Assembly: GCA_965263355.1 (NCBI GenBank)
Contig: CBDHHL010000056.1
Location: 768,001 to 832,000 of the forward strand
Source of the DNA: Leptolyngbyaceae cyanobacterium
GTDB lineage: Bacteria > Cyanobacteriota > Cyanobacteriia > Phormidesmidales > Phormidesmidaceae
Length of the DNA stretch: 64,000 nucleotides
Reading direction: 5' to 3'
A program made the translations under genes and the position numbers. The notes under the pieces were generated by a model that saw only the letters and a program-made list of their open reading frames with translations, had not been told where the DNA came from and made no database searches. Below, piece by piece: positions 1 to 64,000 of this stretch (the stretch's first letter is position 1; every line of letters starts with the position of its first letter).

Positions 1-426
1 GGAACCTCTCATCAACCTACCAAGCTGTTCAGGCGCGAGTTGCCATAATAAAAGTTGAAGAAGATAAGGGGAATTGATAGTTGATTTGTTAGGGCGAACC
101 TGAACTAACCTTTGTCCCATACATAATTGCAAGCCTTGAGGAACTATCGCAGCAATACCAACAGTTCCTTCTCTACTCAGAATAATATCTCCTGGGAGAA
201 CTTTAGATCTTGAGCTTCTACTTACGTAGTCATCTTGAGTTACATAACGTGTATCTCCCCAGCTCCAACCACCTTCCGTAAGATTTGATGTTCTAATACA
301 AACGACCCCATGTTTAGCCCATTTTGGTGTGCTGTGGGGGCAATCAACAATCTGTTCAGAAACGGATTGAAGTTCATGGATAGACCAGCCTTTGGGGTTA
401 CTTACTGGGTCGCCAAACATCTCCAG
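1..426 (-). CDS. hsdS: Type I restriction-modification specificity subunit, C-terminal half / single TRD (runs off window start; not in ORF track)
   Basis: Minus strand reads LEMFGDPVSNPKGWSIHELQSVSEQIVDCPHSTPKW...IRTSNL...VLPGDIILSREGTVGIAAIV...CMGQRLVQVRPN...PYLLQLL. The FGDP..NPKGW and GDIILSREGTVG motifs are typical of HsdS. ATG at 420; an in-frame TAA at 487-489 means no N-terminal half precedes it. Confidence 0.85.
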   Translation of the reverse strand, partial: MEMFGDPVSNPKGWSIHELQSVSEQIVDCPHSTPKWAKHGVVCIRTSNLTEGGWSWGDTRYVTQDDYVSRSSRSKVLPGDIILSREGTVGIAAIVPQGLQLCMGQRLVQVRPNKSTINSPYLLQLLLWQLAPEQLGRLMRGS

Positions 427-493
427 TGGGTGAATGGTACCTGTCCGAGCTGTATGGATATCGACAATAATGATTGGCAAATGGCGTTATTCC

Positions 494-700
494 GCCCAGG
501 GTTAACAGGCAAATGGCGGGGACCGCCCAGGGTTCAAAACCCAGGGCTAATTGGATCAAAACCCGCTAAAGGGGTTCAGGGTTTTGTCGCTTCAGCGACA
601 GCCATCGATGAGCGCTCGTTTTTGAACCGTGCGTGGATGAATGGCATGAGCGACAGCCCCCAATTAGCGACCAGTTTTGAACCGTACATGAATGAATGGC
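494..700. repeat. REP-like hairpins and two ~52-bp direct repeats downstream of the HUH transposase
   Basis: Hairpins gcccagggtt-caa-aacccagggc (~526-548) and tgtcgct-tc-agcgaca (585-600). Direct repeats at 594-645 and 649-700 (41/52 identical). Confidence 0.7.
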
Positions 701-742
701 CCATAGTCAGGATTGTGTGTGCGATCGCATAATCACAAACTA

Positions 743-1153
743 TTATTTGTCCGTTGTCTGCTCAAGCATCTCAATCACAGAACCTGTCGCATGATGTTCT
801 TTTTGCTTTTCAACATACCGAATAGCGCTGTCGAGCTGCCTACGGCCTAACGAAAAAACACCATATTCCTTTTGCCAGTAAAACTTATTCATTGTGGGCA
901 ATCGCTGGTTCAAAGTATACGAACTGCCACCCTTCAGCTGCTTGACCACCTCAGACACCGAACGATGTGGCGGAATCGATAAAATCAAATGAATATGATT
1001 TTCAGTGCCGTTAACTGCATGGGGAATGCACCCCAAGCGATCAGCTCTACTGCGAATGTCTGGGTAAAGTAGTTGCTCGTGGGTCTCTGTAATTAAGGAT
1101 TCTCGATTTTTAGTAGACCATACAAAATGATAGTAGAGCTGCCAAAGCGACAT
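743..1153 (-). mobile_element. tnpA: IS200/IS605-family (Y1 HUH) transposase TnpA, RAYT-like clade; no tnpB
   Basis: YHFVWSTKNR, HUH motif HIH (ENHIHLIL), LKGGSS, WQ.EYGVFS and catalytic helix YVEKQKEHH. Confidence 0.9.
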
Positions 1154-1223
1154 GGAATGGGCGTTACGCTGCTACAACAAGTAGAGAAGGCCCTGGTGAG
1201 ATATGGATAGCTGGTTCAGGTTT

Positions 1224-1721
1224 TTAGGATGACTGTGCCAGCGTTGACGCTACGGATAGATGAAACCGATCTCCGGCATCTTCCAATTGAAAATCAAGGA
1301 TATAACGTCGATTATTGGGAAACAGTGCTAGTTTTCGGGCTACCATCTCATCCATCAAGTTATAGAGATCTTGTCTGGCAGTTGCTGGTTTACCCTTCAT
1401 AAGGTCCTTAAACAACTTATCGAGGGCTGATTGCCGTTGATACTCAGGAATAATGGCTAAATTCCAGGCAATGATAGCCATCTCAAACACCATTTTCCGC
1501 TGTTCAAATTCGTCTGCCTCTGGTAGATAAGGTTCAGCAAAATCTTCTAAAACTTCAGACATTTTGACTTCACCCTTAGGATTTTTCACAATGTCTGTAA
1601 AGCTATTGGCTATGTCCCTTTGCTGAAACGTTTTCTCAAATTTATTCAGCGCCTTTTCTCCACGGTTGATCAATTTCTGCTGCTTCAGAAGTGAGCGAAA
1701 CCCTTTCGACTTTTTAGCCAT
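1224..1721 (-). CDS. Hypothetical protein
   Basis: Intact 165-aa ORF, co-oriented downstream of 1794..3209; no recognised family. Confidence 0.7.
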   Translation of the reverse strand: MAKKSKGFRSLLKQQKLINRGEKALNKFEKTFQQRDIANSFTDIVKNPKGEVKMSEVLEDFAEPYLPEADEFEQRKMVFEMAIIAWNLAIIPEYQRQSALDKLFKDLMKGKPATARQDLYNLMDEMVARKLALFPNNRRYILDFQLEDAGDRFHLSVASTLAQSS

Positions 1722-1793
1722 GGTAAGTGTTCTCTACGGAAAGACAATATTAGTTTGAATCGATTGGTTAATTGTGGCGTAGTAACACGCGCT

Positions 1794-3209
1794 TCAAAAT
1801 CTTTTACCTTTCTTTTTCTTTTTAGCCCCTTTACCTTTCTTTCCCAGCGCCTTAATCTCCTGCAATGGGGACTTGCGAGACTTCATGGGCTTAAAAGGCT
1901 TTACAGGTGTCGGAGACTCAGCAGGTGCTTTGCTAACAGAAGACGGCTGCTGCTTGGGTGCCATTTTTTTCGCCATATCTGAGACCTTAGCTTCCCATTT
2001 GCTCTTTTCGACAGGCTCATTGCTTAACGGTTCAGACTGATTAAACGTGTCCGCAAACCGTTTAGCTTCTGCCTCAAAATCTGCCTCAGCTTGATAGGCT
2101 GGCTTACCCCAACGATGGATAAAGCCATACCGCCAGAGCTTACCTTGCCAATTCTTTAGCAAAGTTCCCTGCAGATTAGTTGCCACCTGAATGGCCGACT
2201 CATATATAGAGTCCGTAATTATCCCTGCCGTGCACAAAAAGTCATACACATGAGGAATCCCCCACAGCGTGGCAAATCCCTTCGCTTGATAAGACGACAA
2301 AAAGCCTCCAATCAACCCACCCAAATAGCGATCAAGGTGCTTCACATTAATACTAAAGAAAAAGTCTGGATGGGAGAGTTGTTTCTTCGATAGATCTCGT
2401 TCTTCCAAAAAACTCATTACCGCTGACCAAATCGCTTGGCTACAAACAAAACTCAACTGATGCCGTTCTGCCATATGGATATTGAATCGCAGTGACAATT
2501 GCGGAAAGACTGCACTGGGTTCCTTTTGAAACAACGCTATGATTTTAGGGCCATCCAGCATCTGACCCGATAGGTTTTGGGCGATTTCCTGGCGTATTTC
2601 TGGTGTATTTTCAAAGCAAAAAGGCTGAGCTTCTTGCGCCCAGGCTTCCCAATCCACTGGACTGCCTTGCTGGTGCTGATTATAGGCTTGCTCCAACAAA
2701 TCAGCCATAACCACTGCTCCAAATTCATCTTCTGAACCTCCCATCAATTTTCGAGAGGTAGCTACAGTTTTATAAACAGCACGGCTAATCTTAAATGCCT
2801 GATTTCGGGCGTCATAAAAGCGTAAATCATCCAGCATTGGCAAAAGCGAATCAATGCTTTTAACGGGTTCTTGTTGATAGCGATCTAACGCGGGAGCAAT
2901 GAAATCTAACTCACGCTTAAACAACGCTACTCGAATGGGGAAATTATCAAAATACTGGAACTCCTGTTGATATAGCTCCGGTTGCTGCTCCTGCAAGATC
3001 GTCGTGAACGCCAGTGCCTGCTCAATTAAGTTGTTATCCTCCAACAAACATTCCACATCTATCAGCAGGGACGCAAGGTCTACATCTTCCGCAAACTCGA
3101 ATGGAATGGGTTTAGAAATGATCTCCAGTAAACACTGATGCTGCTCTTGGGGAGATGCTTCACTAAATTGTTCATACCATTGGTCGAAATCGTCTAGGAA
3201 TAGAGACAT
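1794..3209 (-). CDS. Hypothetical helical protein with Lys-rich C-terminal tail
   Basis: Long ORF; likely start MSLFLDD at 3209 (ORF track starts at 3311). Confidence 0.75.
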   Translation of the reverse strand: MSLFLDDFDQWYEQFSEASPQEQHQCLLEIISKPIPFEFAEDVDLASLLIDVECLLEDNNLIEQALAFTTILQEQQPELYQQEFQYFDNFPIRVALFKRELDFIAPALDRYQQEPVKSIDSLLPMLDDLRFYDARNQAFKISRAVYKTVATSRKLMGGSEDEFGAVVMADLLEQAYNQHQQGSPVDWEAWAQEAQPFCFENTPEIRQEIAQNLSGQMLDGPKIIALFQKEPSAVFPQLSLRFNIHMAERHQLSFVCSQAIWSAVMSFLEERDLSKKQLSHPDFFFSINVKHLDRYLGGLIGGFLSSYQAKGFATLWGIPHVYDFLCTAGIITDSIYESAIQVATNLQGTLLKNWQGKLWRYGFIHRWGKPAYQAEADFEAEAKRFADTFNQSEPLSNEPVEKSKWEAKVSDMAKKMAPKQQPSSVSKAPAESPTPVKPFKPMKSRKSPLQEIKALGKKGKGAKKKKKGKRF

Positions 3210-3252
3210 AGCAAACCGATAGCAAATGTGCCTTGGTTGTATGCTATCGCAA

Positions 3253-3279
3253 TCCTGATATGTTCCTGATATGTTCCTG
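3253..3279. promoter_or_regulatory. 11-bp tandem direct repeat (tcctgatatgt x2.5) in divergent promoter
   Basis: tcctgatatgt-tcctgatatgt-tcctg lies between the divergent starts at 3209 and 3349. Confidence 0.45.
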
Positions 3280-3348
3280 TAGCTACACCTTAATGTTTTA
3301 ATACGGAGCAATAATAATCACGTTAAGGTAAGTAAGGGCGCACTTCAG

Positions 3349-4213
3349 ATGGCTAAGGTCAAAAAGTCGGAAAACGTACCCAAGGCCATGCAGGCCAAGT
3401 TCGACAGCATTGTGGCCATTACCGACGAGTTTGCCAACCAACATCTGAATGATGAATATGCTCAATTTATTCGCTATGCCGTTGCAGCCCTATGTCGCAA
3501 ACGACCATCGCCGTTAGCCAAGGGGCGCGATAAAACCTGGGCCTGTGGCATTACCCACGCTATCGGTATGGTCAACTTTTTGTTTGACTCATCCCAGAAC
3601 CCACATATTAGTGCCAAGGAGTTATATAAAGCCTTTGGTGTAAGCAGCAGTACTGGACAAGCCAAGTCAAAGCTGGTGCGCGACATCCTCAACACCCATC
3701 AGATGGATCCTGACTGGTGTCTATCTAGTAAGTTAGACAATAACCTGATGGCCTGGATGATATCGGTGAATGGATTTATGGTAGATGCCCGCTCAATGCC
3801 TCAGCATATCCAAGAGGAGGCCTTTGCCCAAGGCTTGATTCCCTATCTTCCTGACAGTGGTCCTGATAGTGAAGAGACTACTCAGGTAGATTCCTCGACA
3901 CTAGTCCGTACTAAAACAAACGCAACGCAGCAATCAGATGACACGGGGACGGGGACCCAATGCCCCTAATGCAACCAAATATGGGGTGCCAATGCCGGGT
4001 GACCCTAGTTCTGTCAACGATGTTGCTAAAGCTAAGATGGCCTCGTTAGGGCTTTCTAAAGAAGACAGCTTTGGATATTGGTTTGATTTTGGAGATGACT
4101 GGTGGCATCAGGTGAACGTCATCGATATTAAGGCCAAAGCCCCTAAAGGGAAATACCCCAAAGTAACCAAAAGAGTTGGGGCTAGCCCACCTCAATATGC
4201 CGAGTTTGACTAG
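3349..4213 (+). pseudogene. DUF6398 + plasmid pRiA4b ORF-3 family protein, split by frameshift/internal deletion near 3940-3960
   Basis: 3349..3969 has LCRKRPSPL..G...WACGI and NFLFD (DUF6398-like). 3938..4213, in another frame, has YWFDFGDDWWHQV...YPKV...G.SPPQY (pRiA4b ORF3 C-terminus). Confidence 0.7.
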
Positions 4214-4346
4214 GAGTCACAGCAAAAGAAAGAACAAAAAACTTCTTAAACATTTTGCAGTTAAGCCTGTAGCCAATTTACATCTTCCTTAGAAAAAGCT
4301 GGTGAGCGATCTGTGGAAGAGATGCTTGAGCCGGACGCCTCAAGGC

Positions 4347-4518
4347 TCAAGGCAAAATCTCTTGATAAATCAGCTTGGCTATGACCAAGCCCCCGTGCGA
4401 ACTCATTCGACACAGACCTAAATCATTCAAAAATTGCACATCATCCTGGGGAATATCCCTCAGTTCTTGACCCGCTAGCATCGGTTCAATCACAGCCCGC
4501 ACCCGATCTTCTCGCAAA
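4347..4518 (-). pseudogene. Internal fragment of cyanobacterial AAA-type ATP-binding protein
   Basis: LREDRVRAVIEPMLAGQEL..IPQDDVQFL.DLGLCRM...GGLVIA..IYQEILP resembles the post-ATPase region of this family; no start and no P-loop. Confidence 0.6.
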
Positions 4519-4893
4519 ATACAATCACCGCTCGTCCACGACCTCGATAGCGGGGGGCCGTCAGTTCCCGATGACGATGCATCAGCACGTCGCGAGACCA
4601 AGGCGCTTCAAACACCGCTTCATGCATCGCTCGACGACTCACTTGCCGCCCCTCTGGCCAGACGATTTGAGCGTATATCCCTTGAAGGTCTTATTCGGGC
4701 TTAACAATAGACCATTGATATAACGGCTGACATGCTCAAATCCGGCGTTCCGGAGAAACACCTCGCGATAGTCCTGCAGAAAGCCCTTTATGGTAGACCC
4801 AATCCCAACCAGCGGACAATGCATCGATACAGTTCCAACCACGGTCCAACTATTGTCCCAGATAGTCGAACGACCTAACCTTCCAAGTCGTGT
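4519..4893 (-). mobile_element. Truncated, frameshifted IS701-like transposase 5' fragment with probable IS end near 4880-4893
   Basis: From ATG 4824: MHCPLVGIG..YREVF.R.AGFEHVSRYINGLLLSPNKT, then frameshift to QGIYAQIVW...SRRAMHEAVFEAPW...HR...RGRGRAVI; no DDE core. Confidence 0.65.
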
Positions 4894-5049
4894 TTTGACC
4901 CATTTTTTACTACTAAACCTGTAGGTGAAGGCACTGGCCTGGGGCTTTACATTTGCTATCGAATTATTGTTGAAAATCACAATGGCCAACTAAGGTATCA
5001 CTCTAGGGAGAATAAGGGGACAGAGTTTGTGATTACCTTACCGTTCTAA
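4894..5049 (+). pseudogene. C-terminal HATPase_c fragment of a sensor histidine kinase (not in ORF track)
   Basis: Plus strand reads [51 protein letters not shown] (F and G2 boxes); the 5' part is replaced by the IS remnant. Confidence 0.85.
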
Positions 5050-5877
5050 CAATAACTCGCCTTGAAGAACGGTGACCGCTTGCCCGCTAATGTAAATTCG
5101 CTCCAGTGTACATTCTACATGGAGTACGCCACCTCGTTCTGATGCCTGGTAAGCGAGCATTTTGTCTTTGCCGAGTTTTGCTTGCCAGTAGGGTCCTAAA
5201 GAACAGTGGGAAGAGCCCGTTACTGGATCTTCAGGAATGCCCATGGCTGGTACAAAATAACGGGAGACAAAGTCGTAGGGAGATTCTCCGGCACTGGTAA
5301 CAATTACGCCTTGGTAAGGCAATTTGGCGATTTTATCTAGATCTGGGGTGAGGGTCTTAACGGCTTGGTGCGATCGCAATTCCACCAAATAATTTACCTC
5401 ATTTCTAGCCCCATGGACAATATCGGCATGGTTCAGGGCCGCCACTAACGCCGGAGAAATCGGTGCATCATGGACAGGCTGAGCCGGAAAGTTCATTTGA
5501 ATCAGCTCTCCATTGCGCGAAGCTAATAGCTCACCGCTCTTGGTCTGAAATCGGGCAGTAATCTCAGGAGACAGATAGCCTTCAGTCCAGAGAATATGGG
5601 CACTGGCCAGGGTAGCATGGCCACAGAGGTCAATTTCAGCAACAGGTGTGAACCAGCGAAGACTATAATTGCCTGCTGCGTCTAACGGATAGAGAAAGGC
5701 GGTTTCCGATAGGTTCATCTCCGTTGCAATCTGCTGCATTAGCACTTCGTTCAGCGGTGCATCGCTAACACATACCGCTGCTGGATTGCCCGCAAAGGGG
5801 TTATCGGTAAAGGCATCCACCTGAAATATAGGCTGTCGGATACAACTTTCGGACGCTGCAACATCTGATTGCTTCAT
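5038..5877 (-). CDS. PhzF family isomerase/epimerase
   Basis: [47 protein letters not shown]. Confidence 0.9.
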
Positions 5878-5980
5878 TAGAATTAAAACCAGTTATAGTG
5901 ACCCATTCAGAATTGTGACATGGATAAAAGCACTATCGTAAAATGCCGTCTTTCCTTGCCACCGAACTAGTATTAGAGAC

Positions 5981-6598
5981 ATGAAACCGTCAGAATCCTA
6001 CTCAAATTTTGAGGCCGCTGATATGGCTGCTCTCTATGCCCTTGATGTGCTAGAGGCAGACGAACGTGCACGGTTTGAGCAAGCGTTATTGGATAGTTCA
6101 GAGTTAGACCAAGCGGTTTATGAGTTTGAAGAGACTGCGGCTACATTGGCTTATGGTGCCACTCCTATGCCAATGGTGGCAGATTTAAAGGCTCGCTTAT
6201 TTAAGCGGATTGCGGACCAGCCCATCGGTGCGAGTTCAGACTTGTTGCAGCTATAGAGGGGACCTATTGCTGAGCTAAAGCAAACGGCAGCTGAGTTGGA
6301 CTGGTCTTTATTACCTGGCAAGTCTGGTGTAGAAGTGGCTACCTGGCAGGTGAATGAAGATTTCCGTGAGGCGGCCTTTTTTGCTCGGAAGATTGGGGCG
6401 GGTTTGTTTCCAAATCATTACCATGCCAGTGGAGAGACTGTGCTGGTGTTGGAAGGAGATTTTATTTTTGATGGGTAAGTGTACTATGCAGGTGAACAGG
6501 TATCTGCACCTGGCAAGACTAGTCATCAGCCAGAATCGTTAACAGGTTGTTTACTGTTGTGTGTATCGTCTATCGACGATGACATTTTGGATATTTAA
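5981..6598 (+). pseudogene. ChrR-like anti-sigma / cupin protein with two in-frame stops
   Basis: One reading frame: AALYALDVL...FE anti-sigma N-terminus, TAG 6254-6256, FPNHYHASGETVLVLEGD cupin, TAA 6476-6478, then VYYAGEQVSAPGKTSHQP...GCLLL to a stop at 6598. Confidence 0.75.
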
Positions 6599-6734
6599 TA
6601 GTGTTTTTGGGAGCGCTTTCGAATTTAATTCAGCCTGCTAATTTGGATGGGCATACTTCAAGATTGTCGTATATGTAGGTCGAGGTAGGATATGAAGTTA
6701 ACCTGCACAACCCAGATTGGTTTTGCTGACCAGT

Positions 6735-7379
6735 TTATGGATGAATCTGATTGAGGATCATGCGTAGCCGATCATAATCATCTTTCAACAGTGTTCCAAC
6801 CGTTCGTCCAGCTAACACCAACCAACTCCGATCAAACTGCCGCAGCTGATATACCTCACGAATGGCCGCTGCCACTAAGCTCTCACTCGGCACCGCACTA
6901 ACCTGCAACAGCGTCCGCAAAAAATCTAACTCCTCCGTAAACCCTATCACCTTATCTGGCTCACATCGATATACTGCTTGATGCACCTGTGGCGGTCGCG
7001 GCGGCAGATGTTGATAGCAACGCCCATCTTTACTAGAGGCTTCAAATCCGACAATTGCTACCCGAAATTCAGTTTTTAACATTGCAAAAATCTGGGGCTG
7101 CTGCTGCCGCAAATCCTCTAAGGTCATCCCCAATGCCCTTGCCCGATGCACCGAATCGATTGGGCTAGTGGTCGCATGGTAAACTACTCCATAAATTTGA
7201 TTGCCCGTTTCCTCATCAAACGACTTTACCCAGCTACCAAAGGGCGGCATCGACGGAAAACTCAAATCTTCCGGCTCCAAACATTGAGCCAAAAACTCCG
7301 TCGTCGCCGTTTCAATGACTTCAGCAATATGGGCCGGATGACGCTCACGGTCAGCCAACTGTGGCAAGGGAAGAAGCAT
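6735..7379 (-). CDS. HAS-barrel domain protein
   Basis: AEVIETATTEFLAQC...PPFGSWVK...YQHLPPRPPQVH is typical of the cyanobacterial family; likely start MLLPLP at 7379. Confidence 0.75.
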   Translation of the reverse strand: MLLPLPQLADRERHPAHIAEVIETATTEFLAQCLEPEDLSFPSMPPFGSWVKSFDEETGNQIYGVVYHATTSPIDSVHRARALGMTLEDLRQQQPQIFAMLKTEFRVAIVGFEASSKDGRCYQHLPPRPPQVHQAVYRCEPDKVIGFTEELDFLRTLLQVSAVPSESLVAAAIREVYQLRQFDRSWLVLAGRTVGTLLKDDYDRLRMILNQIHP

Positions 7380-7519
7380 AGTTTCCAGAGACAGAACAAA
7401 TGTATCAACTACACTAGCACCGTGCTTGGAAGATGACATTCTACCGCAATAAAACGATAGTAGCCCCCCTTGTGGGAGCCCTGCTTAAGAGAATCGACCC
7501 AATGGTTATAGACCTCCTA

Positions 7520-7720
7520 TTATTTCTTTTTGCCTTTGCCACGTTTAGGCTGAACCACCTCAATTTCAGACATTCTGAAGGTCACTAATTTATCCCAATT
7601 ACCTCCCTCAAACAGCACAGCTACCTTACCATCTGTAATCCGCTGCACTAGTCCCTGAAACCCATAGTAAATATCGTTTACATTCGTCACCTTAACAGGA
7701 GAACCAGGCAAAATTATCAT
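7520..7720 (-). CDS. ndhS: NAD(P)H dehydrogenase (NDH-1) subunit S
   Basis: ILPGS.VKV....[29 protein letters not shown]. Confidence 0.95.
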
Positions 7721-7941
7721 TGGTATTGCATCACTAGAGTTTCAAATAACAGTGTAACGGTAGGTTGGGTTGAACAATGCCAAAATTTTGGTCCATATCT
7801 TAGTACCTTAGCCCCTCATGGCCGACCAAGCGATTTTGGAGAAAACCTTTGGCAATGTTCGGCTAACAGAGTTTTGAAAGGAGAGGTAAGCAATGCTGAT
7901 TTGGGACTAACTGAATCTACATTCCTGCTTGTCGCCTTTCT

Positions 7942-9198
7942 TTAGAACTTTAACCGCTGCTGAAAATTTGCCACCGATTCCACAATGCCGATCGCAATAA
8001 AATTTGTCAGCAATGATGAGCGCCCATAGCTCATCCACGGCAACGGAATTCCTGTAATCGGAGCCAACCCGATGGTCATGCCAATATTCACCATCACCTG
8101 GAATACAATCATCGACAGGACACCAATTGCGAGCAGCGACCCAAAATTATCCTTCGCGTTTTGAGCAATAATAATCAGCCGCAGGCAAATAAACCAAAAC
8201 ACTATTACCATGGCCAGGGCGCCCATAAAGCCAAGCTCTTCACCCAGAGCCGAGAAAATAAAGTCGGTATGCTGTTCCGGAATAAAACTCAGCTGGGTTT
8301 GGGTGCCATGGAATAACCCTCGCCCCCACAACTGTCCTGACCCAATAGCGATTCGCGACTGAATTAAGTGATATCCACCCCCCAACGGATCCTGTTCAGG
8401 ATTTAAAAATAAGGTCAAACGGTCCCGCTGATAATCTTGTAGCAAGCTCCATAACAATTCGCCGATTTTACCTGCAATCGAATTAACAACAACAATGATT
8501 AACGTGCTGTACCATCGCAACGGCAGAGTTAACCAGGCAATTACGCCCATAACCATAACCCAGCCTATCCACACAGGAATGTAGAGGTTGAATATAACTG
8601 CAGCAACAACGGGTGATACCAATAGTACTAACCAGCCAGGATTCATATTGCTCCAGTAGAGCATCCCCAAAACAATTGCCCCAAATACTAACGAAGTACC
8701 CAAGTCCGGTTGCAAAAAGATTAGTGTCCAAGGGACAGCGGTAATGGCCAATGCCTTAATCAACCCCCCTAAGGTGGTTGATTCCCGATCCTTAAGGGTA
8801 GCTGCTAGGGTGATGATAAGCCCAATTTTGGCAAATTCTGAAGGCTGAATATTAAAGCTACCGATCCTAAGCCAGCTTTGGGCTCCGTTGCCGACGGTAC
8901 CTATCAACATCACAGCCACCAAGGAGACATTGGTAACTAAATAGATTACCCAACGCCACTCCAACAAAGATTCATAACGGCTGCGGGCAATCCACATGCA
9001 TAGGACCAAGCCGATCACACACATAACTACATGGTTCCAGGCCAGGTCGGTCTCACCGGTATATAGCCGAGTGCTAGCAATTAATAGACTCGAAAAGAGC
9101 GTGATGCCTACGGGAAAGAATAGCAATAGCCAGTCGATCCCACGCCAGGGATGCAACCAACGATGAAACCATTTGCCTAGAAATGTGGTTTGAGCCAT
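7942..9198 (-). CDS. rodA: Rod shape-determining SEDS protein RodA
   Basis: IQPSEFAK, LQPDLGT, GYHLIQSRIAIGSG, PEQHTDFIF, TGIPLPWMSYG. Confidence 0.92.
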   Translation of the reverse strand: MAQTTFLGKWFHRWLHPWRGIDWLLLFFPVGITLFSSLLIASTRLYTGETDLAWNHVVMCVIGLVLCMWIARSRYESLLEWRWVIYLVTNVSLVAVMLIGTVGNGAQSWLRIGSFNIQPSEFAKIGLIITLAATLKDRESTTLGGLIKALAITAVPWTLIFLQPDLGTSLVFGAIVLGMLYWSNMNPGWLVLLVSPVVAAVIFNLYIPVWIGWVMVMGVIAWLTLPLRWYSTLIIVVVNSIAGKIGELLWSLLQDYQRDRLTLFLNPEQDPLGGGYHLIQSRIAIGSGQLWGRGLFHGTQTQLSFIPEQHTDFIFSALGEELGFMGALAMVIVFWFICLRLIIIAQNAKDNFGSLLAIGVLSMIVFQVMVNIGMTIGLAPITGIPLPWMSYGRSSLLTNFIAIGIVESVANFQQRLKF

Positions 9199-9223
9199 AC
9201 AAATAAACCCTGTTCGTCCTATC

Positions 9224-9262
9224 GGAGCATTGCATGCAATGCCCTGACGTCAATGCCCTACG
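9224..9262. repeat. REP-like palindrome (ggagcattgcatgcaatgccc)
   Basis: Same family as the copies at 10392 and 61663; a second half-copy supplies the mrp stop codon. Confidence 0.7.
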
Positions 9263-10325
9263 TTAATGCGGCTATTGAAACTTTAGCCGCTACCTGCTGA
9301 GAAATTTTAGTCAAGGCAACCGCAGAAGCTGACTCTGGCTGAGCTAATACAATTGGCTTGCCCTCATCGCCACCTGCTCTAACCGACATCTCTAAAGGGA
9401 CACAACCCAATAGAGGGACCCCTAATGTTTCGGCTGCTTTGGCACCACCTCCGGAACCAAAAATGTCATAGCTCTTGTCGGGCATATCAGGGGGCACAAA
9501 ATAGCTCATATTCTCTACAATGCCTAACACACGCACATTCAGCTGCTCAAACATCTTTAAGCCACGGCGAGCGTCAGAGAGAGCCACATCCTGAGGTGTG
9601 GTGACAATTACAACGCCAGCCATGGGCACAGCTTGGGCCATAGTCAGCTGGGCATCTCCTGTCCCAGGGGGCATGTCCACGACTAGGTAATCTAACTCGC
9701 CCCATTGTACCTGGTACAAAAATTGACGAATAATTCCGTTTAACATGGGTCCACGCCAGACTACAGGCTGGTCAGGATCAATTAAAAATCCCATGGAAAC
9801 AAGTTTGACACCATGGTTAAAGGCGGGCTCTAATTCTTGCTGCCCATCAGCACCCTCTCTAACAACAACGTTGCCATCTTTCAAACCCATCATAATGGGT
9901 GCATTGGGGCCATAAATATCGGCATCGAGTAACCCCACCTGAGCACCTGCTTTAGCTAGGGAAACGGCAATATTAACGGCTACAGTACTTTTGCCCACAC
10001 CACCCTTGCCACTGGATACGGCCAAAATGTTTTTAACCTTATCGATGCCTTGTTGTTCAGGTAAGGATGACTTTTGCTGAGGTGTTTCAGCGGTTACTTC
10101 AACAGCAACAGAGGCCACACCTGGCAAGGTTTTAACGGCTTTCTCGCAGTCTTCAACAATAAATTCTTTCAGGGGGCAAGCTGGAGTTGTTAATACAAGG
10201 GTAAAGCTCACCTGACCGGCATCAACGGTCACATTACGGATCATATTGAGCTCAACTAAGCTTTTTTGTAGCTCAGGGTCTTGAACAGGGCGCAGTACGT
10301 CCAGAATTGCCTCAGTTGTCGGCAT
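9258..10325 (-). CDS. mrp: Mrp/NBP35 family Fe-S cluster carrier ATPase (ApbC-like)
   Basis: DPEL...LTTPACP N-terminal domain; SGKGGVGKST Walker A; DADIYGP; WRGPML; DMPPGTGD. Confidence 0.93.
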   Translation of the reverse strand: MPTTEAILDVLRPVQDPELQKSLVELNMIRNVTVDAGQVSFTLVLTTPACPLKEFIVEDCEKAVKTLPGVASVAVEVTAETPQQKSSLPEQQGIDKVKNILAVSSGKGGVGKSTVAVNIAVSLAKAGAQVGLLDADIYGPNAPIMMGLKDGNVVVREGADGQQELEPAFNHGVKLVSMGFLIDPDQPVVWRGPMLNGIIRQFLYQVQWGELDYLVVDMPPGTGDAQLTMAQAVPMAGVVIVTTPQDVALSDARRGLKMFEQLNVRVLGIVENMSYFVPPDMPDKSYDIFGSGGGAKAAETLGVPLLGCVPLEMSVRAGGDEGKPIVLAQPESASAVALTKISQQVAAKVSIAALT

Positions 10326-10391
10326 CATGTTTTTAGAAGACAGGTATGAACGGGCGGAAAAATATTTACCAACCATTCTAAAGGTTTGTGT

Positions 10392-10435
10392 CCCATGATG
10401 TAGGGGCATTACATGGAACGCCCCTACATCATGGG
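10392..10435. repeat. REP-like palindrome with perfect 16-bp stem
   Basis: cccatgatgtaggggc ... gcccctacatcatggg; core gtaggggc...gcccctac. Confidence 0.8.
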
Positions 10436-10441
10436 GATGAG

Positions 10442-10999
10442 CTAGCTAAAGATGTCTCGATATTGATTAGGTCCAATGGTTGATGTGGTGGCTTGCTCGG
10501 CGGCCTGGGCTAGCGCAGCAGCAACGCGAGCAGCATAGGGTCGTAAAAATGACCAGGCTACATGGGATAAACAGCCCCTGAGTTCAATTGAGTAAGAGAT
10601 ACGTGTACCACACAGGGAAGACTCCAGGCGATAGACTGCCCGCTCTTCTAATCCAGGAACTGGAAAAACACGGAGGCTAATATATTCTCCAGGCAGTACG
10701 CTCTCTACAAAAATTTTGATAGGTACGGGGACCCAGTGGGCAAACACACGATAAATCAGACCTGGCTTGGCTTGTTGACCACTAGGAGCATTGGTGGAGG
10801 TAATCAGTGGATGCCAGGAAGCCAAACCAGCTAAATCGTTTATTGTTTGCCAGAGCACCTCGATAGAGGCGGTACTGCTAACTTGGTAGTGCTTTTCCAA
10901 AGTTCGTTTATGCCTCTGGATCAGGGTCGATTGTCCAATGGCCTTGGGGGCTGGGCGGTGGAAATATTGCTTAAGTGACTGAAACCAGAGTTGAAGCAT
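10442..10999 (-). CDS. SRPBCC (polyketide cyclase/dehydrase-like) family protein
   Basis: LWQ.I.DLA....WHPLI..TNAP.G...KPGLIY pattern; alternative start at 11032. Confidence 0.75.
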   Translation of the reverse strand: MLQLWFQSLKQYFHRPAPKAIGQSTLIQRHKRTLEKHYQVSSTASIEVLWQTINDLAGLASWHPLITSTNAPSGQQAKPGLIYRVFAHWVPVPIKIFVESVLPGEYISLRVFPVPGLEERAVYRLESSLCGTRISYSIELRGCLSHVAWSFLRPYAARVAAALAQAAEQATTSTIGPNQYRDIFS

Positions 11000-11382
11000 G
11001 ATGCGCCTGCGGGCTACCAGATAAATTGCCATAGCCTGGGCATTAGCTTTAGCCCTATCAGCAAATCGTTTAATGCTGATGACAAACGGATTGATGATTA
11101 TCTGGAGATGGCCACGTAATTTTTTATATTGAAAGGCATTTTAACCTTGGGTTAACATTTCACCTACTTGTTACCCCAAGGGTAACTTTGGAAACAAAGA
11201 TTTCACATAGCTTTGAGCATTTGTCAAGGATTGTCACACTGTGTGTCGACTTGGTCTAAAAAATCTCAAATCGTGGTTCATTATCATTATTAGCTGCTTC
11301 TCAAAACCTGTGTTTTTGCAGATTTTACAAACAGTTGGCAGCAGTGGTTTTATCAAAAATTGTTTTTTAGCTCTAGATCGCC

Positions 11383-12408
11383 ATGGTCATCGCTTCTACG
11401 CAGAAGGTATGTAGTCCCGTTACTCCTCCCAGTGATTCCCGTGAACGTGTCAGTGCTGGGTTCAAGGGTCTGCAGGATCGCATCTGTCAGAAGCTGACTG
11501 AAGTTGATGGCGTTGGCAAGTTTAAGGAAGACCAGTGGACTCGTCCCGATGGTGGCGGTGGTCGTTCACGGGTGATGAAGCAAGGCGATGTTTTTGAACA
11601 GGGGGGGGTTAACTTCTCAGAGGTTTGGGGAGATAGGTTGCCTCCTTCAATTTTAATGCAGCGTCCTGAAGCCGAAGGTCATGGTTTCTATGCGACGGGA
11701 ACTTCGTTGGTGTTGCATCCTCGTAATCCTTATGTGCCTACGGTTCACTTAAATTATCGCTACTTTGAAGCGGGGCCAGTTTGGTGGTTTGGTGGTGGTA
11801 TTGACCTGACGCCTTACTATCCCTTTGAGGAAGACGTCGTGCAGTTTCATAGAACGCTTAAGGAAGCGTGCGATCGCAACCACCCTGAGTATTACAACAC
11901 TTTCAAACTCTGGTGTGACGAATACTTTTACCTAAAGCACCGTCAGGAAACCCGTGGTGTTGGCGGTGTCTTCTTCGACTATCAAGATGGTACTGGTGAG
12001 TTATATCGTGGTCCTAAATCTGACGGTCCTGCTGCTCAGCACAGTCAATCTGTGGGGCAGTTAGTACAGCGTAGCTGGGAAGACTTGTTCAAGTTTGCCA
12101 TCGATTGTGGGGATGCATTTTTACCATCCTATATACCTATTGTTGAAAAGCGCCGTCATACTGAGTACGGAGAGCATCAGCGTAATTTCCAGCTTTATCG
12201 TCGTGGACGCTATGTAGAATTTAATCTTGTCTATGACCGTGGCACTATCTTTGGTTTACAAACCAATGGTCGTACCGAGTCTATCCTGATGTCGTTACCT
12301 CCCATGGTGCGTTGGGAATACAGCTATGCTCCTGAACCAGGAACTCCCGAAGCGAAGCTTTACGATACCTTCTTAAAGCCTCAGGATTGGGTGAACTGGT
12401 GCCCATAG
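11383..12408 (+). CDS. hemF: Oxygen-dependent coproporphyrinogen III oxidase
   Basis: [56 protein letters not shown]. Confidence 0.97.
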
Positions 12409-12430
12409 GAAAATATTTCTCATTATTTTT

Positions 12431-12460
12431 AGGGTGTGTGGAACTCCATGCACCCTTTCT
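12431..12460 (+). terminator. Putative intrinsic terminator after hemF
   Basis: agggtgtgtgg-aact-ccatgcaccct followed by ttct. Confidence 0.5.
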
Positions 12461-12767
12461 ATATCAATAGATATACCGAGAAAGAATGCGGAGTATGCGC
12501 CTTTACTGATTTGGTCAGGTGCTTAAATATCCTGATTTGGTAGGGGTTTCTATGCATATTATTGTGCACGTTGTTCTGAGCATGTTGTATTTACATACAG
12601 CCAGGGTTTCTGAATGTCAATCAAAATCCGCAATTTGTCGTAAGCATTGACATTTCATCGCTTTCTCCTGATCTCAGGGGCATCATGATATGTACGGGTG
12701 TAAGGCTTTTTGGTTTATGCTCGTCAAACATTAGAACGTTAATAGCATAGATTTAGGGCCGGTTACC

Positions 12768-13130
12768 ATGGAGCAAAGAATAGTCAACCCCCCCGAGAGT
12801 AATCACACTATCGTTGTCTTTTCACCTCAAGGGCGGCTAGATATTACTACAGCTTGGCAGTTTCGACTAAAGTTGCAGGAGTGTATTGTGAATACCACTC
12901 CCCATATCATTGTCAATCTTGGCCAGGTTAACTTTATTGATAGCTCAGGTTTGACCTCTCTAGTAGCAGGTATGCGAGACGCTGATAAGCTGCAGGGAAG
13001 CTTTAAGTTGTGCAATGTCCATCCGGAATCAAAGTTAGTCTTTGAAGTCACCATGATGGATTCTGTATTTGCTATTTATGACAGTGAAGAAGAAGCGATT
13101 AAGGCAGCACCCGAGCCAATGGTTTTTTAG
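12768..13130 (+). CDS. STAS-domain anti-sigma factor antagonist
   Basis: GRLD, V.FIDSSGL phosphorylatable Ser motif. Confidence 0.9.
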   Translation: MEQRIVNPPESNHTIVVFSPQGRLDITTAWQFRLKLQECIVNTTPHIIVNLGQVNFIDSSGLTSLVAGMRDADKLQGSFKLCNVHPESKLVFEVTMMDSVFAIYDSEEEAIKAAPEPMVF

Positions 13131-13347
13131 AAGGCTGACGGAGCTGAACCGTAACATAGGTTACGACACAGGTTATTGGACCTCAAAGTCCTCTGCTATC
13201 GCACATAGTCATCCATAGCACTGCTGATTTCGTTAAGGTGGTATAGGCATCCATCACGAAAATGCTACTTTGCCTTGGACCTATACGATTCTTGGCAAAA
13301 GTTCGTCCGCAGTAGAAAATGATGTCTAGCGTTTTATTATCCCACCT

Positions 13348-14133
13348 GTGACTAACCTCCGTACGGTTTCTGATACCAAGCGAGCCTTCTACACTTGCCA
13401 TTCTCGTCCCATCAACTCTCTTTATCGAAGGGTGGTTGAGGAGCTGATGGTGGAGATGCATCTGCTTTCAGTCAATGTTGATTTTGTTTATAACCCCCTC
13501 TATGCCCTTGGTGTGGTCACCAGCTTTGACCGATTTATGACGGGCTATGAGCCGGAGCGGGATAAAGAGTCAATTTTTTCGGCTCTTTGTAAAGCAGTTG
13601 ATGGTGATCCCCAGCAATATCGCCAGGATGCTGAGGCATTAAAAACCGATCTTGCCCAACTATCATTGAGTGAGTTAGACCAGCAGCTCTCTAATGCTAA
13701 AACCACAGATGGTGGCAGTTTGCAGGGCAAGCTTCACATGGTAGCTAACCAAGCGAGTGCCAAATATACCCGGCTTATGGCTGTGGGCCTATACACTCTG
13801 TTTGAAACCGTTGATGATTCATCCCTAGAGGATAAAGACAAGCGGGAAGAAATGCTGAAAGCAGCTGCCGAAATGCTTGCCTTGCCAGCTGAAAAGGTGG
13901 ACAAAGATCTCGAGCTTTACCGGAGCAATCTAGATAAGATGGCCCAAGCTCAAGAAGTTATGCAAGATATCTTGGAAGCTGAGCGTAAAAAACGTGAACA
14001 GCGCGCTCAAGCAAAGGCGGAATCTACGGCTTCTGAAACGCCTCCTGAGAAGTCTTCTGACACTCCGTCTGCTGATGATACTTCGTCTACAGCGGTTGCA
14101 GATGCTGAACCTGAGTCGGCTGGCTCTGACTGA
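13348..14133 (+). CDS. psb29: Photosystem II biogenesis protein Psb29/Thf1
   Basis: RTVSDTKRAF...RPINS.YRRVVEELMVEMHLL; DLELYRSNLDKMAQA. Confidence 0.95.
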   Translation: MTNLRTVSDTKRAFYTCHSRPINSLYRRVVEELMVEMHLLSVNVDFVYNPLYALGVVTSFDRFMTGYEPERDKESIFSALCKAVDGDPQQYRQDAEALKTDLAQLSLSELDQQLSNAKTTDGGSLQGKLHMVANQASAKYTRLMAVGLYTLFETVDDSSLEDKDKREEMLKAAAEMLALPAEKVDKDLELYRSNLDKMAQAQEVMQDILEAERKKREQRAQAKAESTASETPPEKSSDTPSADDTSSTAVADAEPESAGSD

Positions 14134-14158
14134 GTCTTAACTCTACCTGCCGAGCCCT

Positions 14159-15673
14159 CTACTGAGCTAGGGTTACCCAGTAAAGATAATACTCCTCATT
14201 TTGCCAGGCTTTTGTGAATGACTGAATGGGTTCAACGTTTAAACCTGGTGTGGGTATCTCCAGATCTTTGTGGAGTATCAGCAGAATTTTAGGGTGTTTG
14301 ATAATGAGTTGATTGACCTGCCGGATAATTTCTGGCTGGTTAACTTCTCGACGTACGCCCTTGAAAAATAATGTGTAACTACCGATGGCCTGGCGTTCTG
14401 GAAAGTAAAAAGGCCGATTGAAATAGCCACTCAAAGATGCCATTTGGGCATCCCGGCTAGCCACAATAAACTCATCTTGTAAATTGGCCTCTTTCATATA
14501 ATTGGCAGTAGCACGGCTGGCGGAATAGGGGATCTGGAGATCCATAGTGAATAGGAAAATGCCGCCGAGAAAATGGGCGACTAAAATGGTGGCGAATAGT
14601 CGTTTAAACCAGCGTTGGGATTGCCGTTGCCATATTTCTAGGATGGGTAATCGTTGGGTAATGGCTGGGGTGGATCTGTAGTGATGACCTAGCCATAGTG
14701 CTGCTATCAGAATGAGATAAAAGTTACCAAAATGCCGAATTGAGAGTGCCATAAACTTGGCATAGGTGAACCCTAAAAGAATCCCATTACTGAGCAGATA
14801 AAAAAACAGAGGGTAGGGCTTTTTGACTAGTTTGAGGACAACCAAAAAGCAAGACCCTAGGGTGATTACGGCACAGACTAATAGATCTAGATAACGCTTA
14901 CCGTTGGGGATGATGACATAATATCCGCCAAATAAGCGGCCAATAGCCCTGAGCAAATGGCGTATATCCAGACCAGTGACATAACCTTCTAAGGCCTGAT
15001 TGGCGACATCGCTGGGGGGGAGTATGAAATAAAAGGCGATGGCATAGCCCGCAATGATTACAATGGCGCTGAATGTAATATCGAGCCAATTACGCCGAAG
15101 TTTAGCCTCGAATAGCAGCTCCAACGCCAGGGTGAGGGCAATTGCGATCGCCATCAAAAATGCATAGACATTGCTATTGGCCAATAACACCAGCAACCCT
15201 GCCAGGGGCCAATAGACACGCTGCCGCTGGGGCCACAGGGTACAAATAGCAAACAATAGCAGCATCGCCACAGCATAGTTACGCGCAATTAGCAGATGCT
15301 CATAAAACGGTAAATAGCCAAAGGTAAACAGCCACTTTTGCCATTGGTTAAAAGGACTGCAACGCCAAATTAGCAACACTGTACCCATGGCCAACAGCCA
15401 GTGAAATATCTGCATGGCCATGGGATGGCCAAACCCATGGTAAAGACCGGCTACCAGCAAGTGCCATAACCCCGGATGGGCACGATCGTAGTGAATATTT
15501 TCTACAAAGGCTGCCCAGGAGGGACTATCTCGGGCAATCAACCACACATTCATTTCGTCACGCCACATGCTGTGGTTGAGGGTGCCGAGCAGACCTAACA
15601 CAGCCGCTAGGATGACGGCTGTCCAGGGTGATTGGTAGAGCGCGATCAACCAGCGGGGTACACGAAATGTCAT
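14159..15673 (-). CDS. Polytopic membrane protein, GT-C-fold glycosyltransferase-like
   Basis: H.MWRDE motif in the first loop, HPGLW, ARNY, many TM segments and a soluble C-terminal domain. Confidence 0.6.
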   Translation of the reverse strand: MTFRVPRWLIALYQSPWTAVILAAVLGLLGTLNHSMWRDEMNVWLIARDSPSWAAFVENIHYDRAHPGLWHLLVAGLYHGFGHPMAMQIFHWLLAMGTVLLIWRCSPFNQWQKWLFTFGYLPFYEHLLIARNYAVAMLLLFAICTLWPQRQRVYWPLAGLLVLLANSNVYAFLMAIAIALTLALELLFEAKLRRNWLDITFSAIVIIAGYAIAFYFILPPSDVANQALEGYVTGLDIRHLLRAIGRLFGGYYVIIPNGKRYLDLLVCAVITLGSCFLVVLKLVKKPYPLFFYLLSNGILLGFTYAKFMALSIRHFGNFYLILIAALWLGHHYRSTPAITQRLPILEIWQRQSQRWFKRLFATILVAHFLGGIFLFTMDLQIPYSASRATANYMKEANLQDEFIVASRDAQMASLSGYFNRPFYFPERQAIGSYTLFFKGVRREVNQPEIIRQVNQLIIKHPKILLILHKDLEIPTPGLNVEPIQSFTKAWQNEEYYLYWVTLAQ

Positions 15674-15757
15674 GGATTGCGAGACTCGGGGGCGCAATCG
15701 ATCATACTGCTAACTGTCACCGCTGGTATGCTGACGTAACTGTTGGGCAAATTGCTA

Positions 15758-17509
15758 CTATTGTGCTGCTGTTGTCATCCCTTTGTCTAAAATACAGGTG
15801 CTAGGCGCTAGCCAGAAGTGAGCTGTTTCTACCACTGCACAGGGTTGAATGTGGGTGCTGAGCACACCGGGCTGCTTCAGACTGACCTGCGTAAAGGCAG
15901 CTGGCGGATAGTTATTGGCCCAATATCGATGGTGACTCAAATAGTTAGGGGCAAAGGCCGCTTTATTTACCAGCCAAAAATCGACACCGTAGCGATGAAT
16001 AAATGTGGCAAGTGTATCTTGATTGCTGGTGTAGTGGGCATTTAGTAAATCTTCAGCTCGCTGTCGGATCTGACGGTAATAGCCTAAGTGAAATGGAGTT
16101 GCATATTCCGGTGCTATCAACGTTGGGCGTTTGGCAAAGACAGGAATATTATCGGCTTCAAAATCGAGGGATGCTATTAAGGCGTCTTGGGGCTGAGTTT
16201 GCAAATATTCGTAAATGGGTGCTTCTTGCCCAGTTATATAAAGGGTTTTAGGGAATTTTTTTAGCAGCAGTGGATAGTAAAAAAAGAGGGGGACGACAAC
16301 CAGTAATACGGCCATTGGGGGCAGACATTTATGCAACACAGCCTTTGATTTATGGCTTCTTTTTTGACGGTTACAAATCGTTTCTAGCAAGCTTGTCCAA
16401 GCAATAGCCGCCAGGATGGGCATGGCTAACATAATGCAATGGCTGGTATAACGACCCGGCATATGGAGCTTAAAGGCCTGGGCATAGGCAGCGGTAAACC
16501 AAACCAAGCTGACACAGGTCAGTTTGGTAAACACATGAATGGAGGGCTGCACAGCTTTTAAGCTGACAAAGTTCTTGCCCCGCTGCATTGGTAGCAAAAA
16601 TAGAGCCGCCACCAGGGTGACTGGAGTAAACAGAGTACGTTTGAGAATCGCACCATGGCCACCAAACAAAATCAACCAGTAGCGCGATATCCCCTCTCTA
16701 AAAAAAGAATGACGCCCCGTGGGCTGGAATTCTGGTATTGTTTGGGCCTGGGCCATGGTGACCACTGGCCCAAACTGATGGGACAGCAAATAAGTGGGCA
16801 AAATGCATAGGGTAGCCAGGATCATGGCAGCGATCGCAACCCTAATACGGTGCCGATGAACAAGCACCCAAGGCCGATACCACTTTACTTTGAGCCCTGG
16901 CCAATCCACCGCGTTGGCCAGGTACAGTGTAGTGGCCACCGCCGCCACAGGGGGATAAAACAGGGTTAGCAACCCCAGCAAAATAAGACTCAACCGCCAC
17001 TGTCGCCGCACAAAGTAAAACAGTAGTGGAATCATGAGTGGGTAGATAAATGCCCGTGGCGAGGCCGACACCACATCGTCATTACACCAGAGATGTTGAC
17101 TCAGCATGACTGAGGCCATCACACCGGCTATGGGCACTGGAAAGATAGTCAGAGTAAGGCTGTAATAATAGCCCGCCGCTATCATCCCCAGGAACATTGG
17201 CAGCACTTTAGCCAACCACTCAGGCGCTAACTGACAGTAGCTGGCCAGGCGATACAGCAGCTTATATCCTACGGGGGCAATAGACTGGAGATAGTCAGCA
17301 ATCAAATCATTGGGAAACGCCCTAGGGTCTTGAAAGCGCTCCATCCAAAATAGATAGTGACGAGCATCGTCCTGTACGACATAATCCGCCGAAAACCCCT
17401 TTTGCATGGCGAGATAACCATAGAAAAAGGCAAAAAAAAGGCTGACGGACAGCCCTACAAACCATTGACGGCGGGAAATTTTTTGCGGACTAAATATCCC
17501 AGTCAGCAT
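15758..17509 (-). CDS. Polytopic membrane protein, GT-C-like
   Basis: VQDDARH acidic motif after TM1, multiple TM helices, soluble C-terminal domain. Confidence 0.55.
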   Translation of the reverse strand: MLTGIFSPQKISRRQWFVGLSVSLFFAFFYGYLAMQKGFSADYVVQDDARHYLFWMERFQDPRAFPNDLIADYLQSIAPVGYKLLYRLASYCQLAPEWLAKVLPMFLGMIAAGYYYSLTLTIFPVPIAGVMASVMLSQHLWCNDDVVSASPRAFIYPLMIPLLFYFVRRQWRLSLILLGLLTLFYPPVAAVATTLYLANAVDWPGLKVKWYRPWVLVHRHRIRVAIAAMILATLCILPTYLLSHQFGPVVTMAQAQTIPEFQPTGRHSFFREGISRYWLILFGGHGAILKRTLFTPVTLVAALFLLPMQRGKNFVSLKAVQPSIHVFTKLTCVSLVWFTAAYAQAFKLHMPGRYTSHCIMLAMPILAAIAWTSLLETICNRQKRSHKSKAVLHKCLPPMAVLLVVVPLFFYYPLLLKKFPKTLYITGQEAPIYEYLQTQPQDALIASLDFEADNIPVFAKRPTLIAPEYATPFHLGYYRQIRQRAEDLLNAHYTSNQDTLATFIHRYGVDFWLVNKAAFAPNYLSHHRYWANNYPPAAFTQVSLKQPGVLSTHIQPCAVVETAHFWLAPSTCILDKGMTTAAQ

Positions 17510-17824
17510 AGAAAAATTGATAAAAATAGGAATGAAGCATCGCGTTCGTCAGAAAAATTGCCAGCTGTGTAAACAACTCTCAGAGGTTCTTTATTGAGTG
17601 AAGTATCAGCAGGCAGACTGGTCCTTTGTATGTCTTACATGTTGGACGACCCTGGATAAAGACAGAGCCCATTACACGTATGGTGGTACTTGGAAAGCCA
17701 AAAAGCGTAGATAGGGGCATCTCCCGTAGAGCAAGCTTGCCTCTTGCTCAAAGAATTGGCTTTCATAACAGTATTTCACCCAGGTACGAGCAAATCCTTA
17801 AGCTTTGGTCGCAATTATGTTGCT

Positions 17825-19510
17825 TTAATAGGAACGAATACGTACTAAATGAGTTTGTTTGATTTGGCCGAGATCGTCATAGGGCGTATCAAGGGTGGGC
17901 AACTCACTACGTTCAATCCACAGGTAATCATCACGACTAACCTGATCTAAGGTTTGTAGCCGTTTGCCAGGATTAGGGGTGTAGAACCTGAGTAAAGTAC
18001 TTCGTTTACTATTCAGACCAGGGGAAAAATCAATCGATTTCGTTTGTAAGATCGGTTGAATATCGTTGCGGATTAACAGAGCTTTCATCTCAGGATTAAT
18101 ATTGCCCAGGTCAGCTGTTCCCCAAGCAATGATGAGACTAACCCAGTGCCCCAACAGCAGTAGCACTAACCAGCTAGTCATAATTTTGGAGCCGGTTGGT
18201 TTAGCGTTGAACCACAGCAGGCTGGCTGCGAGCCATAGTAACCCTAGCCCCAAAGCAATTGGTGCATAGGGTCTAATGTCGTTGGTGCTGGGTAGGATGT
18301 CAGTCGTCAATGCAAGACCGACGGCCACTGTTAGCAAGCTGCCTAAGACAATGAGGAAACCGTTAACGACATTTAATAGCTGCCTCACGCGACCTCTAGG
18401 GGGTGCCTGCACCAGATAGGCCATGGCATAGCCGGTCAGTAAGGCCAGAAATGGATAGGTGGGGATAGCGTAATGCGGTAGCTTAGTGGAGGCAAAACTG
18501 AGTAAACCTAGATAGGCCAGCGGGTAGATTAACAACAGTGAAATTTGAGGCTGGGCCAGCTGAGTCAATCTGTTTTTTGAGCGAATTAGAGTTATCAGCA
18601 AAAAAATGACCGCTGCCAGTGCAAAAAAGATCCAAACAAAGTCATTTGCCAAAAGGTTGAATAAATAAAAAAGAGGCGACTTGGCGCGGTCGGCAGTTAA
18701 GCTCTGATTGACTGGAAAATTGATCAGGGCATTGATTACAGCCATGTCGTAACGTTGCCAGCAACGCCAAAGCCAGATTGCCGTGGGTAGTAAACCCACC
18801 AATATGCCTAGATAAAGGCTCCATTGCTTCAAATGTTGTCGTCCTGACAAGAGTAAATAGGGCAATAAGCAGGCGATGGGAATGACAGCCAGGGCACTGC
18901 GAACCAGTATGGTGAGTCCCAGAGTGATGCCTGCGACAAAATAAAGCCAGGACCTACGGCTCAATAAAGCAGTTGCCTCAGTCGGTTGCTCAGCGGCCAT
19001 AAGAAACAGCCAAATAGCTAGCAATATCAGCCCTGTAAACAGCACATCGGGGGTGGCTAGCCGACTATACTGCAACCATAGGGGAGCCACCCCTAAGGAC
19101 AGTGCTCCTAACAAACCTGCAGTCGGATTCAGCAAACGGCGACCAATGGCGTAGGTGAGTAGAATGCAGCCAAGACTAGCTAACAGGCTAGGCAGTCGTA
19201 CAGCGATTTCGTGCCGTCCCAGCAATTGGATAAATAGAGCGACTATCCAGTATGGACCGGGGGTTTTGTGCTGGGGAACATCCCAGGGGTGAATCCAATC
19301 GCCCGTATCCACAATTACTCTTGCCCGACGGGCGTACAGTCCTTCGTCGTGGGCCATCAAGCTCTGTTGGTCCAGATCAAAAAAACCTGACAGCAAGAGG
19401 GGCAGCATCCATAACAACAGCACAAGCCAATGCCACTGCTTTGCTTGAATAATCGTTTGGATAGTAGTTTGGCTACCTAGCCTACCGAGGCCCAATTGCC
19501 AGCGGGTCAT
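17825..19510 (-). CDS. ArnT/PMT_2 family (GT-C) glycosyltransferase
   Basis: AHDEGLYA, GDWI.P, KTPG.YW, RLPS, KLPHY.IP.YP. Confidence 0.85.
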   Translation of the reverse strand: MTRWQLGLGRLGSQTTIQTIIQAKQWHWLVLLLWMLPLLLSGFFDLDQQSLMAHDEGLYARRARVIVDTGDWIHPWDVPQHKTPGPYWIVALFIQLLGRHEIAVRLPSLLASLGCILLTYAIGRRLLNPTAGLLGALSLGVAPLWLQYSRLATPDVLFTGLILLAIWLFLMAAEQPTEATALLSRRSWLYFVAGITLGLTILVRSALAVIPIACLLPYLLLSGRQHLKQWSLYLGILVGLLPTAIWLWRCWQRYDMAVINALINFPVNQSLTADRAKSPLFYLFNLLANDFVWIFFALAAVIFLLITLIRSKNRLTQLAQPQISLLLIYPLAYLGLLSFASTKLPHYAIPTYPFLALLTGYAMAYLVQAPPRGRVRQLLNVVNGFLIVLGSLLTVAVGLALTTDILPSTNDIRPYAPIALGLGLLWLAASLLWFNAKPTGSKIMTSWLVLLLLGHWVSLIIAWGTADLGNINPEMKALLIRNDIQPILQTKSIDFSPGLNSKRSTLLRFYTPNPGKRLQTLDQVSRDDYLWIERSELPTLDTPYDDLGQIKQTHLVRIRSY

Positions 19511-19580
19511 GGGAAGAGGAAGATGATAGGGCGTAGCTATTGTGCCATTGTCCCGAAAGAATTGTCTTGGTTGAATTACT

Positions 19581-21215
19581 GTGGTTGATCAGGTAAATGA
19601 ATCCTTACGGTCGGACGCCGATTTGACGAAACGTGCTAACTGGCCAGATGAAGTGTGGCTGCTACTGGCGACTGGGCTATTGTACCTGTGGCGCTTAGGT
19701 GGACTACCTCTGCACGATTGGGATGAGGGCACCATTGCAGCTGTGGCACGGGGGATGGTGACCAGTGGTGATTGGATTTACCCCACTCTACATGGCGGGC
19801 CTTATTTGAATAAACCGCCCCTGGTGGAATGGTTGATAGCGACAGGTTACTTGGGCGGAATTTCTGAGTGGACCTCGCGGTTGCTGCCGGCTGTGGTCAG
19901 TGCCCTGGCAGTGCCGCTGCTTTACTGGCTTGGTCGGGAGGTGTTTGACACTAGGCGACCAGCACTGTTGTCAGCAGGTGTGTTTTTAACGCTTTTACCA
20001 GTGGTGCGTCATGGTCGGTTGGCTATGCGAGATGGTGTGGCGATTACCTTGTTTTTGTTGTTATTGCTGTGTGGTTTGAAGGCCAGGAAACACCCAGGCT
20101 ATGCCCTAGGAGTGGGGATTTGCTTGGGGTTGATTACGTTGACAAAAGGGATTTTAGTGATTTTGCTGGGGACCATTGCTCTGGTGTTTTTTGCCGTGCA
20201 AGGGTTAAACAGTCAGGCGTTGCCCGGTCAGAATTTGTTTCGTAATCCATATTTATGGTTAGGAATTGGTTTGGGGAGTCTGCCAGTGGTGCTTTGGTAC
20301 GGGGCTCAGCTCCTGCGCTATGGCGATGTTTATTGGCAGGGGCACTTTGTGGCTCAGTCCTTTGAGCGGGTGACATCGGCGATTGAAGATCACCAGCAGC
20401 CTGTTTGGTATTACTGGCTGGAGCTATTGAAATATAGTTGGCCCTGGTTGATGTTTTGGCCCGGTGGTGTTCTCCTGGCCTGGCGACAGCGCGATCGCAC
20501 CTGGTCCCAGTTAGTGCTGGTGGGGACTGTCATCTATCTAGGGGCGATTTCTTTAATGGGCACTAAGCTGCCTTGGTACATCATGCCGCTATATCCCGTT
20601 GTGGCCTTGGCCATTGGTAGCTATTTACACCATCGTTGGCAACAGCCGCCGCGTTGGGCTGTGGGGTGGTTAGGGTTAATTGCGATCGCAGCACTGATCG
20701 GCGGTCCTTACTTAGGGATAGACGACCAGCAACCCACCCTGATTGCCATCGGCATTGTTCTAGGTCTCAGTGCTGGTTGGGCCGCATGGCAGCTATCACA
20801 ACAACGACGACGCTGGAGTCTAACTTTAATGGCAGGGGTTTATCTAACGCTGCTACTGTTGATGGGCTCTGATTTTTGGCTCTGGGAGTTAAATGAAGCC
20901 TATGCAGTGAAACCGGTTGCCGCCATGGTTAATCGGCATGTTCCATCCGAAGCTGAGGTGGTGACCACCTTTAGCTATGGGCGACCCAGTCTGAATTTTT
21001 ATTGCGATCGCAATATCCCTGTCCTTACTGGTCAGTCACTCTTAAAGCGCTGGTCAACTAGTCCCTATGTGTTGGTAGACCCCTATCATTTAGCCACACT
21101 GCCAACCCATCGCGAAATTGCCCGTGTTGATGAAATGGTACTAATTCAGGCAATTATTCCGCAAAACATGGGTGCATCTAACATGGGTGCCTCTAATGTG
21201 GGTACCTCCAATTAA
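19581..21215 (+). CDS. ArnT/PMT_2 family (GT-C) glycosyltransferase
   Basis: DWDEG..A.VAR.M, PYLNKPPL, LTKG, KLPWYIMP.YP. Confidence 0.88.
   Translation: MVDQVNESLRSDADLTKRANWPDEVWLLLATGLLYLWRLGGLPLHDWDEGTIAAVARGMVTSGDWIYPTLHGGPYLNKPPLVEWLIATGYLGGISEWTSRLLPAVVSALAVPLLYWLGREVFDTRRPALLSAGVFLTLLPVVRHGRLAMRDGVAITLFLLLLLCGLKARKHPGYALGVGICLGLITLTKGILVILLGTIALVFFAVQGLNSQALPGQNLFRNPYLWLGIGLGSLPVVLWYGAQLLRYGDVYWQGHFVAQSFERVTSAIEDHQQPVWYYWLELLKYSWPWLMFWPGGVLLAWRQRDRTWSQLVLVGTVIYLGAISLMGTKLPWYIMPLYPVVALAIGSYLHHRWQQPPRWAVGWLGLIAIAALIGGPYLGIDDQQPTLIAIGIVLGLSAGWAAWQLSQQRRRWSLTLMAGVYLTLLLLMGSDFWLWELNEAYAVKPVAAMVNRHVPSEAEVVTTFSYGRPSLNFYCDRNIPVLTGQSLLKRWSTSPYVLVDPYHLATLPTHREIARVDEMVLIQAIIPQNMGASNMGASNVGTSN
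21165..21209 (+). repeat. 15-bp tandem repeat x3 encoding NMGAS/NMGAS/NVGTS
   Basis: aacatgggtgcatct aacatgggtgcctct aatgtgggtacctcc at the 3' end of the ArnT-like gene. Confidence 0.8.
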
Positions 21216-21361
21216 GAAAACCTGACTAGGTGATGCTAAACGACACAACTGAACCAAGAGACGTTGCTATGATCATGTAGGTACAAAAATATGAGTAGGC
21301 AATAAATAGTTGACGTCCAGACATCAGTAATGCATTACTCCATTAGCTAGAGGTTTCTCCA

Positions 21362-21616
21362 TTGGCTGACGACCTTCAAAGGCAAAAAGACGATTTCATC
21401 ATGCCTCATGCTCCCTATCATGGGGAGTTTACTCCTGAGAAAATGGTATTCAATGCTAATTTGCAGGAGTTTGCTAACAAAGTGTCACTGATTTGCAACC
21501 TGGAAACAGGGGGCAAAATTACGTCTGAAGAGGCGTACCACCGAATCAAACAGCTTTGGAAAGAACTAAAGGCATCAAAGAAAGCTTTATTGGATGCAGC
21601 AGAGGAGCAGGGGTAA
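21362..21616 (+). CDS. Conserved small cyanobacterial hypothetical protein
   Basis: Y.GEFTPE..VFNANLQEFA.KVS.IC.LETGGKI...EAY..IK.LW motif. Confidence 0.8.
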   Translation: MADDLQRQKDDFIMPHAPYHGEFTPEKMVFNANLQEFANKVSLICNLETGGKITSEEAYHRIKQLWKELKASKKALLDAAEEQG

Positions 21617-21635
21617 GCATCCTAAGCGGTATTAA

Positions 21636-22751
21636 CTAGTCCCTGAAATACGCCTGCACTGCTTTGACGATGCGCTCCGATGCTTTGCCATCTCCAAAGG
21701 GGTTAATGGCTCGGGCCATGGCTTCGTAAGCAGTTGGATCACTCAACAGCTTGGTCGCCTCATTAGTAATTGCCGCTGGGTCTGTCCCCACTAGCTTGGC
21801 CGTACCTGCTTCCACTGCTTCAGGACGCTCTGTGGTTTCCCGCAAAACTAGCACCGGTTTGCCCAGCCCAGGGGCTTCTTCCTGGAGACCGCCGGAATCG
21901 GTAAGCAGCAAATAGCAGCGCTGCATGGCCCCCACTAGCTGACCATAGTCGAGGGGCTCTACTAAAAAGGTGCGAGGATGGGACTCTAAAGCAGCTTTCA
22001 AGGGGTCTCTTACCGTGGGGTTCCGGTGCAGGGGCAACAGCAACGCCACATCCTCAAATTTGTCTAATATTTGCAAAAATCCCTGGGCAATATTTTGCAG
22101 CGGTTCTCCCCAGTTCTCCCGACGATGCACCGTCGATAGAACCACTCGCTGGGTGTTCCAATCTAGGCCAGGTACCTCACAGGCTGGTGCTTGAGAGGCC
22201 ACGGTTTGGAGGGCATCGATCACCGTATTGCCTGTTTTTACAACTGTCCCGCTCACCCCTGATGCGGCCAAGTTGGCCAATGACTTATCCGTGGGCGGAA
22301 AATGCAGTGTTGTAATCTGAGACACTAATCGCCGATTAGCTTCTTCAGGAAAGGGATTCAAAAGATTGTCAGTGCGCAGGCCAGCTTCCACATGGCCCAC
22401 CGGAATCTTTTGATAAAAGGCGGCCAGGGCAGCGGCAAATGCTGTCGTTGTATCTCCCTGGACCAATACAACATGGGGTTTCAGTTCGCTAAATAGGGTC
22501 TGTAACCCCTGTAAACTACGACAGGTAATGTCCGAAAGGGTTTGCTTTGGCTGCATGATATTTAGGTCTCGATCTGCCTGGATTTCAAACAGCTGCATCA
22601 CCTGATCGACCATCTCCCGATGTTGGCCTGTGAGCACGACCTGGGTATCAAACCCTGGTGTTTGCTGAAATTGTTGAATCACTGGGGCCAGCTTGATGGC
22701 TTCAGGACGGGTCCCTAAGGTGATGCAGACGCGAATAGGAGATGGGGTCAT
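21636..22751 (-). CDS. wecB: UDP-N-acetylglucosamine 2-epimerase (non-hydrolysing)
   Basis: GTRPEAIK, TGQHR, VQGDTTT, HVEAGLRT, PEEANR, TDSGGLQEEAP. Confidence 0.95.
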   Translation of the reverse strand: MTPSPIRVCITLGTRPEAIKLAPVIQQFQQTPGFDTQVVLTGQHREMVDQVMQLFEIQADRDLNIMQPKQTLSDITCRSLQGLQTLFSELKPHVVLVQGDTTTAFAAALAAFYQKIPVGHVEAGLRTDNLLNPFPEEANRRLVSQITTLHFPPTDKSLANLAASGVSGTVVKTGNTVIDALQTVASQAPACEVPGLDWNTQRVVLSTVHRRENWGEPLQNIAQGFLQILDKFEDVALLLPLHRNPTVRDPLKAALESHPRTFLVEPLDYGQLVGAMQRCYLLLTDSGGLQEEAPGLGKPVLVLRETTERPEAVEAGTAKLVGTDPAAITNEATKLLSDPTAYEAMARAINPFGDGKASERIVKAVQAYFRD

Positions 22752-22866
22752 AGGGAAAAAATTGCGCTTGGATATGGTTTAAGACCGGACTGGTCCCTAG
22801 TAAAGTCTTCCATAGCAAGGCACACTGTTAGTCTGTTTCGTCTGCTCCACGTTTATTTGCCTTACC

Positions 22867-23337
22867 ATGCCTCAATCCCCTCAATCCATTGTTGTCGATG
22901 CTAAGCACCTTCAGACCTTGGATCTGACGGTTGCCCACAATACCCTAAGTCAAGTTGACTGGAAAACTGAACTCAAGCTCAGTTTTGTCATCGATTATCC
23001 CCGCGACGAGAACGATCCCCGCGAACTATCTGAGATTCCTGAGATCAGGCTATGGTTTATTCGCCTTGATAGCCACTATCCCTGGTTATCGCTGTTTTTA
23101 GATATTGAATCCGGTGAGCTGAGTCGCTATGCAGCGATGTTAGTGCCCCATCAGTTTAGTCCGCTAGATGGTATTCGCTACAACCCAGAGGCCCTGGAGA
23201 TTTTTGTTATGGGTAAAGTTTTTACCATTGCCCAATGGCTCAAGGATAAGCAGATTGATGGCATCGAAAAGCTCAAGCTAATGGTCCGTACGTTGGGGTA
23301 CGAACTCGATGATGGCCTATTTGAGTTACTGCAATAA
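22867..23337 (+). CDS. CRR6 family NdhI maturation factor
   Basis: DPRELSEIPEIRLWFIRLD..YPW...RYAAMLVPHQF. Confidence 0.88.
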   Translation: MPQSPQSIVVDAKHLQTLDLTVAHNTLSQVDWKTELKLSFVIDYPRDENDPRELSEIPEIRLWFIRLDSHYPWLSLFLDIESGELSRYAAMLVPHQFSPLDGIRYNPEALEIFVMGKVFTIAQWLKDKQIDGIEKLKLMVRTLGYELDDGLFELLQ

Positions 23338-23575
23338 ATAATTGGTTTCAAAGGTTTCAAAATACCAATGTCACAATAGAGAACTCTTAAGTTCTTCAGA
23401 TATTTAGCCAATTGCTTCAAAGCCAAGAGTGCGATACAAATCTTACGGATATATGAATAAACCTGTTTTGCATTTAGAACTGTAATTTTTCGACTGTAGA
23501 GTGCAGGTACTTAAGCAAACAGTTTATTGGGCATCTGTAGATCACCTACTTATAGCGAAGAGGAGTAACCCTTTA

Positions 23576-24748
23576 ATGGCAGGGATTTTGGGCACGCTGG
23601 TAAGCTTACTGATATTGCTGGCCCTGATAGTTTGGCTGCTGGTTGAACGGCAATTTCAAGGACGTCCTGGTAACCAGTTAGAGTTGGAATCTGGCAAGTG
23701 GGCAATTACCACCCGAGACCCTCAGCATTACGTCATTGAGGGAGAGCCTTCCCTGGTGAACTGCACCCGAACCCTAGAAATTATGGTGCCGGAAATCTCG
23801 GTTGAGACTCAGTTGTTATCAGGAGCTAGCCTCGATGGAATTACGGTCGAGACCAAACTGGTGTCAGACCATGAGGATTTCCCTGCCAGAGCAGATAATT
23901 ACTGGTTTGCTTACATTGTCAAAACTAATAAATCCACTGGGTTAAAAGTCACCGTTGACATTACAGGCCCTGATCTTTCCAACCTAAAAGCAGTTTGGGT
24001 CAAAATTCACTACCTAACCTACGGGCCTGAAGGTCGTATTCCCAAGCTAGGTAACGTGGTCGTGCCCCTCAAGTATCCTGCCCCCAACGCGCCTCAAAAT
24101 TGGAAATCTACCCCTAAGGCTGAAGTGCTGCCCATTCCCACCCACTTGCTGGGACCATTAGATAACCCTATCGATACGGTGAAGCGCTATGTGGAACCCT
24201 ACGCGAAGCCAGGAGATATCGTCACTATTGGGGAAACCCCTGTGGCGATTATGCAGGGACGGTGGCGGCACCCTAGCAGTGTAAAACCGGGGTGGGTGGC
24301 GAAGCGCATTTGCTATTTCTTTATGCCCACATCGAGTCTGGCGACGGCCTGTGGGATGCAAACCTTGGTGGACCTAGTAGGACCATGGCGGGTGGTGTAT
24401 GCCTTTGCGGTGGGTGCGATCGCAAAGAAATTTCTCGGCAAAGCGGGCATGTTCTATGTGCTAGCAGGTGAACAAGCTCGCTTAATCGACGATGTGACCG
24501 GCACCTTGCCGCCATACGACCAGTTTATTGTGTTAGGGCCAGACAATCCTGAGAAAATTGTTCAAGACATTTACAATGCAACCGGCCTGAAAGCTGCCAT
24601 TGTGGATGTCAATGATTTGAAAGCAGTTAAGATATTAGCAGCCACACCTGGAACTGACTTAGACTTGATCACAAGTGCCTTGCTTGATAATCCGGCTGGC
24701 AACGCCGATGAACAAACCCCTGTGGTCTTGATTCATCCTAAATCCTAG
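23576..24748 (+). CDS. F420-0:gamma-glutamyl ligase-like domain protein with N-terminal TM helix
   Basis: GD.VTIGETPVAIMQGR, IDDVTGT.PPYD, NPAGN..EQTP; GAGGAG RBS before ATG 23576. Confidence 0.75.
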   Translation: MAGILGTLVSLLILLALIVWLLVERQFQGRPGNQLELESGKWAITTRDPQHYVIEGEPSLVNCTRTLEIMVPEISVETQLLSGASLDGITVETKLVSDHEDFPARADNYWFAYIVKTNKSTGLKVTVDITGPDLSNLKAVWVKIHYLTYGPEGRIPKLGNVVVPLKYPAPNAPQNWKSTPKAEVLPIPTHLLGPLDNPIDTVKRYVEPYAKPGDIVTIGETPVAIMQGRWRHPSSVKPGWVAKRICYFFMPTSSLATACGMQTLVDLVGPWRVVYAFAVGAIAKKFLGKAGMFYVLAGEQARLIDDVTGTLPPYDQFIVLGPDNPEKIVQDIYNATGLKAAIVDVNDLKAVKILAATPGTDLDLITSALLDNPAGNADEQTPVVLIHPKS

Positions 24749-24772
24749 GGATTTTGTCCATATTTTGGCTCT

Positions 24773-25945
24773 ATGACACCCGTTAACCCCTCTGAATCCA
24801 TTGCGATTCGCCCCGTACATTTCCGTGACTCAGAAAAGCTGATGCCCGATGGTGTCTCGGAGGTGGTTACCTGTGGCACGTTTACTAAACACCAGCCTTT
24901 ACCAGAGACGGGGCGGTTATTTGGGCAAGCTTCTTGGCAACGCTTCTCCCGTTTGGTAAATCCACTGCAGCCTAAGACCATCACCTTTGCTGCAGAGTGT
25001 AAACACACTATCCATGGTGTGATTCAGGTTTCACCCTTTAATTCCACCCGCATTACCTGGCGCATTGACCAGGTAATGGTGAAATCTGTTGCTGCCCAGG
25101 GGTTAACCCTGAACCTGGACCTGGCCAGCTTGTTACTGCGTCACTGCTTTGAAACCATTGTGGAAGCCCATACCTGGATCAGCGAAGCCAGTATCCACGA
25201 TAAGTTTGGTTTGGCGTTATATCGCCAGAATGGGTTTCAGCCCCTTGCCTATGTTACCTACTGGTCCATAGACGCTGAGCAAATTGCAAGTTTGGCTGAA
25301 AATGAACCAGATTTACCCAATCTGTTACCGGTTAGCAATGCCGATGCCCAGCTTATTTACCAGCTAGAGACGGCGTCAATGCCACCCCAGCTACGCCAGG
25401 TGTTTGACCACCAAATCCAAGACTTTCGTACCCGTTCCATTGCAGGTGTCCGGGCTCAGATACTGCGTTGGTTGGGCCAGTCTGAGTCTGTCTCTGCCTA
25501 TGTGTTTGAACCCCAGCGTAAGGCAGCGATTGGATACTTTAGCTTGCGTCTTTCTCAGGCCTCTGAGCAGCCTAATCGGGCTAAGCTCACGGTGCATCCT
25601 GCCTATACGTGGCTGTATCCAGAGTTGATGGCCCAAATGGCCCAGGTGCTCCAGGGGGCATCCAATCAAACCCTGCAGCTGGCATCGTTAGATTATCAGC
25701 CTGAACGAGAAAGCTATCTGCGGGAAATTGATGCGACGGCAGTGGGCCATACAGTGATGATGTCTCGCTCTGTATGGCACAAGGTGAGAGAATCTAGGGC
25801 GGTTTCCATTGAAGGCTTGCAGGATGTTTTGCAGGGATTGCAGCCTTCTGGTAAGGCGATTCCGAGTCGTTTCTTCTGGGATGCGGCTAGTTCTGGGTTA
25901 AGCCATTCAGCTGGTGATGACTCCCCCAGTGGGACAGCCAGGTAG
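24773..25945 (+). CDS. Tandem GNAT-fold acetyltransferase
   Basis: ALYRQNGFQ GNAT motif; conserved position upstream of ruvX. Confidence 0.75.
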   Translation: MTPVNPSESIAIRPVHFRDSEKLMPDGVSEVVTCGTFTKHQPLPETGRLFGQASWQRFSRLVNPLQPKTITFAAECKHTIHGVIQVSPFNSTRITWRIDQVMVKSVAAQGLTLNLDLASLLLRHCFETIVEAHTWISEASIHDKFGLALYRQNGFQPLAYVTYWSIDAEQIASLAENEPDLPNLLPVSNADAQLIYQLETASMPPQLRQVFDHQIQDFRTRSIAGVRAQILRWLGQSESVSAYVFEPQRKAAIGYFSLRLSQASEQPNRAKLTVHPAYTWLYPELMAQMAQVLQGASNQTLQLASLDYQPERESYLREIDATAVGHTVMMSRSVWHKVRESRAVSIEGLQDVLQGLQPSGKAIPSRFFWDAASSGLSHSAGDDSPSGTAR

Positions 25946-25955
25946 TCCAGTCAAT

Positions 25956-26399
25956 ATGATTTCGGTTCTAGGATTAGATATTGGCAGCAAACGGATTGGG
26001 GTGGCGGGGTGCGATCGCACAGGACTCATTGCTACCGGTCTAACCACCATTGACAATAAATCCTTTGTTTATGTTACGGAACAGCTGAGTCAAATTGTTC
26101 GGGAACGGGAGGTTACCTTACTAGTCGTAGGTTTGCCTTATACCATGGCCGGCGACCTTGGGACCCAAGCTCGTCGGGTGCAAAAGTTTACCAAGCGATT
26201 GGCCCATGCCCTTGGGTTACCCGTTACCTATGTTGATGAACGTCTGACATCAGTAGAAGCGGAACAGCAGCTTCTATCTGAGCGCCGTTCACCTAAAAAA
26301 AATAAAGGCAAAAACAAGGGACTGATTGACCGTCGAGCCGCTACTATCATTTTGCAGCAGTGGCTGGATCGCCCCCGAACAGAAGATCACAATCCTTGA
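25956..26399 (+). CDS. ruvX: YqgF/RuvX pre-16S rRNA nuclease
   Basis: LGLDIGSKRIGVA, VVGLP, DERLTS, ID..AA.IILQ. Confidence 0.93.
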   Translation: MISVLGLDIGSKRIGVAGCDRTGLIATGLTTIDNKSFVYVTEQLSQIVREREVTLLVVGLPYTMAGDLGTQARRVQKFTKRLAHALGLPVTYVDERLTSVEAEQQLLSERRSPKKNKGKNKGLIDRRAATIILQQWLDRPRTEDHNP

Positions 26400-26417
26400 C
26401 TCAATGTCATACAACGC

Positions 26418-26999
26418 ATGCCAAATTTGAATCACAACCCTAATTACAATTCTGATCAGTCCCCCGACTTTCAATCAGGTCAATCCATCGTAACCCTGGC
26501 TGACGACGACGGTCATACCCTGGCTTGTTACGTTGAAAAAGCCATTACCCTTAGTGATTCGGGCCAAGAGTATCTATTGTTATTACCCGTTGCTGCTCCG
26601 ATTGAAATCTTTAGCTGGCAGGATACTGATGATACCTTGGCAGACATTGAAGATGCGGAGATTGATCCGCTGTTTCCTAGTGCCCGGGCTGTTTTAGCGG
26701 AATTGGACTTGACCTTGCAGCGGAGTGCTTATACGCTTACAGCCGTAGGTAATATCCCTGATGCCGATGACGAAAGTTGTTTTGCATTAGAGGTTGATGA
26801 TGATGGGGCAACAGACAACTTTCAGATGCTGGCGCAGTTTTATCACTGTGACCAGCGTTATGTTGCTTGTACTCCCCTAGAACCCCTACTATTCTTTGCC
26901 TATCGGACTGATCGGGATACTGTGTCCTTACTATCGCCTGAAGAGTTTCAGCGTCTGCAGCCCCAAATTGAGGATCAGCTTTTTGAGGGGTTAGATTAA
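26418..26999 (+). CDS. DUF3727 family protein
   Basis: Acidic protein with YLLLLPV..P, ARAVLAE..L.L..SA.TLT; typical position after ruvX. Confidence 0.75.
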   Translation: MPNLNHNPNYNSDQSPDFQSGQSIVTLADDDGHTLACYVEKAITLSDSGQEYLLLLPVAAPIEIFSWQDTDDTLADIEDAEIDPLFPSARAVLAELDLTLQRSAYTLTAVGNIPDADDESCFALEVDDDGATDNFQMLAQFYHCDQRYVACTPLEPLLFFAYRTDRDTVSLLSPEEFQRLQPQIEDQLFEGLD

Positions 27000-27087
27000 G
27001 CCCATCCGCTTAGGTTAAGAAATACATAAAGCGAACCTGCAGTTGAACACGCTAATCAATTCTGAAACTGGTCATCGGCCTGTCTAA

Positions 27088-28152
27088 ATGAACATGGGTT
27101 GTTTAAAGCGAGTATTTTACGTTGGCATTTTTCCGGTTACCTTAGGGGTAGCCGCTTGGCAAGGTTGGTCCTGGTGGAGCTGGGCGACTGGCCCTGTCAT
27201 CACTAGCGATCAGGAAAAGTTAGTACAGATTCAGATTCCATCAGGGACGGCAGCTCAGCAAATTGGTCAAGACTTAGAAGCCGCTGGGTTGATTCGGTCC
27301 ACAACGGCTTGGAAAGTCTGGAATCGACTACAGGGATTTACAAACCGTGAAGGGGGCCTGCAGGCTGGGACCTATTCCTTATCACCAACCCAATCGATGT
27401 CGGATATTGCTGACCAAATTTGGACTGGGGATGTGGTGCAAACTAGTTTTACGATTCCAGAGGGCTGGAACCGTAATCAAATGGCTGAAGCGCTGGAGTC
27501 TCAAGGGCTAGTAAGTGCCGATGAATTTCTTCAGTCCACCGAAGAAATTCCCTATGCTGAATTTCCCTGGTTACCTCAAGGATTACCCCATCTAGAGGGG
27601 TTTCTCTATCCAGATACTTACCAGTTACCCAGTGAGCAGATTGATGCCAATGGGGTCGTAGATACAATGCTGTTGCGGTTTGAGCAGGTGGCCCTGCCTG
27701 TTTATCAGCAAACCTCTAGCCCCTATTCACTGCAGGAATGGGTTAACTTAGCCAGCATCGTCGAAAAAGAAGCCGTTGTCCCTGATGAGCGCGATACGAT
27801 TGCTGGTGTGTTTGCCCGACGTCTACGGGAGGACATTAGTCTCGGGTCCGATCCAACGGTGGAATATGGCCTGGGGATAACTCAAACGCCAGAAAATCCA
27901 TTGACCTTGGCCCAGGTAAATACCCCTAACCCTTACAATACTTACCGTAACCTAGGACTTCCCCCCACCCCCATCGCTAGTCCTGGTATTGCTAGTTTAG
28001 AAGCCTCCTTAAATCCGCCGGATACGGAGTTTCTTTACTTTGTTGCCCGCTACGATGGTACCCACGTGTTTAGCCGTTCGCTAGCCGAACATGAGCGCGC
28101 CCAAGGCGAGATTCGCGATCGCATTGATGCCCAGTTGGGGGACGATCTTTAA
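27088..28152 (+). CDS. mltG: Endolytic transglycosylase MltG
   Basis: TIPEGW, LEGFLYPDTY, LASIVEKE, L.SDPTV.Y, PYNTY...GLPPTPIASPG. Confidence 0.95.
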   Translation: MNMGCLKRVFYVGIFPVTLGVAAWQGWSWWSWATGPVITSDQEKLVQIQIPSGTAAQQIGQDLEAAGLIRSTTAWKVWNRLQGFTNREGGLQAGTYSLSPTQSMSDIADQIWTGDVVQTSFTIPEGWNRNQMAEALESQGLVSADEFLQSTEEIPYAEFPWLPQGLPHLEGFLYPDTYQLPSEQIDANGVVDTMLLRFEQVALPVYQQTSSPYSLQEWVNLASIVEKEAVVPDERDTIAGVFARRLREDISLGSDPTVEYGLGITQTPENPLTLAQVNTPNPYNTYRNLGLPPTPIASPGIASLEASLNPPDTEFLYFVARYDGTHVFSRSLAEHERAQGEIRDRIDAQLGDDL

Positions 28153-28198
28153 ACCACATTGTCAATCAGGGTAGGTTAAGCTCTGCCCTTGCCTAACC

Positions 28199-28741
28199 AT
28201 GACGCCTTGGGGCCGACTCCTACAACCTGACCTGGCCTTGCCTGGCTCGATTTTGCAACTGACGCCTGAGCTGATTGCGCAGCACCATCTGAAAGGACTT
28301 ATTCTTGATGTGGACGAAACCCTCGTGCCATTTAAGCAAAGTCAACCCCTAGAAGAGGTATGTCAGTGGCTGCAACAGGTGCAATCGATGGTGACAGTAG
28401 TATTAGTGAGTAATAATCTCAGCCACAGTCGCATTAGCCGGATTGCCAATACCTTAGGCGTTCCGTTCTATACAGGGGCCGGTAAGCCATCCCGCCGTAA
28501 ACTACGTCAAGCGGTAGCCCTTATGCAGCTGCCCCCCCATGAAATCGCTATGGTCGGTGATCGCTTGTTTACCGATGTTTTAGGGGGTAATCGCTTGGGA
28601 CTATTTACAGTTTTAGTTGAGCCCATGGTAGATCCCATGGCAGTGAGTTCGGCAAATTCGCCTAAGCAGTGTTTACGTAATACTGAAATTTGGTTATCCA
28701 AGCGTCTTGGGGTGGTGCTGGCAGCTAGTGACCATCGTTAA
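28199..28741 (+). CDS. YqeG family HAD IIIA phosphatase
   Basis: LDVDETL, VSNN, KP, MVGDRLFTDV. Confidence 0.92.
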   Translation: MTPWGRLLQPDLALPGSILQLTPELIAQHHLKGLILDVDETLVPFKQSQPLEEVCQWLQQVQSMVTVVLVSNNLSHSRISRIANTLGVPFYTGAGKPSRRKLRQAVALMQLPPHEIAMVGDRLFTDVLGGNRLGLFTVLVEPMVDPMAVSSANSPKQCLRNTEIWLSKRLGVVLAASDHR

Positions 28742-28872
28742 GCTGGAACTAAGAATCTAAAAAAAGTATTATGCCCCTCTGATTGTCATGGTTTTATTGC
28801 GAGGATAAAGATATTGAATGGGATCGTTCTTTATAAAGATCCTGATTAATAAACGCGCGCGAATTTTGAGGA

Positions 28873-28906
28873 TGGGGGCAGCTTGAGCTGTACCCCTTCT
28901 TTTTAT
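28873..28906 (+). terminator. Putative intrinsic terminator between yqeG-like gene and proB
   Basis: gggggcagc-ttga-gctgtacccc followed by ttcttttt. Confidence 0.6.
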
Positions 28907-29049
28907 TTAGATCATTTAGATAGAAGCATTTACGTGCGGTGCCATACTGGCTTAACTCGCTATCCTTTACGCTCTATCCGACCTATCCTAAATCTTAGGT
29001 TTGACGGACTACTCGCTCCAATTTCCTCACCAATTTCCTAGGAAGCGCC

Positions 29050-30246
29050 GTGACTGCATTGCCATCTACCCCATCGGAGATATCTAAGGGCTCACAGTTT
29101 CAGACCATTGTGGTCAAGATTGGAACCTCTAGCTTGACGTCAGCTCATAATCAGCTGGCTCTATCGGTAATTGCCCGTTTAGTGGAAACTCTAAGCCAGC
29201 TGCAGTGCCAGGGACATCAGGTGATTTTGGTATCCTCTGGTGCGGTCGGTGTAGGCTGTGCACGGCTGGGGTTAAGTGTGCCACCTAAAGCAATTGAGCA
29301 AAAGCAGGCGGTGGCGGCGGTGGGTCAGGGTCGTTTGATGCGAGTGTACGATGACCTGTTCACGGTATTAGAACAGCCCATTGCCCAGGTTTTATTAACC
29401 CGTAGTGACGTGATGCAACGTTCACGCTATGTGAACAGCTATCGTACCTTTCAGCAGCTGTTTAATTTGAATGTCATTCCCATCGTTAATGAAAATGACA
29501 CGGTGGCTGTGGATGAGCTGAAATTTGGTGATAATGACACGCTTTCAGCCTTGGTGGCTAGCTTAGTGGGAGCGGATTGGTTGTTTTTACTCACCGATGT
29601 GGATCGACTGTATTCTGCAGATCCAAGGGCTAATCCAGATGCTGAACCGATTACTTGGGTACAACATTTGAGTGATTTAGATATTGATGTTGGGGATCGG
29701 GGATCGGCCTGGGGCACCGGGGGGATGATTACTAAACTAGAAGCGGCCCGGATTGCTACAAGTGCCGGTATTCGCATGGCCATTACCAATGGTCAGACCC
29801 CTGAGAACATTCTCAAAATTTTGGCGGGTGAACCCCTGGGTACCCAATTTGCCCCCAAGCCGAATCCTTCCAATGCGCGTAAACGGTGGATTGCCAATGG
29901 GTTGCGCCCCAGTGGATGGCTGTATTTAGACGCCGGGGCCGTACGGGCAATTAGTCAAGACGGTAAGTCGTTGCTGTCTGCTGGCATTGTGGCGATTAAA
30001 GGGGATTTTCAGGCGCAGGATGCGGTGAGATTGTGCGATCGCAATGGCCAAGAAATTGCCCGTGGCCTAGTTAACTATAATCACAATGAACTTCAGCAGA
30101 TTCGTGGACGTCGTTCTAGTGAAATTTCGATGATTTTAGGCTACGACGGTGCCGATACAGTCGTCCACCGAGATAACTTAGTGCTAAATCCTGATGCGAT
30201 AGATTTTGAGATGAAACCTGTGGAAAAGGACAAGCATTCCTATTAG
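29050..30246 (+). CDS. proB: Glutamate 5-kinase
   Basis: [44 protein letters not shown]-terminal PUA domain. Confidence 0.96.
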
Positions 30247-30282
30247 ATTGCTATACCTATCTATTTTTACTAATTCCTTATT

Positions 30283-31290
30283 ATGTCTAGTACAAGTATT
30301 TTAGTACCATCGATCTTGGTAACCGGTGGTGCCGGTTATATTGGCTCCCATGCCGTACTTGCCTTAGAACAGGCAGGCTACCAAGTAGTTATTTTGGATA
30401 GTCTTGAATATGGTCACCAGGAACTAGTAGAGCAACACCTGAAAGCAAAATTGGTGCAAGGTAACACGACTGACCGTGCTTTATTAGATCAACTATTTGA
30501 ACAATATAACTTTGTGGCTGTGATGCACTTCGCGGCCTACATTGCGGTAGGTGAGTCTGTAACTGCACCCGCTGATTACTATCGCAATAATGTCTACGGC
30601 ACCCTCAACCTTTTACAAGCAATGGAAGCCGCAGGAGTAAAGCGATTTGTCTTTTCCTCCACCTGTGCTATTTACGGGCCACCCAAGACTGTTCCAATTC
30701 CAGAAGATCATCCTAAAAATCCCATTAGTCCTTATGCCAGCAGCAAACTAATGGTGGAAATAATGCTCCAAGATTTCCAACAAGCTTACGGTTTACAATC
30801 GGTCTGTTTTCGTTATTTCAATGCCGCTGGTGCTGATCCTGCAGGCCGTCTAGGAGAAGATCACAATCCTGAAACTCACCTGATCCCTTTGGTATTGCAA
30901 ACGGCGCTTGGAAAACGTGATCATATTTCCATCTTTGGCACTGATTATGAGACTCGGGATGGTACCTGTATCCGTGACTATATCCATGTTGCCGACTTAG
31001 CCGATGCCCATGTCAAGGGAGTGCAATACTTGATTGACGGTGGTGAAACCGCCTTTATCAATTTAGGTAATGGCAGTGGCTTCACCGTTAAGGAAGTGAT
31101 CGAAGCTGCTCGTAAAGTAACAGGGCATCCTATTCCCGCTGTGGAGTGTGAACGCCGCCCTGGAGACCCGCCAAGCTTGATTGGCAGTAGCGACCATGCG
31201 CGTCAACGTCTAGGCTGGGTACCCCAATATGCCGATTTGGAAACCATTATTAGCCATGCCTGGCAATGGCATCAAAAGCGCCATGGTTAG
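30283..31290 (+). CDS. galE: UDP-glucose 4-epimerase
   Basis: TGGAGYIGSH, HFAA...VGES, YASSK, RYFNAAGA, RDYIHV.DLA. Confidence 0.94.
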   Translation: MSSTSILVPSILVTGGAGYIGSHAVLALEQAGYQVVILDSLEYGHQELVEQHLKAKLVQGNTTDRALLDQLFEQYNFVAVMHFAAYIAVGESVTAPADYYRNNVYGTLNLLQAMEAAGVKRFVFSSTCAIYGPPKTVPIPEDHPKNPISPYASSKLMVEIMLQDFQQAYGLQSVCFRYFNAAGADPAGRLGEDHNPETHLIPLVLQTALGKRDHISIFGTDYETRDGTCIRDYIHVADLADAHVKGVQYLIDGGETAFINLGNGSGFTVKEVIEAARKVTGHPIPAVECERRPGDPPSLIGSSDHARQRLGWVPQYADLETIISHAWQWHQKRHG

Positions 31291-31563
31291 TCTCAAGGGT
31301 AGCAAACGATACGCTGTTAACCTTTCCGGAATAAATTTACACAGACCGTACTGATAAAAAGTATTCTAGACCGGTAGCTTAGGCTATAAGCTTCTGAGGA
31401 TGCTTTACCCAGTAGCGCCCTTGAGGGAAAATGCATTCATTGGGAAAAGTATTGATATCCGGATAAAGCCAGGGATTGAGTGCACTAGAATGAGCAAATC
31501 ACGTTAGTCGATCCTTTCCCACGGCATTTCGCTTAGGGCATTTCTAATCAGCAGCAGGCGCGC

Positions 31564-32688
31564 ATGGCAGTGGCAACTACGATTCTAAAAGAATGGCAGC
31601 AACGGCTTCAGGCTGACTTGCCCGACCAAAGCCATGACACCCGCAAAGCGATTACTCAGTGGCTTTGCGGCGAGGACACTGAACGATTTGAGACACTTTC
31701 CCATAAAGAGTTATCCATTGCTACCCAAGCGATGGATTATCGATACCGCATTTTTTATAAAACCTACTGGGGATTACCGCCAGACCGGGCTTATCAAACC
31801 CTAATGCGGAAACTAGGTGGTTTATTTTTGGTGCGTAGCAAAATACGTACATGGATTGCCCTGAGCCGAGATCGCCAGCGTCAGGTTAAGGATGTTTTAC
31901 AAGAAATTATTCAGGAGATGTTGCAAAGCGATCGCCATCTTCAACAGCAGATGGGCTGGATAGCCCAATGTACAGCGCGTCCTCAGCTCCGTAATCTGCT
32001 GACAATGGCGACGATTGAAGAATACTGCCTAAGACCGATTCGTAACCAGCCTCTGATCGTTTATCGATTCGTTAACTACCTGCGACGTTCTCAGCGTGGA
32101 GGTATGACTCAAGTTCCTGGGGCACAGCTGATTCAGCTGATTTCAGAAGAAATTGGCACTGATGATGCCGATAGCACCATCAGTCTCTTTGATGTGCAGG
32201 CTGTTAGTACTTACGAACAACAACAAGAATTTGAGGAAATCCAACGGGCCCGACAGTCGGTTAAAGACAGTTTTACCGATTATTTGCAGGAAACCTTAGG
32301 GGATCCGGCAACCCAGTGGTTGGGGCTACATCTACAGGGATATACCCAAGACAGTATTGCCAAACAGCTGAACATGTCGATTAACCAAGTGTATCGACTA
32401 CGGGAAAAAATTAGTTATCACGCGATTCGTATTTTTACCCTGAAGGAACAGCCTGAGTTGGTTTTGGGATGGTTAAAGACCACACTGACTGACCACGATT
32501 TGGGATTAACGTCTAGCCAATGGCAAATCTACTGGCAATCCTTAGAGCCTTTTCAACAGCAACTACTGACCGAACTTAAGCAAGGTAGCAATATTGATGC
32601 GATCGCACAAAAGCTAGGGTGCAGACCTAAACAAGTCATGAGTGAATGGGCTAAGCTTTACCTAGATGCCCAAAAATTGCGGACCTAG
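31564..32688 (+). CDS. HetZ-related protein (sigma-like HTH regulator)
   Basis: IEEYCLRPIRNQPL..YRFVNYL; LHLQG..QD.IA..L......YRLREKISYHA HTH plus a second C-terminal HTH. Confidence 0.75.
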   Translation: MAVATTILKEWQQRLQADLPDQSHDTRKAITQWLCGEDTERFETLSHKELSIATQAMDYRYRIFYKTYWGLPPDRAYQTLMRKLGGLFLVRSKIRTWIALSRDRQRQVKDVLQEIIQEMLQSDRHLQQQMGWIAQCTARPQLRNLLTMATIEEYCLRPIRNQPLIVYRFVNYLRRSQRGGMTQVPGAQLIQLISEEIGTDDADSTISLFDVQAVSTYEQQQEFEEIQRARQSVKDSFTDYLQETLGDPATQWLGLHLQGYTQDSIAKQLNMSINQVYRLREKISYHAIRIFTLKEQPELVLGWLKTTLTDHDLGLTSSQWQIYWQSLEPFQQQLLTELKQGSNIDAIAQKLGCRPKQVMSEWAKLYLDAQKLRT

Positions 32689-32826
32689 CCAATCTGGGGC
32701 TCTTGAAGGTTGTCCTTGGGCATTGTCTTTGGGCGCCAAAACGGGGGTGGTTTTATGGAGAGGTTACGTCACGCACATTGCTGTGCCTGTGCCCCTATCT
32801 TCGTTATTCCTTCCTAGGCAGCCATC

Positions 32827-34035
32827 ATGTCAACTTCCCCCGAAAATAATGCGTTGTCACCACCATCTCGCAGTCTAAAGCAGACTGAAACCATGGCCAA
32901 TTTAGAGCAAATGTTCCTTTTGATCGAAGGAATTTTGCCCTTTGAAGCCTGTCTTTACTACCAGGTTTTACCCCTTTCAATCGAGGGAAGTAGTCTAAAT
33001 CTGGGCATGGTAAACCCAAACGACACTAATGCGGCTGATTATGTCAGACGTCAGGTATCTTACATCAACTGCTCCATCGTATCGCGACCCATATCCTCTG
33101 ACTGGCATCGGGAAATTCTGTCAAAATTTTTGAGTCACTCGGCCAAAAACCGCCAAGCGTCTCAAATTTCTCAACCTAAGGCAACCCCTACAGCAAGTTC
33201 ATTTGAAGAGCAGCCTACACTGGTAGTAGGCGCTCCTACTGAGATTATTGAGAATCCTCCCCGTGAGGTTATTGTAGAGTCCAGCAATGACGAAGATTCT
33301 TCACAGGCACCGCCGCCGAGTACAGCAACAAAATCTACCGACGATACTCCCCAGCCTCCACTGAGTATTGAATTGGCAGATCAAAATCAAATAGTTCCAG
33401 AAGCATCATCAACTGCTACAGAAAAATCACCATCAGAATCTGACGCTAATCTCAAGAAACGCTATAAACCTAGTCAAGTTACTCCCAAGGAACTAACTCA
33501 GATGCTGCTGAAACGCATCATCACTCAGGAAGGCATTGGACGGCTTTATTTAGAACGTCAAAGCACTACTTGCCGCATTCTGTGGAGTAAAGACGGCGTT
33601 GTACAGTCAGCTGTAGATGATATCTCCACCCAGCTCTTTCAGGGGGTTATCAATGAGCTAAAACGAATGATGAGTCTCTCATTGATTCCTGTTCGTAAAC
33701 CAAAACAAATTGAGATCGAACGAATACACAATCAAAAGCGAATTTTGCTGCGATTACGCGTCATGCCAGGTGAACACGGTGAAGAAGCAACCCTACAAGT
33801 GTTGAGGGGGGCAGCGCTAAGATTTTACCAACAGCAGCAAATAGATAATTTGGGTCGTGACGCCTTAGGCATAGCCCGAGATCTACAGCAACGCATCGAT
33901 GACCTGCGTGCCCAGGCGCAGCGCAATATGGATGTTCAGGATGATACTAAGCAAAAGACACTACCTACCATCATGAATATGCTAAGACATATGGAGCGAC
34001 AACTGCATGACATCATTGAAGATGCTGACCAGTAA
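32827..34035 (+). CDS. PilB/GspE N-terminal-domain protein lacking the ATPase domain
   Basis: T2SSE_N-like start (LPFEAC.YYQVLPL..L.LGMVNP.D), acidic S/T/P linker, N2D-like RLYLE...DGV...INELK...LRLRVMPG.HGEEA.LQVL; no Walker A. Confidence 0.65.
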   Translation: MSTSPENNALSPPSRSLKQTETMANLEQMFLLIEGILPFEACLYYQVLPLSIEGSSLNLGMVNPNDTNAADYVRRQVSYINCSIVSRPISSDWHREILSKFLSHSAKNRQASQISQPKATPTASSFEEQPTLVVGAPTEIIENPPREVIVESSNDEDSSQAPPPSTATKSTDDTPQPPLSIELADQNQIVPEASSTATEKSPSESDANLKKRYKPSQVTPKELTQMLLKRIITQEGIGRLYLERQSTTCRILWSKDGVVQSAVDDISTQLFQGVINELKRMMSLSLIPVRKPKQIEIERIHNQKRILLRLRVMPGEHGEEATLQVLRGAALRFYQQQQIDNLGRDALGIARDLQQRIDDLRAQAQRNMDVQDDTKQKTLPTIMNMLRHMERQLHDIIEDADQ

Positions 34036-34080
34036 GGTAAGCATTACTTCACCATTCTTCATCGTTAGCGCTTCAACAAA

Positions 34081-34608
34081 TTAGTCAGAGTTAGAGGGTT
34101 GTTTGCGTAACCCCTGTAATAAGCGTCGAAAGTTTACAGAAAACTCAGCAAAACCCAGCAGACTGCCCTGCTCATCTTCTTGCCAGGATGCCGATAAAAC
34201 TCCGTAGCTTAATCCGACCGTGCCAAGACCAAAAAAGCCTAGGGACACAAGCAGTACGACTACATTAGGAAACTCGACAATGTGCCGAGTCAGAAGAATG
34301 TAAGCAACTACAAATGAAGACATACCTAAAGCTGTCGGTACTCCAGCAAACACAGCCATACGGCGAATCATACGACGGCTGACTATCTCAGGAATGCCGG
34401 TGTCAGCATCTTCATGGGTAGATTTACTGACGGATTTAGATTGGCTAGTAGATTTACTGACGGCCTTGACTCGCTTACGTGATGCCTTAGCCTCTGAACT
34501 CAATAACTCAGGTAGTGCTGCTGCGTTGGATGAATCTCCTTGATCACTTTGCCGTTTATTGGACTTAGGTTCAAAAGGAAGCGACTCACGCTGAGATGAG
34601 GAAGGCAT
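34081..34608 (-). CDS. PAM68 family PSII assembly protein
   Basis: IPE.VS.RM.RRM..F.G.PT.LG; GLSYGVLSASW....GS.LG..EF..N. Confidence 0.9.
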   Translation of the reverse strand: MPSSSQRESLPFEPKSNKRQSDQGDSSNAAALPELLSSEAKASRKRVKAVSKSTSQSKSVSKSTHEDADTGIPEIVSRRMIRRMAVFAGVPTALGMSSFVVAYILLTRHIVEFPNVVVLLVSLGFFGLGTVGLSYGVLSASWQEDEQGSLLGFAEFSVNFRRLLQGLRKQPSNSD

Positions 34609-34732
34609 AAAAAATAATGCTAGACTGCGAGGACCAGGACAAAAATTAACTAATTAATATAGTAAACCTTGTCCATGTCCAAAACGGTCGTTTTTCCGGT
34701 AAAAAATCTACAGGTTTCAACTTGGACGTGGT

Positions 34733-35002
34733 TTAGCCACGAATACCTAGCTTACTAATTAAGTCTCGATATCGGCTAACATCCTGCTTGACCAAATAGG
34801 CCAACAAGCGCTTACGGCGACCAATCATCCGTAACAATCCGCGTCGAGATGAATGGTCCTTTTTATTTACCTGTAAATGCTTACTCAACCGATTAATTTT
34901 TTCAGTGAGCATCGCTACCTGCACATCTACAGAGCCAGTATCTGTTTCATGTACCTGATAGTCAGAAATAATTGATTGCTTTTGTTCTTGCAGGAGCGCC
35001 AT
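34733..35002 (-). CDS. rpsO: 30S ribosomal protein S15
   Basis: [41 protein letters not shown]. Confidence 0.98.
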
Positions 35003-35636
35003 AGAGCTTACCGATTACAGTCTGTGAAAACGAATAAGAGCTGAACGTACAGGACCTGTACGATTCAATGCAGGACTTTTCATTGTACAACAGGAAAGCT
35101 AGTCAGACTCAAAATTATAGAACTCGTTCTACTGTATGATCCTATATGCCATAGTCTATGGGACAGAGGGTTTATCATGCAGTCATAACTATTGACCGAC
35201 AAAGTAGCTGCATCACACTTCTCCCCTAATAAGCGACGTTACAGAACTAGGCGAGAAAAACTTAGCCTTATTTTCTGGGAAATCTATTAGAGCCTGTAAA
35301 AAGATATAGGTCTCACCATTGACCTGTTCTATCCCAATAGCGCATTGCTTTTACGACTATTTTGATAAGTTTCTTATTATATGCAGAGCCTAAGCTTTTT
35401 GACTGAAATTTTCAAAAAATCAAACTAATTTCTCAATATTTGGGGCAGGTTCTCAATTTTGCCGCTTCAAAAGACCAGATGATTACCGATAATAGATACT
35501 TCATTTCGATTTGAAGTGCTTAAAAAGCGGATTTGTTCTTCAAACCTATTTTGATTGAAACCTTTGCCTTTGCAGTGGGTGGCACTGTGTTGGCGATATC
35601 ACGTCACTATCTTTACTTCTTCAGTTGCGCTTGCTC

Positions 35637-37658
35637 ATGTTGCATTCTCAGTTAGTTACCTCCTACTTAATAGCCATGTTGTTGGGGGGCATGGCGTTAA
35701 CGGCTCCAGAGGAGGCTAGAGCACTGGACGCCACCAGTTCTGAATCCGAGACTGCGTTCAGTACTGAAACTGATAAGTTAGGGGCTGGTCGACTGGCCTT
35801 GGATGCCATGGATCCGGCTAACAATATTGAGCCTCCTGGTTTGGATGTGCGGTCGGGAAATGAAGTGATCAGCCCGTTTCTAAATCGGGCAATGCAAGAA
35901 GAACTAAATAACTTGATGGGTCGATTTGAGGGCGCGTTGCTCCATGGCTATGCCAGTACTCAGCCTGCTGAGCTGGCCCTCTCCTCAATTAGTGCTGAAG
36001 GCAGTCTCAGTGCTAGTTTAGGAGGCAGTAGCGTGACTACGCCCCTGACCCATCCAGCCCTGGAAACGGCCCAAAAAACTCTGGATGACTGGGATGATTT
36101 GATTGCTCGACGGGACTATGGAATTGCCCGTCAACGTTGGTTGCAGGCTCGTCAAGAGTTATGGAATGCGTTTCCGGTTAATCAATCCTTGGCCCATGCC
36201 GAAGTGCGATCAATGTGGTTGGATCGTGGCACGATTGTCCGTGCTGGGTCTGAGGAAAATCTAGCAGAGATTTTTGATCGGCTTGCTGCTGCAGGTATTA
36301 ATACGGTTTTCTTCGAGGCAATTAATGCAGGCTATCCGATTTATCCTAGCCGGATTGCACCACAGCAAAATCCTCTGACGCGCCATTGGGACCCGTTGGC
36401 TGCAGCCATCAGGTTAGGCAAAGCGAGAGGTATTGAAGTTCATGCCTGGGTTTGGTTATTTGCTGCTGGAAACCGCCGTCACAATGCGATTTTGAACCTT
36501 CCTACTAATTATCCTGGACCGCTCATTAATGCTAATCCAGGCTGGGCTGCCTATGATCGTCAGGGCCGAATTGTTCCAGTGGGCCAAGACAAGCCATTTT
36601 TGGATCCAGCTAATCCAGAGGTACGTAGTTATCTTATGCGTATGCTTCAGGAACTGGTCAATAACTACGATGTGGATGGTGTCCACTTTGATTACGTACG
36701 CTATCCGTTTCAAGATCCTGGTGCAAACCGGACCTATGGATATGGCACAGCTGCCCGACTGCGTTTTCGAGATATTACCGGGGTGGATCCAGCGATTCTT
36801 TCACCCCGTAATAATTCCTCGCTTTCACCCAATGCACAGCGACGGCAGCGGGACTTATGGCATCGTTGGACCGAGTTTCGGGTAGAGCAGGTGAGTTCAT
36901 TTGTGGCTGAGGCATCTCAGATGTTGCGGCAACGACGGCCTAATATGACGATTTCAGCAGCGGTGTTCGCCAAGCCTACCCATGAACGGATCCAAAAAAT
37001 TCAGCAAGATTGGGAAACATGGGCCGAGCGTGGCGATGTAGATTGGATTGTATTGATGAGCTATGCTATGGATACCAATCGATTTGAGGAGCTGATTCAT
37101 CCTTGGGTGCTGGATGGTAACTATGGGGCTACGCTGATTATTCCGGGGATTCGGTTGCTAAATTTGCCTGAAATGGCAGCGTTTGATCAGATTCAAACCC
37201 TAAGGGATTTGCCGGTCAGTGGCTATGCCCTGTTTGCTGTTGATAACCTGCAACAGGGTATTCAAACGCTGCTGAATAATACTCAGGGAGCTACCAATAC
37301 TGCATATTCTTTACCCCAACAGCAACCATTTAACACGGCTGCCGAGCGTTATCAGTCCCTACAGCGAGAGTGGGGATGGCTTTTGACTAATGGTCAGTTA
37401 GTCATGCGTGAACAAAGATTGGCGCAGTGGGTGGATGATGTGAATGGGTTGGGTAATCAGCTGGCAGATCTAGCTGAGGCTCCTTCCCATCGGAAACTGG
37501 AGGAGGTGCGATCGCAACTTGATGAGCTTAACCAAGTCCTTGATTCTGAGCTAACAGTTAAGTCTCAACAGAACCAATATCGACTGCAGACCTGGCAACA
37601 CCGCCTTGTCACCATCGAACACCTTTTAGCCTATGGTGAAGAAAGGTTTATTCCTTAA
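35637..37658 (+). CDS. GHL10 (DUF187) glycoside hydrolase-like protein, probably secreted
   Basis: Signal-like N-terminus; EVRSMWL, G.NTVFFE, EVHAW, FLDPANPEVR, YDVDGVHFDYVRYP. Confidence 0.85.
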   Translation: MLHSQLVTSYLIAMLLGGMALTAPEEARALDATSSESETAFSTETDKLGAGRLALDAMDPANNIEPPGLDVRSGNEVISPFLNRAMQEELNNLMGRFEGALLHGYASTQPAELALSSISAEGSLSASLGGSSVTTPLTHPALETAQKTLDDWDDLIARRDYGIARQRWLQARQELWNAFPVNQSLAHAEVRSMWLDRGTIVRAGSEENLAEIFDRLAAAGINTVFFEAINAGYPIYPSRIAPQQNPLTRHWDPLAAAIRLGKARGIEVHAWVWLFAAGNRRHNAILNLPTNYPGPLINANPGWAAYDRQGRIVPVGQDKPFLDPANPEVRSYLMRMLQELVNNYDVDGVHFDYVRYPFQDPGANRTYGYGTAARLRFRDITGVDPAILSPRNNSSLSPNAQRRQRDLWHRWTEFRVEQVSSFVAEASQMLRQRRPNMTISAAVFAKPTHERIQKIQQDWETWAERGDVDWIVLMSYAMDTNRFEELIHPWVLDGNYGATLIIPGIRLLNLPEMAAFDQIQTLRDLPVSGYALFAVDNLQQGIQTLLNNTQGATNTAYSLPQQQPFNTAAERYQSLQREWGWLLTNGQLVMREQRLAQWVDDVNGLGNQLADLAEAPSHRKLEEVRSQLDELNQVLDSELTVKSQQNQYRLQTWQHRLVTIEHLLAYGEERFIP

Positions 37659-37733
37659 AAGATTAGTTAACTCCCCTACATCAAATAAGCTTAGTTCATG
37701 CCAAACTTATTTGATACAACCATCGGTCACGCT

Positions 37734-37739
37734 GGGTAA
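37734..37739 (+). promoter_or_regulatory. Candidate SigF-type GGGTAA promoter element upstream of wzm
   Basis: GGGTAA ~43 nt before ATG 37782; short motif, could be chance. Confidence 0.35.
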
Positions 37740-37781
37740 TCTTAGACAATAAGATTTTCTAAGATTTAGGTGTTGACACCT

Positions 37782-38615
37782 ATGACTGAGCCTGTACCAG
37801 AACTGATTATCGAAGCCGGTCGTACCGAAGCGCAGTATTGGCAGGATCTTTGGCGATATCGAGAACTGTTTTATTTTTTGGCCTGGCGCGATATCCTGGT
37901 GCGCTACAAACAAACAACAATTGGTATTGCTTGGGCGCTATTACGACCATTTCTGACCATGATTGTATTCACAGTGGTATTTGGGAGATTAGCAAACTTA
38001 CCATCCGAGGGTGGTGCCCCCTATCCAATTTTAGTTTTTGCCGCCATGTTACCCTGGCAGTTTTTTGCCAATGCCCTATCAGAGTGCAGCAATAGTTTAA
38101 TTACCAACGCGAATCTTCTGTCCAAAGTCTACTTCCCTCGGCTAATAGTACCTACAAGTGCCGTTATCGTTAGCTTTGTAGACTTCTTAATTTCGGGAAT
38201 CATTCTGCTTGGGCTCATGGCCTGGTTTAATACAGTGCCTACCTGGCGGATGTTGACCTTGCCTTTTTTTATTGCTATTGCATTTGCAGCAGCCATGGGA
38301 GCCGGTCTGTGGCTAGCCGCATTAAATGTACAATATCGAGACTTTCGTTATATTGTTCCATTTATTGTCCAGTTTGGGCTTTATATCTCACCAGTTGGGT
38401 TTAGCAGTACGATCATTCCAGAAAATTGGCGAATAATCTATGCTCTAAATCCTATGGTTGGGGTGATTGATGGCTTTCGCTGGGCAATTATTGACGGTGA
38501 CGTCCAATTATTTTGGCCAGGGTTTATATGCTCCTTACTAATAGTAGGTGGACTACTCACATCAGGAATCTTGTATTTCCGTCGTATGGAAAGGACTTTT
38601 GCTGATGTCATTTAG
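37782..38615 (+). CDS. wzm: Polysaccharide ABC-2 transporter permease Wzm
   Basis: YRELFYFLAWRDI.VRYKQT..G.AW, L.KVYFPR, YRDFRYI, LNPM. Confidence 0.92.
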   Translation: MTEPVPELIIEAGRTEAQYWQDLWRYRELFYFLAWRDILVRYKQTTIGIAWALLRPFLTMIVFTVVFGRLANLPSEGGAPYPILVFAAMLPWQFFANALSECSNSLITNANLLSKVYFPRLIVPTSAVIVSFVDFLISGIILLGLMAWFNTVPTWRMLTLPFFIAIAFAAAMGAGLWLAALNVQYRDFRYIVPFIVQFGLYISPVGFSSTIIPENWRIIYALNPMVGVIDGFRWAIIDGDVQLFWPGFICSLLIVGGLLTSGILYFRRMERTFADVI

Positions 38616-38632
38616 CTGCAGCTTTTAACCAT

Positions 38633-38870
38633 TCATCAACGGGTTTCCGCCTAACAAAGGGTGCAGTGCGGTCTCCAGATATAGTTTGAGTTTCCTCAAA
38701 GAAAATGAAGCAGTGCGGCATAACTTAAACTGCTCAACTTTTTCCAGACCTTGTGATTGAACTTACCTCAGCAGCGATAGGTTGAGGTGTTGCAGCAAGG
38801 CAAAAAGGGTGCAGTTAGATCTATGCCAAAGCAACTGTTGCTGGATCAACTAATATCAGGCTTTATCTAG
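38633..38870 (+). pseudogene. Uma2 (DUF820) endonuclease remnant between wzm and wzt
   Basis: One frame reads SSTGFRLTKGAVRSPDIV* (38633-38689) and FPDLVIELTS (38741-38770), both hallmark Uma2 motifs, broken by stops. Confidence 0.7.
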
Positions 38871-38987
38871 AACGTGACATCACTAATTTTGAGCCCTGCA
38901 GCGATTTGTCAAAATATGAAAATTTGATGAACCTGATGGGCATTCTTATTTCTTGATGGTCGTTTTCACTCACATGTCTCTACTGTC

Positions 38988-40274
38988 ATGGTCAACACGG
39001 TGATCCAAGTCGAAAACTTGGGCAAAAAATATGTCATTCGACATCAGCAAAAAGGTGCTTACCGTTACAAGGCACTGCGTGATGTTATGGCGGATGGACT
39101 AAAGTCCCTTAGTCAAAAGGTAAGACACCCTGGTAAGTCGTTTAAGCCAGCCAACCAAGAAGATTTCTGGGCACTGAAAAATGTTTCATTTGAGGTTAAG
39201 CAGGGAGAAGTTGTTGGAATTATCGGACGCAATGGAGCTGGGAAGTCTACTTTGCTTAAGATTCTAAGCAGGATCACAGAGCCCACAACGGGTAGAATTC
39301 GTTTGAAAGGCAGGGTTGCCAGCTTATTAGAAGTGGGTACAGGCTTTCATCCAGAATTAACTGGTCGAGAAAACATTTTTCTCAATGGTGCCATTCTGGG
39401 CATGAGCCGGAACGAGATTAATCGTAAATTTGATGAAATTGTTGAATTTGCTGAAACCACTCAATTCTTAGATACCCCAGTCAAACGCTATTCGTCAGGC
39501 ATGTACGTGCGTTTAGCCTTTTCAATTGCAGCACATCTAGAGCCAGAGATTCTTGTCATTGATGAAGTCTTAGCTGTAGGAGATGCTGCATTTCAAAAAA
39601 AATGTCTAGGCAAAATGGAAAGTGTTGCTGGACAAGGGCGCACCATTTTATTTGTCAGTCATAATATGCAAACAATCAGAAATCTCTGTACACGCGGAAT
39701 TCTGATTGAAAAAGGAATGGTGAACTCTGATACCTCAATAGAAGAGTCATTAACTAACTATAATCAAAGCCTTCGAAACCTACGATTCAATGTTTCAACG
39801 GGGGTCAAAGATTCTAGCTCTAGAAGAGGTGAGGGACAAGTAAGATTTACAGAGATTACCCTTTTAGATGATCATGATAATGAAGCTTTTTATTTTTCCA
39901 TGGGAGACAGAATCCGATTCAGACTGTCTTACCAAGTTTTCTCTAATGTCAAAGAATTAGGTCTTCTGATTCGTTTGCGATCAGGAGTAACGGGTGAACC
40001 TATCACTTCAGATTTCCATACTTTATCAACAAGTGAATTAGATTACCAATTTCAAAAAACTATTGTGATTGAATGGGCAACAAGCAATGTTCTGCCTGGT
40101 GAATATCCTCTATATTTCTGGCTTGGAGACTTTCAAACACACCCTTATGATGTTGTGGATGACCTGACACACCCACTAGTGATAACTGCAAATATAGCAG
40201 CTTCATCTAAAGACTTGCATCCGTCCAGTTCGATGGGCGTTTTCGCAGTGGAATCAAATTTGTTATCCAATTGA
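38988..40274 (+). CDS. wzt: Polysaccharide ABC transporter ATPase Wzt with C-terminal carbohydrate-binding domain
   Basis: GRNGAGKST, GFHPELTGREN, YSSGM, IDEVLAVGD, VSH; ~150-aa C-terminal Wzt_C-like extension. Confidence 0.92.
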   Translation: MVNTVIQVENLGKKYVIRHQQKGAYRYKALRDVMADGLKSLSQKVRHPGKSFKPANQEDFWALKNVSFEVKQGEVVGIIGRNGAGKSTLLKILSRITEPTTGRIRLKGRVASLLEVGTGFHPELTGRENIFLNGAILGMSRNEINRKFDEIVEFAETTQFLDTPVKRYSSGMYVRLAFSIAAHLEPEILVIDEVLAVGDAAFQKKCLGKMESVAGQGRTILFVSHNMQTIRNLCTRGILIEKGMVNSDTSIEESLTNYNQSLRNLRFNVSTGVKDSSSRRGEGQVRFTEITLLDDHDNEAFYFSMGDRIRFRLSYQVFSNVKELGLLIRLRSGVTGEPITSDFHTLSTSELDYQFQKTIVIEWATSNVLPGEYPLYFWLGDFQTHPYDVVDDLTHPLVITANIAASSKDLHPSSSMGVFAVESNLLSN

Positions 40275-40327
40275 TCGCTGTGCCTCATCTTCAGATTATT
40301 GGATAATGTTTATCGTGGGACGCGCTT

Positions 40328-41344
40328 ATGATTATTAGCCAAGATATATCTATTTTAGTAACTGGAGGCACTGGCTCTTTTGGCAAAGAATTTGTGAGAA
40401 GAATTTTAGATAAGTTCCCAAAGATTAGACGACTGGTTATTTATTCGAGAGATGAACTAAAACAGTTTGAGATGGCACAACAATTCTCTACCAGCGACCA
40501 TCCAGGCTTACGTTATTTTATTGGTGATGTCCGCGATCATCAACGACTGACTCGGGCATTTGAACAAATTGATGTTGTCGTACATGCTGCTGCTTTAAAA
40601 CAAGTTCCGGCAGCTGAATATAATCCTATGGAATTTGTCAAAACCAATGTCCTAGGAGCAGAAAATATTATTCAGGCGGCTCTGGATACCCAAGTCAAAA
40701 AGGTAGTAGCTTTGTCGACTGATAAAGCAGCAGCTCCAATTAATCTTTATGGTGCGACGAAACTTTGCTCAGACAAGCTTTTTATTGCAGCAAATAATAT
40801 TAAAGGACGCCGAGAACTGAGTTTCAGCGTTGTACGATATGGCAATGTCATGGGTTCAAGAGGATCAGTCATTCCCTTCTTCATAAAAAAACGCAAGGAT
40901 GGCGTTATCCCCATTACTAATCCACAAATGACTCGCTTCAACATATCTCTACAAGAAGGGATCGATATGGTTCTTTGGGCAATCGAGAAATCTTTGGGAG
41001 GAGAAATTTTAGTTCCCAGGATTCCCTCTTATCGAATTATTGATGTAGCCAAAGCTATTGCGCCTAATTGTAAGCATAAAATTGTAGGTATTCGTCCCGG
41101 AGAAAAAATCCATGAAGAGATGATTACCAGCTCAGATTCATATACAACTGTTGATCTTGGGTCCTATTACGCAATTTTACCCACTCAAGCAAGTTACAGT
41201 GTTGAGAGATATTGTGAAGTTATGGATGCAATACCTGTGGAACAAGGATTCAGCTACAATTCCGGTCAAAATGATCGATTTCTTACAGTTGAAGAGCTAC
41301 GGGCACTTACCAAAATTCACATCGATCCAGACTTCACTATCTAG
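40328..41344 (+). CDS. pseB: UDP-GlcNAc 4,6-dehydratase (inverting)
   Basis: TGGTGSFG, YSRDELKQ, HAAALKQVPAAEYNP, STDKAAAPINLYGATK, RYGNVMGSRGSV. Confidence 0.93.
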   Translation: MIISQDISILVTGGTGSFGKEFVRRILDKFPKIRRLVIYSRDELKQFEMAQQFSTSDHPGLRYFIGDVRDHQRLTRAFEQIDVVVHAAALKQVPAAEYNPMEFVKTNVLGAENIIQAALDTQVKKVVALSTDKAAAPINLYGATKLCSDKLFIAANNIKGRRELSFSVVRYGNVMGSRGSVIPFFIKKRKDGVIPITNPQMTRFNISLQEGIDMVLWAIEKSLGGEILVPRIPSYRIIDVAKAIAPNCKHKIVGIRPGEKIHEEMITSSDSYTTVDLGSYYAILPTQASYSVERYCEVMDAIPVEQGFSYNSGQNDRFLTVEELRALTKIHIDPDFTI

Positions 41345-41348
41345 AGCT

Positions 41349-42518
41349 ATGGGTGACTACATTCCTTATGGAAAGCAAGATATTACGCAACAAGATATTG
41401 ATTCTGTTGTCGCCGTCCTTAAATCAGACTGGCTGACCCAAGGACCTTTAATAGCTCAATTCGAACAGGCTATTGCAAATTACTGTGGGGCAAAATATGC
41501 TGTAGCTGTATCTAGCGCAACAGCAGCTTTACATATTGCTTGCATCGCTGCCGGATTATCCTCCGGAGACAGTTTATGGACTTCTCCAAATACGTTTGTC
41601 GCATCAGCTAATTGTGGCCTTTATTGCGGGGCAACTGTCGATTTTATTGATATCAATCCAAGAACTTATAATTTAAGCTTGGACAACCTCAAGACAAAAC
41701 TAGAACAATCAGCAAAACATGGGTATCAATTACCAAAAATATTAATACCAGTACATTTTGCGGGGCAATCCTGTGAAATGGAAGAAATTAGAGAGCTATC
41801 TCACTGCTATGGATTCCAGGTAATTGAAGATGCCTCTCACGCGATTGGTGGACAATATAAAGAAAAAGCTATTGGTAGCTGTTTCTTTTCAGATATGACA
41901 GTGTTTAGCTTTCATCCCGTAAAGATTATTACTACTGGCGAAGGTGGAATAGTAGTGACAAACCGTTCGGATTTATATGAGAAGTTAGTACGACTACGAA
42001 CTCATGGTGTGACGAAAGATTCAAACTTATTTCAGACTGAATCCCATGGACCTTGGTATTATCAACAACTTGAGTTGGGCTACAATTATCGTATCACTGA
42101 TATTCAATCCGCATTGGGGCTTAGTCAACTTAAACGGCTTGATGAGTTTTTAAAGCGCCGAAGGTGGTTAACTGCTCGATACAATAACTTTTTGAGAGAA
42201 CTGCCATTGACTTTACCCTGGCAGCATACAGATACAAACTCTAGTTGGCACCTATATGTAGTAAGACTGCAATTAAAGAAAATCAATAAAACTCACCGAC
42301 AAATATTTGAAGCACTTCGACAGCAAAATATTGGCGTGAATTTACATTATATTCCAGTACATATCCAGCCTTACTATCAGAACTTAGGATTTAACTGGGG
42401 AGATTTTCCCAATGCAGAACAGTACTATCGAGAGGCTATTAGTTTACCGCTGTACTATGGGTTAACTGAAAATGCCCAGGACAGAGTTATCCAAACCCTA
42501 TCTCAGATTTTGAAATAA
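41349..42518 (+). CDS. pseC: UDP-4-amino-4,6-dideoxy-AltNAc aminotransferase
   Basis: IPYGKQ.I...DI, LTQGP, SSATAALH, EDASHA, FSFHPVK.ITTGEGG; start at MGDY 41349. Confidence 0.92.
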   Translation: MGDYIPYGKQDITQQDIDSVVAVLKSDWLTQGPLIAQFEQAIANYCGAKYAVAVSSATAALHIACIAAGLSSGDSLWTSPNTFVASANCGLYCGATVDFIDINPRTYNLSLDNLKTKLEQSAKHGYQLPKILIPVHFAGQSCEMEEIRELSHCYGFQVIEDASHAIGGQYKEKAIGSCFFSDMTVFSFHPVKIITTGEGGIVVTNRSDLYEKLVRLRTHGVTKDSNLFQTESHGPWYYQQLELGYNYRITDIQSALGLSQLKRLDEFLKRRRWLTARYNNFLRELPLTLPWQHTDTNSSWHLYVVRLQLKKINKTHRQIFEALRQQNIGVNLHYIPVHIQPYYQNLGFNWGDFPNAEQYYREAISLPLYYGLTENAQDRVIQTLSQILK

Positions 42519-42538
42519 TTGCATACATGCTCCTGTTT

Positions 42539-43231
42539 ATGAAAATAGCAGTCATTCCAGCTCGGGGAGGAAGTAAGCGAATTCCTCGTAAAAACATTAA
42601 ACTCTTCTGTGGTCAACCAATGATATCGTGGTCAATTCAAACCGCCCAGAACACGCACTTGTTTGATCATGTAATTGTTTCTACTGAAGATTCTGAAATT
42701 TCCGAGGTGGCTAAAAGTTTGGGGGCAGAAGTTCCATTTATGCGGCCCCACAATCTTGCTGACGATTATACAGGAACTACAGAAGTTATCGCCCATGCTA
42801 CGCAATGGATGCTTGATCAACGGTGGCCTGTGACAGCTGTTTGCTGTATTTATGCAACAGCACCGTTTATTCAAGTAGATGACATCAAGCAAGGGCTAGA
42901 TTATTTGGAATCAGGTAATTGGGAATATACCTTCTCAGCCACAGAATTTGCAGCACCTATCTTCCGATCATTTCAACAAACTCCAGAAGGAGAAATTAAA
43001 ATGTTTTTTCCAGAATATTTTTTGGTTCGGTCTCAGGACATACCTGTAGCGTTACATGACGCTGGGCAATTTTATTGGGGGCGACCCTCCGCATGGTTAC
43101 GTAGTAAACGTATTTTTGATCAGCATTCGACATGTGTTGTCATCCCGAAATGGCGCGTATGTGATATTGATACTGAAGAAGATTGGAAAAAAGCAGAAAT
43201 TATTGCTCCTGTTATCATGAAAAACATCTAA
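42539..43231 (+). CDS. pseF: Pseudaminic acid cytidylyltransferase
   Basis: IPARGGSKRIPRKNI, CCIYATAPF, RSQD, DAGQFYW, DIDTEEDW. Confidence 0.92.
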   Translation: MKIAVIPARGGSKRIPRKNIKLFCGQPMISWSIQTAQNTHLFDHVIVSTEDSEISEVAKSLGAEVPFMRPHNLADDYTGTTEVIAHATQWMLDQRWPVTAVCCIYATAPFIQVDDIKQGLDYLESGNWEYTFSATEFAAPIFRSFQQTPEGEIKMFFPEYFLVRSQDIPVALHDAGQFYWGRPSAWLRSKRIFDQHSTCVVIPKWRVCDIDTEEDWKKAEIIAPVIMKNI

Positions 43232-43251
43232 ACAAAAGCGAAGAAAGAGAC

Positions 43252-43875
43252 ATGGGAAATTTCACAACTGAGCAGGAATATTTTTGGGCTGGTGACTTTG
43301 GGAACGATTATGCTGCTAGAAATAGCTCAGACAAGTTGTTTTCCAGTAATATTTCACTGTTTTCTACTATCTTAAAGCACACGCATGATGTGAAATCTGT
43401 CATCGAATTTGGTGCAAATATTGGTCTAAACTTGAATGCAATCAAATATCTTTTACCACAAGTAGAGTTATCTGCAGTTGAAATCAATCAAAAGGCCAGT
43501 AAAAGCTTGCAGGCTAACAATATAAAAACATATGTACAATCTATTTTTAATTTCTCCCCAACTCAAAAATATGATTTTGTCTTAACCAAAGGGTTATTAA
43601 TTCATGTTAACCCAGAACAACTTCCTAAAATTTACCAAACCATATACAAGGCATGTAAACACTATATCTGTGTAGCCGAATATTATAATCCCACTCCTAT
43701 CGAGAAAACCTACCGCGGGCATGACAACAAGTTGTTTAAACGTGATTTTGCAGGAGACTTGTTAGATCAATTTAGTGACTTAAAGTTGTTAGATTATGGT
43801 TTTGTCTATCATCGAGACAATCATTTTCCACAAGATGACATAACTTGGTTCGTACTTGAAAAATCACTACCCTAA
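43252..43875 (+). CDS. Pseudaminic-acid-biosynthesis-associated SAM methyltransferase
   Basis: TEQE.FW.G.FG..Y..RN, EFGANIG.N, GLLIH.NP, EYYNP.P...YRGH..KLFKRDFAG. Confidence 0.88.
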   Translation: MGNFTTEQEYFWAGDFGNDYAARNSSDKLFSSNISLFSTILKHTHDVKSVIEFGANIGLNLNAIKYLLPQVELSAVEINQKASKSLQANNIKTYVQSIFNFSPTQKYDFVLTKGLLIHVNPEQLPKIYQTIYKACKHYICVAEYYNPTPIEKTYRGHDNKLFKRDFAGDLLDQFSDLKLLDYGFVYHRDNHFPQDDITWFVLEKSLP

Positions 43876-45368
43876 TGAAAATACTTATTCGAGCGGATGC
43901 TTCTTCTGAAATTGGGACTGGACATGTTATGCGTTGCATGGCCTTAGCTCAAGCATGGATCGAGCAAGGAGGGGGGGTAACTTTCCTAATGGTTCCTGGT
44001 ATTACCGCTTTGGAAACAAGGTTAAGAGCTGAGGGTATCCAGGTTGTGCATATGCCGTTCTTCTCAGGGAGCCAAGAAGATGTGCATCAAACCATTGTCC
44101 ATGCTAATTCTTTGAATATTACTTGGGTAGTGGTGGATGGCTATCAGTTTGGTGCTGACTATCAACAAGTAATTAAAAATGCTGGTCTGAAACTATTGTT
44201 GATGGATGATTATGGTCATGCAAAATACTATTGGGCAGATCTAGTACTCAATCAAAATATTTATGCTCATGAGCGTATTTATGCTAATCGAGACGCTTGT
44301 ACACAACTACTACTAGGAACTTCTTATGCATTGTTGAGGAAGGAGTTTTGGCCATGGCGAGACTGGTCTCGCAGGGTTCCAGCCGTAGCTTGCAAAATAT
44401 TAGTAACCTTAGGGGGAAGTGACCCCGATAACGTTACCCTCAATGTGATTCAAGCTTTGCTACAGGTTAAGGTTGATGGCTTGGAGGTGATAGTTGTTGT
44501 TGGGAGTGGTAATCCCCACTACGAGCAGTTGCAAAAATCTATTCAAGGCACTGAAATAGCAATTACACTGAAACACAATGTGAGCAATATGCCTGAGTTG
44601 ATGGCTTGGGCAGATTTAGCAGTTACGGCTGGAGGGAGCACCTGCTGGGAAATTGCGTTTATGGGATTGCCAAGCTTGGTAATCGTTTTGGCAGAGAATC
44701 AATGTGCGATCGCAGAGAAATTAGAGGCTATTGGTGCTGTAATAAACTTAGGGTGGCATACTAAATTGTCGCCTAATATGTGTCAGCTAGAAATTAATAG
44801 ACTAGCTAAAAATATAGATTTGCGAAGAGAGATTAGTCAGCACAATCGACAGCTGGTTGATGGAGAAGGTAGTGACAGAATACTTATGCATCTTCGACAT
44901 CAGAGACTACGCCTCAGGAATGTACATGAAGATGACTGTGAACTTCTTTGGCGATGGGCAAATGATTTGAGTGTCAGAAAAGCTGCATTCAAATCTGATT
45001 TCATTCCTTGGCAGGAACATTTACAGTGGTTCTATCTCAAGCTTCAAGACTCGAGTTGCTGCATTTATATCGCACTTGACAGACAGGATAATGCTGTTGG
45101 CCAAATACGATTCGATATTTATAATAGTCAACGTGCAGAAATAGATATTAGTCTTGATAAAAGCAAACGAGGGTTGGGCTATGGAGCTGAATTAATTAAG
45201 TTAGGTATTAATAGTTTTTTAGCTTATGCATCTGTACAAGCTGTTTATGCATCGATAAAAAAAAATAACCACCCATCAATTAGAGCCTTTGAAAAGGCTG
45301 GCTTTCAAAAAGACGATACCCAAAAGCATTTCCATGAGAAAGCTGTAATATATGTTTTTGAAGTTTAA
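43875..45368 (+). CDS. pseG: PseG UDP-sugar hydrolase fused to PseH-like GNAT acetyltransferase
   Basis: IRADAS..IGTGHVMRC, VVDGY, LGGSD, AGGST.WE, ENQ; C-terminal GNAT domain (W.N...VR, GQIRFD, RGLGYG, N..S.RAFEKAGF). Confidence 0.88.
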   Translation: MKILIRADASSEIGTGHVMRCMALAQAWIEQGGGVTFLMVPGITALETRLRAEGIQVVHMPFFSGSQEDVHQTIVHANSLNITWVVVDGYQFGADYQQVIKNAGLKLLLMDDYGHAKYYWADLVLNQNIYAHERIYANRDACTQLLLGTSYALLRKEFWPWRDWSRRVPAVACKILVTLGGSDPDNVTLNVIQALLQVKVDGLEVIVVVGSGNPHYEQLQKSIQGTEIAITLKHNVSNMPELMAWADLAVTAGGSTCWEIAFMGLPSLVIVLAENQCAIAEKLEAIGAVINLGWHTKLSPNMCQLEINRLAKNIDLRREISQHNRQLVDGEGSDRILMHLRHQRLRLRNVHEDDCELLWRWANDLSVRKAAFKSDFIPWQEHLQWFYLKLQDSSCCIYIALDRQDNAVGQIRFDIYNSQRAEIDISLDKSKRGLGYGAELIKLGINSFLAYASVQAVYASIKKNNHPSIRAFEKAGFQKDDTQKHFHEKAVIYVFEV

Positions 45369-45624
45369 ATATGATGACTTTGATATTTTAATATAATGCA
45401 CGAAATTCTTCCCAAAAGAGAGCCTTTTTATTATTCCAAAAGAGAGTCTGAAGAGATCCGCTAAGTTCCAGATAGAACCATAAGAGAATAGTTTACTGGA
45501 TAGTAGAAAATAATCATTATCTAGTTTTATTTGAAATCAATGATGAAACCTATACTCTAAAGGAAGCTATATGTTCTAAAGGTAGAGAGACAATAATCCA
45601 TCTGGGTTTTAATGGAGTTTTTAT

Positions 45625-46320
45625 ATGAATTCTCAGTATATTGTGGTGGGAAGTAAATCTTGGAATCGAAAAGTGTTTGACCAGTGTCTGGTTGACCAGT
45701 CGGGGAGATGGACTTTTATTGATTCCCATGAAGCTCTAAATTTGGCCAAAATAGATAAAATTAAGCCTCGCTATATTTTTTTTCTCCACTGGTCTTGGAA
45801 AGTATCTAATGAGTTACTTGATAAATATGAATGTGTTTGCTTCCATATGACAGATGTTCCGTATGGAAGAGGAGGTAGTCCACTTCAGAATTTAATTGTT
45901 AGAGGACATAAAATCACCAAAATGACGGCTCTAAGAATGACACAAGAGCTTGATGGAGGTCCAGTGTACTATAAAGAGCCACTTTACTTAGGAGGGAATG
46001 CAGAGGAAATCTATATTCGTGCGAGTTATCTCTCTGCCAAGATAATAAAAAGGATTATTAAGGAACAACCGAACCCAATAGCTCAAACAGGAAAGATAAC
46101 CATCTTTAAGCGAAGACAACCTGACGAAAGTGAAATTTTAGGCATTGAATCACTTGATAGTTTGTATGATCATATACGAATGCTTGACGCAGAAGGCTAT
46201 CCCAAATCTTTTATCCAATATCAAGGCTTTCGATATGAGTTTAGTCGAGCAGTTTTGTATGATGGGCAAATTAAAGCCGATGTCACAATTACCCCTTTAG
46301 AAGAAGGAGATCCTGACTAA
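45625..46320 (+). CDS. Formyltransferase (methionyl-tRNA formyltransferase-like), putative sugar N-formyltransferase
   Basis: FHMTDVPYGRGGSPLQNLI..G, ELDGGP, IRMLDA.GYP. Confidence 0.8.
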   Translation: MNSQYIVVGSKSWNRKVFDQCLVDQSGRWTFIDSHEALNLAKIDKIKPRYIFFLHWSWKVSNELLDKYECVCFHMTDVPYGRGGSPLQNLIVRGHKITKMTALRMTQELDGGPVYYKEPLYLGGNAEEIYIRASYLSAKIIKRIIKEQPNPIAQTGKITIFKRRQPDESEILGIESLDSLYDHIRMLDAEGYPKSFIQYQGFRYEFSRAVLYDGQIKADVTITPLEEGDPD

Positions 46321-47003
46321 TGAATGTGTTAGTTGTTGCCGCCCATCCAGATGATGAAGTTTTAGGCTGTGGCGCGACTATTGCAAAACATACTCAGCAA
46401 GGTGACTCTGTCTATATATTAATTCTTGCAGAAGGTGTTACTAGTCGAGGTGAGCAGCATAATCGTAAGATGTGGCATTCAGAGCTTTCTGCGGTAACGA
46501 AAGCTGCTCAACGGGCAAGTGAAATTTTGGGTGCTACTTCTGTAGCTCTCAAAGGATTTCCAGATAATCGGATGGATGGATGTGAACTACTTGACATAAT
46601 CAAAATAGTGGAAGAGAGCATTTCTAAATATCAACCAGAAGTTATTTATACCCACCATATTGGTGATGTAAATATTGATCATCAATATACTCATAGAGCA
46701 GTTGTAACGGCGTGTCGACCGGTGCCACACCATCCAGTCAAAACATTATTATTTTTTGAAGTTCCATCTAGTACTGAGTGGCAACCACCAGGTTCGTCTT
46801 CAAGTTTTGTTCCTAATTGGTATGTAGACATTGGAAGAACGCTAGAACTGAAATGTCAAGCACTAGCAGCTTATGCTGCTGAGATGCGACAGTGGCCTCA
46901 TCCTAGATCTATAGAAGCTGTCAACTATCTTGCAAAATGGCGAGGTTGTTGTGTGGGCATAGAAGCTGCTGAAGCCTTCATTTTAGGAAGACATCTAAGC
47001 TAA
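46320..47003 (+). CDS. PIG-L/LmbE family N-deacetylase
   Basis: AAHPDDEVLG.G metal motif; TH...D.N.DH; EAF; TAATG overlap with the formyltransferase. Confidence 0.9.
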   Translation: MNVLVVAAHPDDEVLGCGATIAKHTQQGDSVYILILAEGVTSRGEQHNRKMWHSELSAVTKAAQRASEILGATSVALKGFPDNRMDGCELLDIIKIVEESISKYQPEVIYTHHIGDVNIDHQYTHRAVVTACRPVPHHPVKTLLFFEVPSSTEWQPPGSSSSFVPNWYVDIGRTLELKCQALAAYAAEMRQWPHPRSIEAVNYLAKWRGCCVGIEAAEAFILGRHLS

Positions 47004-47051
47004 AGCCTCTTGTTAGAAGATACTTGAAATGTTTGGCGTTCTACCCCTCAT

Positions 47052-48110
47052 ATGGAAGTTATGCAAAATATTAAAATTGCCCACCGTGCGATTGGTGCAA
47101 GTCAACCTCCATTTATAGTTGCCGAAATGTCTGGCAATCATAATCAGTCTTTGGAACGGGCATTAGAAATTGTTGAGGCAGCTGCAAAGGCGGGCGTTTA
47201 CGGCCTTAAGCTTCAAACATATACTGCCGACACCATGACTCTTGATATTAATAAAGGTGAATTTCTTATTACTGATCCTAACAGCTTATGGTGTGGGAAC
47301 TCACTTTATAAACTCTATCAAAAAGCTCATACCCCTTGGGAATGGCATCAACCTATCTTCAAAAAATGTAAAGAGCTTGGCATAGTTGGCTTTAGCACTC
47401 CCTTTGATAAGACCTCCGTCGATTTTCTGGAATCCTTAGATGTGCCTTGTTATAAGATCGCATCTTTTGAAAATACTGATTTGCCGTTGATTCGTAAAGT
47501 CGCTGGGACAGGCAAGCCGATGATTATATCTACAGGAATGGCTACGGCTGCTGAACTTGACGAAACTGTCCGCACTGCTCATGAAGCAGGTTGTCAAGAT
47601 CTCATTCTGCTTAAATGTACCAGCACTTATCCTGCTAGCCCTGACAATACTAATATTCTTACCATTCCTCATATGCGCGAATTATTTAACGTCCAAGTAG
47701 GGGTATCAGACCATACCTTAGGCATAGGTGTCAGTATTGCCAGTGTCGCTCTCGGAGCAACCTTTATCGAAAAACACTTCACTCTTAACCGGAGTCATGG
47801 AGGTGTAGATTCAGCTTTTTCTATGGAACCCTCTGAAATGAGGCAGCTAGTACTGGAAACTGAAAGAGCTTGGCAGGCATTAGGTAGGATTAAGTATGGC
47901 CCCACAGAAGCTGAAAAACAATCTCTAACATTTCGCCGCAGTTTATATGCAGCTGAAAATATCAAAGCAGGAGAAGTATTTAATACTCATAATATTAGGG
48001 CGATTAGACCAGGCTATGGATTAGCAACAAAGTACTTTGAAAAAATCATAGGAAAAAAAGCGAAAACTGACATTAAAAAAGGAACCGCTTTAAGTTGGGA
48101 TTTATTTTAG
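47052..48110 (+). CDS. pseI: Pseudaminic acid synthase
   Basis: AEMSGNHN, KLQTYT.DTMT, AHTPWEWH, KIASFE, ISTGMA, SDHT, IEKHFT, RRSL and C-terminal SAF domain. Confidence 0.94.
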   Translation: MEVMQNIKIAHRAIGASQPPFIVAEMSGNHNQSLERALEIVEAAAKAGVYGLKLQTYTADTMTLDINKGEFLITDPNSLWCGNSLYKLYQKAHTPWEWHQPIFKKCKELGIVGFSTPFDKTSVDFLESLDVPCYKIASFENTDLPLIRKVAGTGKPMIISTGMATAAELDETVRTAHEAGCQDLILLKCTSTYPASPDNTNILTIPHMRELFNVQVGVSDHTLGIGVSIASVALGATFIEKHFTLNRSHGGVDSAFSMEPSEMRQLVLETERAWQALGRIKYGPTEAEKQSLTFRRSLYAAENIKAGEVFNTHNIRAIRPGYGLATKYFEKIIGKKAKTDIKKGTALSWDLF

Positions 48111-48141
48111 TGATAAAGATAAATTCAACCCTATCAAAAAT

Positions 48142-49578
48142 ATGGATATTTTAATCATTGAGTCATTTTCCTGGAATCCGCATATAGAGACCGCTGGTGA
48201 AATTGCCATCACACGAACAACTGCAGGTTTAAAAACTAGCTTTTGTTTTATTGATGTTGATAATCCTGATGATTGCCGGTTTACTCACATCAATTGGTTT
48301 AAAAAGATTTTCTTTATAAAAAAACGAGAAAGGCTTTCCCAATTAAAAAATATTTTAAGAAAATTTGGAGTAACTATTGTCCCAGAACTCCCCTTATCTG
48401 AAAGAGTAAAGTTAGAAATAGATAGCTTCTCACAAAACTTTCCTAAAAATTTAGAAGAACTGAAGAACTATAAGTATAAAGATGCTGAATTAGGCCTAGC
48501 TACAACTTCTTCGCTAATAACTAAAACCGGAGCTTTGACCCCTGACCTCAGTCAATATCTGACACTTATACAAAGATACTTACATTCCTCTGCAACTGTC
48601 TATGAAAGAAGTCAAATACTATTTTCAACCTATAAGCCTCGAAAAATCATCTCTTTCAATGGGCGTTTTGCTTGTGCAAAGGCAGTTTTTGAAGCTGCTA
48701 AACACCTCAATATTGATATTGAATATCATGAGCGTGGTGCTACCCAGAATCAATATGAAGTATTCCAGAAGCAACCCCATGATTTTAAATACATACGCCA
48801 TCAGATAAAAAACTATTGGCAAGTAGCCGATATAAATAAAAGAGACATAGCTCATGATTTCTATCAACGCAGACGGCAAGGAGATGGCATTGGTTGGAAA
48901 AGCTTTACACAACATCAACAGAAAGGCTTAGCACCAAAACCTTTAGTTAAATATCGTCAGATAATATACTACTCATCAAGCGATGATGAATTTGCAGCTG
49001 TTGGCGATTTAGTTAAGAATCCACTTTTTCCAAACCAACGGGAAGCTATTAAATTTTTAATAAACTGGATTGACCAACAGGATAACTGCCAACTGACTAT
49101 TAGGGTTCATCCCCACCTCCAGAAAAAATCTGTTAAGGACCGGAATTGGTGGAATTCTTTGGAGGGAAAAAACATTAATGTAATAGCTTCTGACTCAGAA
49201 GTTGATTCCTATGCGTTGATAGCGTCAGCTGATATTGTTCTAGTTTATAACTCAACGATTGGTGTTGAAGCGACATATTGGGGTAAACCTTCAATACTTT
49301 TAGGAGATAGTTTATATTCTGGATTAGACTGCGTTTATGAGCCTGAATGTCTTACAGAATTGTCCACATTATTGGAACAAAATGTGCTCTTTGCACTCCC
49401 ACAAGAAAATTGCTTGCCCTACGGTTATTACTTTCTACGTAGAGGTATTGAATACAGGTATTACAAACCATATGGTTTATTTTCCGGTACTTTTTTAGGT
49501 CAATATTTAGGACCAGAACCTAGGTACTATAGATTTCTAAAATCAGTCAAGCGAAGAATACTATCAGAAGAAGCTTGA
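48142..49578 (+). CDS. KpsS/Capsule_synth-like protein, candidate CMP-Pse transferase
   Basis: FNGR, HERG, IRVHP, NST.G.EA..WGKP motifs resemble the KpsC/KpsS-type ulosonic acid transferase fold; lies directly after pseI. Confidence 0.55.
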   Translation: MDILIIESFSWNPHIETAGEIAITRTTAGLKTSFCFIDVDNPDDCRFTHINWFKKIFFIKKRERLSQLKNILRKFGVTIVPELPLSERVKLEIDSFSQNFPKNLEELKNYKYKDAELGLATTSSLITKTGALTPDLSQYLTLIQRYLHSSATVYERSQILFSTYKPRKIISFNGRFACAKAVFEAAKHLNIDIEYHERGATQNQYEVFQKQPHDFKYIRHQIKNYWQVADINKRDIAHDFYQRRRQGDGIGWKSFTQHQQKGLAPKPLVKYRQIIYYSSSDDEFAAVGDLVKNPLFPNQREAIKFLINWIDQQDNCQLTIRVHPHLQKKSVKDRNWWNSLEGKNINVIASDSEVDSYALIASADIVLVYNSTIGVEATYWGKPSILLGDSLYSGLDCVYEPECLTELSTLLEQNVLFALPQENCLPYGYYFLRRGIEYRYYKPYGLFSGTFLGQYLGPEPRYYRFLKSVKRRILSEEA

Positions 49579-49725
49579 GCGACTTCAATGAGATTCGGAT
49601 CAATGCATGATTATAATTCCAAACATTAGTTACTATTCAAGATAATCCAGTATTTAGCCTTCCTAAAATACAATTAAACTGTAAATTGTAAAGCTGAGTT
49701 TTTGCTACTCCTCAAATTTCCTAGT

Positions 49726-50736
49726 ATGGAATTATCAGAATATAAGCCACTAGTCAGCATTATTATAGTCAATTATAATTATCATCAATTTTTAGCTCAG
49801 GCTGTAGATAGTGCATTACAGCAAAAATATAACAATATAGAAGTTATTATTGTAGACGATGGATCAACAGATACTTCTGCTGAAATAATATCTAACTATG
49901 TTGGTAAACTAATTACCTTAAAGAAACAAAATGGTGGCCAGGCTTCAGCGATGAACCTTGGATTTGCAGTCAGTCGGGGTGATTTGATCCTTTTTTTAGA
50001 TGCTGATGATTTTTTGTTTCCAAATGCGATAATTCAATTTCTAAAGAGTATACCGGCCCAAAAAAATATTTCAAAAGTTCATGCACCTCTATTAGTAGCT
50101 GATTCAGCAGGTAATATATCTACCCAAAAAGTTCCCAAACAGCCGCTAGATGCTGGTGACTTGAGGGATCATCTATTAAAACATGGTCCTGAAAGTTATG
50201 TGTGTTCACCTACTTCAGGCAATCTGTGGACACGCCATTTTCTGAAACAAGCTTTACCAATACCTCATAAGATATATAAAACGTCTGCTGATTCCTATTT
50301 ATTTACTCTGTCACCACTATTTGGTGAGACTTTACAACTAGAAAGACCTATTGGTATCTATCGAGTACATGGGAATAACGCCTATTGGAATTCAACAATT
50401 CAAGCTCAAGATTTACGGACTGACGCATATCGCTATTTATCTAGGGTTAACACGCTTCGCTATTTTGCAAAAGCATTAAATTTATCGCCAAAGTCTACTT
50501 CTTGGAAACTAGGTAATCGTTACTATTTGGCTAGAATAGTCTTACTTGCAAGGTTACAACATCGAACGTTATCCCCTAGATTTCTTCTTGCTTGTTTACA
50601 AGCTAGCTTAGTTGCCCCCATTGCTTATCTAAAGCGATTGGGATGGGTTATCTGGTTCTTCGCTATATGGATTTCTCCAATACGTTTTATCCCAAATATA
50701 GCTAAACCTTTTATCAAATTAAAAACACGTCTCTAA
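49726..50736 (+). CDS. GT2 family glycosyltransferase
   Basis: VSIII.NYNY, VDDGSTD, NGGQASA.N, FLDADD. Confidence 0.9.
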   Translation: MELSEYKPLVSIIIVNYNYHQFLAQAVDSALQQKYNNIEVIIVDDGSTDTSAEIISNYVGKLITLKKQNGGQASAMNLGFAVSRGDLILFLDADDFLFPNAIIQFLKSIPAQKNISKVHAPLLVADSAGNISTQKVPKQPLDAGDLRDHLLKHGPESYVCSPTSGNLWTRHFLKQALPIPHKIYKTSADSYLFTLSPLFGETLQLERPIGIYRVHGNNAYWNSTIQAQDLRTDAYRYLSRVNTLRYFAKALNLSPKSTSWKLGNRYYLARIVLLARLQHRTLSPRFLLACLQASLVAPIAYLKRLGWVIWFFAIWISPIRFIPNIAKPFIKLKTRL

Positions 50737-50750
50737 AGGTTCTTAATTCA

Positions 50751-51983
50751 ATGCGTATTGCCTTTTTACTACGCAAATTCCCTGTTATTTCAGAGACCTT
50801 TATAATTAACCAAATCGTCGGTTTAATCAAACAAGGTCATGAGGTAGATATATATGCGATTTATCGAGGCACTGATGTTAATCATCAGTTATATCAGGAC
50901 TACCATTTAGTAAAACACACTACCTATGCTCCTGATGTACCCCTCAATCCTGGCAAACGAGTTTTGAAGGTTTTTCTATTACTTCTAAAATATATAAAAC
51001 ATTCGCAGAAACTCTTACGGGGGTTAGATTTTTTTCATTTTAAGCGTCAAGCTTTTTCCTTATATCTTATTTATCTAGGTATCATTTTCTTGAAAAAACC
51101 AAAAGTATATGACATCATTCAATGCCATTTTGGCCTTGTGGGTTTGCTTGGGTGTGACCTAAGAAGTCTAGGGTTTTTAGATGGTAAATTAGTAACATCT
51201 TTTCATGGAATGGATCTAAATACCTATCCTCGAAAGCATGGTTTAGATGTGTATGAGCGTCTATTTCAAAAAGGTAATTTATTTACTGCAAATAGTCAGT
51301 TTTCAGTAAATAAGCTTCGGACTTTAGGATGTCCGCAAAGGCTGATTCGTAAAGTCCCTATGGGAGTGAATGTTTCTAAATTTACCTACTGTGCACCTGA
51401 CATGAAAGACAACGATAGAATTAATGTTATCTCAGTAGGACGGCTTGTAGAGTGTAAGGGGCTGCAATACGGTATCCAGGCTATTGCTAGTCTGAAATCT
51501 CGATATCCTAACTTGTACTATCAAATTATCGGTGATGGTCCGTTATTTAACCAACTCCAAATGCTAATCTACGACCTTGAGGCAGATGAATATATTCATC
51601 TGCTAGGTAAGCAGCCGCAAGAGGTGGTTCAAAAGAACTATCAAGAATCCCATTTTTTGCTTTTTCCCAGTGTTGTCGACGATGAAGGGGCAGAGGAAGG
51701 TCAAGGGCTAGTCATTCAAGAGGCTCAAGCTTCGGGCTTACCTGTGATTGCAACAAATATAGGCGGAATTGTAGACGGCCTTATTGATGGAGTGACGGGT
51801 TTTTTGGTTCCTCCAGGAAATCATCAAGCATTAGCTGAGCGCTTAAGTTACCTATGCGATAATCCGAAAATATGGAAGCAATTTGCATATCAGGGGCGAA
51901 CTTTCGTAGAAGAGAATTTTAATCTAGAGACATTAAACAAATATTTGGAATCTCAGTATCAGGAAATATGTGGCTATGACTAA
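50751..51983 (+). CDS. GT4 family glycosyltransferase (WcaL-like)
   Basis: FP.ISETFI.NQI, CHFG, SFHG.D, VGRLVE.KG, EGQGLVIQEAQA.GLPV. Confidence 0.88.
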   Translation: MRIAFLLRKFPVISETFIINQIVGLIKQGHEVDIYAIYRGTDVNHQLYQDYHLVKHTTYAPDVPLNPGKRVLKVFLLLLKYIKHSQKLLRGLDFFHFKRQAFSLYLIYLGIIFLKKPKVYDIIQCHFGLVGLLGCDLRSLGFLDGKLVTSFHGMDLNTYPRKHGLDVYERLFQKGNLFTANSQFSVNKLRTLGCPQRLIRKVPMGVNVSKFTYCAPDMKDNDRINVISVGRLVECKGLQYGIQAIASLKSRYPNLYYQIIGDGPLFNQLQMLIYDLEADEYIHLLGKQPQEVVQKNYQESHFLLFPSVVDDEGAEEGQGLVIQEAQASGLPVIATNIGGIVDGLIDGVTGFLVPPGNHQALAERLSYLCDNPKIWKQFAYQGRTFVEENFNLETLNKYLESQYQEICGYD

Positions 51984-53181
51984 ACCACTAAATGTTTTAA
52001 TGGCTCACAATTATTATCAAAATAGTGGTGGGGAAGATGTTTCCATGGCTGCTGAAATAGAAGTTTTACAGCAAGCAGGCCATCAAGTAAAGCTATTGGA
52101 ATGGAGAAATGACAGTATTACAGCGATGAACAAGTTTGAGAAACTTGGTCTCTTTTGGAAAACGACTTGGAATATAGGTTCCAAGAGACGCGTTTATCAA
52201 ACACTCAAAAGTTTTAATGCTGATTTATTCCATGGACAAAACCTGTTTCCATTAGCGTCTCCTTCTGTATATCAGGCGGCACGTCGATTAGAAGTACCTG
52301 TAATTCAGCATTTGCGTAATTTTCGCTTAGCGTGCTTAAATGCCTACTTATATCGTCAGGATCAGGTTTGTGAGGATTGTGTTGGTCATAATCCCTGGCG
52401 TGGAGTAATAAGACGTTGTTATCGTGGTTCTTTGCCAGCTTCGATCAGCTTATGGCAAATGTTAACAATTCACCGTTGGCGTCAAACTTGGCGACAAGAT
52501 GTGGATGTGTTTATTACGCCTAGTCGTTTTGCAGCCATTAAGTTGATAGAAGTTGGTGTTCCGGAATATAAGCTTCATGTAAAACCTAACTTTATTGCTG
52601 ATCCGATATCTCCTGGAGGGGATATTCCTCCTCATCCCGAAACACCAGTTTTTATTTTTGCAGGTCGATTATCGGATGAAAAAGGTATTTTATCTCTTTT
52701 GAAAGCTTGGTGGTTAGTACAACAACCTGATTGGCAGTTAATGATTTTGGGAGATGGGCCAGAACGTTTAAAACTCACACAATTTTGCCAGGAGAAAGAG
52801 TTGAAGAATGTCTCTTTTCCAGGTCGATTATCTAATCACCAGGTTTTGGTAAGATTTCAGCATGCAAGTCTGATTTTGGTTCCTTCCTTATGGTACGAGA
52901 CTTTTGGAAGAGTTGTTGTAGAAGCCTTTGCCTGTGGCAGAGCTGCAATGGTCTCTGATTTAGGGGCTTTAGCCGAACTTGTTGATGAGGATGTTACTGG
53001 CTGTAAGGTCCCACCCGGAGATATACAAGCTTGGGCAGAGCGTATTCGATGGTGTGGTAATCATTTAATGGAACTTAAAAAATGGGGGCAAGCTGCAAGA
53101 AATATCTATAAGAAATTATTTACTCCTGAGGTAAATTACAAGCAACTTATGAGGATTTATGCTGAGGCGCTAGATGGGTAG
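51976..53181 (+). CDS. GT4 family glycosyltransferase
   Basis: HNYYQ..GGED, GRLS.EKG, PSLWYETFGRVVVEAFA. Confidence 0.88.
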   Translation: MTKPLNVLMAHNYYQNSGGEDVSMAAEIEVLQQAGHQVKLLEWRNDSITAMNKFEKLGLFWKTTWNIGSKRRVYQTLKSFNADLFHGQNLFPLASPSVYQAARRLEVPVIQHLRNFRLACLNAYLYRQDQVCEDCVGHNPWRGVIRRCYRGSLPASISLWQMLTIHRWRQTWRQDVDVFITPSRFAAIKLIEVGVPEYKLHVKPNFIADPISPGGDIPPHPETPVFIFAGRLSDEKGILSLLKAWWLVQQPDWQLMILGDGPERLKLTQFCQEKELKNVSFPGRLSNHQVLVRFQHASLILVPSLWYETFGRVVVEAFACGRAAMVSDLGALAELVDEDVTGCKVPPGDIQAWAERIRWCGNHLMELKKWGQAARNIYKKLFTPEVNYKQLMRIYAEALDG

Positions 53182-53210
53182 CCTAGTTTACTCAATGTTG
53201 TAGGGGGGGC

Positions 53211-53999
53211 ATGGGTATGCATCAACAAGTTTCAATTTTAGGCACTCGGGTTAATGGAACTAGCTATAGAGATGCCTGCGATCGCATCACAACCTGGGCC
53301 AGGGCTCAACATTCCTGCTATATCGTTGCCGCCAATGTCCATGTGGTGATGACGGCCTACTGGAACCGTGCTTACCGCCGAATTCTCAACCATGCAGCCC
53401 TGGTCACACCGGACGGCATGCCTTTGGTTTGGGGATTGCGATGGTTAGGGATTACCCATCAGTCTCGAGTGTACGGCCCTGATCTGATGCTGGCCTGGTG
53501 CGATCGCGCCGCTAAAGAAGGTTTACCCATTTACCTTTATGGCGGTACCGATGGGATGTTGCAGCATCTGGTTCAGAACCTGCAGCAGCAGATTCCAAAT
53601 CTGATCATTGCAGGCACCCATGCCCCCCCCTTTAGACCCTTAACCCCAGCCGAAGAGGTTGCTGATATTAAGACGATTCATCAATCTGGGGCGGCGGTAG
53701 TGTTTGTGGGGTTAGGCTGCCCTAAGCAGGAACAATGGATGGCTCGCCAGCAGGGCAAACTCAATGCCGTGATGCTTGGTGTAGGAGCAGCCTTTAGTTT
53801 TCATAGCGGTAGCGTTTCCCAGGCACCTCGTTGGATGATGGCATGGGGACTGGAGTGGGCCTATCGCCTGTGCCAGGAGCCACGTCGTCTGTGGCGGCGC
53901 TATGTGCTAAACAATACGGCATTTCTCCTATTATTTGGACTGCAGTTAATGAATCGAGCAATGCGGTCTATCCTAAGGCCAGGGCATTCTTCCAGTTGA
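53211..53999 (+). CDS. WecG/TagA/CpsF (GT26) glycosyltransferase
   Basis: ANVH, TPDGMP, RVYGPDL, GLGCPKQE.W, GVGAAF, GLEW.YRL..EP.RLW.RY. Confidence 0.92.
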   Translation: MGMHQQVSILGTRVNGTSYRDACDRITTWARAQHSCYIVAANVHVVMTAYWNRAYRRILNHAALVTPDGMPLVWGLRWLGITHQSRVYGPDLMLAWCDRAAKEGLPIYLYGGTDGMLQHLVQNLQQQIPNLIIAGTHAPPFRPLTPAEEVADIKTIHQSGAAVVFVGLGCPKQEQWMARQQGKLNAVMLGVGAAFSFHSGSVSQAPRWMMAWGLEWAYRLCQEPRRLWRRYVLNNTAFLLLFGLQLMNRAMRSILRPGHSSS

Positions 54000-54002
54000 C
54001 GA

Positions 54003-55463
54003 ATGAAAGAGCCGTCTTCCCCCAAACCAGGCCACAGACAGAGTTTTCTGTGGGGTATCGGTGCAGATATTCGCGCTGTGCGTGGAATCAGCCCACGGCG
54101 ACGCTGGGGTAGTGTCAGAGTTATAAGCCTGTTATTAAGTGATGCCCTGGCCCTGGGGTTAGCCTGGCAGCTAGCCCGGTTTCTAAATCAGTTTTACTCT
54201 CCAATTCCTGAACAGTTGGTGTGGTGGGTATGGCTGGGGCTACCCAGTTTATTTTGGCTATTTGCAGGGGTGACTCTGCTGTTATTTACCCACTTTGGTC
54301 TTTACGGTGCCACGGTTCGAGCAAAGGATTATTTACGAGCGGCGCAGTTAGTGAGCTGTGTTTACTTTATATCGCTAGTACTAGCTTATTTTTACGATCC
54401 AAAACTAGATGCTCCCCGGTCGCTTTTTTTTAGTGCCTGGGTAGGTAGTGTGGTGTTAGTCATGGTTACCCGGTTATGGACCAATGGATTACTCTCCTAT
54501 CTGCGAGGGACTGACTTGCCATCGCGGGTTTTTCTGATTACTAACCCAAACCGTATGCACCATTTATCGAAGACTTTGGAACAGCGATCTCACTATCAGG
54601 TGGTTGGCGCTGCTATGGTGGCAACGGCTAATACAGATATCACCTTTCAGCAGATTTTAGCTGCCAAACCCGATGAGGTGCTAGCGGAAGATGTGCCTGA
54701 TATAGAACTGGCTTCGGGGCTGTACTGGCGATTGCGTAGTGCCAAGATTCCTCTACGGTTGCTGCCATCAAGTCGGGAAATGCTTTACCGGCGTGGGATT
54801 CCGGAGGTGGTGGCTGGTTTGCCAACGTTAATGATTGAAACCTCGATTTTTCAGACTTTGGACTATCGACTCAAGCGCTGGCTAGATTATGGTTTGGCGG
54901 CTGTGGCTGTGCTGATACTTAGTCCGGTGTTTGTGGGAATTGCGATCGCTATCCGCCTCGCCTCGCCCGGCCCTGTCTTTTTTCGGCAGGATCGCATGGG
55001 TCTGAAAGGTAAAGTGTTTAAGGTCTGGAAATTTCGCACCATGGCAGTGGATGCCCCCCAGCGTCAGGCCCAGCTGGAGCAGCAAAACCAAACGGCGGAT
55101 GGCATTATGTTTAAGCTCCAGCATGATCCACGGATTACCCCTATAGGTAAGTTTCTGCGACGTACGAGTCTGGATGAGTTACCCCAACTGTTTAACATAT
55201 TGCTAGGGCAGATGAGTCTGGTGGGTCCCCGTCCCTTGCCGCTGCGAGACGTGGCTCAATTTGAACCCTGGCATCATATTCGTCACCAGGTTTTACCTGG
55301 AATTACTGGACTATGGCAAGTATCAGGTCGGTCTGATATTGAAACCTTTGACGATGCTGCCCGATTAGATTTGCACTATATCGACAACTGGTCTCTTAAC
55401 TTAGATTTAGAAATTATGGTGGCAACACTGCGCATTGTTTTGACTGGGCTGGGTGCCTATTAA
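54003..55463 (+). CDS. Initiating polyprenyl-phosphate phosphoglycosyltransferase (WcaJ/WbaP-like)
   Basis: N-terminal TM helices; KR..D, FK..KFRTM, DPRIT.IG.FLRRTSLDELPQL.N.L.G.MSLVGPRP, PGITGLWQV. Confidence 0.92.
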   Translation: MKEPSSPKPGHRQSFLWGIGADIRAVRGISPRRRWGSVRVISLLLSDALALGLAWQLARFLNQFYSPIPEQLVWWVWLGLPSLFWLFAGVTLLLFTHFGLYGATVRAKDYLRAAQLVSCVYFISLVLAYFYDPKLDAPRSLFFSAWVGSVVLVMVTRLWTNGLLSYLRGTDLPSRVFLITNPNRMHHLSKTLEQRSHYQVVGAAMVATANTDITFQQILAAKPDEVLAEDVPDIELASGLYWRLRSAKIPLRLLPSSREMLYRRGIPEVVAGLPTLMIETSIFQTLDYRLKRWLDYGLAAVAVLILSPVFVGIAIAIRLASPGPVFFRQDRMGLKGKVFKVWKFRTMAVDAPQRQAQLEQQNQTADGIMFKLQHDPRITPIGKFLRRTSLDELPQLFNILLGQMSLVGPRPLPLRDVAQFEPWHHIRHQVLPGITGLWQVSGRSDIETFDDAARLDLHYIDNWSLNLDLEIMVATLRIVLTGLGAY

Positions 55464-55472
55464 AAATGAGAT

Positions 55473-58043
55473 ATGTCTACTTCATCACCAGAATCACGCC
55501 CATTGCTACAGGCCTTAACTCAAACAGCAGATGGTCCTTTAATCGGGCTACTAACAATTTGCTTTTACATCCTATTTACCCTGCTCCCCAGTAGCCATTC
55601 GCTAATGGTGTCATGGCCATGGGTGGCAGTGTGGCAGGTGGCGTTGGTATTACCGATCATTTGGCTGTTGTGGCAGCTATGGTTTAAGCCTCTGAGTCAG
55701 TTTAAGCTGGGTTCAGGGTTAGACTGGCCTATTGCCCTGTTAGTCATAGGGTTAGGGATTTCTACAATTTTTGCCGAATTTCCTAACCAGGCCCGGTGGT
55801 ACTCATGGGCTGCTTTAGGGGGGATTGCTGCGCTCTATGCGTTGTCTGGTTGGCTCAAGACACCTCAACAGGCGATGCAATTGCTTAAGTTCCAGGCAGG
55901 TCTGGGGATTGCGTTTATTTTAGTCAGTCTCTATCTTTGGTTATTTCAGACCTATTTCCCAGAACTGGAAAGGTTGGCCGCATTGGAACCCTATGGCGTT
56001 GCCCAACAGTTTAATTTTGGTGTGACTAGCTTGCGGAACTGGTATCCGTTGGGACACCAAAACTATGTGGCCGGTTATCTGGTTTTGATTTTGCCTGTGC
56101 TGTTTGGGTTAGCTATTCATGACCGTGGCTGGCAGCGTCTGCTATGGGGTGTTGGCTGTTGTTTAGGACTGGTGGATCTATATACTGCTAGTTCTCGGGG
56201 TGGGTTGTTGGCTCTGATGGTGACGGTTGCGATCGCCCTTATAATTGTTCTCTTTTGTAGTCAGTTACCCCGACGGTTTGTGTTGCCCGCTGGTGGCTTG
56301 CTGCTATGTCTTTTAATTGCGACTACCTTGGGTAATAGTCGGGTCCGACGACCTTTATTAGCCCTCTTACAAGGTAAGACAAACAATAGTGAATTAGGAT
56401 ATCGAGCCATTACTAATGTCATTGGCTGGCGCATTGGTTTGGACCATCCTTTGACTGGAGCAGGGCCTGGTAGTGTTTTACAGCTGTTTCAAAAATATCG
56501 TCCCTACTGGGCTGGTCGTGAAGCTGAGTTACATTTTCAATTGCACAGTACTCCAGCCCAGCTATGGGCAGAACTGGGGTTATGGGGAATAACTTCATTG
56601 ATAGCCTGTATCGGTCTTCTAGGATGGTTAACGTGGCGTTGGGCCAATTATACAGATGCTAAGCCTTTTATAAATCGTGTTCTTGTTTGGAGTTTAATAG
56701 GCAGTCTTTTTGCCTATGGCCTCATGGGTCTAACCGATTATCAGTTAGATACCCTTCCCATTAGTGGAGTAATCATAGTAGACCTGGCTATTTTAGCTAA
56801 GGTGTATCGAGCCGCTCACCCACAAGACAAAACAAATGAGCCATCCCAAGGGTTCTCATCGCGTTTTTGGGTGGCACTGGTCATCGGTTTACTGCTAACG
56901 GTTAATCTTTGGTTAATTCCCGTTCATCGAGCCTGGGCCTGGTCTAAGCAGGGATTAAACCAACTCAATCGCGGCAACTTTGACGGGTTTGAAAATGCGT
57001 TAACCCAGGCTCATCGATTAGCCCCCTGGGAACCCTATTATCCATTCATACTTGCTTGGATGCTGGGAGATTTGAGCTATCGAACCACCGGAGACTCTAG
57101 CCAAGCGCTCAGAGCTGCTGCGATTGAATGGTTTGAGCGCGCCAATCTTGTTGCACCTTATCAAGAATTTGGTCAATCTAACCTGGGTTGGTTATTACTT
57201 GATACTCAACCAGATAAAGCCGTTGTTGCTTTTACAAATGCAGCTAAACTTATCCCTGCCAAGCAGGGAGTCTTCTTTGGACTGGGGCGTGCCCTATTAG
57301 CCAATGGGCAATCACAACTAGCTACAGATGCATTTGTTTTAGAAAGTCTAAGATTCCCCATGGTGATAACCAGCCCCATTTGGCAGATTAGTGAGTTAGC
57401 TACCGCGAGAGAGGAGGTATTTAGTCAGTTAGAACGATATTATTCTAACTTTTTGACAATGACCGACAATACGCAGCTGAGTAAGCATTGGCAGCAAATG
57501 CGCGGCACACTGTACTGGTGGCAAGGCAACTATAAAGCCGCTGCAAACGACTGGCAGGAGTTTCCTTCAGGACAAGTTCTCTTACAACTGTCATCTCAGC
57601 AAAGTACCTTAACAGCCAAAACGTTGCCAGAAAAAATTATCGGGCAAAAGGCAATTCTTGCCTGGCTTTTGCCTCAACAACGGGCCTCTTTACTAGAACG
57701 TGGTTCAATCAAATCAAAAAATCAGTTACCACAGTACAATTCAGCATTACCTTCACCAGAAGTGATTGAGCAATTTGTTGCCACTATGGAACAAGCTACA
57801 AGCTTTGATGATTGGCTTAAAAACAGCACGTTAATTTCCCAACCCCGCAGTCAACGCCTTGGGTTTGGTACCCTCAATCGTCATATTGACGGTCCTTTTC
57901 CCTCAGATTACTACACTCGTATTATCAATCGACCAGTATCGCAATTTTTTGGGGCAATGTTACCATCTCCATCTTGGTTTACAGAGTTGGATGTCAGTCT
58001 TGAACCCTACAGAGAGGAACTGCTCGAAAAAGTCTCTTCCTAG
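55473..58043 (+). CDS. O-antigen ligase / O-oligosaccharyltransferase family protein with C-terminal TPR-like region
   Basis: About 12 TM helices; HQNY.AG, SSRGG, HPL.G.GPG, HST..Q..AELG ligase motifs; TPR-like helices (LAPWEPYY, SNLGWL, FGLG.AL). Confidence 0.8.
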   Translation: MSTSSPESRPLLQALTQTADGPLIGLLTICFYILFTLLPSSHSLMVSWPWVAVWQVALVLPIIWLLWQLWFKPLSQFKLGSGLDWPIALLVIGLGISTIFAEFPNQARWYSWAALGGIAALYALSGWLKTPQQAMQLLKFQAGLGIAFILVSLYLWLFQTYFPELERLAALEPYGVAQQFNFGVTSLRNWYPLGHQNYVAGYLVLILPVLFGLAIHDRGWQRLLWGVGCCLGLVDLYTASSRGGLLALMVTVAIALIIVLFCSQLPRRFVLPAGGLLLCLLIATTLGNSRVRRPLLALLQGKTNNSELGYRAITNVIGWRIGLDHPLTGAGPGSVLQLFQKYRPYWAGREAELHFQLHSTPAQLWAELGLWGITSLIACIGLLGWLTWRWANYTDAKPFINRVLVWSLIGSLFAYGLMGLTDYQLDTLPISGVIIVDLAILAKVYRAAHPQDKTNEPSQGFSSRFWVALVIGLLLTVNLWLIPVHRAWAWSKQGLNQLNRGNFDGFENALTQAHRLAPWEPYYPFILAWMLGDLSYRTTGDSSQALRAAAIEWFERANLVAPYQEFGQSNLGWLLLDTQPDKAVVAFTNAAKLIPAKQGVFFGLGRALLANGQSQLATDAFVLESLRFPMVITSPIWQISELATAREEVFSQLERYYSNFLTMTDNTQLSKHWQQMRGTLYWWQGNYKAAANDWQEFPSGQVLLQLSSQQSTLTAKTLPEKIIGQKAILAWLLPQQRASLLERGSIKSKNQLPQYNSALPSPEVIEQFVATMEQATSFDDWLKNSTLISQPRSQRLGFGTLNRHIDGPFPSDYYTRIINRPVSQFFGAMLPSPSWFTELDVSLEPYREELLEKVSS

Positions 58044-58078
58044 TTTAGAGGTCTGATTAATTTAAGATTTCTAAAATC

Positions 58079-58861
58079 TTACTCGTTTGGGTTATAGCGA
58101 ACGGTTACTTGGCCATTTTCGGCAACTAAGACCTTTCCTCCCAATGCCTCAATTTGGGCAATGGCTTCTTGCCGAACATTATCGTCAATGGCTCTGGATA
58201 AAACGTTCATCCAACCATTGATAACAGCAGGTTTACTATTAGGGTCAGTCGCTAAGAAATTAGCCGTACGTTGAGATAACTTAGCAACTAGTGGCGCTTC
58301 TGAATCAGATGATTGCTGTGCCCAATCTGCAGCAGTTTGAAATGAAGCTTGGGCCGCTGAATTATCACCAACAAACAACAGTTGATCCGTGCCCTTGTAT
58401 CGCCAGACAAAATAAGACCTAGCGGGTAAATCAGGCGACATCGTCCTCAACCCTTTATCCATCAGAGAAATGGCTGTTTGAGGCTGGCCAGCATATACAG
58501 ACACCGCATTTGTTAAATATAGGTAGGCACTCATAAAGTATGGATCGCGCTCAACAATGACCTCAAAAAACTTGGGGCTCAGGCCATAACCAACAAAATC
58601 TCGTGAATCAAAATCGCCAAAGTACTGCAAAAACCTTAAAAACACCCAGCTACTTAAAAGATTATTAAAGCCAAAGGCAGGTGTAGCGGATATAAATTGC
58701 AGGTTTGTTTCGGCTAATTGGTTTTGTTGAATAGCTGTGTCCAACGTACTATTATCTGGCATTGACAAAACATGCAAACGCTGGTTCTGCAACAGACCAA
58801 TAGTTGCGAACAAACTCAAGGTCAGCAGTGTTCTTAATAAGAAGGATACGGATACGCTCAT
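58079..58861 (-). CDS. Pilin-adjacent membrane-anchored hypothetical protein (TPR-like)
   Basis: N-terminal TM; FGF.NL...W.FL.FLQYFGD..R...GY, DPYF..AY; co-oriented downstream of the pilin. Confidence 0.7.
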   Translation of the reverse strand: MSVSVSFLLRTLLTLSLFATIGLLQNQRLHVLSMPDNSTLDTAIQQNQLAETNLQFISATPAFGFNNLLSSWVFLRFLQYFGDFDSRDFVGYGLSPKFFEVIVERDPYFMSAYLYLTNAVSVYAGQPQTAISLMDKGLRTMSPDLPARSYFVWRYKGTDQLLFVGDNSAAQASFQTAADWAQQSSDSEAPLVAKLSQRTANFLATDPNSKPAVINGWMNVLSRAIDDNVRQEAIAQIEALGGKVLVAENGQVTVRYNPNE

Positions 58862-59095
58862 ACTTGTTCAGCTATATATGTCGAAATTTGTATATTCAAT
58901 AGCTTCTACCCTAGTTGATGGTAGCCCTACACGTCGGGTCGGAAGCCCAACGTAAGTTTAATCAAGCTGCCCCTAAGCCTCTACGAGAATACATCTCTTA
59001 AAGAAAGAGGGGGACTAAAATCATACTTAAAAATTCAACGTTAGTGAGCCAAATACTCTTAGCTAAATTTTGTCAGCAGGCTTCAATTTGCCAAT

Positions 59096-59129
59096 ATAAA
59101 ACCGGGGGCAAACAATGCTGCCCCCGGTT
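59096..59129 (-). terminator. Intrinsic terminator of the pilin gene
   Basis: On the minus strand, aaccgggggca-gcattgtt-tgcccccggtt followed by ttat; perfect 11-bp stem. Confidence 0.8.
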
Positions 59130-59222
59130 ATTCAGCTAAAATCTTCTGAAATTGTAAGAATCCATTAACTTAGAGTATGAACTCCAGTTAACTTCTCAAA
59201 AATCAGTCAATTTAGACAAATT

Positions 59223-59840
59223 CTATTGAGGCTCATAGCCGGTACCACACTCAATGTCAGCTGCATTTGTTGCTATGCCACTAGGCTGAATGGTAGAGTC
59301 ATCTGCTGTCGTATTAGTCTTGATACTCTCACATAGCTGGGTTGTTGAAGTCACCTCATCGCTTTCTGAATCTTGCAGTAAGTAAGTTATACCGGTGTAA
59401 GATTTTAAGTTGAGAAGTTTCTCAGCCGTAGGGTTTGCAATAACAATCCCACCGCTAGTGAAGGCACTTGCATCACCATCAGCAATATTATTGCTTGCAT
59501 CGATACCCCATAGGTCGCCGATTGTAGCGTCAGTTCCTTGACCCAGCAAATAGTTCTCAGAAGCAAGTTTGACACCGATACCAAGACCACCAATGGACTG
59601 AGAGAATTCAGCTTCCTCAAGTACATAGGCCTGCTGACCACGGTTAATGGCACCGACGTTGGTAACAGCTTCAGTTTGGCGGGCTCGGTTGGCCTGGTTA
59701 AGGAAAGAAGGTAGAGCAATAGCAGCCAGGATGCCGATAATGATAATTACTACCAGCAGCTCAATTAGGGTAAAACCCTCGTTGGACTTTTTCTTGCTAA
59801 TTAGATGCTGCAGTAGCTTTGCACGTAGAGTAGTCTTCAT
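59223..59840 (-). CDS. pilA: Type IV pilin (probable major pilin)
   Basis: Basic leader then G|FTLIELLVVIIIIGILAAIALP prepilin peptidase motif; C-terminal Cys pair; AAGGAG RBS and its own terminator. Confidence 0.9.
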   Translation of the reverse strand: MKTTLRAKLLQHLISKKKSNEGFTLIELLVVIIIIGILAAIALPSFLNQANRARQTEAVTNVGAINRGQQAYVLEEAEFSQSIGGLGIGVKLASENYLLGQGTDATIGDLWGIDASNNIADGDASAFTSGGIVIANPTAEKLLNLKSYTGITYLLQDSESDEVTSTTQLCESIKTNTTADDSTIQPSGIATNAADIECGTGYEPQ

Positions 59841-59896
59841 TACGTAATATGTCTCCTTGAGGTTTGGGATGTAGCGTCTAGCTCACAGCTTTAAAG

Positions 59897-59902
59897 CTAC
59901 CC
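59897..59902 (-). promoter_or_regulatory. Candidate SigF-type GGGTAG element upstream of pilin (second copy 59982-59987)
   Basis: GGGTAG ~57 nt upstream of the pilin ATG; cyanobacterial pilA promoters are SigF-dependent with a GGGTA element. Confidence 0.45.
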
Positions 59903-60107
59903 ATGGAATTCAGATCTCTTATCACTTGGGTTGAAAACCTGAAAAGCCTTGGAATAACTTGATTATCGCCACTCATTTAACCTACCCTCTAGCACAGGTA
60001 GACCTATCAGCTAATATACAGAATTCGTACAAATGACACCAAAGTCGTCTCCGTATAATTACTGGGGCATTGGGCTTATAGGGGTGTAATTTAGCTATGG
60101 GTAGGTC

Positions 60108-61592
60108 TTAAAAACGTTCCGCATTCTTAAAAGCGATTGTTTGGGCCATCGCGCCTTCACCACAGGTTTTGGGGGAGGGGAATAGTTTAGTGGGATTGGC
60201 GAGCCCTTGGGTATTAATAGCTTGGCGGACCCATTGCATGGTTGCCAGGTCTATTGGGGTAAACATTTGGGGCATATAGCAGCGTTTGTCTGCACCGATA
60301 CCGTGCTCACCAGAGATGCTGCCGCCCGCTTCGACACAGAGTTTAAGGATTTCTCCACCCAAGGTTTCTACGGTTTCAAGCTGACCTGGGATAGCATTGT
60401 TATACAAAATTAAAGGATGTAAATTGCCGTCACCTGCATGGAAAACGTTGGCAACGTTATATCCATACTGTTTACTCAGGGCCTCGATTTCGTTGAGCAC
60501 ATGGGGGAGTTGGGCTCTGGGTATGACACCATCTTGAACATAATAGTCGGGGCTTAGTTTACCCATGGCTGCAAAGGCGGCTTTACGGCCTTTCCACAGA
60601 CGTAGGCGGTCGTCAGGGGTGGTTGCGATCGCAACCGTCCTTGCCCCATTTCCCTTAACAATGTCGCTAATCTTTTCGGCACTGGCCGCCACAGCCGCTG
60701 GGGAGCCATCCACCTCAACCAGCAAAATCGCTGTGGCATCACGGGGATAGCAATCTAGGGCAACGACTTCTTCTACAGCGTTGATACTAAAGTTATCCAT
60801 CATTTCCATCCCAGCTGGAATGATTCCGGCGCTAATAATATCAGAAACACTTTTTCCAGCGGCTTCGACGCTATTAAAATCCGCCAGCAGCGTTTGGACA
60901 CTCTCCGGAGACTTAAGAATACGTAGGGTAATCTCCGTGGCAATCCCTAGGGTGCCTTCCGAACCGACAAAAATGCCAGTGAGGTCATAACCAGGTATTT
61001 CTGGCCCATCGCCAACATCAACAATGTCGCCGCTGGGCAATACCAGCTTTAGGCCCAAGACATGGTTGGTGGTCACACCGTATTTAAGACAATGCACCCC
61101 ACCAGAATTTTCGGCAATATTGCCACCAATAGAACAGACAGATTGGCTAGACGGATCGGGGGCATAGTAAAACCCAGCTCCGCTCACGGCCTGGGTAACC
61201 CAATTGTTGATTACACCAGGTTGGACTACCACACGCTGGTTATCGTAGTCGATGTCTAGAATTTGCCGCATGCAGGCGGTGACAATTAGTACGCTATCTT
61301 CAATGGGTAAGGCCCCGCCGGATAGGCCGGTGCCAGCACCGCGAGTAACAAAGGGAATGCGGTTGCGATCGCACACCTTAACAACCGCTGCCACTTCTTC
61401 GGTAGTTTTGGGCAGAACTACAACGGCAGGTCGTTGACGGTAGCTGGTCAAACCATCACACTCATAAACCAGAAGTTCTTCTTTACGGCGCACGACCTGA
61501 TCATCGCTGAGCAGCTTGACAAACTCCTGAACAATTGGTTGCCAGTCTCTTTTCTCAGCCGCTGCCTCTTGTAGTGCTACCCCAGAAGTCAT
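60108..61592 (-). CDS. glcD: Glycolate oxidase/dehydrogenase FAD subunit
   Basis: RGAGTGLSGG, PDPSS, ENSGG.HCLKYGVT, GSEGTLG, HAGDGNLHP, SGEHGIG. Confidence 0.92.
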   Translation of the reverse strand: MTSGVALQEAAAEKRDWQPIVQEFVKLLSDDQVVRRKEELLVYECDGLTSYRQRPAVVVLPKTTEEVAAVVKVCDRNRIPFVTRGAGTGLSGGALPIEDSVLIVTACMRQILDIDYDNQRVVVQPGVINNWVTQAVSGAGFYYAPDPSSQSVCSIGGNIAENSGGVHCLKYGVTTNHVLGLKLVLPSGDIVDVGDGPEIPGYDLTGIFVGSEGTLGIATEITLRILKSPESVQTLLADFNSVEAAGKSVSDIISAGIIPAGMEMMDNFSINAVEEVVALDCYPRDATAILLVEVDGSPAAVAASAEKISDIVKGNGARTVAIATTPDDRLRLWKGRKAAFAAMGKLSPDYYVQDGVIPRAQLPHVLNEIEALSKQYGYNVANVFHAGDGNLHPLILYNNAIPGQLETVETLGGEILKLCVEAGGSISGEHGIGADKRCYMPQMFTPIDLATMQWVRQAINTQGLANPTKLFPSPKTCGEGAMAQTIAFKNAERF

Positions 61593-61648
61593 TGCTTGTT
61601 GCCAATAGTATTAGAGCTGTCTTGATCCTAACGCTATTAGTGAAGGAT

Positions 61649-61690
61649 TAGGGGCATAGATAAGGGGCATTACATGCAATGCCCCCACGA
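61649..61690. repeat. REP-like palindrome (aggggcattacatgcaatgcccc)
   Basis: Third copy of the GGGGCATT.CATG.AA.GCCCC family, preceded by a half-copy taggggcat. Confidence 0.7.
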
Positions 61691-61696
61691 TAATCC

Positions 61697-64000
61697 CTAG
61701 ACCAACTTCTCACCGTGGAGCATTTTGTTGGCAGCATCCAGCAACGCTTCCTCTAAATAGGGTTTAGTAAAGTAACCGCTAGCTCCCAAATCTACCGCCA
61801 TCTGACGATGACGATCAGCTCCACGGGATGTAAGCATCGCAATGGGAATTTGTTGTAATCCACCATCCTTTTGCAACCGTGATAGCAGTTCTAGACCATC
61901 CATACGGGGCATTTCAATGTCACAGAAGACGAGGTCACAGGGTAAGCCGGAACGCAATTTTTCCCAGGCTTCCTGGCCATCACGAGCTTGTTCAACCCGA
62001 TAACCGACCTTATTAAAGCTCATGGACAACAGCTCACGCACCGTAATGGAATCATCCACAATTAATACAGTTGGTTCTGACTTCACTTTGACCGGTGGTT
62101 CTTCCGGTGGCGCTTCTTCCGATTGAGCCCACAGGGCAGCATTGGGTTCACGACGTACACGTCCCATGGCTAAGTCTATTAGCTCTAACACATCGGCAAT
62201 GGGCATAACACGACCATCCCCTAGAACGGTTGCACCAGCAATGCCAGTAGGTTTGGGAACTGGGCCTTCTAGTTGCTTGATCACAATCTCCTGCTCGCCC
62301 ATCACTTGATCAACTTCCAAAGCAATAAAGCTATTAGCACTACGCAGGACCACAATGGAAATCATATTCTCATCTTGATTACCACCATAGACTCGACCGC
62401 GCCCTAGGGTACGGTTAAAGGACAGCAAATCAGATAGGTTTTGGAAGGGTAGCAACGTGTCCCGCCAGAGAATACAATCTTGCCCCTGGTCATTGCGCTG
62501 GACTCGTTCCCGTGACACATCAAACATATCCTCTACACCATCCATTGGGAAGGCAATGCGGGCCTGATTGCTAATACAGCTAAGGGCCTTAGAAATACTC
62601 AGAGTCAGGGGCAAACGAATAGTAAAGTTGGTGCCACGCCCTAATTCAGAATCGATAGTGATATTACCGCGAATATCAGCTAAAGATGTGCGTACCACAT
62701 CCATGCCAAATCCCCTACCAGCAAAGTCGTCAGCCTGATCTCGGGTACTAAATCCAGGATGAAACAATAGATCATATACATCTAAGACCGTCATTGCTTG
62801 GACATCTGCCTGAGAAATTAACCCTTTTTCCATGGCCTTCCGTTTGACGACATCGGGATCAATTCCAGCCCCATCATCACCAACAGAAATGACGGTTTGA
62901 TTACCCTGATAAAATGCGCGTACCGTAATCAGTCCTTCCGGGGCCTTGCCAGCCCTGCGACGTTCTTCAGGGGTCTCTACCCCATGGGTAATGGCATTAT
63001 TCACCAAGTGGGTCATAGGATCATAAAGTTGCTCCAGGATCATTTTGTCAATCAGAATATCTCGGCCTTCTACTGCCAGCCGAGCTTCCTTACCACACTT
63101 AAGCGAGATATCTCGAACGGCCCGAGGCAAGCGGGATGCGGTTTGGGCAAACGGCACCATGCGAGCCTTATTTAAGCCTTCTTGCAGCTGATTTGTTACT
63201 TGTCTAAATTGACGAGTGACTTGGTCTGATGATTCGACTGTATAGGCAATGTCAGAGGCTGACTCACGGACACGCACAATCAGCTCAATCATTTCCTGGG
63301 ATAGGGTGTGGAATCCGGTGAATCGGTCCATTTCTAAGGCGTCAAAAGACTCACCGGTAGCATGATCCTCTATGTCGGTTCTTTCGACAGCAGCATTTGC
63401 AGAGGTCATTTGATAAGACTGACGGCTAGAAATTAAAGAGCTTTCGAGAAGCGAGCGTTCATAGAGATCACGCATGCGCTGCCCAACATCATTAAGTTGT
63501 TGCACCTGGAACAGTAGGTTGTCTAAAAACTGACGTAAACGTTCTTGATCCTGTTCTAGGGTGTTTCGATTAACTACCAGTTCCCCAACTAAATTACTCA
63601 GATTATCTAAATGATTAACCGATACGCGCATAGTTTGATCGGTCATTATTCGACGGGGCGATAACCGATTAGTCGTAGGCCGATACAATGTGGAACTGCT
63701 AGCTGCTGTGGGGGCTAGGGTTTGATCAGTATCCTGCAATAAGGCTTCAAGATCACCAAATTCGTCATCTATGTCAGATGTGGATAATAATGCCTCAGGA
63801 GCTGGGCTTAAGGAAGGCTCTGGACTTTCGATGAGGGCTTCCAGCTCACTAAATTCGTCGCTGTTGTCAGGAGCAGAATCTGTAGGCTCAACAACTTGTT
63901 CGGACTTCTGAGGTGGTTCTGAGAGTAAGGAGTCCAATGCTTCCAGGTCTAGCGAATCCGATGCTTGATTTTCAGCTGGATCAAAGAAATCTTCAACAGT
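61697..64000 (-). CDS. CheA-type hybrid histidine kinase/response regulator (PilL-like), 5'-partial
   Basis: RVSV..LD.L.NLVGELVV, HLVNNAITHG, DDGAG, GFST, GRG.GMDVV, RLPLTL, CheW domain, receiver domain (VDDS, DIEMP). Frame stays open to the window end. Confidence 0.92.
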   Translation of the reverse strand, partial: TVEDFFDPAENQASDSLDLEALDSLLSEPPQKSEQVVEPTDSAPDNSDEFSELEALIESPEPSLSPAPEALLSTSDIDDEFGDLEALLQDTDQTLAPTAASSSTLYRPTTNRLSPRRIMTDQTMRVSVNHLDNLSNLVGELVVNRNTLEQDQERLRQFLDNLLFQVQQLNDVGQRMRDLYERSLLESSLISSRQSYQMTSANAAVERTDIEDHATGESFDALEMDRFTGFHTLSQEMIELIVRVRESASDIAYTVESSDQVTRQFRQVTNQLQEGLNKARMVPFAQTASRLPRAVRDISLKCGKEARLAVEGRDILIDKMILEQLYDPMTHLVNNAITHGVETPEERRRAGKAPEGLITVRAFYQGNQTVISVGDDGAGIDPDVVKRKAMEKGLISQADVQAMTVLDVYDLLFHPGFSTRDQADDFAGRGFGMDVVRTSLADIRGNITIDSELGRGTNFTIRLPLTLSISKALSCISNQARIAFPMDGVEDMFDVSRERVQRNDQGQDCILWRDTLLPFQNLSDLLSFNRTLGRGRVYGGNQDENMISIVVLRSANSFIALEVDQVMGEQEIVIKQLEGPVPKPTGIAGATVLGDGRVMPIADVLELIDLAMGRVRREPNAALWAQSEEAPPEEPPVKVKSEPTVLIVDDSITVRELLSMSFNKVGYRVEQARDGQEAWEKLRSGLPCDLVFCDIEMPRMDGLELLSRLQKDGGLQQIPIAMLTSRGADRHRQMAVDLGASGYFTKPYLEEALLDAANKMLHGEKLV

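Follow-up and report, generated by a model that had tools for sequence, protein, structure and literature searches.

Does a glycan gene cluster that runs head-on into a type IV pilin gene in a Leptolyngbyaceae cyanobacterium encode a system transferring a preassembled glycan to this pilin, and what kind of enzyme would catalyze the transfer? Cluster and pilin gene lie in a stretch of 64,000 nucleotides, hereafter the window. Pilin glycosylation is already described in cyanobacteria: the GT41 enzyme Ogt acts in S. elongatus and Nostoc, and in Synechocystis both a transporter of the Wzm type and the pilA2-sll1696 locus are needed for O-glycosylation of PilA1 in the available sections of the publications concerned, which name no transferase for it. 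The original prediction that no such system had been described in cyanobacteria thus held only for an en-bloc pilin transferase, of which we found no description and which is the candidate novelty here.

The balance of evidence leans towards a locus for en-bloc protein O-glycosylation, whose ligase represents an uncharacterised class of O-oligosaccharyltransferase (OTase) with the neighbouring type IV pilin, possibly along with other exported proteins, as the acceptor. The proposed transfer of a lipid-linked glycan to the pilin by the ligase draws support from synteny that is conserved and in places rearranged, the almost complete lack of GT41 in the order, the TPR architecture, and the Synechocystis mutants.

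Organization of the Locus

All of the predicted genes were recovered in an ORF check of the window. Coordinates and strands also bore out the predicted head-on convergence, with 17 co-oriented genes (wzm to the Wzy_C ligase, 37782..58043, plus strand) facing the pilin and its accessory gene on the minus strand:

35625..37658, +, GHL10 glycoside-hydrolase-like gene, conserved to the left of the cassette (PF02638, 1.5e-31; same flank in L006, L132, L263, L267)
37782..38615, +, wzm, ABC permease (PF01061)
38988..40274, +, wzt, ABC ATPase with the carbohydrate-binding module Wzt_C at its C-terminus (PF00005, PF14524)
40328..41344, +, pseB (TIGR03589, 514 bits, cut-off 408)
41349..42518, +, pseC (TIGR03588, 558 bits, cut-off 424)
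42527..43231, +, pseF (TIGR03584, 306 bits, cut-off 206)
43255..43875, +, Pse-associated methylase (TIGR03587, 272 bits, cut-off 112)
43875..45368, +, pseG (TIGR03590, 241 bits, over cut-off) with a fused PseH-like GNAT domain (TIGR03585, 39.7 bits, under the cut-off of 93.1)
45625..46320, +, sugar N-formyltransferase-like gene (PF21553, PF00551; PDB 1ZGH, 1e-59)
46320..47003, +, PIG-L family de-N-acetylase (PF02585, 2.5e-27)
47052..48110, +, pseI, pseudaminic acid synthase (TIGR03586, 503 bits, cut-off 340)
48142..49578, +, KpsS-like protein (PF05159, weak, 22.4 bits, cut-off 20)
49726..50736, +, GT2 glycosyltransferase (PF00535)
50751..51983, +, GT4 glycosyltransferase (Pfam, NCBIfam; WcaL-like below cut-off)
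51970..53181, +, second GT4 glycosyltransferase, GT4b (Pfam)
53211..53999, +, WecG/TagA (GT26), conserved core (PF03808, TIGR00696; 79–88% identical in close relatives)
54003..55463, +, initiating polyprenyl phosphoglycosyltransferase (PGT), WcaJ/WbaP type, Bac_transf, conserved core (TIGR03025, 385 bits, over cut-off)
55473..58043, +, Wzy_C ligase of 856 aa, Sll0737 family clade A, candidate OTase (Wzy_C, weak TPR; Pfam)
58079..58861, -, accessory gene of the pilin, Sll1696-like as judged from homology and gene position
59100..59129, -, terminator-like hairpin in the gap separating the pilin and accessory genes (12-pair stem, T tail; taken as a whole, the hairpin scan did not exceed shuffles)
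59223..59840, -, type IV pilin, candidate acceptor (PF16734, Pilin_GH; PF07963, N_methyl)

All 17 genes of the predicted run share one strand, though not necessarily one transcript: wzm is followed by a gap of ~370 bp, and another of ~260 bp precedes the formyltransferase gene. The ligase gene is convergent with the pilin gene and the accessory gene lies between them, hence the two are not co-transcribed. The GC content was low (0.34–0.44) from wzm through GT4b and host-like (0.46–0.53) in wecG, PGT, and the ligase gene. In agreement with the prediction, no Wzx, Wzy-type protein, or Wzz was matched in Pfam and NCBIfam scans of the 24 ORFs at 31.5–61.6 kb, nor in 24 of the 27 ORFs at 1–30 kb.

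The pilin has a mature chain of 183 aa with 32 Ser/Thr residues. The accessory protein is 32% identical over 258 aa to WP_028947484 of Synechocystis PCC 6714, a member of the D082_34760 cluster, whose gene follows the two pilin genes in that strain.

Exchange of the Pseudaminic Acid Cassette

PseB, PseC, PseF, the methylase, PseG, and PseI all scored above their NCBIfam cut-offs, which leaves the GNAT domain below its own. The KpsS-like protein is likely a CMP-Pse transferase, as judged by the weak PF05159 match and faint matches to PDB 5FA0/8CSB-F (E ~0.05); its gene follows pseI in L132, L263, and L034 too. A relation to GT118 (KpsS1), compared through the PF05159 profile and not through a KpsS1 sequence, is uncertain. 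The same Pse cassette is combined with ligase clade A alone in the window, with clades A and B in L003/L132, and with two clade B copies in L263/L264. In other strains the cassette carries Wzx instead (L001, L006, L013, L021), or, in L034, an ABC flippase made of a single chain. Wzm orthologues were 76–81% identical in G003, G028, and G094, the best match in the Wzx-cassette genome G001 reaching only 30%.

From these sequence comparisons, wecG, PGT, and the ligase gene are a conserved unit, and the genes for the sugars and the flippase form a cassette that strains exchange as in a serotype locus. Since the upstream cassette swaps flippases, Pse is strain-variable. The predicted Pse and ABC flippase are therefore present here but constitute one variant of an exchangeable cassette.

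The Ligase Fits Neither the PglL nor the TfpO Type in the Tests Made

In a structure comparison, model residues 16–447 of the ligase aligned to WaaL (PDB 7TPG; Z 21.2, rmsd 4.8, 372 aa, 15% identity) and residues ~480–650 to TPRs. About 13 TM helices are predicted ahead of the C-terminal TPR domain, therefore this domain is predicted to lie outside, in the periplasm. No solved fold other than WaaL matched the membrane domain; WaaL has ~400 aa and no TPR, whereas the ligase has one more predicted TM helix and a TPR-bearing C-terminal domain of ~370 aa.

The proposed classification by HMM returned Wzy_C only. Neither PglL_A (PF15864) nor Wzy_C_2 (PF11846) matched the window ligase or three relatives even at E 10, and neither RfaL (NCBIfam, 0.001) nor IctB (TIGR00947; score over 366 bits, NPNL motif) was matched. 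A separate IctB ligase-like gene occurs in four of five relatives, and other short Wzy_C proteins in all five. The PglL residue set (R224, R298, H349, P313, G316, G318, N180, numbered as in PMC3643930) was matched by spacing, with no PglL sequence in the alignment of 27 rows: R242, R311, H358, G329, and N197 are invariant, G331 is nearly so, and P326 is in the consensus. H195 stands at the position of the PglL-specific Q178. D422-Y423-Q424, in the loop after TM11, is invariant, and its mapping onto PglL H400, E404, and P406 is uncertain.

The Arg-Arg-His set and Pro/Gly motif are thus shared with PglL/PglS of Neisseria and Acinetobacter, as are Wzy_C and, in the available part of PMC2943079, a C-terminal TPR in PglL. 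PglL is often encoded beside a pilin (21/31; PMC3643930), and the window ligase is also near one; an internal sequon would be expected for both. The window ligase differs in lacking the PglL HMM matches and in being encoded last in a glycan cluster of its own; PglL genes are reportedly not placed in this way. A PglL type was rejected on the HMM results.

TfpO (PilO)/TfpM is likewise a Wzy_C enzyme linked to a pilin, and its gene lies directly downstream of pilA in the same orientation. The window ligase gene is convergent to the pilin, its product has a large TPR domain, and its glycan is predicted to be ABC-flipped. TfpO/TfpM acceptors end in Ser/Thr in the available text of PMC9829042, whereas the window pilin ends in ...EPQ; among 29 related pilins, one ends in Ser. 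With the accessory gene intervening as well, a TfpO type was also rejected. The P. aeruginosa 1244 pilin, whose glycan contains Pse7Fo5(3RHb), is therefore an analogy only, formyl-Pse being predicted here too.

The GHQNY motif at positions 194–198 fits the GH[HPQ]N[FY] pattern of cyanobacterial Wzy/WaaL group 2, whose members have ~860 aa and include Sll0737 and the L001 and L060/L164 ligases; in the available part of Pereira 2015 this group is called only putative Wzy/WaaL, with neither a pilin link nor an OTase role. The window ligase is 69% identical to the L001 ligase Lepto7375DRAFT_5739, which groups with Sll0737 (861 aa), placed by the published tree and protein length and not by sequence alignment.

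Synteny of the Ligase and Pilin Genes

The ligase family was found in 71 of 91 genomes of the window's order. In the proposed synteny survey, 70 genomes had both this family and the accessory gene. A ligase copy lay no more than 5 kb from the accessory gene in 40 of them (convergent clade A in 21, convergent clade B in 8, divergent clade B in 11) but not in the other 30, many of which are split contigs. Most of the linked genomes may share one ancestral arrangement. In Nodosilinea nodulosa (L164), a third ligase copy, of clade B, lies away from the wecG-PGT cluster, between the accessory gene and the pilin gene, ~110 bp upstream of the latter and co-oriented with it; this rearrangement was probably one event. 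Half of 80 related loci (40) also contained the PGT.

Outside the order, a ligase gene near a pilin gene was also seen in L037, L042, and L115/L116. At the level of the phylum, the family was limited to 12 of 151 genomes, while 63 had a strong accessory-gene match. Eight of the 12 also have GT41, and in only 2 of 11 (G001 excluded) were ligase and pilin locus within ~12 kb. GT41, the family of the known cyanobacterial pilin enzyme, was found in only 3/91 genomes of the order versus 67/151 of the phylum.

Alternative Functions of the Ligase

A ligase for LPS or another glycolipid, with the cassette serving as an O-antigen locus that varies between strains and provides a Pse cap, and with the pilin a neighbour by inheritance, is doubtful. 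The WaaL fold and the low-GC, exchangeable cassette suit it, and the Wzm of S. elongatus is reportedly needed for O-antigen. Moreover, L. kymatousa (G002), which has the Pse cassette in common with the window, has no IctB over cut-off, and LPS O-antigen of the ABC type shows, in the available text of PMC12887879, the same combination of a Wzt carbohydrate module with a capping ulosonate transferase. The distant clade C, one member of which is named Verrucomicrobiota, retains the PGT (adjoining in 51/80 metagenome loci) and not the pilin (a prepilin motif nearby in 1/80). Against this stand the TPR domain and the lack of an RfaL match, the patchy distribution of the family in the phylum, and the Nodosilinea copy directly in front of a pilin gene. 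The only S. elongatus Wzy/WaaL entries in the available part of Pereira 2015 have 435 and 467 aa. As far as the accessible sections report, loss of the Wzm-type slr0977 in Synechocystis left LPS unchanged and shifted PilA from ~22 to 17 kDa (PMC7885315), and disruption of pilA2-sll1696 left PilA1 unglycosylated (PMC8546353).

It is unlikely that the ligase is a general OTase for S-layer or other surface proteins, with the pilin no substrate or served only by the clade B paralogue. Clade C, which has no pilin link, would fit, and the copy in front of the Nodosilinea pilin gene belongs to clade B, which is missing from the window. In the available part of PMC9829042, Acinetobacter has pilin-specific as well as general OTases. 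The nearest layout is that of the S-layer systems WsaP/WsaB/Wzm/Wzt of Geobacillus stearothermophilus and WsfP/WsfB of Paenibacillus alvei, which share the WbaP-type PGT, Wzm/Wzt, a Wzy_C transferase with TPR (C-terminal in WsfB), and a low-GC cluster, a combination given as the predicted S-layer OTase layout in the accessible text of PMC2943079; the likeness is one of gene layout, and these systems have a Gram-positive S-layer acceptor and no Pse. However, the cassette pairs with clade A or B alike, and in 21 of the 70 genomes it is clade A that adjoins the accessory gene; four of these 21 (G166, G199, G223, G236) lack any match to clade B.

Export through Wzm/Wzt does not require a Wzy polymerase, and neither Wzz, Wzc, nor Wza was matched at the glycan locus by Pfam or NCBIfam. 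That the ligase polymerizes exopolysaccharide in the manner of Wzy, or anchors it, as implied by how sll0737 is annotated at present, is thus very unlikely, despite Wzx in several cassettes and, in the sections available, the filing of Sll0737 as Wzy/WaaL group 2 (PMC4594306) and the lower released polysaccharide upon slr0977 loss (PMC7885315), given that a sll0737 deletion had no RPS or CPS phenotype, which its authors ascribe to redundancy (PMC6562117).

A Model of Pilin Glycosylation

For the favoured en-bloc O-glycosylation, the PGT would prime polyprenyl phosphate with hexose-1-phosphate, and WecG, the two GT4 enzymes, and GT2 would extend the lipid-linked glycan on the cytoplasmic side. 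PseB/C/G/H/I/F with the formyltransferase, deacetylase, and methylase would supply a modified CMP-Pse, from which the KpsS-like enzyme would add Pse, perhaps forming a cap that the Wzt module reads. Wzm/Wzt would flip the lipid-linked glycan, and in the periplasm the ligase would pass it to internal Ser/Thr residues of the pilin, presumably aided in acceptor recognition by its TPR domain and by the Sll1696-like protein.

A broader proposal is tentative and falls a little short of probable: that O-linking oligosaccharyltransferases include a fifth class, the Sll0737 family (WaaL fold, periplasmic TPR, Sll1696-type partner), which glycosylates cyanobacterial type IV pilins; that the whole order uses it instead of GT41 Ogt, with a serotype-like exchangeable cassette, here for formyl/methyl-pseudaminic acid; and that it is the missing enzyme of PilA1 glycosylation in Synechocystis PCC 6803. 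The adjacency of flippase, initiating transferase, ligase, accessory gene, and pilin nominates Sll0737 for the last role, and a segregated sll0737 deletion strain already exists. If the proposal is true, pilus glycans would be strain-variable, with likely relevance to contact with phages, grazers, and hosts, and the new OTase class might find use in glycoengineering.

Cyanobacteria would then have two separate routes of pilin glycosylation. Ogt/OgtA of S. elongatus and Nostoc punctiforme is likewise encoded beside pilA and modifies the pilin but, unlike the window system, it is a cytoplasmic, sequential GlcNAc transferase. GT41 genes adjoin pilin or accessory genes in L168–L170 and L175.

Gene Content of the Locus

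The co-oriented gene run that the original prediction placed head-on to a pilin was confirmed via ORF listing and family scans, and its layout is as follows.

37782-58043 (+): run of 17 genes
55473-58043 (+): ligase of the run, an 856-aa Wzy_C protein with a TPR domain
58079-58861, convergent with the 17-gene run: accessory gene, Sll1696-like
59223-59840, convergent with the 17-gene run: type IV pilin

We favor, with modest confidence, the prediction that this locus carries out O-glycosylation en bloc and that the pilin serves as an acceptor. The claimed pseudaminic acid (Pse) pathway was largely borne out: PseB, PseC, PseF, PseG, PseI, and the Pse methylase all scored above the curated cut-offs; the fused PseH-like domain fell below its own. 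The lack of wzx, wzy, and wzz also held, no Wzx, Wzy-type, or Wzz family match being found among the 48 ORFs scanned in the window. GC content is 0.34-0.44 from wzm through the second GT4, and 0.46-0.53 in wecG, the initiating phosphoglycosyltransferase (PGT), and the ligase. A promoter scan gave results no better than shuffles. The name PseJ was dropped for the formyltransferase, whose PDB matches were 1ZGH, Fmt, ArnA, and HoxX, with PseJ not among them.

The Exchangeable Sugar Cassette

The genes upstream of wecG vary between the loci, as seen in a comparison covering 68 of the 120 listed ORFs. Wzm/Wzt are encoded in the window, in L003/L132, and in L263, Wzx in the cassettes of four other loci (L001, L006, L013, and L021), and L034 combines a single-chain ABC flippase with pseI and a KpsS-like gene. 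The Pse genes of L132 come without the methylase, formyltransferase, and deacetylase; the latter two are present in L263, which ends in two ligases of clade B. PseI exceeded the cut-off in 13 of the 91 genomes sampled from the window's order. By coordinates it lies at the ligase locus in one of them; in another (L267), where the contig is broken, it comes after the left flank known from that locus, and in others its place is elsewhere. Some genomes carry a wzm-wzt-pse cassette away from the ligase locus (L265, L266).

It is plausible that the predicted glycan of the window contains formyl-Pse. In the available parts of the sources, formyl-Pse is linked with the pilin glycan of P. aeruginosa 1244 (PMC11040635), a Pse-terminated tetrasaccharide is known from Thermus pili (PMC7203116), and KpsS1 (GT118), which transfers Pse, is a relative of WbbB, a capping Kdo transferase (PMC12887879). 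The KpsS-like gene of the window resembles the KpsS1/WbbB group weakly. About 30 kb upstream, a UDP-GlcNAc 2-epimerase gene (21636-22751, -) could supply UDP-ManNAc to WecG.

Fold and Family of the Ligase

In the proposed HMM classification of the ligase as WaaL or PglL/TfpO, neither the PglL HMMs nor the NCBIfam models gave a match. In the AlphaFold model (mean pLDDT 83, built on a 27-row alignment), residues 16-447 align to WaaL 7TPG with Z 21.2 and an rmsd of 4.8 over 372 aa, and TPR matches lie at approximately 480-650. Eleven transmembrane segments by hydropathy and two further helices of the model make 13; given a cytoplasmic N-terminus, this would put the loops carrying R188, R311, H358, and D422 in the periplasm, together with the TPR domain. 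The ligase looks catalytically intact, because the spacing of its Arg/Arg/His set and Pro-x-x-Gly-x-Gly motif agrees with that reported for PglL and WaaL in the accessible part of PMC3643930. A sequence search of the PDB returned mainly TPR proteins and no ligase, and tblastn of plasmids found nothing.

The closest named homologues, 65-85% identical, come from Adonisia/Leptothoe-type cyanobacteria. The window ligase carries GH[HPQ]N[FY], the pattern of cyanobacterial Wzy/WaaL group 2, which in the part of PMC4594306 available lists sll0737 (861 aa) together with Lepto7375DRAFT_5739; the latter is, by matching coordinates, the ligase of L001. Ligation of LPS, to which the WaaL-like fold would point, is an unlikely function. 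In the Synechocystis slr0977 mutant PilA ran at ~17 instead of 22 kDa and EPS was lower, with LPS reported unchanged in the available text (PMC7885315).

For en-bloc O-glycosylation, the proposed mode of working would be like that of PglL/PglS, but the window ligase falls outside PglL by its membership tests (PMC3643930). As judged from gene content and the fold model, the architecture resembles that of the Wsa/Wsf S-layer systems (PMC2943079). The window ligase also falls outside TfpO as defined in the accessible part of PMC9829042, and a TfpO-type terminal-serine mechanism was rejected: the window pilin ends in ...EPQ, and 1 of 29 related pilins ends in Ser. In the literature searched, most subscription papers lying outside it, we found no description of the Sll0737-type family as an oligosaccharyltransferase (OTase), nor of a cyanobacterial OTase or Pse-bearing pilin.

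A quick tree (60 rows, first 520 residues) divided the family into clade A with the window ligase, the paralogous clade B (26-37% identity), and the distant clade C. The clade B paralogue usually sits between the PGT and clade A (L001:7449-9989, L003:7297-9879, L164:11000-13558) and is missing from the window locus; the combinations B only, B+B, and A+B+B occur in some genomes. The assignment of clade B as polymerase and clade A as ligase was weakened, the same ABC cassette occurring in B+B and A-only loci. The genome of L003 (G002), the assembly of which may be incomplete, has no IctB over the cut-off, although near-universal occurrence is described for this gene.

Conservation of the Neighborhood

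Among the best 80 of 271 GTDB loci, many of them broken by contig ends, 40 contain a PGT, 18 the accessory gene, and 17 a pilin. In the sample of 91 genomes from the order, the ligase family occurs in 71, the accessory gene in 82, and both in 70. Across the phylum, the ligase family occurs in 12 of 151 genomes. The suggested survey of ligase-pilin synteny supported the link within the order, where the ligase lies at most 5 kb from the accessory gene in 40 of the 70 genomes, and not across the phylum, where it is near a pilin locus only in G001, G068, and G072. Since these genomes are related, the 40 linked ones (21 A-convergent, 8 B-convergent, and 11 B-divergent) represent a few events. In the divergent type, as seen in N. 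nodulosa, the genes run accessory gene, ligase, pilin; this ligase is directly upstream of the pilin, co-oriented, and apart from the wecG-PGT-B-A cluster.

With clade C, one member of which is named as Verrucomicrobiota, the PGT is kept (51 of 80 metagenome loci) and the pilin is not (prepilin motif in 1 of 80). Hence, it is the initiating transferase whose association with the ligase is conserved most deeply, and linkage to the pilin characterizes mainly this order. The alternative of a general or non-pilin OTase, which such clade C loci would suit and the linkage within the order would not, is rather improbable.

The ligases of these distant loci (L183-L262) are TPR proteins of 670-850 aa in a ligase-PGT operon without a pilin, adjoining xseA and GT/methyltransferase genes on mostly high-GC contigs. 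Upstream of the window pilin, a CheA-like chemotaxis/phototaxis kinase and glcD (61697-64000, -) are kept in relatives.

Comparison of the Accessory Gene with Synechocystis

In Synechocystis PCC 6714, a protein sharing 32% identity over 258 aa with the accessory protein is encoded after the two pilin genes, the position of sll1696 (PMC5386190, available part). According to the accessible part of PMC8546353, disruption of pilA2-sll1696 left PilA1 unglycosylated, and Sll1696 was suggested as the part that is needed. Orthologues of the window Wzm are 76-81% identical in genomes with the pilin-pilin-accessory arrangement. The predicted complex of the ligase TPR domain and the accessory protein scored 0.00, which weighs neither way. 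EPS polymerization by the ligase, with which the lowered EPS of the slr0977 mutant might be reconciled, is very improbable. Δsll0737 is without phenotype in growth, RPS, and CPS in the available text of PMC6562117. For O-glycosylation of the pilin in a model organism, the locus nominates a candidate that can be put to the test and of which a mutant already exists.

Other Glycosylation and Pilus Genes

The known pilin enzyme of cyanobacteria belongs to GT41 (PMC9306852, available part). These O-GlcNAc transferases are nearly absent from the order (3 of 91 genomes), though frequent elsewhere among cyanobacteria (67 of 151 genomes of the phylum). The idea that the ligase and GT41 strictly exclude each other in the phylum was rejected, GT41 occurring in 8 of the 12 ligase genomes. 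In L117:9890-18996 (G072), the ligase gene and those of two FkbM methyltransferases run head-on toward a GT41 gene and a pilin gene, which places both candidate routes of pilin glycosylation within one locus.

Elsewhere in the window, two divergent genes encode PMT_2 (GT-C) membrane glycosyltransferases (17825-19510, -; 19581-21215, +), preceded by two ORFs of 512-583 aa without a Pfam match. A PilB/GspE-like N-terminal (MshEN) protein with a partial T2SSE match (32827-34035, +) follows a HetZ-related gene.
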